DNA of 64,000 bases from Haliotis rufescens (Eukaryota). The translations under genes were made by a program, and so were the position numbers. Below the pieces are notes generated by a model. That model did not search any database. It saw only the letters and a list, made by a program, of their open reading frames with translations, and was not told the origin of the DNA. The DNA lies in NCBI RefSeq assembly GCF_023055435.1, contig NW_025963779.1, positions 14,384,001 to 14,448,000 on the forward strand, written 5' to 3'. Position 1 is the first letter of the stretch. Each line of letters starts with the position of its first letter. Positions 1-64,000 of this stretch are shown one piece after another.

Positions 1-73
1 ATGTTAGGAATCGAACCCGGGTCTTCGGCGTGACGAGCGAACGCTTTAACCACTTGGCTACCCGACCGCCCCC
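1..73 (-). mobile_element. 5' head of a tRNA-derived SINE (family D), cut by the window edge
   Basis: The reverse complement GGGGCGGTCGGGTAGCCAAGTGGTTAAAGCG...GGGTTCGATTCC has A and B boxes and is nearly identical to the copies at 36302 and 50522. Confidence 0.8.
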
Positions 74-74
74 T

Positions 75-247
75 GGGATAGATGGGATTGAACGACACCA
101 ACAACCTCAGGACCAGAACCAGCCGGCAACGCCAACTCAGTAGGGTCAATGTTTGGTTGAGAATTGGAACAACATCTTCCAGGCTGTTTTCAATCAGCTG
201 GTGTCTTCGTCTGTGTCAACGCAAATGGTGGTCACACCCGATATAGA
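75..247 (+). mobile_element. Degenerate Tc1-type transposase C-terminal fragment
   Basis: Frameshifted translation gives PATPTQ..CLVENWNNI..CVNANGGHTRY, the typical Tc1 C-terminus (W..I...GGHTRY). Confidence 0.7.
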
Positions 248-342
248 CTATTGTTAATTGAGTTAACTTATTACACCACCCTTATAGGTCGGGTTTTTGT
301 TTCATGTTACCAGGAATGGGTTTTGTCAATGAATTTGTTACG

Positions 343-457
343 AGGTGAGGTGAAATGGGGTTTAACATCGCGATCCAGATTATTGAACTTGTATAGCGAC
401 GTGCACGAACCCCGGACCTTCCCCACTCCTGGCGGACGCTCTACCACAGGACGACGG
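343..457 (-). mobile_element. Internally deleted SINE, family C (Meta-domain type)
   Basis: (GAGGT)n tail plus GGGGTTTAACATCGCG, joined to a head fragment GGCGGACGCTCTACCAC; matches the full copy at 57726-58087. Confidence 0.65.
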
Positions 458-533
458 TAGACATTGATCAAACATATGACAACATATTGTGTCGTTATTT
501 TCAATAACATATCATTTACACAGCTTTATAAGA

Positions 534-914
534 TTTGTTTGTTTCGTTGTTGTTTAACACCGCACTCAGCAATATTCCAGCAATAACAATAATCGAGTCT
601 GAACCGGACAATCCAGTGATTGATATCCTGAGCATCATCATTGGGATACAATGACATGCATTAACTAAGTCAGCGAGCGTCACCGCCCGATCCCGTTTGT
701 CTCCTTTTACGGCGAGCATAGTCTCCTTTTACGGCGAGCATAGTCTCCTTTTACGGCGAGCATAGTCGCCTTTTACGGCGAGCATAGTCTCCTTTTACGG
801 CGAGCATAGTCTCCTTTTAAGGCGAGCATAGTCTCCTTTTACGGCGAGCATAGTCTCCTTTTACGGCAAGCGTGAGTTGCTGAAGACCTATTCTGCCCCG
901 AATCTTCACGGGTC
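534..914 (-). mobile_element. SINE-like retroelement family A (non-tRNA head GACCCGTGAAG), full length
   Basis: (GTTT)n tail and CAGCAATATTCCAG core; 5' end ...CTTCACGGGTC at 914; TSD CA(G/A)CTTTATA at 521-530 and 915-924. Confidence 0.85.
699..872. repeat. 22-bp tandem repeat (about 8 copies) inside the family A SINE
   Basis: Unit GTCTCCTTTTACGGCGAGCATA starts at 699, 721, 743 ... 853. Confidence 0.95.
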
Positions 915-1199
915 CAACTTTATATGAAGCATGATTACTATTTTCCCGTTAGTGTGTATTATAAAAAACAACATTAGTCATTGTACTCACAAAGCGTCTG
1001 TTGTATCTCCCGGTTACTTCCCGGCGTCTGTTTAACTGAAGTCACAACTGGCCTGCCTTCCTTGTTTGTGATGATTACAAGGAAATGCAACTAGGAGTTT
1101 CACTATGGATTATTTTTAGTCGCTGTTTCGATTCTGATGGTTCAGAAAGGACGAATGAAAAGGTTTTAAATGGATAATTGTTGATAACGAACATTAATA

Positions 1200-1417
1200 G
1201 CCAAGTTCGCGGTCTAAGCATTACGGCGCACGGGTGATGGTTCGAATTTAAGTCCGCCCTGATTGTATTTCCTTTTCTGTTTCAGCACCATATCCGTGCT
1301 CGTGGGTTCGTCTGTACGTGACCAACGTCAATGATCTGCACTACTCCCTGACAAGTCGTAATGTCGTAATGAAACTGAAAAAGTGTCCAAAGCGGCGTTA
1401 GACCCAGCTCAGTCACT
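1200..1417 (+). mobile_element. Old, degenerate SINE related to family B
   Basis: Contains GGTTCGAAT (B box), TCAGCACCATATCCGTGCTCGTGGGTT and a tail AAAGCGGCGTTAGACCCAGCTCAGTCACTC. Confidence 0.55.
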
Positions 1418-1492
1418 CTTAGTAATGCCTTTTAAACGCTGTTAAATACATTCGGCTTTTGACCCATTGTTTTCATATTCCTTGCGTTTAAA

Positions 1493-1760
1493 ATCGCCTC
1501 CGTGGTCTGGTGGACAGAGTGCCTGTACGGAGAGCGAACGGTCAGTGGTTTGACCACCGACCACCTCGTCATACCAAAAGATGTTAGAAACCGGTGCTTG
1601 TTGTTACCGTGTCTATCACTCAAAATTGAACAAGTCGATAAAGTATGAGTGGGATATCTATTCGGCATGTTTTGCAGTATTATACCGGCAGTAGTCCGGG
1701 CTAGTACAAGCATGCCCGCGTACACACACGCGGAACGAGAGACCCATCCACCTCACCTCA
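1493..1760 (+). mobile_element. Degenerate SINE, family C
   Basis: CGCCTCCGTGGTCTGGTGG head, GTCATACCAAAAGATGTTAGAAA body, CACCTCACCTC tail. Confidence 0.6.
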
Positions 1761-1794
1761 CCTCCTTGACTGTATATTTAATTGTTGTCACAGA

Positions 1795-1797
1795 CCC

Positions 1798-1828
<31 letters not shown>

Positions 1829-1935
1829 AAAAAAAAAAAATATAAATAAAAAAAAAAAAGAAATAAAAAAAGAAGAAGAAAATATAAAAGAACAGCAAAG
1901 CAAAAGAAAATCAATAAAAAATATAAAGCAAAACA
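1795..1935. repeat. poly(C)/poly(A) low-complexity tract
   Basis: A run of about 24 C followed by A-rich runs. Confidence 0.9.
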
Positions 1936-2330
1936 AACTCTACTACCCTACCTAAAAAAAACCACACTTCACAAACCACCACCAATAACAGCTCTTACAA
2001 CAACAAAGTAATGCTTTAGATGGGCCTCAATCAATATCATTGTCATTTCATCATTTTTTAACTCAGATATTACAGATTTTGCTATTACAAAGAACCAGTA
2101 GTCTTCTGGGTGGTAGGTTTAATGATATCTTAGTAGAAAAAATGTAAATCAATATATATATATCCCAAATGTAATTTCTGAAACCAAATCAGGATGGATA
2201 ATCCACACACAGAAGGACGAAAGACATATTCAACTGGCTTAACATGAATATGGTAATCTGGATATGCCGTATCAGTTAAACATCGCCAGAAAACCAAGAT
2301 GGTTGAAATTTCTGTAAATAGTTGTACTCA

Positions 2331-2587
2331 TCAGTGAGTGAGATGGGTTTAACGCCGCTTTTAACAGTATTCCAGTATATCACGGCGTGTCAGCACAATG
2401 TGGGAGGAAAGCCCGACGTGATGCAGGTCTCAGACGTGTACCACTTCGAGCACGGGTTTGGTGCTGACAAAGCTAGAAACAAAATCGGGGCGAACCGGGA
2501 TTCGAACCCACAATCATAGGTTTCTGGCGTGCCCAAGGGACACAGCGAATCGCGGCGCCTTAGACGACTGGGCCATCCATGCCCCCC
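2331..2587 (-). mobile_element. tRNA-derived SINE family B (V-domain-like body), full length
   Basis: Perfect 14-bp TSD AATAGTTGTACTCA (2317-2330, 2588-2601); A box TGGCCCAGTCGTCTAAGG, B box GGTTCGAATCCC; (ACTC)n tail. Confidence 0.9.
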
Positions 2588-3470
2588 AATAGTTGTACTC
2601 AAATAAACGGAATTGACTATTTTTTATTGAAATGTTCTCGTATAAGCCACTTTGTCTTGGCCCGGGGTATTCCTCCTAATAAATTGAAGATATAATACAC
2701 TAATAAAGGTGTACAGATGCTTCGTCGCACATGCAAACATATACCTAGAAGTATTCTCCTGAATTTGAGATGAGATGAAACTCACCTATGACATGTTTGT
2801 TTTATTTAAAAATTATCCTATGATTTTCAGAATTGTGTTCTTGTTCTAACATACAAACTGTAAGTTAAAGCTTGTTGAAACACTCAACATGTCACAAATA
2901 ACTAAATAGAAAAAAATATGATAACTGTTTATAGAATAGATACATAATAAATACATATTATCAATCAATACAACTTTCTATTTTTTATTCAAGTTTAGCA
3001 CTAGTACGATAGTTACATTGTGTCAGAAGTGAGTAGGTTGTATTTAGCGTCAGTCAGGACGAAGCGTACTTTATACGTTAGAAATGGCATGCATACATGC
3101 GATAAGGTTCGTTTAATTATTTTCTCGTAGAACTTCAGTATGTGTATTATTTAAATGTATCTATATATCTGTGGTCAGCTTGATATCGAAGTGCATTTAT
3201 AGCCAAGGTTCACGCAGGTCTTAGACTTTTAGCCTTTTTGTGACACCCACAAGCATGAGTAAGGTGCCAACAAACCAAGAATCATAAACGGTGATTCCCT
3301 GATTCTAGAACGCCTGCGCAGTGAATTGTGTCGCTTTCGCCGGTTGGACAGCACCAAGCATTTACGTCAGGTAGTCTTACTAATTATAACATCTAAAACA
3401 TACGAGTATTCAGACATAATCCCAGCTTTTGTGTGTGGTTAATAAGAAGGAATATCAGCGTTCAGTGTTC

Positions 3471-3978
3471 GATGTTCGTCAAAACGTATCACTCGTGTTC
3501 CTGTAAATGTGTTCGATTACCTTTTAGTGTTCATCGAAACGTGTCACTCGTGTTCCTGTACATGTATTCGATGACCTTTTAGTGTTCATCGAAACGTGTC
3601 ACTCGTGTTCCTGTACATGTATTCGATGACCTTTTAGTGTTCGTCAAAACGTGTCACTCGTGTTCCTGTACATGTATTCGATGACCTTTTAGTGTTCGTC
3701 AAAACGTGTCACTCGTGTTCCTGTACATGTATTCGATGACCTTTTAGTGTTCGTCAAAACGTGTCACTCGTGTTCCTGTACATGTGTTCGATGACCTTTT
3801 AGTGTTCGTCAAAACGTGTCACTCGTGTTCCTGTACATGTAATCGATGACCTTTTGGTGTTCGTCAAAACGTGTCACTCGTGTTCCTGTAAATGTAATCG
3901 ATGACCTTTTGGTGTTCGTCAAAACGTGTCACTCGTGTTCCTGTAAATGAGTTCGACGACCTTTTAGTGTTCGTCAAT
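3471..3978. repeat. 55-bp minisatellite, about 9 copies
   Basis: Unit AGTGTTCGTCAAAACGTGTCACTCGTGTTCCTGTACATGTATTCGATGACCTTTT; period 55 (3691, 3746, 3801). Confidence 0.95.
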
Positions 3979-4560
3979 ACTCGCCCCTCGTGTTCATGTG
4001 CATGTGTCATATTATACATGTCACTTGGTACCTGTACGCCGTTGGGGAAACGTTCCTGTTGTGTCTGTGTCGTTGTCTGTACGGTAGAGGCGCCAGTCAG
4101 CACACACATTGCGGTGGCAGCGAAATGGACCGTGACAAAACTACTTTTATTAAGTAAGTTCAGAATTGGTTTGTCAGTTGGTAGATGATGAATACATATC
4201 GTAAATCTGGAAAGTTTGGCGCTCTGAAATTATAGCGTGTGCGTAACAATAGTCTTAACTGCGTCTGGAATGTTTTGCGACACCATGTCGATGGGATTAT
4301 TTATTTTTTATGAGTAGAAAGCAGCGTGTTGAAAAGGTAGCTCAGTATCTATCATTGATTTGTTTTAGTTATATGAATGTGTTGTAGTTGACAAGGAAGG
4401 GAGTAGTGTGTTCATATAACAGTAGGTTATAAGGCAGGCGTATGTCTGCACTACTCAGTGTTCTGAAGGAAACTGACGAGATGTGGCAGGTTGTTGAACT
4501 TTCCTGATTAGACTATTGACACTGAGTGATATCAGGGATTATTTATTTAGTCATGTTCCG

Positions 4561-4857
4561 GATTGTTTGACAATGTGTGGAATACTGAAAGAGAAAGCTC
4601 GCGATTTTGGTGGCAAAAGGGACATTTCTGACTTTGCACATTATCGTGGGTGGCTCACTCGATTTAAATCCAGACATAGTGTATAATGTAGGAATTAGTG
4701 TATATCATGTATCTGTTTGCTCTGTCATCTGTCATGAGTTGCATAATTGAAGGGAAGTAACTCTTCCAGTAAGAAGCTGGTTTCAGTTATACGGAAATTC
4801 GTTTATACGGACGAATTGTGAAATGACGCAAGTGTCCGTATTAACGAGGCACGACTG
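4561..4857 (+). mobile_element. pogo/Tigger-type DNA transposon relic (CENP-B-type HTH fragment and right TIR)
   Basis: 4561-4683 translates GILKEKARDFGGKRDISDFAHYRGWLTRFKSRHSV (HTH CENPB motif GWLxRFKxRH). The end GTCCGTATTAACGAGGCACGACTG is followed by TA. No left TIR found. Confidence 0.8.
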
Positions 4858-6104
4858 TATACGAAATATGCTTCCTTGCATTGTTTGTTTCTTGTTGGTC
4901 TGCACAAATAACAGCGTCATGATCGTGAAACTATTGCGAGTGTGTATCGCTCACAGTTGTCGCAGTACTTTCCAGGTTTGCAATATACTACTGGTGTATA
5001 GGTGTATCAATATCTGCCAGTTGTTAATTGTTGTAATCCATCACTCCTACTAGGAGGCGCTTGATTGTGAACAGATATATCAAATTCAGCCAGAGATTAG
5101 CCATGCAAATACAAGGCTAATCTATTAGACATGCATGATGAATGTGAAGGAGCATGAGTACAAGGTGCAGCTAAAGGAGAATGCGAATATGTCGGTTGTT
5201 GGCGGTCGAGACACCATTGGCATTTCAGGGGCTCATGCATGGTGTATTGAATGGACGTGCTGGTTCGTCTTCACATCTGAGAGAGCGTCGACTACCTTTG
5301 TTTCAAGATATTACGTTCTGGAGTACAGACAGGTGATGCAAGTTGGAGAGCTTTCAGTATCCAACTCATCGTACATGGGAACAGTAACGATCTTTTCTCG
5401 GACTTTGCAGTGTTTGCAAACGTTCACGCCTTGTTTGTCGGACATGGCAATTTCGTTGAGTCATCTGCATCTTTATTAACTCATCCAAATGTTGATGACA
5501 GAGCACTAGCATTCGTTTATACAAATCGTTTGTTTGAGTGGGACGGGTCTAGCTGATGTTGGATGTCCGGCAAATTTTGCTTCACAATGAGAAGGTGTAC
5601 TCGACTATCAACAGAAAAGCTTTACAAATTTCTATGGTCAGTGTGAAAATTCCGTGCGTTCTTGTGTGGGAAATGATTTGTGAAAAGAACCGATTGTGTA
5701 TCGGTTAGACCACGACAGGATCCGACGTTTAATCATTAAAATGGTCACTCAAACTGCGATGCGGGGATCTGAGTGGTATAATTCTTTAACCGATGGCTAA
5801 CAATCATTCAAAGAGCCCTATCACCTAACATGTTTAAAACACATTTTCAAACCATCTAAATGTGCATGTAGGAGTGTAGATGTTGCTAAATGTGACTTTG
5901 TCAAAGGGAAGATAACATTTCTTGTGATGGCATATTTCACATGAAGTGGAGTTACCTGTGTTTATTATACAAGGATTCATTCAGTTGAGACAGCTTACCA
6001 TAGGGTCACAGAGGATATCCATACATTGGCCCACTTTGGACTTAATAGAACATTGGCGATGAGAAGGCGATCCAACAATGTTTGAAAGATGTAAGGTCAC
6101 ATAC

Positions 6105-8176
6105 CGCACATCATCTACACCAAGGAAACAGTGCATGTTGTCCACATGTTGTTCCAAAGAGTGATGTGAGAACAACGCGCACATCATCTACACCAAGGAA
6201 ACAGTGCATGTTGTCCACATGTTGTTCCAAAGAGTGATGTGAGAACAACACGTACATCATCTACACCAAGGAAACAGTGCATGTTGTCCACATGTTGTTC
6301 CAAAGAGTGATGTGAGAACAACACGTACATCATCTACACCAAGCAAACAGTGCATGTTGACCACGTGCTGTTCCAAAGAGTGATGTGAGAACAACACGTA
6401 CATCAACTACACCAAGGAAACAGTGCATGTTGTCCACGTGTTGTTCCAAAGAGTGATGTGAGAACAACGCGCACATCAACTACACCAAGGAAACAGTGCA
6501 TGTTGTCCACATGTTGTTCCAAAGAGTGATGTGAGAACAACACGTACATCATCTACACCAAGGAAACAGTGCATGTTGTCCACGTGTTGTTCCAAAGAGT
6601 GATGTGAGAACAACGCGCATATCATCTACACCAAGGAAACAGTGCATCTTGTCCACATGTTGTTCCAAAGAGTGATGTGAGAACAACGCGCATTTCATCT
6701 ACACCAAGGAAACAGTGCATGTTGTCCACGTGTTGTTCCAAAGAGTGATGTGAGAACAACACGTACATCATCTACACCAAGGAAACAGTGCATGTTGTCC
6801 ACATGTTGTTCCAAAGAGTGATGTGAGAACAACGCGCATATCATCTACACCCAGGAAACAGTGCATGTTGTCCACATGTTGCTCCAAAGAGTGATGTGAG
6901 AACAACACGTACATCATCTACACCAAGGAAACAGTGCATGTTGTCCACATGTTGTTCCAAAGAGTGATGTGAGAACAACACGTACATCATCTACACCAAG
7001 GAAACAGTGCATGTTGTCCAAATGTTGTTCCAAAGAGTGATGTGAGAACAACGCGCATATCATCTACACCCAGGAAACAGTGCATGTTGTCCACGTGTTG
7101 CTCCAAAGAGTGATGTGAGAACAACGCGCACATCATCTACACCAAGCAAACAGTGCATGTTGTCCACGTGTTGTTCCAAAGAGTGATGTGAGAACAACGC
7201 GCACATCATCTACACCAAGCAAACAGTGCATGTTGTCCACATGTTGTTCCAAAGAGTGATGTGAGAACAACACGTACATCATCTACACCAAGGAAACAGT
7301 GCATGTTGTCCACATGTTGTTCCAAAGAGTGATGTGAGAACAACGCGCACATCATCTACACCAAGCAAACAGTGCATGTTGTCCACGTGTTGTTCCAAAG
7401 AGTGATGTGAGAACAACACGTACATCATCTACACCAAGCAAACAGTGCATGTTGTCCACATGTTGTTCCAAAGAGTGATGTGAGAACAACACGTACATCA
7501 TCTACACCAAGCAAACAGTGCATGTTGACCACGTGCTGTTCCAAAGAGTGATGTGAGAACAACACGTACATCAACTACACCAAGGAAACAGTGCATGTTG
7601 TCCACGTGTTGTTCCAAAGAGTGATGTGAGAACAACGCGCACATCAACTACACCAAGGAAACAGTGCATGTTGTCCACATGTTGTTCCAAAGAGTGATGT
7701 GAGAACAACACGTACATCAACTACACCAAGGAAACAGTGCATGTTGTCCACGTGTTGTTCCAAAGAGTGATGTGAGAACAACACGCACATCATCTACACC
7801 AAGGAAACAGTGCATGTTGTCCACGTGTTGTTCCAAAGAGTGATGTGAGAACAACACGCACATCATCTACACCAAGGAAACAGTGCATGTTGTCCACGTG
7901 TTGTTCCAAAGAGTGATGTGAGAACAACACGTACACCATCTACACCAAGCAAACAGTGCACGTTGTCCACATGTTGTTCCAAAGAGTGATGTGAGAACAA
8001 CGCGCATATCATCTACACCCAGGAAACAGTGCATGTTGTCCACATGTTGTTCCAAAGAGTGATGTGAGAACAACGCGCACATCAACTACACCAAGGAAAC
8101 AGTGCATGTTGTCCACATGTTGTTCCAAAGAGTGATGTGAGAACAACACGTACATCAACTACACCAAGGAAACAGT
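6105..8176. repeat. 73-bp satellite, about 28 copies
   Basis: Unit CATCATCTACACCAAGGAAACAGTGCATGTTGTCCACATGTTGTTCCAAAGAGTGATGTGAGAACAACGCGCA; 6109 to 8153 = 28 x 73. Confidence 0.97.
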
Positions 8177-9241
8177 GGAGTGTGACTTTGTCCTCTACGT
8201 ACACGTGTACTGCTGCTGGTGAGGAGTACATTTACACATTCAAGAATTACCTTTCCCCTTTTTAGCAGTGATTTCGTATGATTATGGAAAGTGTTAAAAA
8301 TTCTTTCATTTACTAAGTTTGTTTCCTTTATTAATATTCACTCAGCTACTACTACATCTGCACAGGTAGACTAAGGCTTAGTCTCTGAAAATATATCATT
8401 TTCCAAGAAACAAACAACTTCTTTTTAGGAAGATTATTTATGGATGTCAACTTCTTTTTTATGAGGAACACAACTTTTCGAAGTATAAACTTACTCCTTC
8501 ATCAAATGAATACATGCTATGAGGCAGAGAGCAAATATGTACATGTAAGAACAACAAAAGTAATGAGATAAGAAAGGTGGAAGAAGGGAAGCCAACAGTT
8601 AATTGGCACTGACATTTAAGTTGAATTAAAATTAAAAATGAGCCCCCAAAGAACCTGTCGAAAATCTAGACTGTTCATGTAGTCCTATTGCCTTAAAGTG
8701 AAGGCTTGGCGGAAGGTAAATGATATGATCCAGGGACGGTGAGCTAAACAACTGCAAATCGTACATTTTGTTAGTTTTGATTACCTATACATGGTTGCAC
8801 ACGGACAATGGCCCAGTTTTCACATACGAGTTTACATGTATCAATCTGTTCAGGGACTGCCTTCTAGTTGGCAACATGTTTGACCAATATATGTTAAAAT
8901 CTCCATTTAGCACGAGGAAGAAATAAATCCTGTTGAATAACAACCTTGATGTGTTGTATGTACTGGGACCAGTCTCGGAGCTATCTACAGCTGATCTGCA
9001 TGCATATAGGCAACCTACTTCCTTGGTTGGTAAGTATTTAAAATGAATGTGATTTGATTTTGGAAATGTGTACGTCTAGTATTTTGTTGTCAGTGTTATT
9101 TGCAAGTATAGTATTTAGTATATTTCTAGTAAACTGTCTTTATGTGTGCACTTTTTTTCATGAAATAAATTTATCGTTCGGATACAAAATCAATAGAACA
9201 TGTTTATAATCATAATAAAATGTTTCAATTACGGATGAAGA

Positions 9242-9423
9242 GGTAAGATGAGCTGAAATGGGGTTTATCGTCGCGCTCAGGATTATTGACACTTATATGG
9301 CGACGTGCATGCATGTGTGTGTATACCATCTTTTAAACGTCTTTTCGGTATGACGCGGTCGGGGATCGAACCCTGGACCTTCCGCTTTTGGCAGACATTC
9401 TAGCACTGACCGTGGAGGCGGTC
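9242..9423 (-). mobile_element. Internally deleted SINE, family C
   Basis: Tail GGGGTTTATCGTCGCG, body TTTTCGGTATGACGCGG and B box GGGGATCGAACC, as in 57726-58087. Confidence 0.7.
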
Positions 9424-9582
9424 CGTATAATGAGCAAATTAATGTTCCAAGTAAGCCAAATGGCGTCATATATCGATTTCTTAATATTCATAAACTATTT
9501 CTTGTTGATGTTTATAATAACTATTATGGTTTATAAAAAAAAATCAACCTCATACAACCTCGTTGATATAATGCTGTGAACC

Positions 9583-9693
9583 GATACCAGATGTGGTATA
9601 TCTGGTCGTCCTAATGGTTCTGGGTATTTTCGGAAATATTTTTGTGCTGATCGTGTACCTCAGGAAATTCTACGTGGTGTCCTCGGCATTCAC
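9583..9693 (+). pseudogene. Relic fragment of the type-A GPCR gene (TM1 fused to part of TM3)
   Basis: IPDVVYLVVLMVLGIFGNIFVLIVYLRKF matches 12384-12471 and is joined directly to (Y)VVSSAFT, which matches 12628-12649. Confidence 0.9.
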
Positions 9694-10884
9694 AGATGTT
9701 TCGGCGCATAATCAATTGTTCACTGTCTTTGACGTTTTATCTTTACGTGAACTGCGTGGATGTTTCGGGCGATGGAGCTTCATCATAAGCTCCGAAGTAT
9801 TTTCCAATTATGCTAAGTAAACTGCGTAAAAATTCAAACTCCTCAACTCCCCACCACCACCCCCTACTGTGTTGCAAAGCGAACATATTTCTTAAACGTA
9901 AAACCTGTGCTTATAAACAGCAGAATCACTGCACTTGTACGCATCAGACGTAATTCACAATTAACATAATTATTTTTAGTTTCTACAAAACAAGTGTCAC
10001 TGGATTTTCGGGTCCATCGATCACTTGACTCTCTAGTTTGACTACAGGCTGCCGTCGCATTAGCAGGGATACTGCTGTGAGGTGTCAAGCAACAACAACT
10101 TACCCTTTATGCACATTGTGTGAACTCTGCAGGTATCCGAGGTCTGGGTTAATGATACATGTCTTTTTTCTGATTTTCAGTTATCCATTCATATCAAACC
10201 ATGTTCATCACTATTTTGCGTTTTACGTCCAACTAAACTACTTCGGCAGATATTCGAAACTGATTATTTTCATGTACGTGAACATCTCTTTAGCATGCAC
10301 TATTTTGCTTCAATGTTGCATGTTTATCTTTGTGTTATACACGCGTGCGATTACCAACCTAAAACTCCGGGACATTATCAAACATACAAATCAATCAAAG
10401 TAACCAAAGCTAAATTTTACATATAGATGTTTTAATCGTATATGTAGGGACACAGCATGACCTGTCATTGATTCTTTTGAGCGTTTAACTTGCCTCGTGC
10501 GCAGCCAAGCGGTGAAGTAAGAATATGAATAGCATCTAATATATTTCAGAATAATCTGATAATAATACTCAGGGCTACCACGACATGCATGAGTGGGTCT
10601 TTTTATTGATACTTAATACTTCCTCCAGGAAAAATGATTAAATGTAATCTGACCAACTATTGTATCAGCATGTGTATGTGCGTAACAAAACTCTCGTAAT
10701 ATATGGAAAGTTATTTTCCGGCATGATTCGGACGTTGGTAAAACCACACGGTTGCAAATTATCTAATAAAGGAATTATATATCTTAACTTTGTATTGTAA
10801 TAAAGCGTATAACAGTAATCTACCAAGACTCACCAGTAATAGTGTGAGTCGTGTTAATGTGAGCCATTTAACACTAACTCACAT

Positions 10885-10970
10885 GTTTGTTGTTTTACGT
10901 CGCACTCAGCAATATTCCAGCTATATGACGGCGGTCTGTAAATAATCGAGTCTGGACCAGACAATCCAGT
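10885..10970 (-). mobile_element. 5'-truncated family A SINE (paralogous copies at 23734-23844 and about 30677-30787)
   Basis: TTGTTTTACGTCGCACTCAGCAATATTCCAGCTATATGACGGCGGTCTGTAAATAATCGAGTCTGGACCAGACAATCCAGTG. Confidence 0.85.
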
Positions 10971-11830
10971 GTCCTGCAAAGTAAAGCCAGACCCTGAAAT
11001 CCAATACGCTCCCTCGTATTAACAGTTTTGAGCTCCAGGTATCTGCATAGTAAAATATACTCAAACTAAACATATACAGAAAGAAAAGAAGCGGAATGAT
11101 GCAACATTCATGAAAACAAAATTCTTCTTTCTTATTTTATTTATTTAATTTTTGGAACTATTATATAAAGTAAAGTTTTAAACCGTAGCGGGTTGAAAAG
11201 GTCTTGTCAAAGACAACGTTTTCGATTGATTTACCTTGTGGGATAAAGTTATTTATCATATATATAATCGGTAGGTTTCTCGGCAGGATAAAGCCAACGG
11301 ATACAAACGATATCCGTTGGGGTCATATGCGGATACAGATGCAAATATCAAAGGTCAAGTAGGGACTACTTTCACTGTTTATAAACGAACATGGCGTCGC
11401 CCTCATCATTCGGCGATCGAGTCAGAATTAACCATCGGATATCTGGATAAACTACAGGGATAATTACTATCATTATCAAAAGAACAGTCTAATATACTGA
11501 AAATCAGTGTCTAACCATGACGTAGCTAAGGCATTTTATAAGTTTTGGCAACTTTGGAGATATAAATTTCGAAACAATTTTGCGAGGGCACGAGGTTTAG
11601 CCAAGCGGGATCAGTAGCCATATTTTGTGCTTGTAGACCTCTGCGGCTTGTAACCTTCTCCACAAATTAAAATAGTTGGATTCACATATGCGCTAATTTA
11701 TGTATTCCTTATTGTACATTTTCCTTCCTTAGAAAAGGGTGAAAAGAGGAAGAAATAATTAAGAGTTTTATATATTGCGTGTCATGTTGTTTCCCCGAGG
11801 ATATTACTTGTGCTTCACATGTTTTTGGTA

Positions 11831-12064
11831 GTTTGTTGTTTAACACCGCACTCGGTAATAATCCAGCTATATGACGGCAGTCTTAAAACAATCGAGTCTG
11901 GACCACGTAGTCCAGTGATGAGCATCATGAGCATCGATCTACGTAGTTGGGATACGATGACATGCACAGCCAAGTCAGCGAGCCTGACCACCAGAACCCG
12001 TTAGTCGCCTTTTACGGCAAGCATATGTTGCTGAAGACCTTTTCTAACCCGGATCTTCACAGGG
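11831..12064 (-). mobile_element. Family A SINE in the 5'-UTR intron of GPCR A1 (paralogous copies at about 17434-17660, 24590-24845, 31876-32155, 39812-40040)
   Basis: Same tail, core and ...GGATCTTCAC(A)GGG 5' end as the other family A copies; TTCACAT-like flanking repeat. Confidence 0.85.
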
Positions 12065-12234
12065 GTTCACATATGCGTTAATATATGCTTATCTCAGTTG
12101 GTCATACTTCAGATCTCGTAACAAGTACCAATAGTCAAGTTCCAGAGTATCACATTTGAGGCATATGAAAAACGAAATGTGTCACTACAAACAATCATAT
12201 TTGCGTTTTTTTTCAGGCGATCACCAAATCCAAT

Positions 12235-13542
12235 ATGACCTCAAGGTCGCCAGTCATCTTCTCGGATACGACACATTTCGGTGTAGACAACACGACAGCG
12301 GAAGTGACGTCATCATTAAACATCAGCGATGAGGAGAAGAACCGTTATCTATCCCACCTTGACGACTCGATGTTTCCCTTGAGGATACCAGCCGTAGTAT
12401 ATCTTGCCATCCTAATGGTTCTGGGTATTTTCGGAAACATTCTTGTGCTGATCGTGTACCTTAAGAAATTCAAACCAAGCCCGACCCGTGTGTTTGTTGT
12501 GTGTCTGGCTATGTTTGACCTCATGACTTGTATCATTTCAATTCCAGGGGAGATCCTGGACATGAGGTACAGTCACACGTTCGACTACCCAGCCGTTTGT
12601 AAAATGATACGTTTCAACAACACATTCTCCGTGGTGTCCTCAGCATTCACGCTCATAGCTGTTGCTATAGAGAGATACAGGAAGATATGTCGGCCTTTGA
12701 ACAAACAGATCACCATCAGAGTCGCGCGGATCATGGTAGGGATCGCTGTGTCTGTATCACTAGTCCTCACCATCCCGACAGTTATAGTCAACGGTAGGAA
12801 AACGGTCAAAACAGACAAAGAGGAAATAACAGGCTTCGAGTGTTCCTTTGACGACGGGTGGCGCGATACTCAGTTCCCCGTTGTTTTTATTGGAGTCCTA
12901 TTCCTCATCTTCTTCGGTTCTCTGAGTGTCCTGGTGGTTATGTACATCTTCATTGGCAGGACTGTGTTTAATCACCGGAGATTTAAATTCCGTCCGGCAA
13001 AGGATAAGGAACGCCACTCTTCGAATAACACAACCGAGACGTCATTTAAAGATGGAACTGAGAATGGGATCGCATTCCGTAACATATCGTCACCCACAGC
13101 TACTTGCAATGTTTCCAATTCAAACAATGGGACGCTTGGTTTTGACGGTTCGTCTGAGACAAGTTGTACATGTATGAATGACACCTCAGCACAACCCAAG
13201 ACGCGTAAAGAAGACAAATCCTCGAATAGTGTGAGATCCATAAGAAAAAATGCTGCAAAACCAAAAGAAAAATCAAGGCCCAGAGCGTTCAAGACAACGC
13301 TTATGTTGTTCATCATCACAGTGGTGTTCATCATCAGTTTTTTACCTTATCTGATCCTGATGATAACTCGATTTATCAAATCCGACTTTCTGGACTCTTT
13401 ACAAGGAGCAGGATTCATGGTGTATAATGTATTCCTACGCTCATATTTCATACAGAGTGCAGTTAACTGCATTGTGTACAGTTTCTGCAATGAAAGATTC
13501 AGAAATGAGTGGAGGAAACTACTCGTTTCTTGTTATCGTTGA
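12235..13542 (+). CDS. Class A (rhodopsin-like) GPCR, copy A1, 435 aa; CCK/orexin-receptor-like expanded invertebrate type, ligand unknown
   Basis: Seven hydrophobic segments; TM1 GN, TM2 LAMFD, TM3 Cys, ERY, ECL2 Cys (FECS), long Ser/Thr/Asn-rich ICL3, TM6 SFLP, TM7 NCIVY, helix 8 FR; N-terminal N-glycosylation sequons; splice acceptor TTTTTTTTCAG at 12216. Confidence 0.95.
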   Translation: MTSRSPVIFSDTTHFGVDNTTAEVTSSLNISDEEKNRYLSHLDDSMFPLRIPAVVYLAILMVLGIFGNILVLIVYLKKFKPSPTRVFVVCLAMFDLMTCIISIPGEILDMRYSHTFDYPAVCKMIRFNNTFSVVSSAFTLIAVAIERYRKICRPLNKQITIRVARIMVGIAVSVSLVLTIPTVIVNGRKTVKTDKEEITGFECSFDDGWRDTQFPVVFIGVLFLIFFGSLSVLVVMYIFIGRTVFNHRRFKFRPAKDKERHSSNNTTETSFKDGTENGIAFRNISSPTATCNVSNSNNGTLGFDGSSETSCTCMNDTSAQPKTRKEDKSSNSVRSIRKNAAKPKEKSRPRAFKTTLMLFIITVVFIISFLPYLILMITRFIKSDFLDSLQGAGFMVYNVFLRSYFIQSAVNCIVYSFCNERFRNEWRKLLVSCYR

Positions 13543-15029
13543 GGGAAAGCAGCTGATATGTAAGACACGGGAGGAAAGTTTGGAACATAAATAGAACACT
13601 TTGTCATGTGATGGACGCACAACAAACATGTTCAATCACCGGTTAAATGTTTTGCTGTTCATTCCATGCGTTACGGAACGATGACACTTTGATGAATAAA
13701 TCGAATAATTTGTTGATAATCACAACTTGACGGGTGGATGCCGCTATACAACGATCAATGAAGAGAGACGTGACTAATTGTGACGTTATACATTTATGAT
13801 ATATGTAACACCGTCAAGAAGCAACAAGGCGACGACTTCAGAACCTGCAAAGTTGTCTTCCCTGGACCACCTGAGACTGAGAGATTGTATGCACTAGATG
13901 GGACCACGACAGGAACTGCTATGCCTTGTACTGCGACATCCCCATAAAGCCCTATGCTATCTATTTTATTTATCTGTTATCACCTGCTACATCCGCAGTT
14001 GATATATTAATGACTTTTAAGGCATACAGCGGCCTGAATTAATCTTCAGTAATCTCGACTACCCACATGTGCAGTGATGCTATCTCTATATTATACATAT
14101 ATCTCTATATTATACATTTATCTCTATATTATACATATATATATGACCCTTGGTGCACTTTGTTACATATATCACATGTAAAATAAGCATTGCTGAAACA
14201 CATGGACTACTAGTAACCAACTGTTCTTCATATGCTGATATTAACACAAGTTGCAGTGGGATCGAAACGATGACTGGAAGGATAGGCTGTTTAGATGTAT
14301 GTATGTGGAAGACAGCACGGATTGTAACATTGTACCACTAGTTTACCATTATAACAAAGTAACATCAGTTTACCACGAATCTGATTCTAATAAATGTTAT
14401 TCATCATCATGCCAACATATCAGATTCAACTCATGTCAGAACTCAACAGATGTCACTGTATTCCAAGCATCACTTTATACATACACGTAGAAAAGGATGT
14501 TTTGCTATTTATCTCAAATAACATGTTAATCACACCCAGAAACCGCAATAAATATTCAAAATCGATATCTTCAGGATCACGAGTAGCACAGTTACAAGTA
14601 AATTTGTAAACGTAAGGTCGAGTCTCCCACTCATTGGTCGCTCGACCTAATGTCTTCCAGTAACGACTCCTCGTAAATGCAACATATATATAGTGATGTC
14701 ATGACTATTTTATGCACGGATAAGTTGTTATGGATAAGTTGCAAAAGTTTCAGTCGAGTTATATACGTGCATGTCAATATTTTACTGTCTTTTGATGTTA
14801 AGGTGATCTAATTCTTGTGATTTTCAAATTGCAACATTTTTAGACATATTTCTGCTTCACAATGATATCAGGAAATAAATAAAATCTCACTCTCTTGTCT
14901 CTTGTTATCACATACGTATAAACCAACATCTGTCCATTAAAATAATACACAGACTCGAAACATTTCTCCCTTCATCGACTCTAGTTTCTATATTTGATAT
15001 CAAAAGCCACCTTTGTGAGATTATATCTG

Positions 15030-15398
15030 CACGGAAGCGTAGTAGGGCACGGTGAATTGTTTTGTCAAAGTATCTCCTACGTAGGACTTATTTTCTCCTA
15101 CGTAGGACTTAGTATGGACTAGAATAACTATCTCCTACGTAGGACTAGTATGGACTAGAATAACTATCTCCTACGTAGGACTTAGTATGGCCTAGAATTA
15201 CTATCTCCTCCGTAGGACTAAGTATGGACTAGAATAACTATCTCCTACGTAGGACTTAGTATCTCCTACGTAGGACTTAGTATCTCCTACGTAGGAGATA
15301 GGAAGTCCTACGTAGGTGATGGTAATTCCTACGTAGGAGATACTACGTCCTATGTAGGAGATAATTAGACAAAACCGTGGCCCTACTATGCTTTCGTA
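15030..15398. mobile_element. Non-autonomous DNA transposon (IS3EU-like MITE), copy 1
   Basis: TIR (T)ACGGAAGCGTAGTAGGG...CCCTACTATGCTTTCGTA; 6-bp flanking repeat TATCTG; interior of TCCTACGTAGGA palindromic repeats. Confidence 0.75.
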
Positions 15399-16559
15399 TA
15401 TCTGTGTATTCAAAAGCATACTAAGTACTATTAAGGTCATGCCAAGAAACAAAATGTTGATTATACATGTATATTCTTACCCACAAGCAGTGTATGGACT
15501 AAACGTCCAATCTTATAACAAATTTTTTAAACTCATGATATATGTATTAGTCTAAGATGCTTGGCTAAAAGATAAAAAGTGTCGACTGTCTTTTATCCTG
15601 CAATGAAGTAACAGTTTGAGTTCCACATAATGGACTGACGTTATGGCGCTGTTCAAATTACCTCCCCAAGATCTAACGTATCCTTGGTAACATTGTTCTT
15701 TCATAAACGTCAAGGAAAATGGCGCTATAATATACTTTAACTATAATAGTTCAGGGCAAATCTATACTTTATTACACCACACATTGGGAAGAGCAAACTA
15801 TATTTCTTAACTAAATAGTTGGTATTGACAGTAGGTTTATACATATCACTAACGTTTAGAGCATACAGATACATTAACAGTTTGCGTGTTAAAATATAAC
15901 TAAATGTAATATATTATTTTACATATTGCGGTAAGCTGTCATCTGATATGCTGACTCCAAGTGTATGATATACATGTTCATATTTGAGATGTTTACTGTC
16001 GAAACGTGTTATGTCATGAATTTGGATGCAATCTGGAAAGGTGGGGCATGGGTCTTCTTCTACCTTTGCATAATGCAAATACTTGCTCTGGTTCATAACA
16101 TGAAATCGTGTGGTCGACGTAGAGTGACCGTATTATAATTACAAGATTAAACTCTAGATACAATACATCATGTCTAATTTCATCGATGTACAATGTATGT
16201 ACATGGTTTTCCCTAGGCTCTAATATCGGACCGTTATCGTGACTGTGTCTACTAGAAACGTTTTGGAGATCTTTGCATCCCCTCCCCCTCCTCACAGAAA
16301 CATTGGATGTTAGGCTACTTAAATATACCAACACTGATAGCAAATTAGATTTCACTCCCTACATGCGATCGATTTGNNNNNNNNNNNNNNNNNNNNNNNN
16401 NNNNNNNNNNNNNNNNNNNNNNNNNNNNNNNNNNNNNNNNNNNNNNNNNNNNNNNNNNNNNNNNNNNNNNNNNNNNNNNNNNNNNNNNNNNNNNNNNNNN
16501 NNNNNNNNNNNNNNNNNNNNNNNNNNNNNNNNNNNNNNNNNNNNNNNNNNNNNNNNNNN

Positions 16560-16952
16560 TGGTGTGAGGTGAGGTGAGGTGAGGTGAGGTGAGGTGAGGT
16601 GATGCGAGCGGGGAAGCGAGGCGAGGCGAGGTGAGGAGAGGTGAAATGGGGTTTAACGTCGCGTCCAAGATTATTACACTTATAAAGCGACGTGCAATCA
16701 CGGACTGATGACGATTAATACTGCTAGCCCAAGGAGGTAACATCCTGCAGTTTAACACCAGTACCCCACTCAGACACAGTATACTGACTCCAAGTTGACC
16801 AGTCCTTGTTTTAGCCCCTTAATGTCCAGCGCGAGACAGGGTAAGAACAAGTACCATATTTTAACGTCTTCTTGTATGACGCGGTCGGGTATCGAATTCC
16901 GAAACGTCAGCTCTCCTGGCGAACGCTCTACCGCTAGACCACGGAGGCGGTT
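16560..16952 (-). mobile_element. SINE family C with (GTGAG)n tail next to an N gap (paralogous, partly deleted copies at about 21715-21904, 28768-28930, 36900-37059, 39062-39321, 44445-44758)
   Basis: Head CGCTCTACCGCTAGACCACGGAGGCGG, body TTTTAACGTCTTCTTGTATGACGCGG, tail GGGGTTTAACGTCGCG. Confidence 0.85.
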
Positions 16953-17089
16953 GCCATGGATGTGAAGATTCATGCATGTGATTAAGCCAAAACATTCGTT
17001 ATTCTTCATCAGCAATACAAACCCTAGCTATATGTACGACTAAATCATGCTCTATTCAAATATGAGGACGCTTTTTTTATGACATGTCA

Positions 17090-17212
17090 AATACAGGGAA
17101 CACTTCCTGGTTGATAGAAATGCGTTCTTTTCAGTTTACACATAACACAGGGAGCATTTAAGCTGGGCATACAACTGCAACGAGGAGGGGTGTCACGACG
17201 TAGAGGTAAGTA
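17090..17212 (+). promoter_or_regulatory. Putative 5' non-coding exon with splice donor upstream of A2 (copies: donor GT at 22192, 29217, 37385, 39575, 45084)
   Basis: Consensus donor (G/C)AG|GTAAGT conserved in six copies. Upstream TTTTCAGTTT could be an initiator or an acceptor; ACTTCCTGG is ETS-like. Each GPCR CDS has an acceptor 15-18 nt before its ATG that needs a donor. Confidence 0.6.
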
Positions 17213-17264
17213 CGGTTCTAGAAAACGACATCTTGCATCCATTGCATCTGAAACAATATTATAT

Positions 17265-17433
17265 TGAGTGAGTTCGCTTTTAAAAGTGTTCCCGTTATAT
17301 CGCGGCGTGTCAGCTTAATGTGGAAGGAAAGCCCGAAGTGATGCAGGTCTCAGACATTTAACACTTCGGTGAAACCCACGAGCACGGGTATGGTGCTGAC
17401 AAACCTCGAAATATAATCGGGGCGAACCGGGAT
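17265..17433 (-). mobile_element. Truncated family B SINE at a duplication junction (also 22250-22398, 29275-29427, 39633-39812)
   Basis: Matches the 3' part of the complete copy at 45142-45418 and breaks off at the junctions. Confidence 0.85.
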
Positions 17434-17830
17434 CTAGCTGTATGACGGCGGTATGCAAGTAATCGAAGCTGGACCACACAATCCAGTAATTGAGATTATG
17501 AGCATCGATCTACGCAGTAGGGATACGATGACATGCATCAACCATGTCAGCGAGCCTGACAACCAGAACCCGTTAGTCGCCTTTTACGACAAACATAGTC
17601 GCCTTTTACGGCAAGCATATGTTGCTGAAGACCTATTCTACCCGTGATTTTTTAACATGGGTTCACATATGCGTTATTATATGCTGATCTCAATTGGTCA
17701 TACTTCAGATCTCGTTACAAGTACCAATAGTAAGGGTTCAGAGTATCACATTTGAGGCATATGAAAAACGAAATGTGTCACTACAAACAATCATATTTGC
17801 GTATTATTTCAGGTGATCACCAAATCCAAT

Positions 17831-19138
17831 ATGGCCTCAAGGTCGCCAGTCACCTTCTCAGATACGACCCATTTCGGTGTAGACAACACGACAGCGGAAG
17901 TGACGTCATCATTAAACATCAGCGATGAGGAGAAGAACCGTTATCTATCCCACCTTGACGACTCGATGTTTCCCTTGAGGATACCAGCCGTAGTATATCT
18001 TGGCATCCTAATGGTTCTGGGTATTTTCGGAAATATTCTTGTGTTGATCGTGTACCTCAAGAAATTCAAACCAAGCCCGACCCGTGTGTTTGTGGTGTGT
18101 CTGGCTGTGTTTGACCTCATGACATGCGTCATTTCAATTCCAGGTGAAATCTTGGACATGAGGTACAGTCACACGTTCGACTACCCAGTCGTGTGTAGAA
18201 TGATACGATTCAACAACACATTCTCCGTGGTGTCCTCAGGATTCACGCTCATAGCTGTTGCTATAGACAGATACAGGAAGATATGTCGGCCTTTGAACAA
18301 ACAGATCACCATCAGAGTCGCGCGCATGATGGTAGGGATCGCTGTGTCCGTATCACTAGTTCTCACCATCCCGACAGTTATAGTCAACGGTAGGAAAACG
18401 GTCAAAACAGACAAAGAGGAAATAACAGGCTTCGAGTGTTCCTTTGACGACGGGTGGCGCGGTACTCTGTTCCCCGTGGTCTATATAGGAGTCCTATTCC
18501 TCATCTTCTTCGGTTCTCTGAGTGTCCTGGTGGTTGTGTACATCCTCATTGGAAGGACTGTGTTTAATCACCGGAAATTTAAATTCCGCCCGGCAAAGGA
18601 TAAGGAACGCCACTCTTCAAATTACACAACCGAGACGTCATTTAAAGATGGAACTGAGAATGGGATCGCATTCCGTAACATATCGTCACCCACGGCTCCT
18701 TGCAATGTTTCCAATTCAAACAATGGGACGCTTGGTTTTGACGGTTCGTCTGAGACAAGTTGTACATGTATGAATGACACCTCAGCACAACCCAAGACGC
18801 GTAAAGAAGACAATTCCTCGAATAGTGTGAGATCCATAAGAAAAAATGCTGCAAAACCAAAAGAAAAATCAAGGCCCAGAGCGTTCAAGACAACGCTTAT
18901 GTTGTTCATCATCACAGTGGTGTTCATCATCAGTTTCTTACCTCATCTGATCCTGATGATAACTCGATTTATCAAATCCGACTTTCTGGACTCTTTACAA
19001 GGAGCAGGGTTCATGGTGTATAATGTATTCCTACGCTCATACGTCATACAGAGTGCAGTTAACTGCATTGTGTACAGTTTCTGCAATGAAAGATTCAGAA
19101 ATGAGTGGAGGAAACTACTCGTTTCTTGTTGTCGTTGA
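17831..19138 (+). CDS. Class A GPCR, copy A2, 435 aa
   Basis: Intact ORF with about 22 aa differences from A1; DRY motif. The true ATG is 17831; the ORF-track GTG at 17813 directly follows the acceptor TTTCAG. Confidence 0.95.
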   Translation: MASRSPVTFSDTTHFGVDNTTAEVTSSLNISDEEKNRYLSHLDDSMFPLRIPAVVYLGILMVLGIFGNILVLIVYLKKFKPSPTRVFVVCLAVFDLMTCVISIPGEILDMRYSHTFDYPVVCRMIRFNNTFSVVSSGFTLIAVAIDRYRKICRPLNKQITIRVARMMVGIAVSVSLVLTIPTVIVNGRKTVKTDKEEITGFECSFDDGWRGTLFPVVYIGVLFLIFFGSLSVLVVVYILIGRTVFNHRKFKFRPAKDKERHSSNYTTETSFKDGTENGIAFRNISSPTAPCNVSNSNNGTLGFDGSSETSCTCMNDTSAQPKTRKEDNSSNSVRSIRKNAAKPKEKSRPRAFKTTLMLFIITVVFIISFLPHLILMITRFIKSDFLDSLQGAGFMVYNVFLRSYVIQSAVNCIVYSFCNERFRNEWRKLLVSCCR

Positions 19139-20613
19139 GGGAAAGCAGCTGATATGTAAGACACGGGAGGAAACTTTGGAACATAAATAGAACACTTTGT
19201 CATGTGATGGACGCACAACAAACATGTTCAATCATCGGTTAAATGTTTTGCTGTTCATTCCATGCGTTACGGAACAATGACGCTTGGATGAATAAATCGT
19301 AACAATTTGTTGATAATCACAACTTGACGGATGGCTGCCGCTATACAACGATCAATGAAGAGAGACGTGACTAATTGTGACGTTATACATTTATGATATA
19401 TGTAACACCGTCAAGAAGCAACAAGGCGACGACTTCAGAAACTGCAACGTTGTCTTCTCTGGACCACCTGAGACTGAGAAATTGTCTGCACAAGATTGGA
19501 CCATGACAGGAACTGCTATGCCTTGTACTGAGACATCCCCGTAAAGCCCTATGCTATCTATTGAATGTATCTGTTATCACCTGCTACATCCGCAGTTGAC
19601 ATATCAATAACTTTTAAGGCATACAGCGGCCTGATATAATCTTCAGTAATCTCGACTACCAACATGTGCAGTGATGCTATCTCTTTATTATACATATATC
19701 TCTATATTATACATCTTTTATATATAACCCTTGGTGCACTTTGTTACATTTATCACATGTAAAATAAGCATTGCTGAAACACATGGACTACTAGTAACCA
19801 ACTGTTCTTCATATGCTGATATTAACACATGTTGCAGTGGGATCGATACGATGACTGGAAGGATAGGCTGTTTAGATGTATGTATGTGGAAGACAGCACG
19901 GATTGTAAAATTGTACCACTAGTTTACCATTATAACATCGTAACACCAGCTTACCACGAATCTGATTCTAATAAATGTTATAATTCATTATCATGCAAAC
20001 ATATCAGATTCAACTCATGTCAGAACTCAACAGATGTCACTGTATTCCAAGCATCACTTTATACATACACGTAGAAAAGGATGTTTTGCTATTTATCTCA
20101 AATAACATGTTTATCACACCCAGAAACCGCAATAAATATTCAAAATCGATATCTTCAGGATCACGAGTAGCACAGCTACAAGTAAATTTGTAAACGTAAG
20201 GTCGAGTCTCCCACTCATTGGTCGTTCGGCCTAATGTTTTCCAGTAACGACTCCTCGTAAATGCAACATATTGATAGTGATGTCATGACTATTTTATGCA
20301 CGGATAAGTTGTTATGGATAAGTTGCAAAAGTTTCAGTCGAGTTATATACCTGCATGTCAATATTTTACTGCCTATTGATGTTAAGGTGATCTAATTCTT
20401 GTGATTTTCAAATTGCAACATTGTTAGACATATTTATGCTTCACAATGATATCAGGAAATAAATAAAATCTCACTCTCTTGTCTCTTGTTATCACATAGG
20501 TATAAACCAACGTATGTCGATTAAAATAATACACAGACTCGAAACGTTTCTCCTTTCCTCGACTCTAGTTTGTATATTTGATATTAAAGGCCACCTTAGT
20601 GAGATTATATCTG

Positions 20614-20848
20614 TACGGAAGCGTAGTAGGGCACGGTGATTTTTTTGTCTAAGTATCTCCTACGTAGGACTTATTATCTCCTACGTAGGACTTATTATCT
20701 TCTACGTAGGACTTATTATCTCCTACGTAGGACTTATTGTCTTCTACGTAGGACTAAGTATGGACTAGAATAACTATCTCCTACGTAAGTCCTACGTAGG
20801 AGATACTTAGACAAAAAAAATTCACCATGGCCCTACTACGCTTCCGTA
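20614..20848. mobile_element. IS3EU-like MITE, copy 2 (235 bp)
   Basis: TACGGAAGCGTAGTAGGG ... CCCTACTACGCTTCCGTA. Confidence 0.75.
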
Positions 20849-22398
20849 TACGTGTATTCAAAAGCATGCTAATTTCTATTAAGGTCGTCATGCCAAGAAA
20901 CAAAATGTTGATTATACATGTATATTCTTACCCATAAGCAGTGTATGGACTAAACGTCCAATCTTATAACAATTTTTTAAAACTCGTGATATATGTATTA
21001 GTCTAAGTTGCTTGGCTAAAACATAAAAGGTGTCGACTGTATTTTATCCTGCAATGAAGTAACAGTTTGAGTTCCACATAATGGACTGACGTTATGGCGC
21101 TGTTCAAATTACCTCCCCATGATCTAACGTATCCTTGGTAACATTGTTCTTTCATGACCGTCAAAGAAGATGGCGCCATAATATACTTTAACTATGTATA
21201 TAGTTCAGGGCAAATCTATACTTTTTTACACCACACATGGGGAAGAGCAAACTATATTTCTAAACTAGATAGTTGGTATTGACAGTAGGTTTATACATAT
21301 CACGAACGTTTAGAACATGCAGATATATTAACAGTTTCCGTGATCCTTTAAATATAACTCAATGTAATATATTATTTTACATATTGCGGTAAGCTGTCAT
21401 CTGATATGCTGACTCCAAGTGTATGATAAACATGTTCATATTTGAGAGTTTTCCCGTCGAAACGAGTTGTTATGTCATGAATTTGGATGCAATCTGGAAA
21501 AGGTGGGGCATGGATCTTCTTCTACCTTTGCATAATGCAAATACTTGTTCTGGTTCATAACATGAAATCNNNNNNNNNNNNNNNNNNNNNNNNNNNNNNN
21601 NNNNNNNNNNNNNNNNNNNNNNNNNNNNNNNNNNNNNNNNNNNNNNNNNNNNNNNNNNNNNNNNNNNNNNNNNNNNNNNNNNNNNNNNNNNNNNNNNNNN
21701 NNNNNNNNNNNNNNAGGCGAGGCGATGCGATGCGATGCGAGGCGTTGCGAAAGGGCGTTTAACGTCGCGTCCAAGATTATTACACTTATAAATCGTTGTG
21801 CAATAAAGGACTGATGACGATTAATACTGCTAGCCCACGGAGATAACCTGCCGCAGTTTAACGGGAACACCCACTCAGACACAGTATACTGACTCCAAGT
21901 TGACGGATGTGAAGATTCATGCATGTGATTTAGCCATAACACTCGTTATTCTTCATCAGCAATACAAACCCTAGCTATATGTACGACTGTACGATATTGT
22001 GGTTAAATACACAAATCATGCTCTATTCAAATATGATGACGCTTCTTTTGATGACATGTCAAATACAGGGAACACTTCCTGGTTGATAGAAATGTGTTCT
22101 TTTCAGTTTACACTGGAAAATATCAACATAACCCAGGGAGCATTTAAGCTGGGCATACAACTGCAACGAGAAGGAGTGTCACGACGTACAGGTAAGTACG
22201 GTTCTAGAAAACGACATCTTGCGTCCATTGCATCTGAAACAATATTGTAGTGAGTGAGTGAGTGAGTGAGTTGGGTTTAACGCCGCTTTTAACAGTATTC
22301 CAGTTATATCACGGCGTGTCAGCTTAATGTGGGAGGAAAGCCCGAAGTGATGCAGGTCTCTGACATTTACCACTATGGTGAAACCCACGAGCACGGGT

Positions 22399-22740
22399 TA
22401 CGTCAACGTCAATACACACCGCAGACCAATAACTGGCCAACGCGTTACAAGCCGATAGGGCAGATATCCGCAAGACAGAATTCGTACACTTGTTGAGTCA
22501 GTGTCGAGGAGATGCAGAGCCGTGATTGCTGCCATGGGCGGTCACACGAGATACTGAGTTCAGCGCAACCTTCTGGCCTTGTGTGACATGACAATGAACA
22601 GTTTCCAATGCCTCAACATGTGACTATCGAGCTCCAAAAGTTCATATTTGTATCTATGTTATGAAATTTGATATATCGACTTTAATACGTACAATAAATT
22701 TACTAAAAATCTATCTGTGCGTTTCTTTTGTTGCAGAGTG
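22399..22740 (+). mobile_element. 3' end of a Tc1 transposon (second, internally deleted copy at 29428-29683)
   Basis: Encodes IRTLVESVSRRCRAVIAAMGGHTRY*, then a TIR-like end GTGCGTTTCTTTTGTTGCAGAGTG followed by TA. Confidence 0.85.
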
Positions 22741-22752
22741 TATGTGTTACAA

Positions 22753-22981
22753 CCGTAAAAGGCGACTATGTTTGTCGTAAAAGGCGTTCTGGTGGCCAGC
22801 CTCGCTGACTTGGTTGATGCCTGTCATCGTATCCCAAATATGTGGATCGATGCTCATGATGTCAATCACTGGATTATCTGGTCCAGACTCGATTATTTAC
22901 AGACCGCCGTCATATAGCTGGAATATTGCTGAGTGCGGGGTTAAACAAACTAACAAACAAACAAACAAACAAACAAACAAA
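22753..22981 (+). mobile_element. Family A SINE (paralogue 29696-29924)
   Basis: CGTAAAAGGCGACTATGTTTGTCGTAAAAGGCG ... GCTGGAATATTGCTGAGTGCGGGGTTAAAC(AAAC)n. Confidence 0.85.
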
Positions 22982-25007
22982 CATGTGAGTTGGTGTTAAA
23001 TGGCTCACATCAACACGACTCACACTATCACTGGTGAGTCTTGGTAGATTACTGTTATACGCTTTTGTTACAATACAAAGTTAAGATATATTCCTTTATT
23101 AGATAATTTGCAACCGTGTGGTTTTACCAACGTCCGAATCATGCCGGAAAATAACTTTCCATATATTACGAGCGTTTTGTTACGCACATACACATGTTGA
23201 TATAATAGTTGGTCAGATTACATTTATTCATTTTTCCTGGAGGAAGTATTAGGTATCAATAAATAAACCAACTCATTTATGTCGTGGTAGCCCTGAATAT
23301 TATTATCAGATTATTCTGAAACTTTTTAGATGCTATTAATATTCTTACTTCACAGCATGGCTGCGCACGAGCCAAGTTAGACGCTCAAATGAATCGATGA
23401 CAGGTCCCAACATATACGATTAAAACACCCATATGTAAAATTTAGCTTCGGTTACTTTGATTGATTTGTATGTTTGATAATGTCCCGGAGTTTTAGGGTG
23501 GTAATCGCACGCGTGTATAACATTGAAGCAAAATAGTGCGTGCTTAAGACATGTTCACGTACATGAAAATATATAACGCCAAATGACAGAATAATCAGTT
23601 TCGAATATCTGCCGAAGTAGTTTTAGTTGGATGTAAAATGCAAAATAGTGATGGACATGGATGGATATGAATGGATAACTGAAAATCAGTAAAGACATGT
23701 ATCATTAACCCAGACTTCGGATACCTGCAGAGTTTGTTTGTTTGTTTTGTTTCTTTGTTTGTTGTTTTACGCCGCACCCAGCAATATTCCAGCTATATGA
23801 CGGCGGTCTGTAAATAATCAAGTCTGGACCAGACAATCCAGTGTCCTGCAAAGTAAAGCCAGACACTGAGCTCCAATACGTTCTCTCGTATTAACAGTTT
23901 TGAGCTCCAGGTATCTGCATAGTAAAATATACTCAAACTAAACATATACAGAAAGAAAAGAAGCGGAATGATGCAACATTCATGAGAAACAAAATTATTC
24001 TTTCTTATTTTATTCATTTAATTTTTGGAACTATTATATGAAGTAAAGTTTTAAACCGCAGCGGGTTGAAAAAGTCTTGTCAAAGACAACGTTTTCGATT
24101 GATTTACCTTGTGGGATAAAGTTATGTACAAAGCATTGCGTCTTGGTGTGATTCGAGCTGATGGCTTCGTCTAAGGTTATGAAAATATATCGTGCCTTGA
24201 TCAAACAAATTATTGATCGAATGTAATAAAGGTATACACATTAGGGGGCGTTTACTTATGACACATTGTTGCCATAGTGACCACAATATTTCTAGTATAG
24301 TTGATCGACCTATACCTTCCTGGAATTATTTGATTATTAGAATCCCAAAACGACGTGATCGTGTCAGAAGAAATGTAGCTTTAGTAATATATATGTTTGG
24401 TAATCCAAGGGCACTATTTTATAGACATGTATATGCCTCAGATGATTCCCAGATATTATGCATTCCTTATTGTACATTTTCCTTCCTTAGAAAGGGTGAA
24501 CAGAGGAAGAAATAATTAAGAGTTGTATTATATTGCGTGTCATGTTGTTTCCCCGAGGATATTACTTGTGCTTCATATGTTTTTGGTAGTGTGTTGTTTG
24601 ACACCGCACTCGGTAATAATCCAGCTATATGACGGCGGTATGTAAGTAATCGAAGCTGGACCACACAATCCAGTAATTGAGATTATGAGCATCGATCTGC
24701 CCAGTTGGGATACGATGACATGCATCAACCATGTCAGCGAGCCTGACAACCAGAACCCGTAAGTCGCCTTTTACGACAAACATAGTCGCCTTTACATCAA
24801 GCTTATGTTGCTGAAGACCTATTCTACCCGTGATCTTCACATGGGTTCACATATGCGTTAGTATATGCTTCTCTCAGTTGGTCATACTTCAGATCTCGTA
24901 CCAATAGTAAAGGCTTAGAGTATCACATTTGAGGCATATGAAAAACGAAATATGTCACTACAAACAATCATATTTGCGTATTATTTCAGGTGATCACCAA
25001 ATCCAAT

Positions 25008-26288
25008 ATGGCCTCAAGTTCGCCAGTAATCTTCTCGGATACGACACATTTCGACAGCGACACGACAGCGGAGGTGACGTCATCATTAAACATCAGCGAT
25101 GAGGAGAAGAACCGTTATCTATCCCACCTTGACGACTCGATGTTTCCCTTGATGATACCAGCCGTAGTATATCTTGCCATCCTAATGGTTCTGGGTTTTT
25201 TCGGAAATATTCTTGTGTTGATCGTGTACCTCAAGAAATTCAAACCAAGCCCGACACGTGTGTTTGTGGTGTGTCTGGCTGTGTTTGACCTCATGACATG
25301 CGTCATTTCAATCCCAGGGGAGATCCTGGGCATGAGGTACAGTCACACGTTCGACTACCCAGTCGTGTGTAAAATGATACGATTCAACAACACATTCTCC
25401 GTGGTGTCCTCAGGATTCACGCTCATAGCTGTTGCTATAGACAGATACAGGAAGATATGTCGGCCTTTGAACAAACAGATCACCATCCGAGTCGCGCGCA
25501 TCATGGTAGGGATCGCTGTGTCTGTATCACTAGTCCTCACCATCCCGACAGTTATAGTCTACGGTAGGAAAACGGTCAAAACAGACAAAGAGGAAATAAC
25601 AGGCTTCGAGTGTTCCTTTGACGACGGGTGGCGCGATACTCTGTTCCCCGTGGTCTATATAGGAGTCCTATTCCTCATCTTTTTCGGTTCTCTGAGTGTC
25701 CTGGTGGTTATGTACATCCTCATTGGCAGGACTGTGTTTAATCACCGGAGATTTAAATTCCGTCCGGCAAAGGATAAGAAACATCACTCTTCGAATTACA
25801 AAACCGAGACGTCAGTTAAAGATGGAACTGAGAATGGGATCGCATTCCGTAACATATCGTCACCCACAGCTACTTGCAATGTTTCCAATTCAAACAATGG
25901 GACGCTTGGTTGTACATGTCTGAATGACACCTCAGCACAACCCAAGACGCGTAAAGAAGACAAATCCTCGAATAGTGTGAGATCCATAAGAAATAATGCT
26001 GCAAAACCAAAAGAAAAATCAAGGCCCAGAGCATTGAAAACAACGCTTATGCTGTTCATCATCACAGCGGTGTTCATTATCAGTTTCTTACCTCATCTGA
26101 TCCTGATGATAACTCGATTTATCAAATCCGACTTTCTGGACTCTTTACAAGGAGCAGGATTCATGTTGGATAATGTATTCGTACGCTCATACTTCATACA
26201 GAGTGCAGTTAACTGCATTGTGTATAGTTTCTGCAATGAAAGATTCAGAAATGAGTGGAGGAAACTACTCGTTTCTTGTTATCGTTGA
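25008..26288 (+). CDS. Class A GPCR, copy A3, 426 aa
   Basis: Intact ORF; 24-bp in-frame ICL3 deletion and 3-bp N-terminal deletion relative to A1/A2; acceptor at 24989. Confidence 0.95.
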   Translation: MASSSPVIFSDTTHFDSDTTAEVTSSLNISDEEKNRYLSHLDDSMFPLMIPAVVYLAILMVLGFFGNILVLIVYLKKFKPSPTRVFVVCLAVFDLMTCVISIPGEILGMRYSHTFDYPVVCKMIRFNNTFSVVSSGFTLIAVAIDRYRKICRPLNKQITIRVARIMVGIAVSVSLVLTIPTVIVYGRKTVKTDKEEITGFECSFDDGWRDTLFPVVYIGVLFLIFFGSLSVLVVMYILIGRTVFNHRRFKFRPAKDKKHHSSNYKTETSVKDGTENGIAFRNISSPTATCNVSNSNNGTLGCTCLNDTSAQPKTRKEDKSSNSVRSIRNNAAKPKEKSRPRALKTTLMLFIITAVFIISFLPHLILMITRFIKSDFLDSLQGAGFMLDNVFVRSYFIQSAVNCIVYSFCNERFRNEWRKLLVSCYR

Positions 26289-27742
26289 GGGAAAGCAGCT
26301 GATATGTAAGACACGGGAGGAAAGTTTGGAACATAAATAGAACACTTTGTCATGTGATGGACGCACAACAAACATGTTCAATCATCGGTTAAATGTTTTG
26401 CTGTTCATTCCATGCGTTACGGAACGATGACACTTGGATGAATAAATCGTAACAATTTGTTGATAATCACAACTTGACGGATGGCTGCCGCTATACAACG
26501 ATCAATGAAGAGAGACGTGACTTATTGTGACGTTATACATTTATGATATATGTAACAGCGTCAAGAAGCAACAAGGAGTCGACTTCAGAACCTGCAACGT
26601 TGTCTTCCCTGGACCACCTGAGACTGAGAGATTGTCTGCACTAGATGGGTCCACGACATGAACTGCTATGCCTTTTACTGAGACATCCCCATAAAGCCCT
26701 ATGCTATCTATTTAATTAATCTGTTATCACCTGCTACATCCGCAGTTGACATATTAATAACTTTTAAGGCATACAGCGGCCTGATATAATCTTCAGTAAT
26801 CTCGACTACCCACATGTGCAGTGATGCTATCGCTATATTATACATATATCTCTATATTATACATATATATATATATATGACCCTTGGTGCACTGTGTTAC
26901 ATATATCACATGTAAAATAAGCATTGCTGAAACACATAGACTACTAGTAACCAACTGTTATTCATATGCTGATATTAACACAAGTTGCAGTGGGATCGAA
27001 ACGATGACTGGAAGGATAGGTTGTTTAGATGTATGTATGTGGAAGACAGCACGGATTGTAACATTGTACCACTAATTTACCATTATAACATCGTAACACC
27101 AGTTTACCACGAATCTGATTCTAATAAATGTCATTCATCATCGTGGCAACATATCAGATTCAACTCATGTCAGAACTCAACAGATGTCACTGTATTCCAA
27201 GCATCACTTTACACATACACGTAGAAAAGGATGTTTTGCTATTTATCTCAAATAACATGTTTATCACACCGAGAAGCTGCAATAAATATTCAAAATCGAT
27301 ATCTTCAGGATCACGAATAGCACAACTACAAGTAAATTTGTAAACGGAAGGTCGAGTCTCCCACTCATTTGTCGCTCGACCTAATGTTTTTGCAACATAT
27401 CGATAGTGATGTCATCTCTATTTTATGCACGGATAAGTTGTTATGGATAAGTTGCAAACGTTTCATTCGAGTTATATACCTGCATGTCAATATTTTACTG
27501 TCTTTTGATGTTAAGGTGATCTAAATCTTGTGATTTTCAAATTGGAACATTGTTAGACATATTTCTGCTTCACAATGATATCAGGAAATAAATAAAATCT
27601 CACTCTCTTGTCTCTTGTTATCACATACGTATAAACCAACATCTGTCCATCAAAATAATACACAGACTCGAAACATTTCTCCTTTCATCGACTCTAGTTT
27701 CTATATTTGATATCAAAAGCCACCTTTGTGAGATTATATCTG

Positions 27743-27845
27743 TACGGAAGCGTAGTAGGGCACGGTGAATTGTTTTGTCAAAGTAAGTCCTACGTAGGAG
27801 ATACTTAGACAAAAAAAATCACCATGGCCCTACTACGCTTCCGTA
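27743..27845. mobile_element. IS3EU-like MITE, copy 3 (103 bp, interior collapsed)
   Basis: Both TIRs are present with a single TCCTACGTAGGA between them. Confidence 0.75.
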
Positions 27846-30800
27846 TACGTGTATTCAAAAGCATGCTAATTTCTATTAAGGTCGTCATGCCAAGAAACAA
27901 AATTTTGATTATACATGTATATTCTTACCCACAAGCAGTGTATGGACTAAACGTCCAATCTTATAACAATTTTTTAAAACTCGTTATATATGTATTAGTC
28001 TAAGTTGCTTGGCTAAAACATAAAAGGTGTCGACTGTATTTTATCCTGCAATGAAGTAACAGTTTGAGTTCCACATAATGGACTGACGTTATGGCGCTGT
28101 TCAAATTACCTCCCCAAGATCTAACGTATCCTTGGTAACATTGTTCTTTCATGACCGTGAAAGAAGATGGCGCTATAATATACTTTAACTATGTATATAG
28201 TTCAGGGCAAATCTATACTTTTTTACACCACACATGGGGAAGAGCAAACTATATTTCTAAACTAGATAGTTGGTATTGACAGTAGGTTTATACATATCAC
28301 GAACGTTTAGAACATGCAGATATATTAACAGTTTCCGTGATCCTTTAAATATAACTAAATGTAATATATTATTTTACATATTGCGGTAAGCTGTCATCTG
28401 ATATGCTGACTCCAAGTGTATGATAAACATGTTCATATTTGAGAGTTTTTCCGTCGAAACGAGTTGTTATGTCATGAATTTGGATGCAATCCGGAAAGGG
28501 TGGGGCATGGAACTTCTTCTACCTTTGCATAATGCAAATACTTGTTCTGGTTCATAACATGAAATCNNNNNNNNNNNNNNNNNNNNNNNNNNNNNNNNNN
28601 NNNNNNNNNNNNNNNNNNNNNNNNNNNNNNNNNNNNNNNNNNNNNNNNNNNNNNNNNNNNNNNNNNNNNNNNNNNNNNNNNNNNNNNNNNNNNNNNNNNN
28701 NNNNNNNNNNNNNNNNNNNNNNNNNNNNNNNNNNNNNNNNNNNNNNNNNNNNNNNNNNNNNNNNNNAGGCGTTGCGAAAGGGCGTTTAACGTCGCGTCCA
28801 AGATTATTACACTTATAAATCGTTGTGCAATAAAGGACTGATGACGATTAATACTGCTAGCCCACGGAGATAACCTGCCGCAGTTTAACGGGAACACCCA
28901 ATCAGACACAGTATACTGACTAAGTTGACGGATGTGAAGATTCATGCATGTGATTTAGCCATAACACTCGTTATTCTTCATCAGCAATACAAACCCTAGC
29001 TATATGTACGACTGTACGATATTGTGGTTAAATACACAAATCATGCTCTATTCAAATATGATGACGCTTCTTTTGATAACATGTCAAATACAGGGAACAC
29101 TTCCTGGTTGATAGAAATGTGTTCTTTTCAGTTTACACTGGAAAATATCAACATAACACAGGGAGCATTTAAGCTGGGCATACAACTGCAACGAGAAGGA
29201 GTGTCACGACGTACAGGTAAGTACGGTTCTAGAAAACGACATCTTGCGTCCATTGCATCTGAAACAATATTGTAGTGAGTGAGTGAGTGAGTGAGTGAGT
29301 TGGGTTTAACGCCGCTTTTAACAGTATTCCAGTTATATCACGGCGTGTCAGCTTAATGTGGGAGGAAAGCCCGAAGTGATGCAGGTCTCTGACATTTACC
29401 ACTATGGTGAAACCCACGAGCACGGGTTACGTCAACGTCAATACACACCGCAGGCCAATAACTGGCCAACGCGTTACAAGCCGATAGGGCAGATACTGAG
29501 ATACAACGCAACCTTCTGGCCTTGTGTGACATGACAATGAACAGTTTCCAATGCCTCAACATGTGACTATCCAGCTCCAAAAGTTCATATTTGTATCTAT
29601 GTTATGAAATTTTATATATGGACTTTATTACGTACGATTAATTTACTAAAAATCTATCTGTGCGTTTCTTTTGTTACAGAGTGTATGTGTTACAACCGTA
29701 AAAGGCGACTATGTTTGTCGTAAAAGGCGTTCTGGTGGCCAGTCTCGCTGACTTGGTTGATGCCTGTCATCGTATCCCAAATATGTGGATCGATGCTCAT
29801 GATGTCAATCACTGGACTATCTGGTCCAGACTCGATTATTTACAGACCGCCGTCATATAGCTGGAATATTGCTGAGTGCGGGGTTAAACAAACTAACAAA
29901 CAAACAAACAAACAAACAAACAAACATGTGAGTTGGTGTTAAATGGCTCACATCAACACGACTCACACTATCACTGGTGAGTCTTGGTAGATTACTGTTA
30001 TACGCTTTTGTTACAATACAAAGTTAAGATATATTCCTTTATTAGATAATTTGCAACCGTGTGGTTTTACCAACGTCCGAATCATGCCGGAAAATAACTT
30101 TCCATATATGACGAGCGTTTTGTTACGCACATACACATGTTGATATAATAGTTGGTCAGATTACATTTATTCATTTTTCCTGGAGGAAGTATTAAGTATC
30201 AATAAATAAACCAACTCATTTATGTCGTGGTAGCCCTGAATATTATTATCAGATTATTCTGAAACCTTTTAGATGCTATTAATATTCTTACTTCACAGCA
30301 TGGCTGCGCACGAGCCAAGTTAGACGCTCAAATGAATCGATGACAGGTCCCAACATATGCGATTAAAACACCCATATGTAAAATTTAGCTTCGGTTACTT
30401 TGATTGATTTGTATGTTTGATAATGTCCCGGAGTTTTAGGGTGGTAATCGCACGCGTGTATAACATTGAAGCAAAAAAGTGCATGCTTAAGACATGTTCA
30501 CGTACATGAAAATATATAACGCCAAATGACAGAATAATCAGTTTCGAATATCTGCCGAAGTAGTTTTAGTTGGATGTAAAATGCAAAATAGTGATGGACA
30601 TGGATGGATATGAATGGATAACTGAAAATCAGTAAAGACATGTATCATTAACCCAGACTTCGGATACCTGCAGAGTTTGTTTGTTTGTTTTGTTTCTTTG
30701 TTAGTTGCTTTACGCCGCACTCAGCAATATTCCAGCTATATGACGGCGGTCTGTAAATAATGGAGTCTGGACCAGACAATCCAGTGTCCTGCAAAGTAAA

Positions 30801-31490
30801 GCCAGACACTGAGCTCCAATACGATCCCTCGTATTAACAGTTTTGAGCTCCAGGTATCTGCATAGTAAAATATACTCAAACTAAACATATACAGAAAGAA
30901 CAGAAGCGGAATGATGCAACATTCATGAGAAACAAAATTATTCTTTCTTATTTTATTCATTTAATTTTTGGAACTATTATATAAAGTAAAGTTTTAAACC
31001 GTAGCTGGTTGAAAAAGTCTTGTCAAAGACAACGTTTTCGATTGATTTACCTTGTGGGATAAAGTTATGTACAAAGCATTGCGTCTTGGTGTGATTCGAG
31101 CTGATAACTTCGTTTAAGGTTATGAAAAGATATCGTGCCTTGATCAAACAAATTATTGATCGAATGTGTGAAAGGTATACACATTATAGGGGCGTTTACT
31201 TATGACACACAGTTGCCATAGTGACCGCAAGATGTTTAGTATAGTTGTTGGACGTATACCTTCCTGGAATTATTTGATTATGAGAATCCCCAAACGACGT
31301 GATCGTGTCAGAAGAACTGTAGCTTTAGTACTATATATGTTTGGTAATGCAAGGGCACTATTTCATAGACAAGTATACCTCAGATGATATCCAGATATTA
31401 TGTATTCCTTATTGTACATTTTCCTTCCTTAGAAAGGGTGAACAGAGGAAGAAATGATAATTTCTAGTATAGTTGTTGGACGTTTACCTT

Positions 31491-31587
31491 TGTGAAACGG
31501 TCGTAAAATATGTCGCTAGGACATCCTAAACAAGGTCGCAGCGATTAGGAGGTCGTAACGCTAAGAGGCTTTCTTGAAACGGCACCC
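31491..31587. mobile_element. Short insertion resembling one end of a PIF/Harbinger-type MITE, within a local duplication of about 230 bp
   Basis: Absent from the paralogous sites (ACCTT|CCTGG at about 24313 and 31258); ends ...CTTTCTTGAAACGGCACCC. Confidence 0.4.
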
Positions 31588-32324
31588 TGGAATTCTTTGA
31601 TTATGAGAATCCCAAAACGACGTGACCGTGTCAGAAGAACTGTAGCTTTAGTAATATGTGGCTTTAGTAGCTTTAGTAATATGTTTGGTAATCCAAGGGC
31701 ACTAATTTATAGACAAGTATATGCCCCAGATTATTCCCAGATATTATGCATCTTATTGTACATTTTCCTTCCTTAGAAAGGGTGAACAGAGGAAGAAATA
31801 ATTAAGATTTGTATCATATTGCGTGTCATGTTGTTTCCCCGAGGATATTACTTGTGCTTCACATGTGTTTTGGTAGTTTGTTGTTTAACACTGCACTCGG
31901 TAATAATCCAGCTATATGACGGCGGTATGTAAGTAATCGAAGCTGGACCACACAATCCAGTGATGGAGATCATGAGCATCGATCTACGTGGTCGGGATAC
32001 GATGACATGCATCAACCATGTCAGCGAGCCTGACAACCAGAACCCGTTAGTCGCATTTTACGACAAACATAGTCGCCTTTTACGACAAACATAGTCGCCT
32101 TTTACGGCAATCTTATGTTGCTGAGGACCTATTCTTCCCGTGATCTTCACAGGGGTTCACATATGCATCAGTATATGCTTATCTCATTTGGTCAGACTTC
32201 AGATCTCGTTACAAGTACCAATAGTCAGGCTCCAGAGTATCACATTTGAGGCATGTGAAAAACGAAATGTGTCACTACAAACAATCATATTTGCGTATTA
32301 TTTCAGGTGATCACCAAATCCAAT

Positions 32325-33608
32325 ATGGCCTCAAGTTCGCCGGTCATCTTCTCGGATACGACACATTTCGGTGTAGACAACACGACAGCGGAAATGACGT
32401 CATCATTAAACATCAGCGATGAGGAGAAGAACCGTTATCTATCCCACCTTGACGACACGACGTTTCCCTTGATGATACCAGCCGTGGTATATCTGGCCAT
32501 CCTAATGGTTCTGGGTTTTTTCGGAAATATTCTTGTGCTGATCGTGTACATCAAGAAATTCAAACCAAGCCCGACACGTGTGTTTGTGGTGTGTCTGGCT
32601 GTGTTTGACCTCATGACATGCGTCATTTCAATTCCAGGGGAAATCCTGGGCATGAGGTACAGTCACACGTTCGACGACCCAGCCGTGTGTAAAATGATAC
32701 GATTCAACAACACATTCTCCGTGGTGTCCTCAGGATTGACGCTCATAGCTGTTGCTATAGACAGATACAGGAAGATCTGTCGGCCTTTGAACAAACAGAT
32801 CACCATCAGAGTCGCGCGCATCATGGTAGGAATCGCTATGTCCGTATCACTAGTTCTCACCATCCCGACAGTTATAGTCTACGGTAGGAAAACGGTCAAA
32901 ACAGACAAAGAGGAAATAACAGGCTTCGAGTGTTCCTTTGACGACGGGTGGCGCGGTACTCTGTTCCCCGTGGTCTATATAGGAGTCCTATTCCTCATCT
33001 TTTTCGGTTCTCTGAGTGTCCTAGTGGTTATGTACATCCTCATTGGCAGGACTGTGTTTAATCACCGGAGATTTAAATTCCGTCCGGCAAAGGATAAGAA
33101 ACATCACTCTTCGAATTACACAACCGAGACGTCATTTAAAGATGGAACTGAGAATGGGATCGCATTACGTAAAATATCGTCACCCACAGCTACTTGCAAT
33201 GTTTCCAATTCAAACAATGGGACGCTTGATTGTACATGTCTGAATGACACCTCAGCACAACCCAAGACGCGTAAAGAAGACAAATCCTCGAATAGTGTGA
33301 GATCCATAAGAAATAATGCTGCAAAACCAAAAGAAAAATCAAGGCCCAGAGCGTTCAAGACAACGCTTATGTTGTTCATCATCACAGTGGTGTTCATCAT
33401 CAGCTTCTTACCTCATCTGATCCTGATGATAACTCGATTTATCAAATCCGACTTTCTGGACTCTTTACAAGGAGCAGGATTCATGTTGTATAATGTATTC
33501 CTACAATCATACTTCATACAGAGTGCAGTTAACTGCATTGTGTACAGTTTCTGCAATGAAAGATTCAGAAGTGAGTGGAGGAAACTACTCGTTTCTTGTT
33601 ATCGTTGA
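32325..33608 (+). CDS. Class A GPCR, copy A4, 427 aa
   Basis: Intact ORF; shares the 24-bp ICL3 deletion with A3; acceptor at 32306. Confidence 0.95.
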   Translation: MASSSPVIFSDTTHFGVDNTTAEMTSSLNISDEEKNRYLSHLDDTTFPLMIPAVVYLAILMVLGFFGNILVLIVYIKKFKPSPTRVFVVCLAVFDLMTCVISIPGEILGMRYSHTFDDPAVCKMIRFNNTFSVVSSGLTLIAVAIDRYRKICRPLNKQITIRVARIMVGIAMSVSLVLTIPTVIVYGRKTVKTDKEEITGFECSFDDGWRGTLFPVVYIGVLFLIFFGSLSVLVVMYILIGRTVFNHRRFKFRPAKDKKHHSSNYTTETSFKDGTENGIALRKISSPTATCNVSNSNNGTLDCTCLNDTSAQPKTRKEDKSSNSVRSIRNNAAKPKEKSRPRAFKTTLMLFIITVVFIISFLPHLILMITRFIKSDFLDSLQGAGFMLYNVFLQSYFIQSAVNCIVYSFCNERFRSEWRKLLVSCYR

Positions 33609-35107
33609 GGGAAAGCAGCTGATATATAAGACACGAGAGGAAACTTTGGAACATAAATAGAACACTTTGTCATGTGATGGACGCACAACAAACATGTTCA
33701 ATCATCGGTTTAATGTTTTGCTGTTCATTCCATGCGTTACGGAACGATGACACTTGGATGAATAAATCGTAACAATTTGTTGATAATCACAACTTGACGG
33801 ATGGATGCCGCCATACAACGATCAATGAAGAGAGACGTGACTTATTGTGACGTTATACATTTATGATATATGCAACAGCGTCAAGAAGCAACAAGGAGAC
33901 GACTTCAGAACCTGCAACGTTGTCTTCTCTGGACCACCTGAGACTGAGAAATTGTCTGCACTAGATGGGACAACGACAGGAACTGCTATGCCTTGTATTG
34001 ACACATCCCCATAAAGCCCTATGCTATCTAATTAATTTATCTGTTATCACCTGCTACATCCGCAGTTGACATATTAATAACTTTTAAGGCATACAGCGGC
34101 ATGATATAATCTTCAGTAATCTCGACTACCAACATGTGCAGTGATGCTATCTCTATATTATACATATATCTCTATATTATACATTTATCTCTATATTATA
34201 CATATATATATATGACCCTTGGTGCACTTTGTTACATATATCACATGTAAAATAAGCATTGCTGAAACACATGGACTACTAGTAACCAACTGTTCTTCAT
34301 ATGCTGATATTAACACAAGTTGCAGTGGGATCGAAACGATGACTGGAAGGATAGGTTGTTTAGATGTATGTATGTGGAAGACAGCACGGATTGTAAAATT
34401 GTACCACTAGTTTACCATTATAACATCGTAACATCAGTTTACCACGAATCTGATGCTAATAAATGTCATTCATTATCATGCCAACATATCAGATTCAACT
34501 CATGTCAGAACTCAACAGATGTCACTGTATTCCAAGCATCACTTTACACATACACGTAGAAAAGGATGTTTTGCTATTTAGTATCTCATATAACATGTTT
34601 ATCACACCGAGAAACCGCAATAAATATTCAAAATCGATATCTTCAGGATCACGAGTAGCACAGCTACAAGTAAATTTGTAAACGTAAGGTCGAGTCTCCC
34701 ACTCATTTGTCGTTCGACCTAATGTTTTCCAGTAACGACTTCTCGTAAATGCAACATATTGATAGTGATGTCATGTCTATTTTATGCACGGATAATTTGT
34801 TATGGATAAGTTGCAAAAGTTTCAGTCGAGTTATATACGTGCATGTCAATATTTTACTGCCTATTGATGTTAAGGTGATCTAAATCTTGTGATTTTCAAA
34901 TTGAAACATTGTTAGACATATTTCTGCTTCACAATGATATCAGGAAATAAATAAAATCTCACTCTCTTGTCTCTTGTTATCACATACATGTACGTATAAA
35001 CCAACATCTGTCCATTAAAATAATACACAGACTCGAAACGTTTCTCCTTTCATCGACTCTAGTTTCTATATTTGATATCAAAAGCCACCTTTGTGAGATT
35101 ATATCTG

Positions 35108-35503
35108 CGTTGAAGCGTATTAGGGCACGGTGATTTTTTTTGGTCAAAGTATCTCCTACGTAGGACTTATTATCTCCTACGAAGGACTTACTATCTCCTA
35201 CGTAAGACTAACTATCTCCTACGTAGAACTTAGTATGGACTAGAATAACTCTCTCCTACGTGTGAGATAGTAAGACCTATGTAGGAGATAGTAAGTCCTA
35301 GTTAGGAGATACTAAGTCATACGTAGGAGATAGTGATTCTAGGCCATACTAAGTCCTACATGTATGGGGGAGAAAGTAAGTTCTACGTAGGAGATAGTAA
35401 GTCATACGTAGGAGATAATAAGTTCTACGTAGAAGATACTAAGTTCTACGTAGGAGATACTTAGACAAAATAAATTTCACCGTGGCCCGACTACGCTTTC
35501 GTA
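35108..35503. mobile_element. IS3EU-like MITE, copy 4 (about 396 bp)
   Basis: Degenerate TIRs, TATCTG flanks, CCTACGTAGG repeats. Confidence 0.7.
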
Positions 35504-36301
35504 TATCTGTGTATTCAAAAGCATACTTAGTACTATTAAGGTCGTCATGCCAAGAAACAAAATGTTGATTATACATGTATATTCTTACCCACAAGCAGTG
35601 TATGGACTAAACGTCCAATCTTATAACAATTTTTTAAAACTCATAATAAATGTATTAGTCTAAGATGCTTTGCTAAAAGATAAAAGGTGTCGACTGTATT
35701 TTATCCTGCAATGAAGTAACAGTTTGAGTTCCACATAATGGACTGACGTTATGGCGCTGTTCAAACAACCTCCCCATGATCTAACGTATCCTTGGTAACA
35801 TTGTTCTTTCATAACCGTCAAGGAAGATGGCGCTATAATATACTTTACCTACATATATAGTTCAGGGCAAATCTATACTTTATTACACCACACATGGGGA
35901 AGAGCAAACTATATTTCTAAACTAGTTGGTATTGACAGTAGGTTTATACCTATCACCAACGTTTAGAACATGCAGATATATTAACAGTTTGCGTGATCCT
36001 TTAAATATAACTAAATGTAATATATTATTTTACATATTGCGGTATGCTGTCATCTGATATGACTCCAAGTGTATGAAACGTGTTGTTATGTCATGAATTT
36101 GGATGCAATCTGGAAAAAGATGGGGCATGGGTCTTCTTCTACCTTTGCATAATGCGAATACTTGTTCTGGTTCATAACATGAAATCGTGTGGTGGGCGTA
36201 GAGTGGCCATTTTATTATTACAAGATTAAACTCTAGATACAATGTACCATGTCTAATTTCATCGATGTATGTACATGGTACCCCCTAGCTCTAATATCGG
36301 A

Positions 36302-36463
36302 GGGGCGGTCGGGTAGCCTAGTGGTTAAAGCGTTCGCTCGTCACGCCGAAGACCCGGGTTCGATTCCCGACATGGGTACAATGTGTGAAGCCCATTTCTG
36401 GTGTCCCCCGCCGTTTTGCTGGAATATTGCTAAAAGTGGCGTAAAACCAAACTCACTCACTGA
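36302..36463 (+). mobile_element. tRNA-derived SINE family D, recent copy-specific insertion
   Basis: Perfect 13-bp TSD CTCTAATATCGGA (36289-36301, 36464-36476); empty sites in the paralogous units (about 16218, 38878, 44276). Confidence 0.95.
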
Positions 36464-37442
36464 CTCTAATATCGGACCGTTATTGTGACGGTGTCTACTA
36501 GAAACGTTTTGGAGATCTTTGCATCCCCTACCCCTCCTCACAGAAACATTGGATGTTAGGCTACTTAAATATACCAACACTGACAGCAAACTAGATTTCA
36601 CTCCCTACATGCGATCGATTTGACCAGAAGCATGGATGTGATGTGATNNNNNNNNNNNNNNNNNNNNNNNNNNNNNNNNNNNNNNNNNNNNNNNNNNNNN
36701 NNNNNNNNNNNNNNNNNNNNNNNNNNNNNNNNNNNNNNNNNNNNNNNNNNNNNNNNNNNNNNNNNNNNNNNNNNNNNNNNNNNNNNNNNNNNNNNNNNNN
36801 NNNNNNNNNNNNNNNNNNNNNNNNNNNNNNNNNNNNNNNNNNNNNNNNNNNNNNNNNNNNNNNNNNNNNNNNNNNNNNNNNNNNNNNNNNNNNNNNNNNG
36901 CGAGGCGAGGTGAGGAGGGGTGAAATCGGGTTTAACGTCGCGTCCAAGATTATTACACTTAAAAAGTGTCGTGCAGTCACGGACTGATGACGATTAATAC
37001 TGCTAGCCCACGGAGATAACATGCCGCAGTTAAACACAGTATACTGACTCCAAGTTGACGGATGTGAAGATTCATGCATGTGATTTAGCCGTTAATAACA
37101 CTCGTTATTCTTCATCAGCAATACAAACTCTAGCTATATGTACGACTCAGCATGCTTGAAACCCAGCTGAACCACGTTAAATACAGATATTTGGGTTAAA
37201 TACACAAATCTTATTCTATTCCAATATGATGACGCATCTTTTTATGACATGTCAAATACAGGGAACACTTCCTGGTTGATAGAAATGCGTTCTTTTCAGT
37301 TTACACTGGAAAATATCAACATAACACAGGGAGCATTTAAGCTGGGCATACAACTGCAAGGAGAAGGAGTGTCACGACGTAGAGGTAAGTACGGTTCTAG
37401 AAAACGACATCTTGCGTCCATTGCATCTGAAACAATATTGTA

Positions 37443-37719
37443 GTGAGTGAGTTCGGTTTAAAGCCGCTTTTAAAAGCGTTCAAGTTATATCGCGGCGTGT
37501 CAGCTTAATGTGGGAGGAAAGCCCGAAGTGATGCAGGTCTCAGACGATGACGACTTCGGTGAAACTCACGAGCACGGGTATGGTGCTAACAAACCTAGAA
37601 ACATAATCGTGGCGAACCAGTATTCGAACCCACAATCATAGGTTTCTGGCGAGCCCAAGGGACGCAGCTCTGCGTCAGCGAATTGCGGCGCCTTAGACGA
37701 CTGGGCCAACCGTACCCCC
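37443..37719 (-). mobile_element. Family B SINE, complete (duplicate of 45142-45418)
   Basis: TSD GAAACAATATTGTA / GAAACAATGTTATA. Confidence 0.9.
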
Positions 37720-40208
37720 GAAACAATGTTATAAATATTTGTCTAATCATAATTGAATAGATTTGGACGAATCATATAAATAGTTTCTTGTATTACAAAA
37801 TTCGAAAGGATAAAATGAAATGTCTGTTAAAACATGTAATACTGTTTTGGCAACAATGACTACTGTCAAATCATGACTAGTGAATGTAGTGATTAACTTA
37901 AAACATCAAAAACAACAAGCATTTTCCTTACCAATCCTCAAAGTGTAGATGAAGACAGCAAATGGATTGATTATGTTATTTAAATTAAGTGACATATATA
38001 ATTAATGATTAGTATATTTAAAAAGCTTGTACAGTATGCAGTTGTTTTGATATCGCTTCCTTTTGATATTGAGTGCGTGGTGTAACCGCATTCTAGTTAC
38101 ATCAAGGCGTATCATCTTAGCCAACTCTTCAGTGGGAGGAAAGGCGGAATTACCATTACCCACCAGCTGTCATGGCGAATCTAGAGGAAAAAGCACAGTC
38201 ACTATCATAAATTAAAAAAAATTAAAAGTCGTCGACTGTATTTTATCCTGCAATGAAGTAACAGTTTGAGTTCCACATTATGAAATGACGTTATGGCGCT
38301 GTTTAAATTACCTCCCCATGATCTAACTTTTCCTTGGTAACATCGTTCTTTCATGACCGTCAAGGAAGATGGCGCTATAATATACTTTAACTATAATAGT
38401 TGAGGGCAGATCTATACTTTATACACCACACATGGGGAAGAGCAAACTATATTTCTTAACTAGATAGTTGGTATTGACAGTAGGTTTATATATAACACCA
38501 ACGTTTAGAGCATGCAGATATATTAACAGTTTGCGTGATCCTTTAAAATATAACTAAATGTAATATATTATTTTACATATTGCGGTAAGCTGTCATCTGA
38601 TTTGCTGACTCCAAGTGTATGATATACATGTTCATATTTGAGATGTTTCCTGTTGAAACGTATTGTAATGTCATGAATTTGGATGCAGTCTGGAAAAGGT
38701 GGGGCATGGGTCTTCTCTTCTACCTTTGCATAATGTAAATACTTGTTCTGGTTCATAACATGAAATCGTGTGGTCGATGTAGAGTGACCATTTTATAATT
38801 ACAAGATTAAACTCTAGATACAATATATCATGTCTAATTTCATCGATGTACAATGTATGTACATGGTTTTCCCTAGGCTCTAATATCGGACCGTTATTGG
38901 GACTGTGTCTACTAGAAACGTTTTGGAGATCTTTGCATCCCCTCCCCCTCCTCACAGAAACATTGGATGTTAGGCTACTTAAATATACCAACACTGACAG
39001 CAAACTAGATTTCACTCCCTACATTCACCTCCCTCGATTTGACCAGAAGCCATGGATGTGATGTGATGTAATGTGATGTGATGTGATGTGATGTGAGCCA
39101 CGGAGATAACATCCCGCAGTTTAACACCAATACCCCACTCAGACACAGTATACTGACTCCAAGTTGACAAGTCCTTGTTTTAGCCCCTTAATGCCCAGCG
39201 CCAGACAGGGTAACAACAAGTACCATATTTTAACGTCTTCTTGTATGACGCGGCCGGGGATCGAATTCCGAACCTTCCGCTCTTCTGGCGGACGCTCTAC
39301 CGCTAAACCACGGATGCGGTCGCCATGGATGTGAAGATTCATGCATGTGATTAAGCCAACACACTCGTATTCTTCATCAGCAATACAAACCCTGGCTATA
39401 TGTACGACTAAATCATGCTCTATTCAAATATGAGGACGCTTTTTTTTAACACATGTCAAGTACAGGGAACACTTCCTGGTTGATAGAAATTCGTTCTTTT
39501 CAGTTTACACATAACACAGGGAGCATTTAAGCTGGGCATACAACTGCAACGAGAAGGATTGTCACGACGTACAGGTAAGTACGGTTCTAGAAAACGACAT
39601 CTTGCATCCATTGCATCTGAAACAATATTATAGTGAGTGAGTTCGGTTTAAAGCCGCTTTTAACAGTTCTCCAGTTATATCGCGGCGTGTCAGCTTAATG
39701 TAGGAGGAAAGCCCGAAGTGATGCAGGTCTCAGACATTTACCACTTCGGTGAAACCCACAAGCACGGGTATGGTGCTGACAAACCTAGAAACATAATCGT
39801 GGCGAACCGGGATCCAGCTGTATGACGGCGGTATGTAAGTAATCGAAGCTGGACCACACAATCCAGTAATTGAGATTATGAGCATCGATCTACCCAGTTG
39901 GGATACGATGACATGCATCAACCATGTCAGCGAGCCTGACAACCAGAACCCGTTAGTCGCCTTTTACGACAAACATAGTCGCCTTTTACGGCAATCTTAT
40001 GTTGCTGAAGACCTATTCTACCCGTCATCTTCACATGGGTTCTCATATGCGTTAGTATATGCTGATCTCAGTTAGTCATACTTCAGATCTCGTTACAAGT
40101 ACCAATATTACGGGTTCAGAGTATCACATTTGACGCATATGAAAAACGAAATATGTCACTACAAACAATCATATTTGCGTATCATTTCAGGTGATCACCA
40201 AATCCAAT

Positions 40209-41516
40209 ATGGCCTCAAGTTCGCCGGTCATCTTCTCGGATACGACACATTTCGGTGTAGACAACACGACAGCGGAAGTGACGTCATCATTAAACATCAG
40301 CGATGAGGAGAAGAACCGTTATCTATCCCACCTTGACGACTCGATGTTTCCCTTGATGATACCAGCCGTGATATATCTGGCCATCCTAATGGTTCTGGGT
40401 ATTTTCGGAAATATTCTTGTGCTGATCGTGTACATCAAGAAATTCAAACCAAGCCCGACCCGTGTGTTTGTTGTGTGTCTGGCTGTGTTTGACCTCATGA
40501 CATGCGTCATTTCAATTCCAGGGGAGATCCTGAGCATGAGGTACAGTCATACGTTCGACTACCCAACCGTGTGTAAAATGATACGATTCAACAGCACATT
40601 CTCCGTGGTGTCCTCAGGATTGACGCTCATAGCTGTTGCTATAGACAGATACAGGAAGATCTGTCGGCCTTTGAACAAACAGATCACCATCAGAGTCGCG
40701 CGCATCATGGTAGGGATCGCTGTGTCCGTATCACTAGTCCTCACCATCCCGACAGTTATAGTCTACGGTAGGAAAACGGTTGAAACAGACAAAGAGGAAA
40801 TAACAGGCTTCGAGTGTTCCTTTGACGACGGGTGGCGCGGTACTCTGTTCCCCGTGGTCTATATAGGAGTCCTATTTCTCATGTTCGTCGGTTCTCTGAG
40901 TGTCCTGGTGGTTATGTACATCCTCATTGGCAGGACTGTGTTTAAACACCGGAGATTTAAATTCCGCCCGGCAAAGGATAAGAAACATCACTCTTCGAAT
41001 TACACAACCGAGACGTCATTTAAAGATGGAACTGAGAATGTGATCGCCTTCAGTAACATATCGTCACCCACAGCTCCTTGCAATGTTTCCAATTCAGACA
41101 ATGGGACGCTTGGTCTTGACGGTTCGTCTGAGACAGGTTGTACATGTCTGAATGATACCTCAGCACAACCAAAGACGCGTAAAGAAGATAAATCCTCGAA
41201 TAGTGTGAGATCAATAAGAAATAATGCTGCAAAACCAAACGAGAAATCAAGGCCCAGAGCGTTGAAAACAACGCTTATGTTGTTCATCATCACAGCGGTG
41301 TTCATCATCAGTTTCTTACCTCATCTGATCCTGTTGATAACTCGATTTATCAAATCCGACTTTCTGGACTCTTTACAAGGAGCAGGATTCATGTTGTATA
41401 ATGTATTCCTACGCTCATTCTTCATACAGAGTGCAGTTAACTGCATTGTGTACAGTTTATGCAATGAAAGATTCAGAAGTGAGTGGAGGAAACTACTCGT
41501 TTCTTGTTATCGTTGA
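40209..41516 (+). CDS. Class A GPCR, copy A5, 435 aa
   Basis: Intact ORF with DRY and NCIVY; acceptor at 40190. Confidence 0.95.
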   Translation: MASSSPVIFSDTTHFGVDNTTAEVTSSLNISDEEKNRYLSHLDDSMFPLMIPAVIYLAILMVLGIFGNILVLIVYIKKFKPSPTRVFVVCLAVFDLMTCVISIPGEILSMRYSHTFDYPTVCKMIRFNSTFSVVSSGLTLIAVAIDRYRKICRPLNKQITIRVARIMVGIAVSVSLVLTIPTVIVYGRKTVETDKEEITGFECSFDDGWRGTLFPVVYIGVLFLMFVGSLSVLVVMYILIGRTVFKHRRFKFRPAKDKKHHSSNYTTETSFKDGTENVIAFSNISSPTAPCNVSNSDNGTLGLDGSSETGCTCLNDTSAQPKTRKEDKSSNSVRSIRNNAAKPNEKSRPRALKTTLMLFIITAVFIISFLPHLILLITRFIKSDFLDSLQGAGFMLYNVFLRSFFIQSAVNCIVYSLCNERFRSEWRKLLVSCYR

Positions 41517-42991
41517 GGGAAAGCAGCTGATATGTAAGACACGAGAGGAAACTTTGGAACATAAATAGAACACTTTGTCATGTGATGGACGCACAACAAA
41601 CATGTTCAATCATCGGTTAAATGTTTTGCTGTTCATTCCATGCGTTACGGAACGATGACACTTGGATGAATAAATCGTAACAATTTGTTGATAATCACAA
41701 CTTGACGGATGGCTGCCGCTATACAACGATCAATGAAGAGAGACGTGACTAATTGTGACGTTATACATGTATGATATATGTAACACCGTCAAGAAGGAAC
41801 AAGGACACGACTTCAGAACCTGCAAAGTTGTCTTCCCTGGACCACCTGAGACTGAGAGATTGTCTGTACTAGATGGGACCACGACAGTTACTTCTATGCC
41901 TTGCCCATAAAGCCCTATGCTATCTATTTAATTTATCTGTTATCACCTGCTACATCCGCAGTTGACATATTAATGACTTTTAAGGCATGCAGCGGCCTGA
42001 TATAATCTTCAGTAATCTCGACTACCAACATGTGCAGTGATGCTACATGTATCTCTATATTATACATATATCTCTATATTATACATACATATATATATAT
42101 TACCCTTGGTGCACTTCGTTACATATATCACATGTAAAATAAGCATTGCTGAAACACATGGACTACTAGTAACCAACTGTTCTTCATATGCTGATATTAA
42201 CACATGTTGCAGTGGGATCGAAACGATGACTGGAAGGATAGGCTGTTTAGATGTATGTATGTGGAAGACAGCACGGATTGTAAAATTGTACCACTAGTTT
42301 ACCATTATAACATCGTAACACCAGTTTACCCCGAATCTGATTCTAATAAATGTCATTCATTATCATGCCAACATATCAGATTCAACTCATGTCAGAACTC
42401 AACAGATGTCACTGTATTCCAAACATCACTTTACACATACACGTAGAAAAGGATGTTTTGATATTTAGTATCTCAAATAACATGTTTATCACACCGAGAA
42501 ACCGCAATAAATATTCAAAATCGATATCTTCAGGATCACGAGTAGCACAGCTACAAGTAAATTTGTAAACGTAAGGTCGAGTCTCCCACTCATTGGTCGC
42601 TCGACCTAATGTTTTCCAGTAACGACTCCTCGTAAATGCATTGATCGTATTGATAGTGATGAGATGACTATTTTATGCACGGATAAGTTGTTATGGATAA
42701 GTTGCAAAAGTTTCAGTCGAGTTATATACGTGCATGTCAATATTTTACTGTATTTTGCTGTTAAGGTGATCTAATTCTTGTGATTTTCAAATTGCAACAT
42801 TGTTAGACATACTTATGCTTCACAATGATATCAGGAAATAAATAAAATCTCACTCTCTTGTCTCTTGTTATCACATACGTATAAACCAAGATCTGTCCAT
42901 TAAAATAATACACAGACTCTAAACATTTCTCCTCCATCGACTCTAGTTTCTATATTTGATATCAAAAGCCACCTTAGTGAGATAATATCTG

Positions 42992-43382
42992 TACGGAAGC
43001 GTAGTAGGGCACGGTGAATTCTTTTGTAAAAGTATCTCCTACGTAGGACTAAGTATGGACTAGAATAACTATCTACTACGTAGGACTTAGTATGGCCTAG
43101 AATTACTATCTCCTACGTAGGACTTAGTATGGACTAGAATAACTATCTCCTACGTATGACTTAGTATCTCCTTACTAGGACTTACTATCTCCTACATAGG
43201 TCTTACTATCTCCCACGTAGGAGAGAGTTATTCTAGTCCATACTAAGTCCTACGTAGGAGATAGTAAGTCATACGTAGGAGATACTTAGTCATACGTAGG
43301 AGATACTACGTCCTACGTAGGACATAGTAAGTCCTACGTAGGAGATACTTAGACAAAACCGTGGCCCTACTACGCTTCCGTA
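42992..43382. mobile_element. IS3EU-like MITE, copy 5 (391 bp, best preserved)
   Basis: TACGG...CCGTA termini with perfect TATCTG TSD at 42986-42991 and 43383-43388. Confidence 0.8.
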
Positions 43383-44444
43383 TATCTGTGTATTCAAAAG
43401 CATACTAAGCACTATTAAGGTCGTCATGCCAAGAAACAAAATGTTGATTATACATGTATATTCTTACCCACAAGCAGTGTATGGACTAAACGTCCAATCT
43501 GATAACAATTTTTTTTAAACTCATGATATATGTATTAGTCTAAGATGCTTGGCTAAAAGATAAAAGGTGTCGACTGTATTTTATCCTGCAATGAAGTAAC
43601 AGTTTGAGTTCCACATAATGGACTGACGTTATGGCGCTGTTCAAACAACCTCCCCAAGATCTAACGTATCCTTGGTAACATTGTTCTTTCATAACCGTCA
43701 AGGAAGATGNNNNNNNNNNNNNNNNNNNNNNNNNNNNNNNNNNNNNNNNNNNNNNNNNNNNNNNNNNNNNNNNNNNNNNNNNNNNNNNNNNNNNNNNNNN
43801 NNNNNNNNNNNNNNNNNNNNNNNNNNNNNNNNNNNNNNNNNNNNNNNNNNNNNNNATTACACCACACATGGGGAAGAGCAAACTATATTTCTAAACTAGA
43901 TAGTTGGTATTGACAGCAGGTTTATACCTATCACAAACGTTTAGAACATGCAGATATATTAACAGTTTGCGTGATCCTTTAAATATAACTAAATGTAATA
44001 TATTATTTTACATATTGCGGTAAGCTGTCATCTGATATGCTGACTCCAAGTGTATGAAACATGTTGTTATGTCATGAATTTGGATGCAATCTGGAAAAGG
44101 TGAGGCATGGGTCTTCTTCTACCTTTGCATAATGCGAATACTTGTTCTGGTTCATAACATGAAATCGTGTGGTCGACGTAGAGTGACCATTTTATTATTA
44201 CAAGATTAAACTCTAGATACAATATATCATGTCTAATTTCATCGATGTACATGTATGTACATGGTTTTCCCTAGGCTCTAATATCGGACTGTTATCGTGA
44301 CTGTGTCTACTAGAAACGTTTTGGAGATCTTTGCATCCCCTCCCCCTCCTCACAGAAACATTGGATGTTAGGCTACTTAAATATACCAACACTGATAGCA
44401 AATTAGATTTCACTCCCTACATGCGATCGATTTGACCAGAAGCA

Positions 44445-44620
44445 TGGATGTGATGTGATGTGATGTGATTGTGGATGTGATGTGATGTGATGTGATGTGA
44501 TGTGATGTGATGTGATGTGATGTGATGTGATGTGATGTGATGTGATGTGTGATGCGAAGCGGGGCTAGGCGAGGCGAGGCGAGGCTAGGCGAGGTGAGGT
44601 GAGGTGAGGTGAGGAGAGGT
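44445..44620. repeat. Compound pentanucleotide microsatellite (GATGT)n-(GCGAG)n-(GTGAG)n
   Basis: Directly visible; four of the five N gaps fall on paralogous copies of this tract. Confidence 0.95.
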
Positions 44621-45141
44621 GAAATGGGGTTTAACGTCGCGTCCAAGATTATTACACTTAAAAAGTGTCGTGCAGTCACGGACTGATGACAATTAATACT
44701 GCTAGCCCACGGAGATAACATGCCACAGTTAAACACAGTATACTGACTCCAAGTTGACGGATGTAAAGATTCATGCATGTGATTTAGCCGTTAATAACAC
44801 TCGTTATTCTTCATCAGCAATACAAACTCTAGCTATATGTACGACTCAGCATGCTTGAAACCCAGCTGAACCACGTTAAATACAGATATTGGGGTTAAAT
44901 ACACAAATCTTATTCTATTCCAATATGATGACGCATCTTTTTATGACATGTCAAATACAGGGAACACTTCCTGGTTGATAGAAATGCGTTCTTTTCAGTT
45001 TACACTGGAAAATATCAACATAACACAGGGAGCATTTAAGCTGGGCATACAACTGCAAGGAGAAGGAGTGTCACGACGTAGAGGTAAGTACGGTTCTAGA
45101 AAACGACATCTTGCGTCCATTGCATCTGAAACAATATTGTA

Positions 45142-45418
45142 GTGAGTGAGTTCGGTTTAAAGCCGCTTTTAACAGTGTTCCAGTTATATCGCGGCGTGTC
45201 AGCTTAATGTGGGAGGAAAGCCCGAAGTGATGCAGGTCTCAGACGTTGACGACTTCGGTGAAACCCACGAGCACGGGTATGGTGCTGACAAACCTAGAAA
45301 CATAATCGGGGCGAACCAGTATTCGAACCCACAATCATAGGTTTCTGGCGTGCCCAAGGGACGCAGCTCTGCGTCAGCGAATTGCGGCGCCTTAGACGAC
45401 TGGGCCACCCGTACCCCC
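45142..45418 (-). mobile_element. Family B SINE, complete, in the putative 5'-UTR intron of GPCR B
   Basis: TSD 45128-45141 / 45419-45432; A and B boxes; (GTGA)n tail. Confidence 0.9.
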
Positions 45419-46153
45419 GAAACAATGTTATAAATATTTGTCTAATCATGATTGAGTACATTTGGACGAATCATATAAATAGTTTCTTGTATTACAAAAT
45501 TCGAAAGGATAAAATGAAATGTCTGTTAAAACATGTAATACTGTTTTGGCAACCATGACTACTGTCAAATCATGACTAGTGAATGTAGTGATTAACATAA
45601 AACATCAAAAACAACAAGCAGTTTCCTTACCAATCCTCAAAGTTTAGATGAAGACAGCAAATGGATTGATAATGTTATCTAAATTAAGTGACATTTATTA
45701 TTAATGATTAGTATTATTTAAAAAGCTTGTACAGTATGCAGTTGTTTTGATATCGCTTCCTTTTGATATTGAGTGCGTGGTGCAACCGCATTCTAGTTAC
45801 ATCAAGGCGTATAATCTTAGCCAACTCTTTAGTGGGAGGAAAGGCGGAAGCGATGTAGGATTTAGACATTTTAATTACCATTACCCACCAGCTGTCATGG
45901 CGAATCTAGAGGATAAAACACAGTCACGATCATAAATTAATTACCACCCCTTAGTTAAGGTAAGCAATACTGTACAGAGAATAGCTGTGCCTTTGCAACC
46001 ACCCCCCCCACTTAAACTATGTGCTAGCTTTCTACGTGTAGACACAAAGTAAAGTATGACACATAAATATTGTGTTAAATAGTTGTAGGTATTTATTCCG
46101 TCTTTTGTTGCATTACTATAGACACTTTTCATATTCAGAATACCGACTCCACG

Positions 46154-47317
46154 ATGGAACAAGACGAGAACAACACCATATACCTACATCAATATGACGA
46201 CATGTACGCTTTGAAATACCTACCAGCCATAGTGTTTGTAGCTATTTTGATGTTGGTTGGTGTCGTTGGCAACTCACTGGTCTGTTACGTGTATCTGTGC
46301 AAGTTCAAACCAAGCACAACAAGGTGTTTCATTGTAACACTAGCACTTCTGGACATTCTGAACTGTTCTCTAAGCATGCCCTTGAAGATCGTACACATGA
46401 GACATCATGCCACGTCCGGGTTGTATGGCTGCAGGTTTGCCACGATTAGTCTCACATTCTTTTCGTTGGCATCCGCAGCAGTTCTTTTACCAGTCGCTGT
46501 TGACAGATATTTGAAAATCTGCAAACCATTCGCCAGCCAGATGACAATCTTCTACGCAAAGGTAGGATGTGCGGTGGCGTGTACTGTGGCTTTACTTCTA
46601 ACCATACCCCCTGCCATTATCCATGGCCCTACCATTCATCCACTGCCTCACGCAAACGCCACATTTTGCTACCTTTCTGACGGAGAAAGAGGAACTCTTC
46701 CCCACGTGATATACTCTGGTGTTCAGATGCTGTTATTTGTAATGACTGCAGGGGCTCTCATTGTCATGTACACATGTATATGGCATAGGGTGTACAAACA
46801 GAAGAAAGCCTTTCGTCAAAGGGCAAGAGCAGGCTCTTCTAACACGATGAGTCCAAACCGTAATTGTACACAAGAATCTACTAGTGAAACGGTTACTTCT
46901 AGCCCAAATGAAACTTCAATGATATCCCAAGAAGGCAATCAGAGCCTTGACCCCCAAAAGGATTCCAGCAGCTTGAAGACGGAACATGAACAGTGTGCAT
47001 TCACGAGCCCTTCAAGGAGTGGACCAATACATGACAAGGGAGTTACTACAACCCTTCACCAGGAATATGTAGTAAGGAGGATGACCCTAATGTTATTCCT
47101 CATAAGTCTCATGTTTTTCGTTAGCTTCCTGCCCTACCTCATTATTACGGTGACTGTGTCAAGTAATAAGAGCTTTGCAGAAAGACTGACTGTTATTTCA
47201 AGTGCAAGTGTCATCATATTCGAAAGATCCTACTTTATCCAGAGTGCATGCAACCCCTTTATATACAGCTTTTGTAGTGTGAATTTCCGCCGTGAGATGA
47301 TGAAAGTGTGTCGATGA
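46154..47317 (+). CDS. Class A GPCR, divergent paralogue B, 387 aa
   Basis: 7TM; GN, LALLD, DRY, SFLPY, RSYFIQSACNPFIY. Shares family motifs with type A (KFKPS.TR.F, RY.KIC.P, TLMLF.I, RSYFIQSA.N..YSFC). Acceptor TTTTCATATTCAG at 46138. Confidence 0.95.
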   Translation: MEQDENNTIYLHQYDDMYALKYLPAIVFVAILMLVGVVGNSLVCYVYLCKFKPSTTRCFIVTLALLDILNCSLSMPLKIVHMRHHATSGLYGCRFATISLTFFSLASAAVLLPVAVDRYLKICKPFASQMTIFYAKVGCAVACTVALLLTIPPAIIHGPTIHPLPHANATFCYLSDGERGTLPHVIYSGVQMLLFVMTAGALIVMYTCIWHRVYKQKKAFRQRARAGSSNTMSPNRNCTQESTSETVTSSPNETSMISQEGNQSLDPQKDSSSLKTEHEQCAFTSPSRSGPIHDKGVTTTLHQEYVVRRMTLMLFLISLMFFVSFLPYLIITVTVSSNKSFAERLTVISSASVIIFERSYFIQSACNPFIYSFCSVNFRREMMKVCR

Positions 47318-47741
47318 GCGCCAGATGTCATGCTGACCATGATTCTGTTGAAACTGTTATGTAAATTGTGTGACTGAAGATCTCCTATTGCAAACGAATG
47401 CTATACGATAAAAGGGACTTACTTTTTGATATTCATGGGGTATCTGATTTATATTTCGGCCACTGCATCAAAATATAGCAGCATCTCTACTTGTTTCAGG
47501 AACAAGTTATTATTTTCTTAATCATCCGAGCCCTCGCCCCCAAATCCCCTGTATATCAAATGGTCCATTTCACATGCAACTATGGTCATCTATATGCAAC
47601 GAGATGGGATGTTTTGTTCATTGTCAGGTCATATCCATTTCTATAATTTATATATGTGCGAAGTTTTTATGTAATTGCTACATTATTGTGGAAAAGTATT
47701 TGACAGTATTTGAAGCCTAGGTTCTTTCTTAACGATGTTTG

Positions 47742-49007
47742 TGTCACAGACTTAACAGCACTCTGGACAATGCAATGTTAAAGAATTGTAGCTTCTGAAC
47801 AACATCCCTTTTGTACAGTGTTGAGAACATATCGTTCAGGAAATCTGATGTAATCCATGCGTAACAGCGGTCAGTTGTACAATTGCCTTAGCACATCATT
47901 TCACATTATGACATTTGTAGCCTTAATCCATTTTCCCCTGGGCCATGTCTGTAATCAAATCCATAAGCCCCATGTCCAGGGCAACGCCATTGTCTCTTTG
48001 TCTGTCTATTGTTGTCCAATAGTGTATATATATGTTAATTACATCTTTACTGTTAGTTAGTCTGGTATTCCAACGGCACCTGTATGTACAGATGCGAGTA
48101 GGATACGCCTGCTTGCTGGACTTCACTTGTAGTTGTTGAGTTGGAATCTCCGCTCGACATATTTCCATTATTGATTGTATTTGTTTGTTTTATTGCCGAC
48201 TAAAAAAGTTTGGACTCAAAGTATTCTTCGTCTTCAATCTGAGCTATTTTCCCCGTCAACATACGCGTTGACAACTGGTGGAGAATCCGGGTATGATGCC
48301 CACATGGCCCACATGCAGGCACCGCAGGTCAGAATGCAACAGGTCTTTCGCATTGGGAATAATTATGCTTTTTAATATTATGATAACTGACAATTTCATG
48401 TTTATATTTGAACATTTGAATAGCAACTTATCTCGACATGAGGACATGTCTTTCTCAAGAGGGTGACAATTGTCACAGAGTGACTTAACAGCACTCTGGA
48501 CAACTCAATGTTAAAGAATTGTAGCTTCTGAACAACATCCCTTTGTGTACAGTGTTGAGAACATATGGTTTAGGAAATCTGAATTAATCCATGCATAACA
48601 GCGGTCAGTTGTACAATTGCCTTAGCACATCATTTCACATTATGACATTTGTAGCCTTAATCCATTTTCCCCTGGGCCATGTCTGTAATCAAATCCATAA
48701 GCCCCATGTCCAGGGCAACGCCATTGTCTCTTTGTCTGTCTATTGTTGTCCAATAGTGTATATATATGTCAATTACATCTTTACTGTTAGTTAGTCTGGT
48801 ATTCCAACAGCACCTGTATGTACAGATGCGAGTAGGATACGCCTGCTTGCTGGACTTCACTTGTAGTTGTTGAGTTGGAATCTCCGCTCGACATATTTCT
48901 ATTATTAATTGTACTTGTTTGTTTTATTGCCGACTAAAGAAATTTGGACTCAACGTATTCTTCGTCTTCAATCTGAGCTATTTTCCCCGTCAACATATGC
49001 ATTGACA
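47742..49007. repeat. Direct duplication of about 530 bp (47742-48272 and 48471-49007)
   Basis: Near-identical sequence from TGTCACAG...GACTTAACAGCACTCTGG to TTGACA, separated by about 200 bp of unique spacer. Confidence 0.95.
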
Positions 49008-49259
49008 TTTGTATAAAGTTTAAAAAAGTTGTAAATAAACATGATATAAATTCGATGCAGTAATAAATATATTTTCAGCTTTGAACATTTCTACAAGCTT
49101 CTAACGCGTATGTCAATCGACATGATAAGTATAGATGATTATGAACATTTAGGAAACGTCTCTAAAAATGATCCTTTGATATCTCCTGTAGAAACCAGTT
49201 CTTCGTGCTTGTCGTATGAGGCGACTCAGTTGTATCGCTTGGTCAGGCGACTTGGTTGA

Positions 49260-49558
49260 GTGAGTGAGTGAGTGAGTGAGTGAGTGAGTGAGTTGGGTTT
49301 AACGCCGCTTTTAACAGTGTTTCAGTTATATCGCGGCGTATCAGCTTAATGTGGGAGGAAAGCCCGAAGTGATGCAGGTCTCAGACGTTTATCGCTTCGT
49401 TGAAACCCACGAGCACGGGTATGGTGCTGACAAACCTAGAAACATAATCGTGGCGAACCGGGATTCGAACCCACAATCATAGGTTTCTGGCGTGCCGAAG
49501 GGACGCAACTCTGCACAGCGAATCGCGGCGCCTTAGGCGACTGGGCCACCCGTGCCCC
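49260..49558 (-). mobile_element. Family B SINE nested in an old family A copy (about 49190-49725)
   Basis: Perfect 13-bp TSD GCGACTTGGTTGA (49247-49259, 49559-49571). Confidence 0.92.
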
Positions 49559-49819
49559 GCGACTTGGTTGAAACGCATGTCATCGTTACTCAACGGCGTG
49601 GATCGTTGCTAAATATGCATCACCGGTTTGTCTTGACCAGATTCAATGATTTACAGGCTGTACTAGTGCTGATTGTAGTGACAAACAAAGAAACAACAAA
49701 CAAACAAACAAACCGTCAAACAAACAGAGTATTGGAAAATATTTTTCAGATGCTACAATCATACTGAAATGTCCATAGAATGACAGTATTTACAACAGCA
49801 CTAACAGATAGTAATGAAC

Positions 49820-50028
49820 ACGTGGGGATTCGGCTTAGGGTTGGTCCCGGGCAACCGATGCTGTTCGTAAGAGGCGAGCAAGTGGATAGGGTGGTCAGGA
49901 TCTGTTGCTTGGTTTACTGTGCTACATCGTACCACGATTGTTGGAGTGGATTTGTGTTCACGATATCAATCACCAGATTGTCTGGTCTGGTATCGACAGG
50001 GCGCATCCTTATAGCTGGAACAATAACA
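49820..50028 (+). mobile_element. Degenerate family A SINE followed by a (CA/CG)n microsatellite
   Basis: GCAACCGATGCTGTTCGTAAGAGGCGA, GGTGGTCAGG, GATATCAATCACCAGATTGTCTGGTC, TATAGCTGGAA. Confidence 0.6.
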
Positions 50029-50521
50029 CTCACGCGCACACGCGCACACGCGCACACACGCACACACGCACACGTGCACATACGCACACTCACACACACA
50101 CCAGGCTACCCCAAAGCCACAAATAACGGATCTTATGTTTTCATTGAAGTGAGTGCGTGAGCAAATGTTCAGTTGTGTTGCAGCCAGCGCATTCAGGGTG
50201 TGTTGTCAATAATAGAACCTGGATCAGAATGTTTGAGAATGAACCACGGGCACGATCAAAGCTGTAGGGATACAGTGTCAAACAGGAATATCATTCTTTG
50301 TAAACATCACTCGTTTATATAATTATGCTCTTGGCATGGGTTTCAAGTGGAAACAAGACCGCCTCCGACCCGTGGTCAAGTGGATAGAGCGTCCGCCCGG
50401 AGAGCTGAAGGTCGGGGGTTCTGTTCTCTGGCCGCGTCATAACAAAAGACGTTAAAAGATGGTACTTGTTGTTATACTGCCAGGCGTCGACTTTAATGGG
50501 ATAAAGCAAGGACTTGTGAGT

Positions 50522-50685
50522 GAATGTGTGAGTTTGGTTGTACGCCGCTTTTAGCAATATTCCAGCAATATCACGGCGGGGGACACCAGAAATGGGCTTC
50601 ACACATTGTACCCATGTCGGGATTCGAACCTGGGTCTTCGGCGTGACGAGCGAACGTTTTAACCACTAGGCTACCCGACCGCCCC
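50522..50685 (-). mobile_element. Family D SINE nested in a family C SINE (about 50358-50735, + strand)
   Basis: TSD CAA(G/A)GACTTGTGAGT at 50507-50521 and 50686-50700. Confidence 0.9.
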
Positions 50686-51040
50686 CAAAGACTTGTGAGT
50701 ATACTGTGTCCGAATGGTGTATTCATGTTAAACTACATGATCTCAGCACACACATACGCACTTACACACACATACACACACACACACACTCCCGCTTTCT
50801 TTCACACACACACACGCGCACGGACACACACACTTATATACTAATATTTCACGTCACTGATGGAAATAAGTAACAGAAATGAAATATATTCCTATGAAGA
50901 TTGCTGACGTACCTTTCTAAAGATGTCACTACTATGTAGTCTCAATGTAAATTTATGGATTTTCATTGATGCTTTGAACTGTGTACAGCGAAAAAACTTC
51001 GAGTGATTCAGGAAAACTGAATTATCTCTGTTTGTACTTT

Positions 51041-51581
51041 TCAAATTGATGAAGGTCTTAATTGGTTACATGGACATCCAGTTATACATCCATCTTCCAA
51101 TCGATATCCCGTGGTGTAACCAGTAATACATCCGTTACCATCTTCCAATCGATATCCCGTGGGGTAACCAGTAATACATCCGTTACCATCTTCCAATCGA
51201 CATCCCGTGGTGTAACCAGTAATACATCCGTTACCATCTTCCAATCGATATCCCGTGGTGTAACCAGTTATACATCCGTTACCATCTTCCAATCGACATC
51301 CCGTGGTGTAACCAGTTATACATCCGTTACCATCTTCCAATCGATATCCCGTGGTGTAACCAGTTATACATCCGTTACCATCTTCCAATCGACATCCCGT
51401 GGTGTAACCAGTTATACATCCGTTACCATCTTCCAATCGACATCCCGTGGTGTAACCAGTTATACATCCGTAACCATCTTCCAATCGACATCCCGTGGTG
51501 TAACCAGTTATACATCCGTTACCATCTTCCAATCGATATCCAATTGTGTAACCAGTTAATGTGCCTGAACTCCATTTTATT
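51041..51581 (-). CDS. Candidate terminal coding exon with 16-aa Cys/Gly repeats (LEDGNGCITGYTTGCR)
   Basis: Acceptor ATATATTTTCAG at 51582-51584. The frame is open from unique IKWSSGTLTGYTIGYR through the repeats to unique CITGCPCNQLRPSSI*. An open frame is also expected by chance in a 3n repeat. Confidence 0.3.
51076..51558. repeat. 48-bp minisatellite, about 10 copies
   Basis: Unit GTAACCAGTTATACATCCGTTACCATCTTCCAATCGACATCCCGTGGT. Confidence 0.95.
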
Positions 51582-53323
51582 CTGAAAATATATGATCATT
51601 ATATATTAGCACGACATGATATGAATTATAGGTACATGTAACAATACCACTGCAATGTGCTTAGTCACCTGAGCAATATGAATGCTAGATTTTAACGTCA
51701 CTTTGAACAGCAATTTGCGGAGCTTTATATGACTGGTTATCCGTGCCCGCGTCATCTGAGTATGCGAGTAAGTGAATAATTATTTTATGTCAAGGTCAGC
51801 AATATTTCCTCATCTTTAAAAATGAAAATTCTAAATTCCAATGCTGGATATCATGAGAGAAATGGAATTGTTGAGCATATCCTTTCTTTGGTAGTAGTTA
51901 CCAATATAATATTCCGTATCTTACAAAAACCGAACGCCTCGATATTCCCCAGAATATTGAATGCGTCCCTTACTCAAACTTGCTGTGTAAAGACAACTTG
52001 AAAAGTCCTGACATGATCACGATTAATGTCCCCACCCCCTCCCAATGACAATCCTAACATCAAGGCTTACTTTGGATTCCACGATTAAAGGTTTCCGCTA
52101 GGCAAATGTGCACAACGTTTGACAAAAGTGTTACACGTCACTCAACTGAAATTCTGCTCGAAGCGACACTGCGCGTTGTCACTCTTGCTCCGTGAACCGA
52201 GGAATGAACAATGACATTGAAAGTTAGAACTCTTAACTAGATTTATATGGAATTGCATGAAGTATCTAAACTATAAACTCACAGACATTTACTTGGTAAC
52301 AACTCACGTTTTTTTAACTAACCCTCACGCGCTTCTGACAGTTATTGCAAGGACAAGGGAATGCTGATTTTTTTTAAAAACATTATGAACTTTTCTTTCA
52401 TGACCGGTGGCGACATCAACATAACCGGAAGTAACGTATATTTTCGCGTCAACCACCCCCTTTCCCCAATCAATAAGCCCGACGTCCCCTAAAACGAAAA
52501 CAACCAAAAAAACCCAACAAAGAACAACAACAACAAAACCACCCCACTTGGTGACAGAAGCCGCAGAGTTGTCGAAATTGTTCTCAAATCCCCGTGTTCG
52601 TACTCCGAACTACGATGGAGTCTGATTCGGGGATGGTACTTTAGGAAAAAAGAAACCAATAAGGATACAGAAATCTTTAAAGTTTTTAGAAAAAGTATGA
52701 ACCAGGATGTCCAAAGAGATACCCAGACTCACATTTACATTTATAAAGTGAACATGCGTTATAAGCCGCAGGGTTAAAATGAGATAAATGTGTTATGACG
52801 TCATAGCATTCCAGCATGTCTCATGTCGCCGGCGGCTCCTTGAACTCAAGTACAAAGATTGCTACGGATAAGGTTGGAATATTGTTTTTGCGTTTGCATT
52901 GTCGATCTGAATTGACAATTTCTGATTTTCTATTTTTTCTTGGAGATTTGAAGGGGGAAATGTAACAATTGTTTTCGATGCCCAGACATTTTAACATTTA
53001 AAACCTCCGTTCCAAATGATCTGTCTAGGATATGGAAATGTGATTTCTACGTGATCACGTGGGCGCGAGCCCAACCAACAATACACGTGCAAGATGTGTT
53101 GTGATGTCATTATTTTCTCACTCAATAAATGAAAAAATCAAATGAATACTACAAGGAATCTGTTTTGTCTTTTCCCCATTTTGACTCCAGCTAGAAACAG
53201 GGGTGACATGTAGTAACCATGAAGATTGTTATTGGAACAGTAGTCACAATGGGAAGACACCCTCGCTCTTGTTGGGTAGTCAATACTGTAAAGACAAAAC
53301 ACTTTCATTGTATAGGCCAGGCT

Positions 53324-55159
53324 GCTGACTTGGCCTTCAGCAACCCATGCTTGTCGTAAGAGACGACAAACCGGTTCGGATGGCCAGGATAGCTGACTTG
53401 GCCTTCAGCAACCCATGCGTGTCGTAAGAGACGACAAACCGGTTCGGGTGGCAAGGATCGCTGACTTGGCCTTCAGCAACCCATGCTTGTCGTAAGAGAC
53501 GACAAACCGGTTCGGGTGGCAAGGATCGCTGACTTGGCCTTCAGCAACCCATGCTTGTCGTAAGAGACGACAAACCGGTTCGGATGGCCAGGATCGCTGA
53601 CTTGGCCTTCAGCAACCCATGCTTGTCGTAAGAGACGACAAACCGGTTCGGATGGCCAGGATCGCTGACTTGGCTTTCAGCAACCCATGCTTGTCGTAAG
53701 AGACGACAAACCGGTTCGGGTGGCCAGGATCGCTGACTTGGCCTTCAGCAACCCATGCTTGTCGTAAGAGACGACAAACCGGTTCGGATGGCCAGGATCG
53801 CTGACTTGGCCTTCAGCAACCCATGCTTGTCGTAAGAGACGACAAACCGGTTCGGATGGCCAGGATCGCTGACTTGGCTTTCAGCAACCCATGCTTGTCG
53901 TAAGAGACGACAAACCGGTTCGGATGGCCAGGATCGCTGACTTGGCCTTCAGCAACCCATGCTTGTCGTAAGAGACGACAAACCGGTTCGGATGGCCAGG
54001 ATCGCTGACTTGGCCTTCAGCAACCCATGCTTGTCGTAAGAGACGACAAACCGGTTCGGATGGCCAGGATCGCTGACTTGGCCTTCAGCAACCCATGCTT
54101 GTCGTAAGAGACGACAAACCGGTTCGGATGGCCAGGATCGCTGACTTGGCCTTCAGCAACCCATGCTTGTCGTAAGAGACGACAAACCGGTTCGGATGGC
54201 CAGGATCGCTGACTTGGCTTTCAGCAACCCATGCTTGTCGTAAGAGACGACAAACCGGTTCGGGTGGCCAGGATCGCTGACTTGGCCTTCAGCAACCCAT
54301 GCTTGTCGTAAGAGACGACAAACCGGTTCGGATGGCCAGGATCGCTGACTTGGCCTTCAGCAACCCATGCTTGTCGTAAGAGACGACAAACCGGTTCGGA
54401 TGGCCAGGATCGCTGACTTGGCTTTCAGCAACCCATGCTTGTCGTAAGAGACGACAAACCGGTTCGGATGGCCAGGATCGCTGACTTGGCCTTCAGCAAC
54501 CCATGCTTGTCGTAAGAGACGACAAACCGGTTCGGATGGCCAGGATCGCTGACTTGGCCTTCAGCAACCCATGCTTGTCGTAAGAGACGACAAACCGGTT
54601 CGGATGGCCAGGATCGCTGACTTGGCTTTCAGCAACCCATGCTTGTCGTAAGAGACGACAAACCGGTTCGGATGGCCAGGATCGCTGACTTGGCCTTCAG
54701 CAACCCATGCTTGTCGTAAGAGACGACAAACCGGTTCGGATGGCCAGGATCGCTGACTTGGCCTTCAGCAACCCATGCTTGTCGTAAGAGACGACAAACC
54801 GGTTCGGATGGCCAGGATCGCTGACTTGGCCTTCAGCAACCCATGCTTGTCGTAAGAGACGACAAACCGGTTCGGATGGCCAGGATCGCTGACTTGGCCT
54901 TCAGCAACACATGCTTGTCGTAAGAGACGACAAACCGGTTCGGATGGCCAGGATCGCTGACTTGGCCTTCAGCAACCCATGCTTGTCGTAAGAGACGACA
55001 AACCGGTTCGGATGGCCAGGATCGCTGACTTGGCCTTCAGCAACACATGCTTGTCGTAAGAGACGACAAACCGGTTCGGGTGGCCAGGATCGCTGACTTG
55101 GCCTTCAGCAACCCATGCTTGTCGTAAGAGACGACAAACCGGTTCGGGTGGCCAAGATC
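53324..55159 (+). repeat. 68-bp satellite, 27 copies, derived from the 5' part of a family A SINE
   Basis: Unit GCTGACTTGGCCTTCAGCAACCCATGCTTGTCGTAAGAGACGACAAACCGGTTCGGATGGCCAGGATC; 53324 to 55092 = 26 x 68. It continues into the SINE body and tail (55160-55290). Confidence 0.97.
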
Positions 55160-55599
55160 GCTGATTTGATCGATTACTTGCCATCGTATCACAATTGCTT
55201 ATCACAACTGGATTGTCTTGTCCAGACTCAATTTGTTGCAGACCGCCATTATATAGTTGGAATATTGCGGATTGCGACGTTAAACAATAAGGGAACTAAA
55301 CTTTGTATTGGCATTAACGGCAACGTCATGGTATCACGCAAAAACCGGGTGTCATCACTATTTGATAATGATAATCATTCATAGATACCAGCTCATGATA
55401 CTGTCCAAATCGTTAGATGGACTTTGCTTGTAGTACTGTAACAGATTTCTAATGATTGTGGATTATTTATTTAAATGCCTTTTTTGTCGCTTTTATTTAT
55501 TATACATTGCAAACTGCTTCCGTCAGCCACATAGAATTGTGTCATGGGAAACATATCTATTACAATATATAATAAGTGTACAATAAATATGTAAAAATC

Positions 55600-55745
55600 G
55601 GTGAGTGAGTATGGTTTTACGCCGCTAATAAGCATCATTATCACACCAAAATGAACTTCACACATTGAACCCCTGTGATGAAACCGGACGCGGGCTTTCG
55701 GCGTGACGAACGAACGCTTTAACCACTAGGAAACCCCCTCGCCCT
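55600..55745 (-). mobile_element. Degenerate family D SINE
   Basis: GTGAGTGAGTATGGTTTTACGCCGC tail; TTCGGCGTGACGAACGAACGCTTTAACCACTAGG head; AAAATC(G/A)GT flanks. Confidence 0.75.
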
Positions 55746-55800
55746 CAAAATCAGTACGTCCATGGCAGTGCATGAAGTATCAATACATGGTCATACTTAC

Positions 55801-55876
55801 AGGCTAGTGAATGCACGGACTCAATAAGGGCAGCCAGCAAGAGAAAGAGAAGAAACAGCTTCATCTTGGAGATCAT
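55801..55876 (-). CDS. Candidate first coding exon of a secreted protein (signal peptide MISKMKLFLLFLLLAALIESVHS-LA)
   Basis: Exon 55893-55801 is bounded by acceptor TTTGATCCAG and strong donor T|GTAAGTATG (phase 1); classic n/h/c signal-peptide pattern. Confidence 0.55.
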
Positions 55877-56017
55877 CGTGACGAATGAGATGTCTGGATC
55901 AAATGACACAAAATATAATATACAGATATCGCTAAGTGACAATTGACATGTTGGCAACATGTTGCAATCTTATGATAAATCTCATGCCTTTCGGCATTTG
56001 CATGTTTGTCGCACGTT

Positions 56018-56311
56018 TGTTGTTGGTTGGTTGGTTGGTTGGTTGGTTGGTTGTTGTTGGTTGGTTGGTTGGTTGGTTGGTTGTTTTACGCCGCACACAG
56101 CAATATTCCAGCTATATGACGGCGGTCTGTAAATAATCGAGTCTGGACCAGACAATCCAGCGATCGATATCATGAGCATCGATCCACGCAATTGGGATCG
56201 ATGACATGCATTAGCCAAGTCAGCGAGCCTGATCACCCGATCCCGTTAGTCGCCTTTTACGACAAGCATGGGTTGCTGAGGACCTATTCTACCCCGGAAT
56301 CTTCACGGGTC
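56018..56311 (-). mobile_element. Family A SINE, full length, with (GTTG)n tail
   Basis: 5' end CTTCACGGGTC at 56311; single GTCG hairpin module. Confidence 0.9.
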
Positions 56312-56639
56312 GTTTGTGTCCGGGACAAAATCTAAATGCGATTGAATCTTAAAATATATATGTTAAATCTTAAACCCTCACTGCGCAGTTTTCGTTTGGG
56401 GTCGAGATGCCATTGTTGTTTGTTTGTTTATTTGTTTCTTGTTTTACGGTTGCATTGTCTCTCTGGACGTCGCTCAACAAGCGATGTCACACAGCATTTA
56501 TAGAATAATACAAACACTCTCGCATTCAGCAGGCATTTTTCCTTCATGTATCCATCCACTCACTGACATGTATAAAAAGTTCATCCAGCTTCACCTGGCT
56601 CTCCACATTTTGACCACAAAAACACTTCAGCATGCATTG

Positions 56640-56830
56640 TTCGTTGTTTGTTTGGGACACTCAGCAATATTTCAGCACTATGAAGGTGGTCTGTAAATAG
56701 TCGTGTCTGGACCAGATACTCTTCAAGTGATTGATATCATGATCATCGTTCTGCGCAAATGGGATACGATGACATGCATCAACCAATGTCTGACCACAAC
56801 ATCCCGTTAGTCTTCTAGCAACGACAAGCA
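56640..56830 (-). mobile_element. Degenerate family A SINE
   Basis: ACTCAGCAATATTTCAGC ... GTCTGGACCAGA ... GGGATACGATGACATGCATCAACCAA ... TCCCGTTAGTC. Confidence 0.75.
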
Positions 56831-57089
56831 AAAACTATGCTATTTGAAGGTACACTACAGAAGTATGTACAATTATGTAACTTTGTCTTGTCTTTTAAAT
56901 AATTTCAGAATTTTCTGCTGGATCCACACATTCATATTACAATGAATCTGTCGCTCTTTCAAAATAAGGTATAGAATGTACGTACGTTACCCTTTTTTAG
57001 ATAACACAGACTGCGTTATCCAATCGGATGCTTTTAAACTGTACAAAACAAATGCAAGCAAGGAACACTGGCAATGATTCTAAGGGCAC

Positions 57090-57212
57090 CTGTCACATCC
57101 TTCTAGAGCTCCTACTTGCGTCCGGGATTCGAACCCACACTGCCAGTGTGAGGGACCTAATAGCCAGCACACAAAGTCAGCGATCTAACCCACTCAGCCA
57201 CTGAGGCTTCCA
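57090..57212 (-). mobile_element. tRNA-like (pol III A/B box) repeat of uncertain class
   Basis: Reverse complement GAAGCCTCAGTGGCTGAGTGGGTTAGATCGCTGAC...GTGGGTTCGAATCCCGG; no intact cloverleaf. Confidence 0.5.
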
Positions 57213-57457
57213 CAAAAATGAAAGTCCGTCTAGATCACGTACTATGTGTGTCCCTCTGACAAGTGTTTGATATACGTGTATGTGAATATCACAAACACAG
57301 TGTCAGGCAAACAATTACATGGAGATTCCAGGCAGAACACGACCTCAGTACCCGACTTGCGTGGAGGTTACAAATATATTACACATGCTTAGATTAGCAA
57401 TGTTCTCATTTACCATTAACGACTTTAAATGTGATTCGTCAGTCACTTGATTCTCTG

Positions 57458-57689
57458 GACCTGTCAAGATCCGGGGTAGAATATGTCTTCAGCAACCCAT
57501 ACTTGCCGTAAAAGGCGCCTATTCTTGTCGTAAGGGGCGACTAACGGGATCGAGTGGTCAGGCTCGCTAATTTGGCTGATGTATGTCAAATCCCTGGAAT
57601 GTCTGGTCTAGACTCGATTATTTACAGACTGCCGTCATATCGTTGGAATGTTGCTGAGTGGAGCGTTAAGAAACAAACAAACAAAACAA
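57458..57689 (+). mobile_element. Family A SINE with TSD
   Basis: TSD ACTTGATTCTCTGG at 57445-57458 and 57690-57703; begins GACCTGTCAAGATCCGGGGTAGAA. Confidence 0.9.
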
Positions 57690-57725
57690 ACTTGATTCTC
57701 TGGTTTGTTCACAGGTCGCCGTGGC

Positions 57726-58087
57726 GGTAAGGTGAGATGAGGTGAGGTGTAATGGGGTTTAACGTCGCAGATTATTGCACTTGTATAGCGACGTGCATGT
57801 ACGTGTGTGTGTTTGTGTGGCTGCTTGTACTAGTCCGGACTGATGCCGGTTTATAGTGCTAGCTCACTGAGATACCATACCGCAGTTTAACATGAATACC
57901 CCACTCAGACATAGTATACTGACTCCGAGCCGACCAGCCCTTGTTTTAGCCCCTTAATGCCGAGCGCCAGACAGGGTAACAACAAGTATCATCTTTTAAC
58001 GTCTTTTGGTATGACGCGGCCGGGGATCGAACCCCAGACCTTCCGCTCTCCGGGCGGACGCTCTACCACTAGACCACGGAGGCGGTC
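57726..58087 (-). mobile_element. SINE family C (tRNA head + Meta/MESC-like domain), full length
   Basis: TSD GGTCGC(C/G)GTGGC at 57714-57725 and 58089-58100. The body GTCATACCAAAAGACGTTAAAAGATGATACTTGTTG...GGCGCTCGGCATTAAGGG resembles the MetaSINE domain. Confidence 0.88.
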
Positions 58088-58424
58088 TGGTCGCGGTGGC
58101 AGGAGTACTGATGTGCAGCTTCAGGCAACAAAATTTTGATGCAAACTGTGTGAGAAGCTGGTGCTACCGGTAGAGCAGGACCCTTGTCGCGAACACCTGG
58201 TGTCATCACCGATCTTTAGTGATCCATTCATATCGTTTTCACAGCTAGTTTGACTTAACGCCCAATGTAAACAGTTGCGGCGGATAATAGAGACTGGAAA
58301 TGACGATTTATGTATCTATATTTGTCATATTCAAATACAAATGAAGCTGTATCGCAGATGCACGTATTTGAGCGAGTTTGGACAAGAGGAACCAGAGACT
58401 TCTACCATGAGAAACGCTAAACAT

Positions 58425-58560
58425 CCTCTCCGTGGGCTAGTGTGGATAGAGCATCTGCCCGGAGAGCGGAAGGTCGGTGGTTCGATCCCCGGCCATGTCA
58501 TACCAAAAGACGTTGAAAGATACGTGGCACTCGGGGGCCAAAACAAGGAGTTGGTGTAAG
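58425..58560 (+). mobile_element. Partial family C SINE
   Basis: CTCCGTGGGCTAGTGTGG...GGTTCGATCCCCGGCCATGTCATACCAAAAGACG. Confidence 0.75.
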
Positions 58561-58653
58561 GAGTAAAAACGTGCATGCTCGTCGCTAAAGAAGTGAAATA
58601 ATCTTCCATCTTAATCCCTAAAGGCTCTCAAAATGTGCAAGTGCTTCAAACTA

Positions 58654-58828
58654 CAGTAAACTACGGTTATAACGAACTTAAAGGGACCACTAGTTTTAGT
58701 TCGTTTTAACCGTAGTTCGTTATAAGCATATATACAGCATAAGTACAGCAAATAGTCGGGACTAAAAAGTTAGTTCGTTATATCCGTCAGTTCGTTATAA
58801 GCGTGTTCGTTATAACCGTAGTTTACTG
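58654..58828. mobile_element. Tc1/mariner-pogo type MITE, 175 bp
   Basis: Perfect 24-bp TIR CAGTAAACTACGGTTATAACGAAC, TA on both sides, internal GTTCGTTATA repeats. Confidence 0.93.
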
Positions 58829-59105
58829 TACTGGTGAATACAAGAACAATATATCAAAGTGATCACTAGTGTACCCTTGTTGGGAAACATCAATGTTCTT
58901 CTAAACATGTGTGTTCATTGCCAGATAGCAAGACTTTAGATATAGGATCCGATCTGTTGATTATGACGTCACGACAGAACTCACTTTCGTTGTCATATGC
59001 TCCTAATAAAGCTGCACGTAATCGTTTAAACTTAGTGTCCCTCAATACAGATTAAACATTATTTCCCAATGTTTAATTAACAAAATGATGAAAATTAGTA
59101 TAAAC

Positions 59106-59382
59106 TTTTCTTTCTTTTTTTCTTTTGTGTTGTTTAACGCCGCACTCGGCAATATTCCAGCTATATGACGGCGGTCTGTAAATAATCGAGTCTGGACCAG
59201 ACAATCCAGTGATTGATATCATGAGCATCGATCGACGCAATTGGGATCGATGACCGTGCATCAACCAAGTCAGTGAGCCTGACCACCCGATCCCGTTAGT
59301 CGCCTTTTACGACAAGCATAGTCGCCTTTTACGACAAGCATGGGTTGCTGAAGACCTGTTCTACCCCGGATCTTCACGGGTC
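59106..59382 (-). mobile_element. Family A SINE, full length, best-preserved copy
   Basis: TSD TAGTAT(A/C)AAC at 59096-59105 and 59383-59392. Confidence 0.92.
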
Positions 59383-59729
59383 TAGTATCAACAATAACGT
59401 TTAAAGTCTTATCTTATTTTATTTTAAGAAACATATTTTGTTGCAGACAGCTGCGGAAGATACTTCCTTAGTAATTGGCTCTGGGGATGTGTAGCTTCGA
59501 GCTTTCACTCTTCGGTGGCATTCCCAAGGATATAAATTTCTGTTCATATGTAGAACAAGTGAATTGATGCTTTAAAATTAAGTAACATTCTCAGCCAAAA
59601 ATCAGTTTCCCTAAATGTACCACAATATTTCAAATGACAGGAACCAACAAGAGGAACGTGCTGCAGAAAGCGGACTTGGCCTCTCATGATGTAGATACTA
59701 TTACTTGTGGTTTCCAAGATTTATCACAC

Positions 59730-60430
59730 TCCTTCCACCCTGTTAGCAATATAATAAATGGGCAGTTTCTATACTGCTGAAAATAACAACCTCCGTCGGT
59801 TATTCAAATCTTGACCAAAACATCGTGAACGGCCTGCTACCAACTGGAATCACAACTTTAAAATCTTTATCAATACTCTCGAAGCATATGCAAAAAAAGA
59901 GGAGACGAACCTGCTGAGTTGGTAAGTCAGTATGCGATGTTGCCATTGGCAGAATGCAAAAAGTGCAAAAGAGGACACAGAATTGTATTAAACCCATTGT
60001 GTCCTAGACTGTTGTGTTTCAAAATATGAAGTTTTATCCCACTGGCAAGCCAAAATGAACATAACCATTACATGTAAGCGTCTTTACATCAATTGCTATA
60101 TCACAGAACTTGGTATAAGTGTTATATCAATACCACGTTTAACACCAAGAAGTAAAGTGGGGAAGGAATCGGTACTATGCACTTTTGACTTTCACTCTAA
60201 CACAAAAAAACCATATCCATTCTTCTTTTGTACTGGATACCAAAGACGAAAAGAAAAGAAATCAAATCCCACGTGAAGTTTACTGAGAAAACAATATTTG
60301 AAGTGCAGGGCTTTATAATGTATTACATGTACATGTATGTAAAATTTTGGGATTTGACATGCAGGCAAGAAGTAGGCATCTCCATGGACACCAATTGTGC
60401 TTCCCTCCTTACTGATTTGTTTCTTTCCGC
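59730..60430 (+). mobile_element. Penelope-like retroelement relic (degenerate RT ORF)
   Basis: Collinear motifs across stops and frameshifts: NNNLRRLFKS*PKHRE..NWNHNFKI (KGPKYREP-like), ITCKRLYINCYITELGI, LYWIPK, RQEVGISMDTNCASLLTDLFL (QxxGIPMGTNCAPLLADLFL-like). Confidence 0.8.
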
Positions 60431-60817
60431 TCGGATTGGAAAAATCAAAACAACGTAAATATGGCCAAGAAGTTTAAAATAAGCTTCGGGTATGATCTGA
60501 TATCGTTCAAGGTCCAACATCGTTGGCAAGCTTGGACTCACATCCTTGATTTTGTGCGGATCCCAGTGGAGCAAAGGGATGCAAATCTGCGCAAACATAA
60601 TTCTGGTTAATATAGGTTGCAACGGGATATAGTGAGAAGGAATATATATAATATTATATATATGGTGCTCCTATCACACTATAATATCAATGAGTTTAAA
60701 TGTTATGAAATGTCAAATTACAAAGGGAATTTTGACCAGCTTATTTGGAAGATTTCAACTCGTTTATACTTGGCAATATTTCCTTTCTGCTAATAGGCGA
60801 GTCTAAAATATCTAAAG

Positions 60818-61190
60818 GGCCGCCTCCGTGGTCTAGTGGTAGAGCGTCCGCCCGTTCAGCGTCCGCCTGGAGAGCGGTAGGTCCGGGATTCGATCCCCGG
60901 CCGCGTCATACCAAAAGACGTGAAAAGGTGGTACTTGTTGTTACCCTGTCTGACACTCGGCATTAAGGGGCTAAAACAAGGACTGGTCGGCTCAGTATGC
61001 TGTGTCTGAGTGGGGTATTCATGTTAAACTGCGGCATGGTATCTCAGTGGGCTAGCACTATGAATCCGCAAGTCAAGTGTATATCTAAACGAACGCGGGA
61101 ACATATGTGTCCGGACTAGCCACACACACTCATATATCTATACAAGTGCAATAATCTTGGACGCGACGTTAAACCCCTTTCCACCTCAAC
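60818..61190 (+). mobile_element. SINE family C, full length
   Basis: TSD CTAAAATATCTA(A/C)AG at 60803-60817 and 61191-61205. Confidence 0.9.
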
Positions 61191-61915
61191 CTAAAATATC
61201 TACAGTGGACTGGTCAGAAACATCACCATTATCACGAGGACATTCAAATTCATTACATTACGTCATTTGTGTAAGCTAGATAATGTTAGATCTTCAATTG
61301 TAGTTATGTTCCATTTGTAAATTCAGCAAACAAGTACTAGTATACGATGAAAGTTGGGCGTCATTTGATAACCTCGCATTCCTAAACCACAAAAAAATCT
61401 GCCTTTCACTGTATATTCACGCAAGTTCGTAATACAGTCTTAAGTGCGAGGTACATGTACAGTCACACCCACGTGAGATGCACAAGTACAGCCTTAGCGT
61501 TATATGACCTGCGATTTAACACAAGGCTGTGCCAAGCCCACCGTGCAATATTGCAAATATACACACGATAAGTACCATACGTGTCCATATAGGTACTGTT
61601 GGTGGATAACACCGAATACCATTCTTGACCGATAAAAGCAGTTCACCACAAGCGTGAAATGGCTAGGGAGATTGAGAAAGGACACGGAAAGAGGGAAGAA
61701 AAGGGTTGTGAAAATGTGACAGACAAAGATGACCTCAACACTGCGGACAAACAGTTAACTTTATCCTGCGTGGATCTCCGAATCACCACCGCCCAGCACT
61801 TAAATGAAACAAGGTTTGTACTATTTTGTGTATTTTTCGTTTGACATGGAAGGTTTTTATAAGGATCTATATGTGTGACTTTGCCTTTGACCTGCACGTA
61901 TGATACGTGTAGGAG

Positions 61916-62700
61916 AAACCATGTCTCCGAGGTATTACTAGAGATTGTAAACCCTCACATGAGGGAACGTCCCGAGGGGGCCGTAGGCGTAGGATAAAGT
62001 TAACTGTAGGCGTAGGCCCCCTCGGGACGTTCCCTCATGTGAGGGTTTACAATCTCCAGTAATATCGAGGAGACATGGTTTGACCAACTTATAAACCGAC
62101 TCATCGCATAGACAACGTTTTTAATTAAATAACTGTAGTGTAATAAAAACTCTCAAATGTATAACCTGTATCGGAGATGAAATATCGCCTGCAGTCGTGA
62201 ACTCGGTTCAATGAAACCGGTGACCTCAGCACATGGGTTTCGAAACGGTGCGAAATCTGCACGTGCGTCTCGCAATGGCGCGAAATCTGCACGTGCGTCT
62301 CGCAATGGCGCGAAATCTGCACGTGCGTCTCCTAGGCTGAGACTATAACACGTTTTGCTTTGACTGACGCTCATTCATTGTACAGCCTGTTGCTGGCGTA
62401 CGGATCTTGAAAAGGACATTCTAAAAAGCAGTGCAGCTTGTCAACACCTCTGTAGCCTTGTGGTACACTCACTGGCTACAGATATGAAGGTTGCGAGTTC
62501 GATCCTCGGGAATATAAAAAAAGTACTTATCATTTGATTTTACATTTCATTACATGTTACAATCTGAACGGAAGTTATAATGATTGTAAGCCCTCCTGCG
62601 AGGTGTTACAATCGTTGTAATATCTCCTACGAGGTGTTACCACAATTTTAAAAACTCCATATGGAGTTACACAAACGCCAGTAGGTTTATAAGTTAGTTT
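61916..62700. mobile_element. Non-autonomous element with a long internal palindrome (Crypton-like)
   Basis: Arms of about 67 bp at 61916-61982 and 62015-62081; inverted motif AACTTATAAACCGAC (62086) / GTAGGTTTATAAGTT (62681); 30-bp tandem repeat at 62250-62331. Confidence 0.5.
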
Positions 62701-64000
62701 CTGCTCCAAGTGACCACAACCCGTATGTCGGGTTATCGTAAACAAACATGCTTATTCTGAAATAAGAAGAGCCGGGCCTAAAGCAAGCCTTTCGGTGCGC
62801 TTTACATATTGCTAAGCAGAATTACACAGATATGCTACTACAACTACGGAGTCGATGTGCATAACAGTATACCTTTATACATCGATATCAAAGTAACGGT
62901 ATCGCTAGGATTTCACCCCGGGTCGTCTAATGCTTAGAGCTTCACTATAGTCAGTTGGCCACCAGCAGAAAAGAGGCTTAGTTTAGATTTTCGTTCCCAC
63001 ATTTTCCTGTATTGCATAAAGGAGGTATCTGTACACAATTTTCATTGGGTAGTAAGCTTGCAAGTGTGTGCAGGAATTTTCAGGGGGTCAAAATTGCATA
63101 AATTGAAGGAAAAATGCATACTTTGACAAAATTGGCTGTAACATTTTCATTAAGTCATTAAATTATCCAAATTAAGTCTTTGATTACAGGTAATAGGTTC
63201 GGTTATCTGAATTTGGCAAACATTTTGTTTCATTTAACTGTTATTCTAATTCTCAGTGGAAACATTGGTAAAAATCATGTTTTTTTACTTCATTTTCAAA
63301 TCTTGTGAGTAGGTAAAACACTAATTCCATTGAATTGTGACAATAAAACCACTACAACTGGGTATTAAAATCTGCCTTAACCATTGTACTATCCTATACA
63401 AAAAACAAAATGAAAATATATTACATAGGGGTTGAGATATTGTATACAATATTACCCCACCCCCCAAAAACCAATTTTGATGAAAATTGCTTATTGAGTT
63501 ATGGTGGTAGATGATGTTGCTGTAGTGGATGAGTGGGATAATTGCAACAATGCCTAAACACACCAAAATAGTAAACTCAGAAAGAAAAATTATGTTTCAA
63601 GTTACTATGTCTGGGTTGTCTCACCATGCATGAGTGGTTTCTCTGCGGCTCAGTATAATTCGTGAAGTCACTGACCTGTATGATCTGTTTTGAGAGAGAT
63701 TATCAATGGGTATAAGGGTTTTTGGGTAGGTTCCGCATGCCTACTTTGTCTAACTAGCAAAGTCACTCATCCCTGACTATACCTGGGTTGTCTAATAGCT
63801 ACTGTTCACCTGTTTAAAAAAAAAGACGAAGCGGGTTGATACCATCGCTAGCTCTCCGTAGCACTTGGAGTCATATAACCAATGAATGCAAGGGATGAAT
63901 ACACAAATGGACATAATGTTTCACGTTTTCGAATATTTATTGACGAAAGTTAAACATTTAATAACATATGTTTCTCGAAATGTGTAGACTATGGATTATG

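What the first reader, a model, noticed from the sequence alone, without database searches (positions are those of the whole stretch)
16950..46160. Promoter/5'-exon capture: duplicated type-A receptors sit behind the 5' exon of the neighbouring divergent gene B
Seen: a block ending in a consensus donor (AG|GTAAGT) occurs six times (GT at 17206, 22192, 29217, 37385, 39575, 45084). It precedes A2-A5 and B but not A1. Just after the donor is a family B SINE. That SINE is complete with its 14-bp TSD only where the sequence runs on into B's intron (45142-45418 and its duplicate at 37443). It is broken at a junction before A2, A3, A4 and A5. Every CDS has an acceptor 15-18 nt before its ATG. Inference: the block belongs ancestrally to B, and the duplication breakpoints fell in the 5'-UTR introns of A and B. 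This would create chimeric genes (B 5' exon + A coding exon), so four new receptor variants could inherit B's expression while A1 keeps its own. It is a simple route to rewiring receptor expression during family expansion.
Basis: partly seen in the sequence, partly recalled or inferred. Interest (0 to 1): 0.85.

Follow-up and report, generated by a model that had tools for sequence, protein, structure and literature searches.

The report
Abalone receptor copies behind neighbour's exon
In the red abalone genome, four of five near-identical receptor genes lack the family's own upstream exon and sit behind copies of a short non-coding block from the neighbouring receptor gene, a known way of making hybrid genes, but no RNA evidence yet shows the hybrid transcripts.

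Summary
The window (Haliotis rufescens, chromosome contig C1) holds five intact single-coding-exon class-A GPCR genes (A1-A5, 90-95% identical) and a 36%-identical neighbour, B.

- **The block.** A locus-specific block ending in AG|GTAAGT occurs six times. It lies before A2-A5 and B, and once as an orphan. The genome has only one other copy.
- **Direction of the event.** A young 277-nt SINE lies 58 nt after the donor. It is full length with a duplicated target site only in the B and orphan copies, and is cut off before A2-A5. So the block-to-B arrangement came first.
- **A1 is different.** A RefSeq model of A1 splices a different, single-copy upstream exon (ending at 9029) onto the conserved acceptor 18 nt before the ATG. 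The A2-A5 units do not contain that exon.
- **Signs of function.** A2-A5 are under purifying selection. A core around the donor is about three times less variable than its flanks.
- **What is missing.** No RNA evidence for block-to-A or block-to-B splicing could be obtained. The block could also be an internal exon rather than a promoter-bearing first exon.
- **Novelty.** The mechanism (tandem duplication with breakpoints in two neighbouring genes' 5' introns) is already known from Drosophila, so this is a well-resolved new example, not a new kind.

The N runs lie between units and never between a block and its gene.

The parts
8949..9029 (+). A1's own upstream exon (the part read as coding in RefSeq model XP_046375940.2); donor TTG|GTAAGT at 9030
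   Evidence: The 27-aa N-terminal extension of P0049 maps exactly here. It is single copy in the genome and has no homology to the block.
12217..13542 (+). A1 coding exon: acceptor ...ttttttttcag|GCGATC at 12216/12217, ATG at 12235, stop at 13542
   Evidence: The RefSeq model reads AITKSN across this acceptor.
16958..17205 (+). Block copy before A2 (candidate exon 17135-17205; donor GT at 17206)
17263..17428 (+). Truncated family-B SINE before A2. The junction at 17428|17432 leads into the interior of a second SINE that is part of the A 5' intron (A1-equivalent 11861).
17813..19138 (+). A2 coding exon (acceptor before 17813, ATG at 17831)
21905..22191 (+). Block copy before A3 (candidate exon 22107-22191; donor GT at 22192)
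22249..22398 (+). Truncated family-B SINE before A3. The junction at 22398|22399 leads into the 5' end of another dispersed repeat of about 350 nt. That repeat is followed by an inverted copy of A1-upstream 10895-10123 and a direct copy of 10884-11252.
24990..26288 (+). A3 coding exon (ATG at 25008)
28930..29216 (+). Block copy before A4 (candidate exon 29132-29216; donor GT at 29217); SINE truncated at 29427
32307..33608 (+). A4 coding exon (ATG at 32325)
36902..38149 (+). Orphan duplicate of B's upstream region: block (donor GT at 37385), complete SINE about 37443-37719 with target-site duplication, and about 430 nt of B-type intron. It ends 290 nt short of a B acceptor and has no B coding exon.
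   Evidence: 97.5% identical to 44601-45849
39327..39574 (+). Block copy before A5 (candidate exon 39504-39574; donor GT at 39575); SINE truncated at 39808|39812
   Evidence: Other SINE copies in the reads run on past 39813 with the SINE consensus (table 7).
40191..42919 (+). A5 coding exon (ATG at 40209, stop at 41516) and a 3' UTR of about 1.4 kb. RNA-like contigs cover 40595-42919 and stop at AATAAA 42837 / ATTAAA 42899.
44760..45083 (+). Block before B (candidate exon 44999-45083; donor GT at 45084). The conserved core runs from about 44964 to 45140.
45142..45418 (+). Complete 277-nt family-B SINE in B's 5' intron, with a 12/14 target-site duplication
46139..47317 (+). B coding exon (acceptor ttttcatattcag| before 46139, ATG at 46154)
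16377..16559 (.). N run between the A1 flank and the pre-A2 region. The other N runs are at 21570-21714, 28567-28766, 36648-36899 and 43710-43855.
   Evidence: All are intergenic, with flanks collinear with ungapped paralogs.

Best explanation
**Ancestral arrangement (inferred).** On the + strand: A1-type exon 1, a 3.2-kb 5' intron, the A coding exon, about 3.4 kb of flank, the block (a non-coding exon of B), an intron carrying a SINE, then the B coding exon.

**The event.** One or more tandem segmental duplications had their left end inside A's 5' intron and their right end inside the SINE in B's 5' intron. Each new A coding exon therefore kept its acceptor but lost the A1-type exon 1. It landed directly behind a copy of B's block and of the whole intergenic region that precedes B.

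**Later history.** Unequal crossing-over and/or gene conversion multiplied and mixed the units. This produced A2-A5 and an orphan block.

**Most likely working.** A2-A5 are transcribed with the block's exon spliced from its GTAAGT donor to the conserved acceptor 18 nt before the ATG. The protein is pure A and the 5' end is B-type.

**Shown versus inferred.** The anatomy, the direction of the event, A1's separate exon model, the intactness and constraint of A2-A5, and the transcription of A5's 3' part are shown. Use of the block donor by A2-A5 and by B, and any change in expression, are inferred.
For: - The six block copies are locus-specific.
- The SINE is full length with a target-site duplication only where it runs on to B or in the orphan copy, and is truncated before A2-A5.
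- The A1 RefSeq model uses the shared acceptor with a unique upstream exon at 8949-9029. That exon and its surroundings are not in the A2-A5 units. Homology to A1 starts at 11861 for A2/A5 and reaches only to 10123 for A3/A4.
- The acceptor and its polypyrimidine tract are nearly invariant in all five A genes.
- All A ORFs are intact, with dN/dS 0.24-0.49 and dS 0.07-0.10.
- In three RNA-like runs from two studies, contigs lie on A5 from 40595 to the polyA signals near 42900. One is a 731-nt piece with no mismatch. The neighbouring single-copy intergenic bins, which a DNA run covers, are empty in these runs.
- The core from -120 to +56 around the donor has 10 of 177 variable columns. The flanks have 39 of 235 (Fisher p = 6e-4).
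- The A3 type has a partner in H. cracherodii that shares its 8-aa deletion, so the array predates that species split and has been kept.
Against: - No contig or joint links any block to a coding exon. The block bins and the acceptor bin are empty in the RNA-like runs.
- That negative is weak. The first 400 nt of the A5 CDS are also uncovered, and 42 joints were not listed.
- Whether runs X1-X3 are RNA is the tool's guess. It is supported only by the coverage pattern.
- The evidence type behind the RefSeq A1 model is not visible here.
- An acceptor-like gttcttttcag| lies 85 nt (71 nt in A2/A5) before the donor and is conserved in all copies. The block may therefore be an internal exon fed by an upstream promoter.
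- The core is also conserved in the orphan and C604 copies, which lack an intact coding exon behind them. Gene conversion rather than selection could explain part of the conservation.
- Unit order and number cross five N runs.
Confidence: 0.55

Rival explanations
1. Complex locus with a shared internal exon. The block is an 85-nt internal non-coding exon with its own acceptor and donor. Transcription starts further upstream, for example at A1's exon 1 or in the preceding unit, and reads along the same-strand array. The duplications copied an exon but not a promoter, so the copies need not take on B's expression.
For: - A conserved acceptor-like site with a polypyrimidine run and a TTGAT branch-like motif lies 85 nt (71 nt in A2/A5) upstream of the donor in all seven copies.
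- The conserved core begins about 30 nt upstream of that site.
- The candidate exon holds no ATG.
- All genes lie on one strand.
Against: - No RNA support either way.
- RNA-like contigs on A5 stop at polyA signals about 2 kb before the next block, which argues against heavy read-through.
- A single acceptor-like motif within 250 nt is not rare by chance.
Confidence: 0.17
2. The block is not an exon. It is duplicated intergenic DNA that happens to contain a strong donor-like octamer, or a conserved regulatory element. A2-A5 would then be transcribed from other start sites or be only weakly expressed.
For: - The six donors are one ancestral occurrence. About two AGGTAAGT octamers are expected by chance in 128 kb of two-strand sequence.
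- No RNA contig lies on any block.
- The Rfam searches and the genome search give no independent functional label.
Against: - A2-A5 keep a near-invariant acceptor that the A1 model shows to be used, but they lack A1's exon.
- The donor sits inside a core that is three times less variable than its flanks.
- It is the best donor in every interval.
- B also has an acceptor 15 nt before its ATG and needs an upstream exon.
Confidence: 0.22
3. Assembly artefact. The tandem units are mis-scaffolded alleles or collapsed and re-expanded repeats joined across the N runs, so the array and its chimeric junctions are not real.
For: Every unit is bounded by an N run. Sequence beside two of the runs is 98.5% identical between units.
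Against: - Each block-to-coding-exon link lies within uninterrupted sequence.
- The units differ by 2-10%, with dS 0.07-0.10, which is more than allelic.
- The flanks of all N runs are collinear with ungapped paralogs.
- RefSeq lists all five proteins, and an independent H. cracherodii assembly has at least five A copies on one chromosome.
Confidence: 0.04

Closest known systems
[quoted passage not shown] 2017, PMC5460883, read)
   Same: One tandem duplication with breakpoints inside two neighbouring genes puts the 5' part of the downstream gene in front of the 3' part of the upstream gene. The parent genes stay intact at the ends of the array. That paper reports that such chimeras often change expression.
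   Different: Here only a non-coding 5' exon is swapped, so the protein is unchanged. The chimera was then amplified to four copies inside a receptor family. It is fixed and old enough to be shared in part with a sister species. Expression is untested.
Sdic cluster of Drosophila melanogaster
   Same: A fusion of two adjacent genes made by duplication acquired a new 5' regulatory region and was then tandemly amplified between the two parent genes.
   Different: Sdic has a chimeric coding region and a promoter assembled from former intron or exon sequence. Here the coding exon is untouched.
Loci where an intronless gene shares a 5' non-coding exon with a neighbour, for example the cholinergic VAChT/ChAT locus (own knowledge, not checked here)
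   Same: This would match the rival reading, in which same-strand genes with single coding exons are fed by common upstream non-coding exons.
   Different: No shared transcript has been shown here. A1's modelled exon and the block are unrelated sequences.
Lineage-specific class-A GPCR expansions in Lophotrochozoa (bioRxiv 10.1101/2024.07.14.603414; only title and abstract seen)
   Same: A and B are PF00001 receptors with a single coding exon. They lie in a chromosome region dense with related genes, and the genome has at least 50 relatives.
   Different: That work concerns family dynamics and chemosensory roles. As far as I read it, it does not address 5'-exon exchange between neighbours.

Membership tests
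Chimeric gene by tandem duplication across two neighbouring genes (5'-exon capture) | The duplicated segment starts inside the upstream gene and ends inside the downstream gene, both in the same orientation | tested here: met
   Left ends are at A1-equivalent 11861 (A2/A5) or beyond 10123 (A3/A4), inside the modelled A1 intron 9030-12216. Right ends are at B-SINE positions about 176 and about 137, between the block donor and B's acceptor.
Chimeric gene by tandem duplication across two neighbouring genes (5'-exon capture) | The direction of the event can be determined (which arrangement is parental) | tested here: met
   The SINE is complete with a target-site duplication only in the B-linked and orphan copies, and is truncated at the A junctions.
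Chimeric gene by tandem duplication across two neighbouring genes (5'-exon capture) | Both parental genes are retained intact at the ends of the array | tested here: met
   A1 has its own unique upstream exon. B has the block, the complete SINE, an acceptor and an intact ORF.
Chimeric gene by tandem duplication across two neighbouring genes (5'-exon capture) | A chimeric transcript exists (block exon spliced to the A coding exon) | tested here: inconclusive
   RNA-like contigs cover only 40595-42919 of A5.
Chimeric gene by tandem duplication across two neighbouring genes (5'-exon capture) | The captured piece is an exon or promoter of the donor gene (B uses the block) | not testable with these tools
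   B's coding exon lay outside the single 6-kb stretch allowed for reads. B's block bin is empty in X1-X3. There are only indirect signs: the conserved core and the best donor score.
Rhodopsin-type (class A) GPCR, Pfam PF00001 | Full-length match to 7tm_1 above the gathering score, with an intact ORF | tested here: met
   All six ORFs score 115-119 bits against a cut-off of 30.5, over profile positions 1-260. Source names differ (cholecystokinin-, orexin- and angiotensin-receptor-like), so the ligand is unknown.
SINE insertion with target-site duplication | Dispersed high-copy element with defined ends, flanked by a short direct repeat | tested here: met
   At least 5,492 candidates, with many matches over positions 1-277 at 95-96%. 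The flanking repeat is 14 nt with 12 of 14 identical.
Spliced-leader RNA gene (considered because the block is a short repeated unit ending in a donor) | Many tandem copies genome-wide, an Sm-site after the donor, and the leader found on many unrelated mRNAs | tested here: not met
   Only seven copies exist, six in this locus and a partial paralogous copy of it on contig C604. No AATTTTGG-like Sm motif occurs in the 57 nt after the donor. No Rfam match.

The most novel reading that the evidence does not exclude
The same B exon was captured more than once. The evidence is two different SINE breakpoints 39 nt apart with different partners, plus a third breakpoint in the same intron for the orphan copy. 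The resulting B-fronted A genes have been kept under selection since before the H. rufescens / H. cracherodii split. On this reading, exchange of 5' non-coding exons between neighbouring receptor genes would be a recurrent, selectable route. An expanding mollusc GPCR family would use it to move new copies into a different expression domain while the founder copy keeps its own.
Probability: 0.25. Interest if true: 0.6.

Novelty: new member of a known kind. Interest (0 to 1): 0.42.

Why it matters
Receptor families that expand by tandem duplication need each new copy to be expressed somewhere useful. This locus gives an unusually readable case:
- A SINE and its target-site duplication fix the direction of the event.
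- The founder gene's own exon is known from a gene model.
- The new copies are intact and constrained.

If the hybrid transcripts exist, four receptors with A-type proteins would be driven from B-type 5' sequence. That can be tested directly by comparing tissue expression of A1, A2-A5 and B in abalone. The principle itself is already established in Drosophila, so the value is as a clean example in a mollusc, not as a new mechanism.

Tried and rejected
- **Sequencing runs and reads.** One run search and one read-laying run gave RNA-like contigs only on the 3' part of A5. No block-to-exon joint was listed. The small depth in bin 39450-39649 of X2 and X3 scales with the huge SINE depth of the next bin, so I treat it as SINE spill-over, not block expression. 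B's acceptor could not be included because of the 6,000-letter limit.
- **Block as a dispersed repeat.** Rejected: seven copies genome-wide.
- **Block as a known RNA gene.** Rejected: no Rfam hit at gathering score, and only a chance-level mir-6 hit at E = 0.99.
- **Spliced-leader gene.** Rejected (see membership test).
- **A1 using a diverged copy of the block.** Rejected: no similarity between 8200-9400 and any block at word size 7. The only hits there are a short flanking repeat outside the exon.
- **Block uORF as a coding sequence.** Rejected: the 14-nt deletion in A2/A5 shifts its frame.
- **Two independent capture events.** This could not be established. A single capture followed by a deletion (A2/A5 type) and by a repeat insertion plus inversion (A3/A4 type) fits equally well.
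- **Exact order of duplications.** Not recoverable, because identity is mosaic. A3/A4 are 97-98.6% identical upstream but 93% in the CDS. Orphan and B are 97.5% identical although A5 lies between them.
- I built or searched no joined exon1+exon2 sequence, and I read no letters of the N runs from other copies.
Full report
**What the window is**

The window is G000:C1:14384001-14448000. Source names attached to its proteins identify the genome as Haliotis rufescens, the red abalone. Six open frames of at least 200 aa lie on the + strand. All six match Pfam 7tm_1 over the whole profile.
- Five of them (A1-A5) have ATGs at 12235, 17831, 25008, 32325 and 40209. They are 90-95% identical in protein.
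- The sixth, B (46154-47317), is 36% identical to them.
- The genome holds exactly five A-type copies, all in this window. The next relative is about 80% identical over the first 274 residues (67% over the rest) and lies about 98 kb away on the other strand.
- B is single copy apart from a 99-aa fragment on contig C604.
- Automatic names differ (cholecystokinin-, orexin- and angiotensin-receptor-like). I treat both genes as orphan class-A receptors from a large lineage-specific family.

**The N runs, tested first**

The five N runs are at 16377-16559, 21570-21714, 28567-28766, 36648-36899 and 43710-43855.
- Each lies between the 3' flank of one A gene and the region before the next block, beside a GAGGYG/GATGYG minisatellite.
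- None lies in a coding frame, so the 'in frame' question does not arise.
- None lies between a block and the coding exon that follows it, so the central observation does not cross any N run.
- For every run, the 400 nt on each side map in the same order and orientation onto paralogous copies that have no N at that place. There is therefore no sign of a misjoin.
- I did not read or infer the missing letters.
- The number and order of units along the array do depend on the assembly across these runs.
- Against an artefact: the units differ from each other by 2-10%. All five proteins are in RefSeq. An independent assembly of H. cracherodii carries at least five A copies on one chromosome.

**The observation**

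*Block and donor*
They are the only AGGTAAGT octamers on either strand of the window.
- They are copies of one ancestral site, so the repetition itself is not independent evidence.
- They sit in a block that aligns in all six copies.
- The block is locus-specific. The whole genome has only one more copy, on C604.
- The C604 copy is part of a partial duplicate with this layout: distal A flank, block, SINE, B intron, the first 285 nt of B, then unrelated rearranged sequence.
- No block lies in the 12 kb of window or the 20 kb of chromosome upstream of A1.

*SINE*
- The SINE starts 58 nt after the donor. 45142-45418 is a full-length member of a young, abundant family, with at least 5,492 candidates and many matches over positions 1-277 at 95-96%.
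- It is flanked by GAAACAATATTGTA and GAAACAATGTTATA, which is 12 of 14 identical. The orphan copy at 37443 has the same flanks.

*Junctions*
- Before A2 and A5 the SINE stops at about position 176. It is joined, with two or three bases of microhomology at most, to the interior of a different SINE that is part of the A 5' intron (A1-equivalent 11861).
- Before A3 and A4 it stops at about position 137. There it meets the first base of another dispersed repeat of about 350 nt, with at least 1,761 candidates.
- That repeat is followed by an inverted copy of A1-upstream 10895-10123 and a direct copy of 10884-11252.
- The orphan copy (36902-38149, 97.5% identical to 44601-45849) ends at a third breakpoint in the same intron.

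*Acceptors*
- Every coding exon has an acceptor 18 nt (A genes) or 15 nt (B) before the ATG.

**What fixes the direction**

A target-site duplication shows that the sequence on both sides of the SINE was continuous when the SINE inserted. Block, 57 nt, SINE, intron and B therefore form the older arrangement. The A-linked copies, in which the same SINE is cut off, are derived from it. The C604 fragment has the same B-linked order.

**A1's own exon**

RefSeq protein XP_046375940.2 is A1 with 33 extra N-terminal residues.
- The last six extra residues (AITKSN) translate the 18 nt between the acceptor and the ATG.
- The first 27 are encoded at 8949-9029, which ends TTG|GTAAGT.
- The model therefore splices 9029 to 12217. 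The extension is probably just an open 5' UTR.
- I cannot see what evidence the model rests on.
- This exon region is single copy in the genome. It has no similarity to any block.
- It lies outside everything the A2-A5 units share with A1.
- The acceptor and about 100 nt before it are nearly invariant in all five A genes.
- So A2-A5 keep a splice acceptor that the family uses but lack the family's first exon. The block, with the best donor-like site in each interval between one coding exon and the next acceptor (rank 1 of 250-390 GT sites; approximate matrix from memory), is what stands in its place.
- Each unit also carries the full A 3' flank and minisatellite that precede the block at B. 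The captured context is thus B's whole upstream intergenic region, not only a few hundred bases.

**Signs of function**
- All A frames are intact, with dN/dS 0.24-0.49 and dS 0.07-0.10.
- Among the copies of the block, the 177 columns from -120 to +56 around the donor have 10 variable positions. The flanks on both sides have 39 of 235 (Fisher p = 6e-4). This is not explained by CpG content.
- The core divergence (1-4%) is also below the synonymous divergence of the genes.
- The orphan and C604 copies share the conserved core, so gene conversion may contribute.
- In H. cracherodii, XP_071111687 pairs with A3 (96.9% identical, same 8-aa deletion). Three near-identical copies group with A1/A2. 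At least part of the array is therefore older than the species split and has been kept.

**RNA evidence**

The one run search returned runs whose RNA status is a guess. I laid X1-X3 (species label A, two studies) and X17 (another label, DNA-like) on 39250-45249.
- X17 covers all 30 bins.
- X1-X3 cover only 40595-42919 (X2 from 40311). One 731-nt piece is identical to A5.
- That coverage stops at AATAAA 42837 / ATTAAA 42899.
- X1-X3 are empty over single-copy intergenic bins where X17 has normal depth. This pattern fits RNA, and it means A5, a block-fronted copy, is transcribed with a 3' UTR of about 1.4 kb.
- No contig lies on the A5 block, the A5 acceptor or the part of B's block that was in range. 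No block-to-exon joint is among the listed joints.
- Because the first 400 nt of the CDS are also uncovered and most joints were not listed, this is no evidence of absence.
- The key claim, that the donors are used, remains untested.
- I built no joined exon model and searched none.

All copies have a good acceptor-like site, gttcttttcag|, with a TTGAT about 24 nt upstream. It lies 85 nt (71 nt in A2/A5, because of a 14-nt deletion) before the donor.
- The piece between this site and the donor has no ATG.
- The block could therefore be an internal non-coding exon fed from an upstream promoter, rather than a first exon with its own promoter.
- In that case the duplications moved an exon but not necessarily B's regulation.
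- A TATA-like TTTAAG lies about 50 nt before the donor, and TATATG about 245 nt before it, so a start inside the block remains possible.
- I cannot decide between these readings with sequence alone.

**History**

Segment identities are mosaic.
- A2 and A5 units are 93.5% identical throughout.
- A3 and A4 are 97-98.6% identical from the distal flank through the block and upstream region, but 93% in the CDS.
- Orphan and B are 97.5% identical although A5 lies between them.

This points to repeated unequal crossing-over or gene conversion. The two A-junction types could be two captures, or one capture followed by a deletion in one lineage and a repeat insertion with inversion in the other. Neither type can be derived from the other by one simple step.

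**Comparison and verdict**

[quoted passage not shown] 2017, PMC5460883). From my own knowledge, the Sdic cluster of Drosophila is a fusion of neighbours that was then amplified.

This locus fits that kind on every structural criterion I could test. It is untested on the transcript criterion. It is a clear, polarised example in a mollusc receptor family and not a new mechanism.
- The structure is real: 0.9.
- A2-A5 actually use the block exon: about 0.55.
- They thereby take on B's expression: lower.

Interest is moderate.

Noticed in passing
G000:C604:571585-578003 (loci L004, L005, L002): A partial second copy of the B locus sits on a 1.3-Mb unplaced contig. Its layout is distal A flank, block (97% identical to B's), complete SINE, B intron and the first 99 codons of B (94%). 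It then jumps to an inverted copy of window 50517-50997 and to direct copies of 60858-62952. It is either a haplotig-like variant or a degenerate segmental duplicate.
   Followed up: partly
window 22399-22753 and 29428-29782: A dispersed repeat of about 350 nt (at least 1,761 genome candidates at 84-86%) begins exactly at the point where the family-B SINE is cut off before A3 and A4. This suggests a retroelement insertion or a template switch made this junction.
   Followed up: partly
window 10884-11252 vs 23756-24125 and 30699-31068: This piece of A1's 5' intron is 96% identical to its copies before A3 and A4. The neighbouring pieces are only 87-89% identical, and one of them is inverted. Possibly it is a conserved intronic element of the A genes.
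   Followed up: no
window 3473-4007, 6099-8177, 51090-51558, 53315-55168: Four tandem-repeat arrays with periods of about 55, 73, 48 and 68 nt, each 93-98% identical between repeats.
   Followed up: no
window 36307-36378: A tRNA-like match just above the Rfam gathering score (30.1 bits against 29), inside a repeat in the A4 3' flank. It is probably a tRNA-derived SINE head rather than a tRNA gene.
   Followed up: no
H. cracherodii proteins XP_071111780, 790, 800 (P0047, P0045, P0048): Three A-type copies in black abalone are 99-99.8% identical to each other. The array is therefore still duplicating or being homogenised independently in the sister species.
   Followed up: partly
G000:C1:14285445-14286854, 14348895-14349614, 14369769-14370485, 14377876-14378982, 14463018-14464223: The chromosome region around the window is dense with further single-exon class-A GPCR genes (33-80% identical to A). 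The A/B array is therefore part of a much larger receptor cluster.
   Followed up: no

Follow-up and report, generated by a model that had tools for sequence, protein, structure and literature searches.

The SINE copy at 59106..59382 (−) in a 64,000-nt stretch of the Haliotis rufescens genome, referred to here as the window, begins with a head for which we predict, from a comparison of 25 families, a 5'-terminal H-type pseudoknot followed by a stem that carries a T-loop-like hairpin. The SINE type is already known; the structured RNA is a new family with a probable nuclease-blocking function. Our leading model, held tentatively and at a little less than an even chance, is that the head would be a new class of exoribonuclease-resistant RNA (xrRNA): by halting Xrn1/Xrn2, it would cause read-through transcripts to be cut back to the precise 5' end of the SINE.

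The element is a real repeat of ~255 bp with more than 22,000 copies: a 27-mer of its tail is found 22,473 times in the genome of 1.33 Gb, and the reversed 27-mer not once. The copy at 59106..59382 is a full-length one of the LP type discussed below, with an A-rich tail behind its core of ~255 bp, and is bounded by a 5' TSD copy at 59383..59392 and a 3' TSD copy at 59096..59105 (both −). Further independent full-length copies lie at 56080..56311 (−; a single hairpin module), 57458..57689 (+) and 534..914 (−; the hairpin module expanded to eight units). It had been claimed that these four insertions begin at the same base and that three of them have clear TSDs, and both observations hold. The first 15 bases at 914, 56311, 57458 and 59382 show 1, 1, 2 and 0 mismatches, respectively (0.04 expected by chance); the TSD at 57458 is 13 bp and exact, those at 914 and 59382 are 10 bp with one mismatch, and none was resolved at 56311. 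Five other head-bearing copies, at 12063 (the SINE at 11834..12063, −, within a segmental duplication), 17651, 24840, 32153 and 40034, have common flanks and are therefore counted as one insertion. The window holds five segmental duplication units of ~4 kb and 90–93% identity (~11700–16200, 16700–21600, 24300–28600, 31600–36300 and 39100–43700), and tandem arrays with periods of ~73, 55 and 96 bp (6105–8177, 3473–4005 and 51078–51558). A 68-bp tandem array of ~27 units (53315–55168) is made from the SINE hairpin module plus the bases that follow it, and ends in the 3' half of the SINE.

The start of the element, as read from genomic insertions, is precise genome-wide: of 82 copies that were located through their tail or encountered incidentally, 53 have their first base at positions 1–3 of the element (34 of the 55 incidental and 19 of the 27 tail-selected copies), and the bases upstream are near random beyond −1. 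A TSD could be resolved in 18 of 56 near-full-length copies; the leader before the first helix, S1 (CCCG), is 1–2 nt long in 13 of the 18 and 3–5 nt in the other five. A CTA shared before the start in loci L002–L030 is an artefact of the query flank and is gone in unbiased sets. Three small-RNA runs from a related species gave 137 reads, almost none of them on the head and with no pile-up at G1, and are uninformative for an RNA of 255 nt. As a separate observation, ~30-nt reads antisense to the SINE tail (window 59179–59209) have one common start in two runs from a related species (63 and 9 molecules) and are piRNA-like. The reported absence of pol III boxes was confirmed: the element lacks a tRNA head, a scan that allowed 1 mismatch detected no A box, and the one loose B-box-like 9-mer lies at element base 150; the same scan found both A and B boxes in a control tRNA-SINE at 58012–58083, and the element does not belong to SINE2. 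Two tRNA-headed SINEs of another family are present in the window, at 36307–36378 (+) and 58012–58083 (−).

We file the element as an LP-SINE, matched by its head, features and length, the comparison with Hdi_LP and Hmi_LP being one of length. The accessible text of Matetovici 2016 (PMC4758252) describes LP-SINEs (Hdi_LP, Hmi_LP, Lsa_2 and Sgl_LP), LP standing for a LINE-derived head, of ~70 nt, that is common to the 5' domain of Nimb-17_LMi, I-3_DR and RTE-9_CPB. Our element has a head homologous to this 5' domain, no tRNA head, TSDs and 3' tandem repeats, and the scallop ‘Nimb-17 homology’ segment in the part of the supplement available to us has, when compared by eye, the same blocks and fold as the head. 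In the same accessible text, the head is assumed to be a promoter in LINEs and SINEs, and a ribozyme is named only as an analogy. An internal Pol II promoter in the DNA, whose start site would set the precise 5' end and leave the RNA fold as a second function, could account for the purine start and for the position of the head at the extreme 5' end of both LINEs and SINEs (PMC4758252, in part), and the dual-function Pr77, cited in that part, offers a precedent. It would, however, leave the stem covariation and the RNA-virus copies described below unexplained, and predicts LINE copies that start at S1, where none of 60 loci does; we consider it improbable.

The predicted fold of the head, which lies on the reverse strand, has two domains. 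In domain 1, S1, the first helix of the pseudoknot, pairs element bases 3–6 (CCCG, 59377..59380) with bases 15–18 (CGGG, 59365..59368). A single-U loop (L1) precedes the 7-nt 5' strand of the second helix, S2 (59369..59375), which pairs with 59350..59356. Loop L3 (59357..59363) ends in AGAAUW, reads UAGAAUA in most copies and UAGAACA here, and is the site, in other families, of insertions of up to ~70 nt or of a hairpin (L081, L452 and L074). In domain 2, P3 (59340..59344 with 59292..59296) is weak in this SINE family, with three Watson-Crick pairs. A 22-nt hairpin module is duplicated; its first copy lies at 59320..59341, and module 2 holds a GUCG-UAARAGG-CGAC hairpin (59299..59313) whose 7-nt loop would fit the T-loop pattern. 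The original prediction showed one hairpin module, which is correct for the RNA it quoted, whereas copy 59382 itself has two. Two modules are present in most genomic copies, the first often with GCCG instead of GUCG, and eight at window 534–914. A 7-bp helix, GGGAUCG/CGAUCCC, around a small hairpin (window 59244–59294, −) could compete with P3 and is possibly a decayed tRNA-like body.

Covariation across families argues for domain 1. In a structure-blind MAFFT alignment of 19 families, 86.6% of its cells pair, against 41–53% in slid controls; the covariation score is 0.651, against 0.211 when shuffled (0 of 500), and double-sided changes are seen in 9 of 11 pairs, those of S2 showing them in 7 of 7. 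Among 25 family representatives, which were chosen by eye and of which two were mis-parsed by the script and kept, the partners are family-specific for S1 (3 of 2000 permutations) and for P3 (0 of 2000), values that are not strict probabilities because some of the representatives are related. P3 is only 59% paired at fixed columns across 22 full heads, a figure that is low because its register shifts. The invariance of the hairpin is circular and no evidence, since the homologues were collected with the hairpin as bait. It should be noted that MFE folding is blind to the pseudoknot. No Rfam family matched the head, either in the window or in 26 loci.

The idea that the head is a conserved RNA with a pseudoknot, and that it is linked to the 5' ends of LINEs, is therefore upheld by the covariation across families and by a LINE of this genome that has the same head. 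The proposed stem GAAGAUC/GGUCUUC covaries strongly and the GUCG/CGAC hairpin is present. Two other proposed pairings fail. For the closing helix CCCGU/ACGGG, pairing across 22 families amounts to 48%, as against 85% for S1 across the 22 full heads, and the helix is not family-specific (1605 of 2000 permutations reach the observed value); the pseudoknot GGGU/ACCC is 67% and 20% paired in the 22 families and is not family-specific either (959 of 2000 reach the observed value). The GGGUU/AACCC pairing cited from the copy at 12050 lends no support, as the copy at 12050–12063 reads AACAU, not AACCC.

The head does not have the make-up of an HDV-like ribozyme. In the mapping onto P2-P3-P1.1-P4-J4/2 that had been suggested, two helices have swapped partners and the P3/L3/P1.1 core is missing. 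An HDV descriptor written from established knowledge (3-bp P3, 7-nt L3, P1.1 CC with GG) matches 0 of 47 SINE heads, compared with 25 of 30 loci of a LINE that has a true ribozyme. Where an HDV ribozyme has a 7-bp P1 with the G1 pair and a nested double pseudoknot, the head has an S1 of ~3–6 bp and a single H-type pseudoknot; and where the HDV fold has an unpaired catalytic C in J4/2, the C of CUAA, previously read as a free junction, pairs within the hairpin in 21 of 22 rows. CUAA itself reads CCAA in most LINE copies.

The LINE in question (L478 and L516) is decayed and ~5.8 kb long; its domains are an endonuclease, an RT and an RNase H, and a zinc knuckle is matched weakly. Directly before the head motif stands a minimal HDV-like ribozyme of 58 nt, and it is this ribozyme that satisfies the full descriptor in the 25 loci mentioned above. 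In L478, it matches RF02682 at 30.5 bits (E 0.017), below the gathering score of 44; this is the sole Rfam ribozyme match, and it lies upstream of the motif. A 33-mer of the ribozyme occurs 579 times. The family it leads is of the I-group (probably Nimb), with several hundred copies (L478 1571–1627, −; L516; G000:C1 ~28.31 Mb), and the I-group/Nimb clade is absent from the ribozyme-bearing clades listed in PMC5786205. A search of the genome for further head-bearing families returned mostly decayed SINE copies and this LINE.

Where the LINE copies begin is informative. Two sets of 30 loci were picked by sequence inside the motif, at least two of the 60 being redundant (L581 repeats L486; L604 and L605 share flanks); 56 (28 + 28) start at G1 of the ribozyme, the other four start within the ribozyme, and none starts at S1. 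This argues against cutting, or a start at a fixed distance, at S1, and fits the halting of an exonuclease; that the motif cuts RNA or fixes a start site by itself is unlikely. Moreover, the motif remains intact in the LINE, 3 of 34 loci having exchanged an A-U pair for C-G, a compensatory change, although no LINE copy is trimmed to it, and it therefore appears to have a job beyond making 5' ends. The 3' hairpin of the LINE in L516 is similar to that of the SINE tail (59139..59172, −), which is likely to be an RT recognition signal, so an I-group LINE related to L516 is likely to be the partner of the SINE, judging from sequence resemblance.

The same data bear on the possibility that the head is cut just 5' of S1, either as a self-cleaving ribozyme (HDV-like or new) or as the target of an endonuclease, for example as a substrate of RNase P. 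The precise G start would suit such a cut, a G1-U wobble is possible in some copies, domain 1 corresponds to the P1/P2 frame of an HDV-like ribozyme devoid of P3/L3, and S2 of the SINE with its flanking GU and AAUA is closely similar to P2 of the LINE ribozyme. It is a matter of speculation that the head pseudoknot descends from such a P1/P2 frame. The head, however, lacks the catalytic core and has no Rfam ribozyme match, the reading of CUAA as CCAA in most LINE copies and the absence of LINE loci beginning at the motif count against it, and a cut would strip the LINE of its upstream ribozyme and sever linear viral genomes. Since cleavage would remove a ribozyme that is in fact found upstream of the motif, the head is taken not to be 5'-cleaving, and we regard cutting at this site as very improbable.

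A 17-mer from the head is found in at least 120 metagenome stretches, mostly short repeats of animal hosts that belong to several unrelated families. Unrelated SINE-like families of other animals also start at S1, and the HDV descriptor was found upstream of 0 of 119 SINE-like heads in other animals. In one animal SINE family (L076, L092, L104 and L143), a tRNA-derived region comes immediately after the head, an arrangement also seen in the scallop MESC SINEs, and one metagenome repeat has two complete motifs in tandem (L084, ~480–620). Seven GTDB matches (L449–L455) were considered as bacterial and rejected; they are situated either at the ends of contigs or in stretches of microsatellites and intron-like DNA, and are read as eukaryotic contamination. 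These seven representative genomes thus hold eukaryotic retroposon DNA, in two cases at the very start of a long contig, through contamination or chimeric contig ends.

The motif also occurs in viruses. The 17-mer finds five viral contigs and looser patterns seven; a model built from 16 non-viral families scores the seven viral copies at 37.6–73.5 bits and the other loci, of 82, at no more than 26.7, nearly all of the latter sharing only a 15-mer. A model scan of 100 further viral loci gave no match, and the looser patterns gave no copies beyond these seven among the matches listed, with 20 loci and the short loci lying outside the model scan. In all six RNA-virus contigs (five viruses) the motif is in the sense 3' UTR, ~7–101 nt past the last stop. 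The hosts of the motif are a toti-like RdRp virus (L239), two tombus-like RdRp viruses (L259 and L571), a virus with a tetravirus-type capsid and RdRP_3 (L213/L569/L576), and a virus with an S-domain coat (L199) that has the motif twice in tandem, the contig ending within the second copy. The seventh copy is intergenic in a DNA virus of 212,482 bp, close to an NAD-dependent ligase (L229); we take this size to match that of invertebrate iridescent virus 6. A chimeric assembly is ruled out for L213/L569 by the same junction in two data sets; the copies in L199 and L571 may stem from one. Protein searches for relatives of three of the motif-bearing viruses found only those same viruses, and a 1217-aa viral ORF in L199 (255–3905, −) has no Pfam match.

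The viral copies bring in the main rival to the xrRNA model, namely that the fold is a cap-independent translation element or one that binds ribosomes or host factors. Such an element would serve the uncapped LINE RNA and the viral RNAs, in the manner of a 3' CITE, and would dock SINE RNA near nascent reverse transcriptase, the SINE 5' end being made in another way. Selection has maintained the motif immediately downstream of a ribozyme whose product is an uncapped RNA, the motif stands in the 3' UTRs of tombus-like and toti-like viruses, its primary sequence is common across hosts, which suggests a conserved ligand, and translation is reported to benefit from HDV-like 5' ends (PMC6765202, in the part accessible). 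On the other hand, the precise starts of non-coding SINEs are left unexplained, and the distance from the motif to the first AUG varies, being ~500 nt in L516, ~150 nt in L229 and, in LINEs covered by the accessible part of PMC4758252, ~70 to 400 nt. We rate this explanation as rather unlikely.

The xrRNA model would run as follows. Read-through of host Pol II units would yield the SINE transcripts. Once such a transcript had been decapped, cleaved or, as part of an intron, debranched, Xrn1/Xrn2 would digest its 5' flank as far as the base of S1 and stop there, and an I-group LINE, recognizing the 3' hairpin, would reverse-transcribe what was left. Xrn1/2 do not attack 5'-OH RNA ends. The product of the LINE ribozyme would have such an end and, not being an Xrn substrate, would escape trimming; the viral copies of the motif would shield a 3'-terminal fragment. 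There are thus three observations to be accommodated: precise SINE starts without promoter boxes or a ribozyme, an untrimmed LINE, and tolerance of the motif in viral 3' UTRs. A halted exonuclease fits all three; cleavage at S1 fails on the LINE and on the viral copies, and a fixed internal start site fails on the LINE and is silent on the viral copies. Stalling of RT as the source of the precise 5' end can be ruled out by reasoning, as it would truncate at the 3' side of the structure. Against the model, L3 tolerates long insertions, unlike the tight linker of class 3 xrRNAs, P3 is weak in this SINE family, the leader reaches 3–5 nt in five of the 18 TSD-resolved copies, and the motif survives in a LINE whose copies are never trimmed to it, a point in favour of a role in translation or binding. 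The original prediction had allowed for a protective RNA as a fallback, and it is this part that becomes the leading model here, the ribozyme-like part not being borne out.

Taken more broadly, we tentatively suggest, as a possibility clearly short of an even chance, that the head represents a so far undescribed type of RNA which blocks nucleases and is exchanged as a module among LINEs, SINEs, RNA viruses and a DNA virus; that SINEs with this head need neither promoter nor ribozyme and would be carved by host 5'-to-3' exonucleases from read-through transcripts; and that the pseudoknot may descend from an HDV-like frame minus its catalytic core. With a fold backed by covariation and present in RNA-only replicons, the question is reducible to a one-gel experiment. 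If Xrn1/Xrn2 are blocked, this would be a cellular xrRNA present more than 22,000 times; promoters and ribozymes would be joined by a third means of setting the 5' end of a retrotransposon, and a compact new tool for stabilizing RNA would be at hand. Whatever the mechanism, the structured RNA constitutes a new family, as it has no match in Rfam and is common to retrotransposons of animals and to viruses unrelated to one another. In the open-access literature, in so far as its text was accessible and with Repbase, Dfam and most subscription papers outside its scope, we found no description of the fold, of the viral copies or of an xrRNA in a retrotransposon.

Four known systems invite comparison. 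With the LP-SINEs, as set out in the accessible part of PMC4758252, the element has in common the ~70-nt LINE-type head in place of a tRNA, the TSDs and the tandem-repeat tail, and the Haliotis LP-SINEs are of the same length, 255 bp; that part of the account gives no structure, viral copies or upstream ribozyme. The bipartite non-autonomous LINEs and RTE-derived SINE bodies of Kojima 2018 (PMC5786205) are likewise short, with a LINE-type 5' end and a LINE-type 3' end, whereas the head described here is a mobile module common to several clades and viruses, and the body is unrelated to the LINE 5' UTR examined. The HDV-like ribozymes of non-LTR retrotransposons (R2, L1Tc, RTE; Rfam RF02682) resemble the head in their 5'-terminal position, precise G start and order of helices, S1/S2 corresponding roughly to P1/P2, but the head lacks P3, L3, P1.1 and a free catalytic C, and in one LINE a true HDV-like ribozyme and the head motif stand back to back as separate modules. 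Finally, the class 3 xrRNAs of Tombusviridae and Solemoviridae, according to the accessible portions of PMC12397905 and PMC6299227, stop Xrn1 at the base of the first helix by means of a pseudoknot and T-loop docking; the feature that defines xrRNAs is a ring around the 5' end. Like class 3 xrRNAs, the head has a short first helix at the exact 5' boundary, the loop of which is paired downstream as a pseudoknot; both have a T-loop element (T-loop-like, from its predicted fold, in the head), and both are found in 3' UTRs or ahead of ORFs. In class 3, as described there, the T-loop is inside the apical loop and is accompanied by a J1/2 bulge and an AGY motif, features that the head does not show, its apical loop consisting of a U and seven paired nucleotides, its L3 being expandable, and its T-loop-like hairpin forming a separate 3' domain. 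A further difference is that the head has no match in Rfam.
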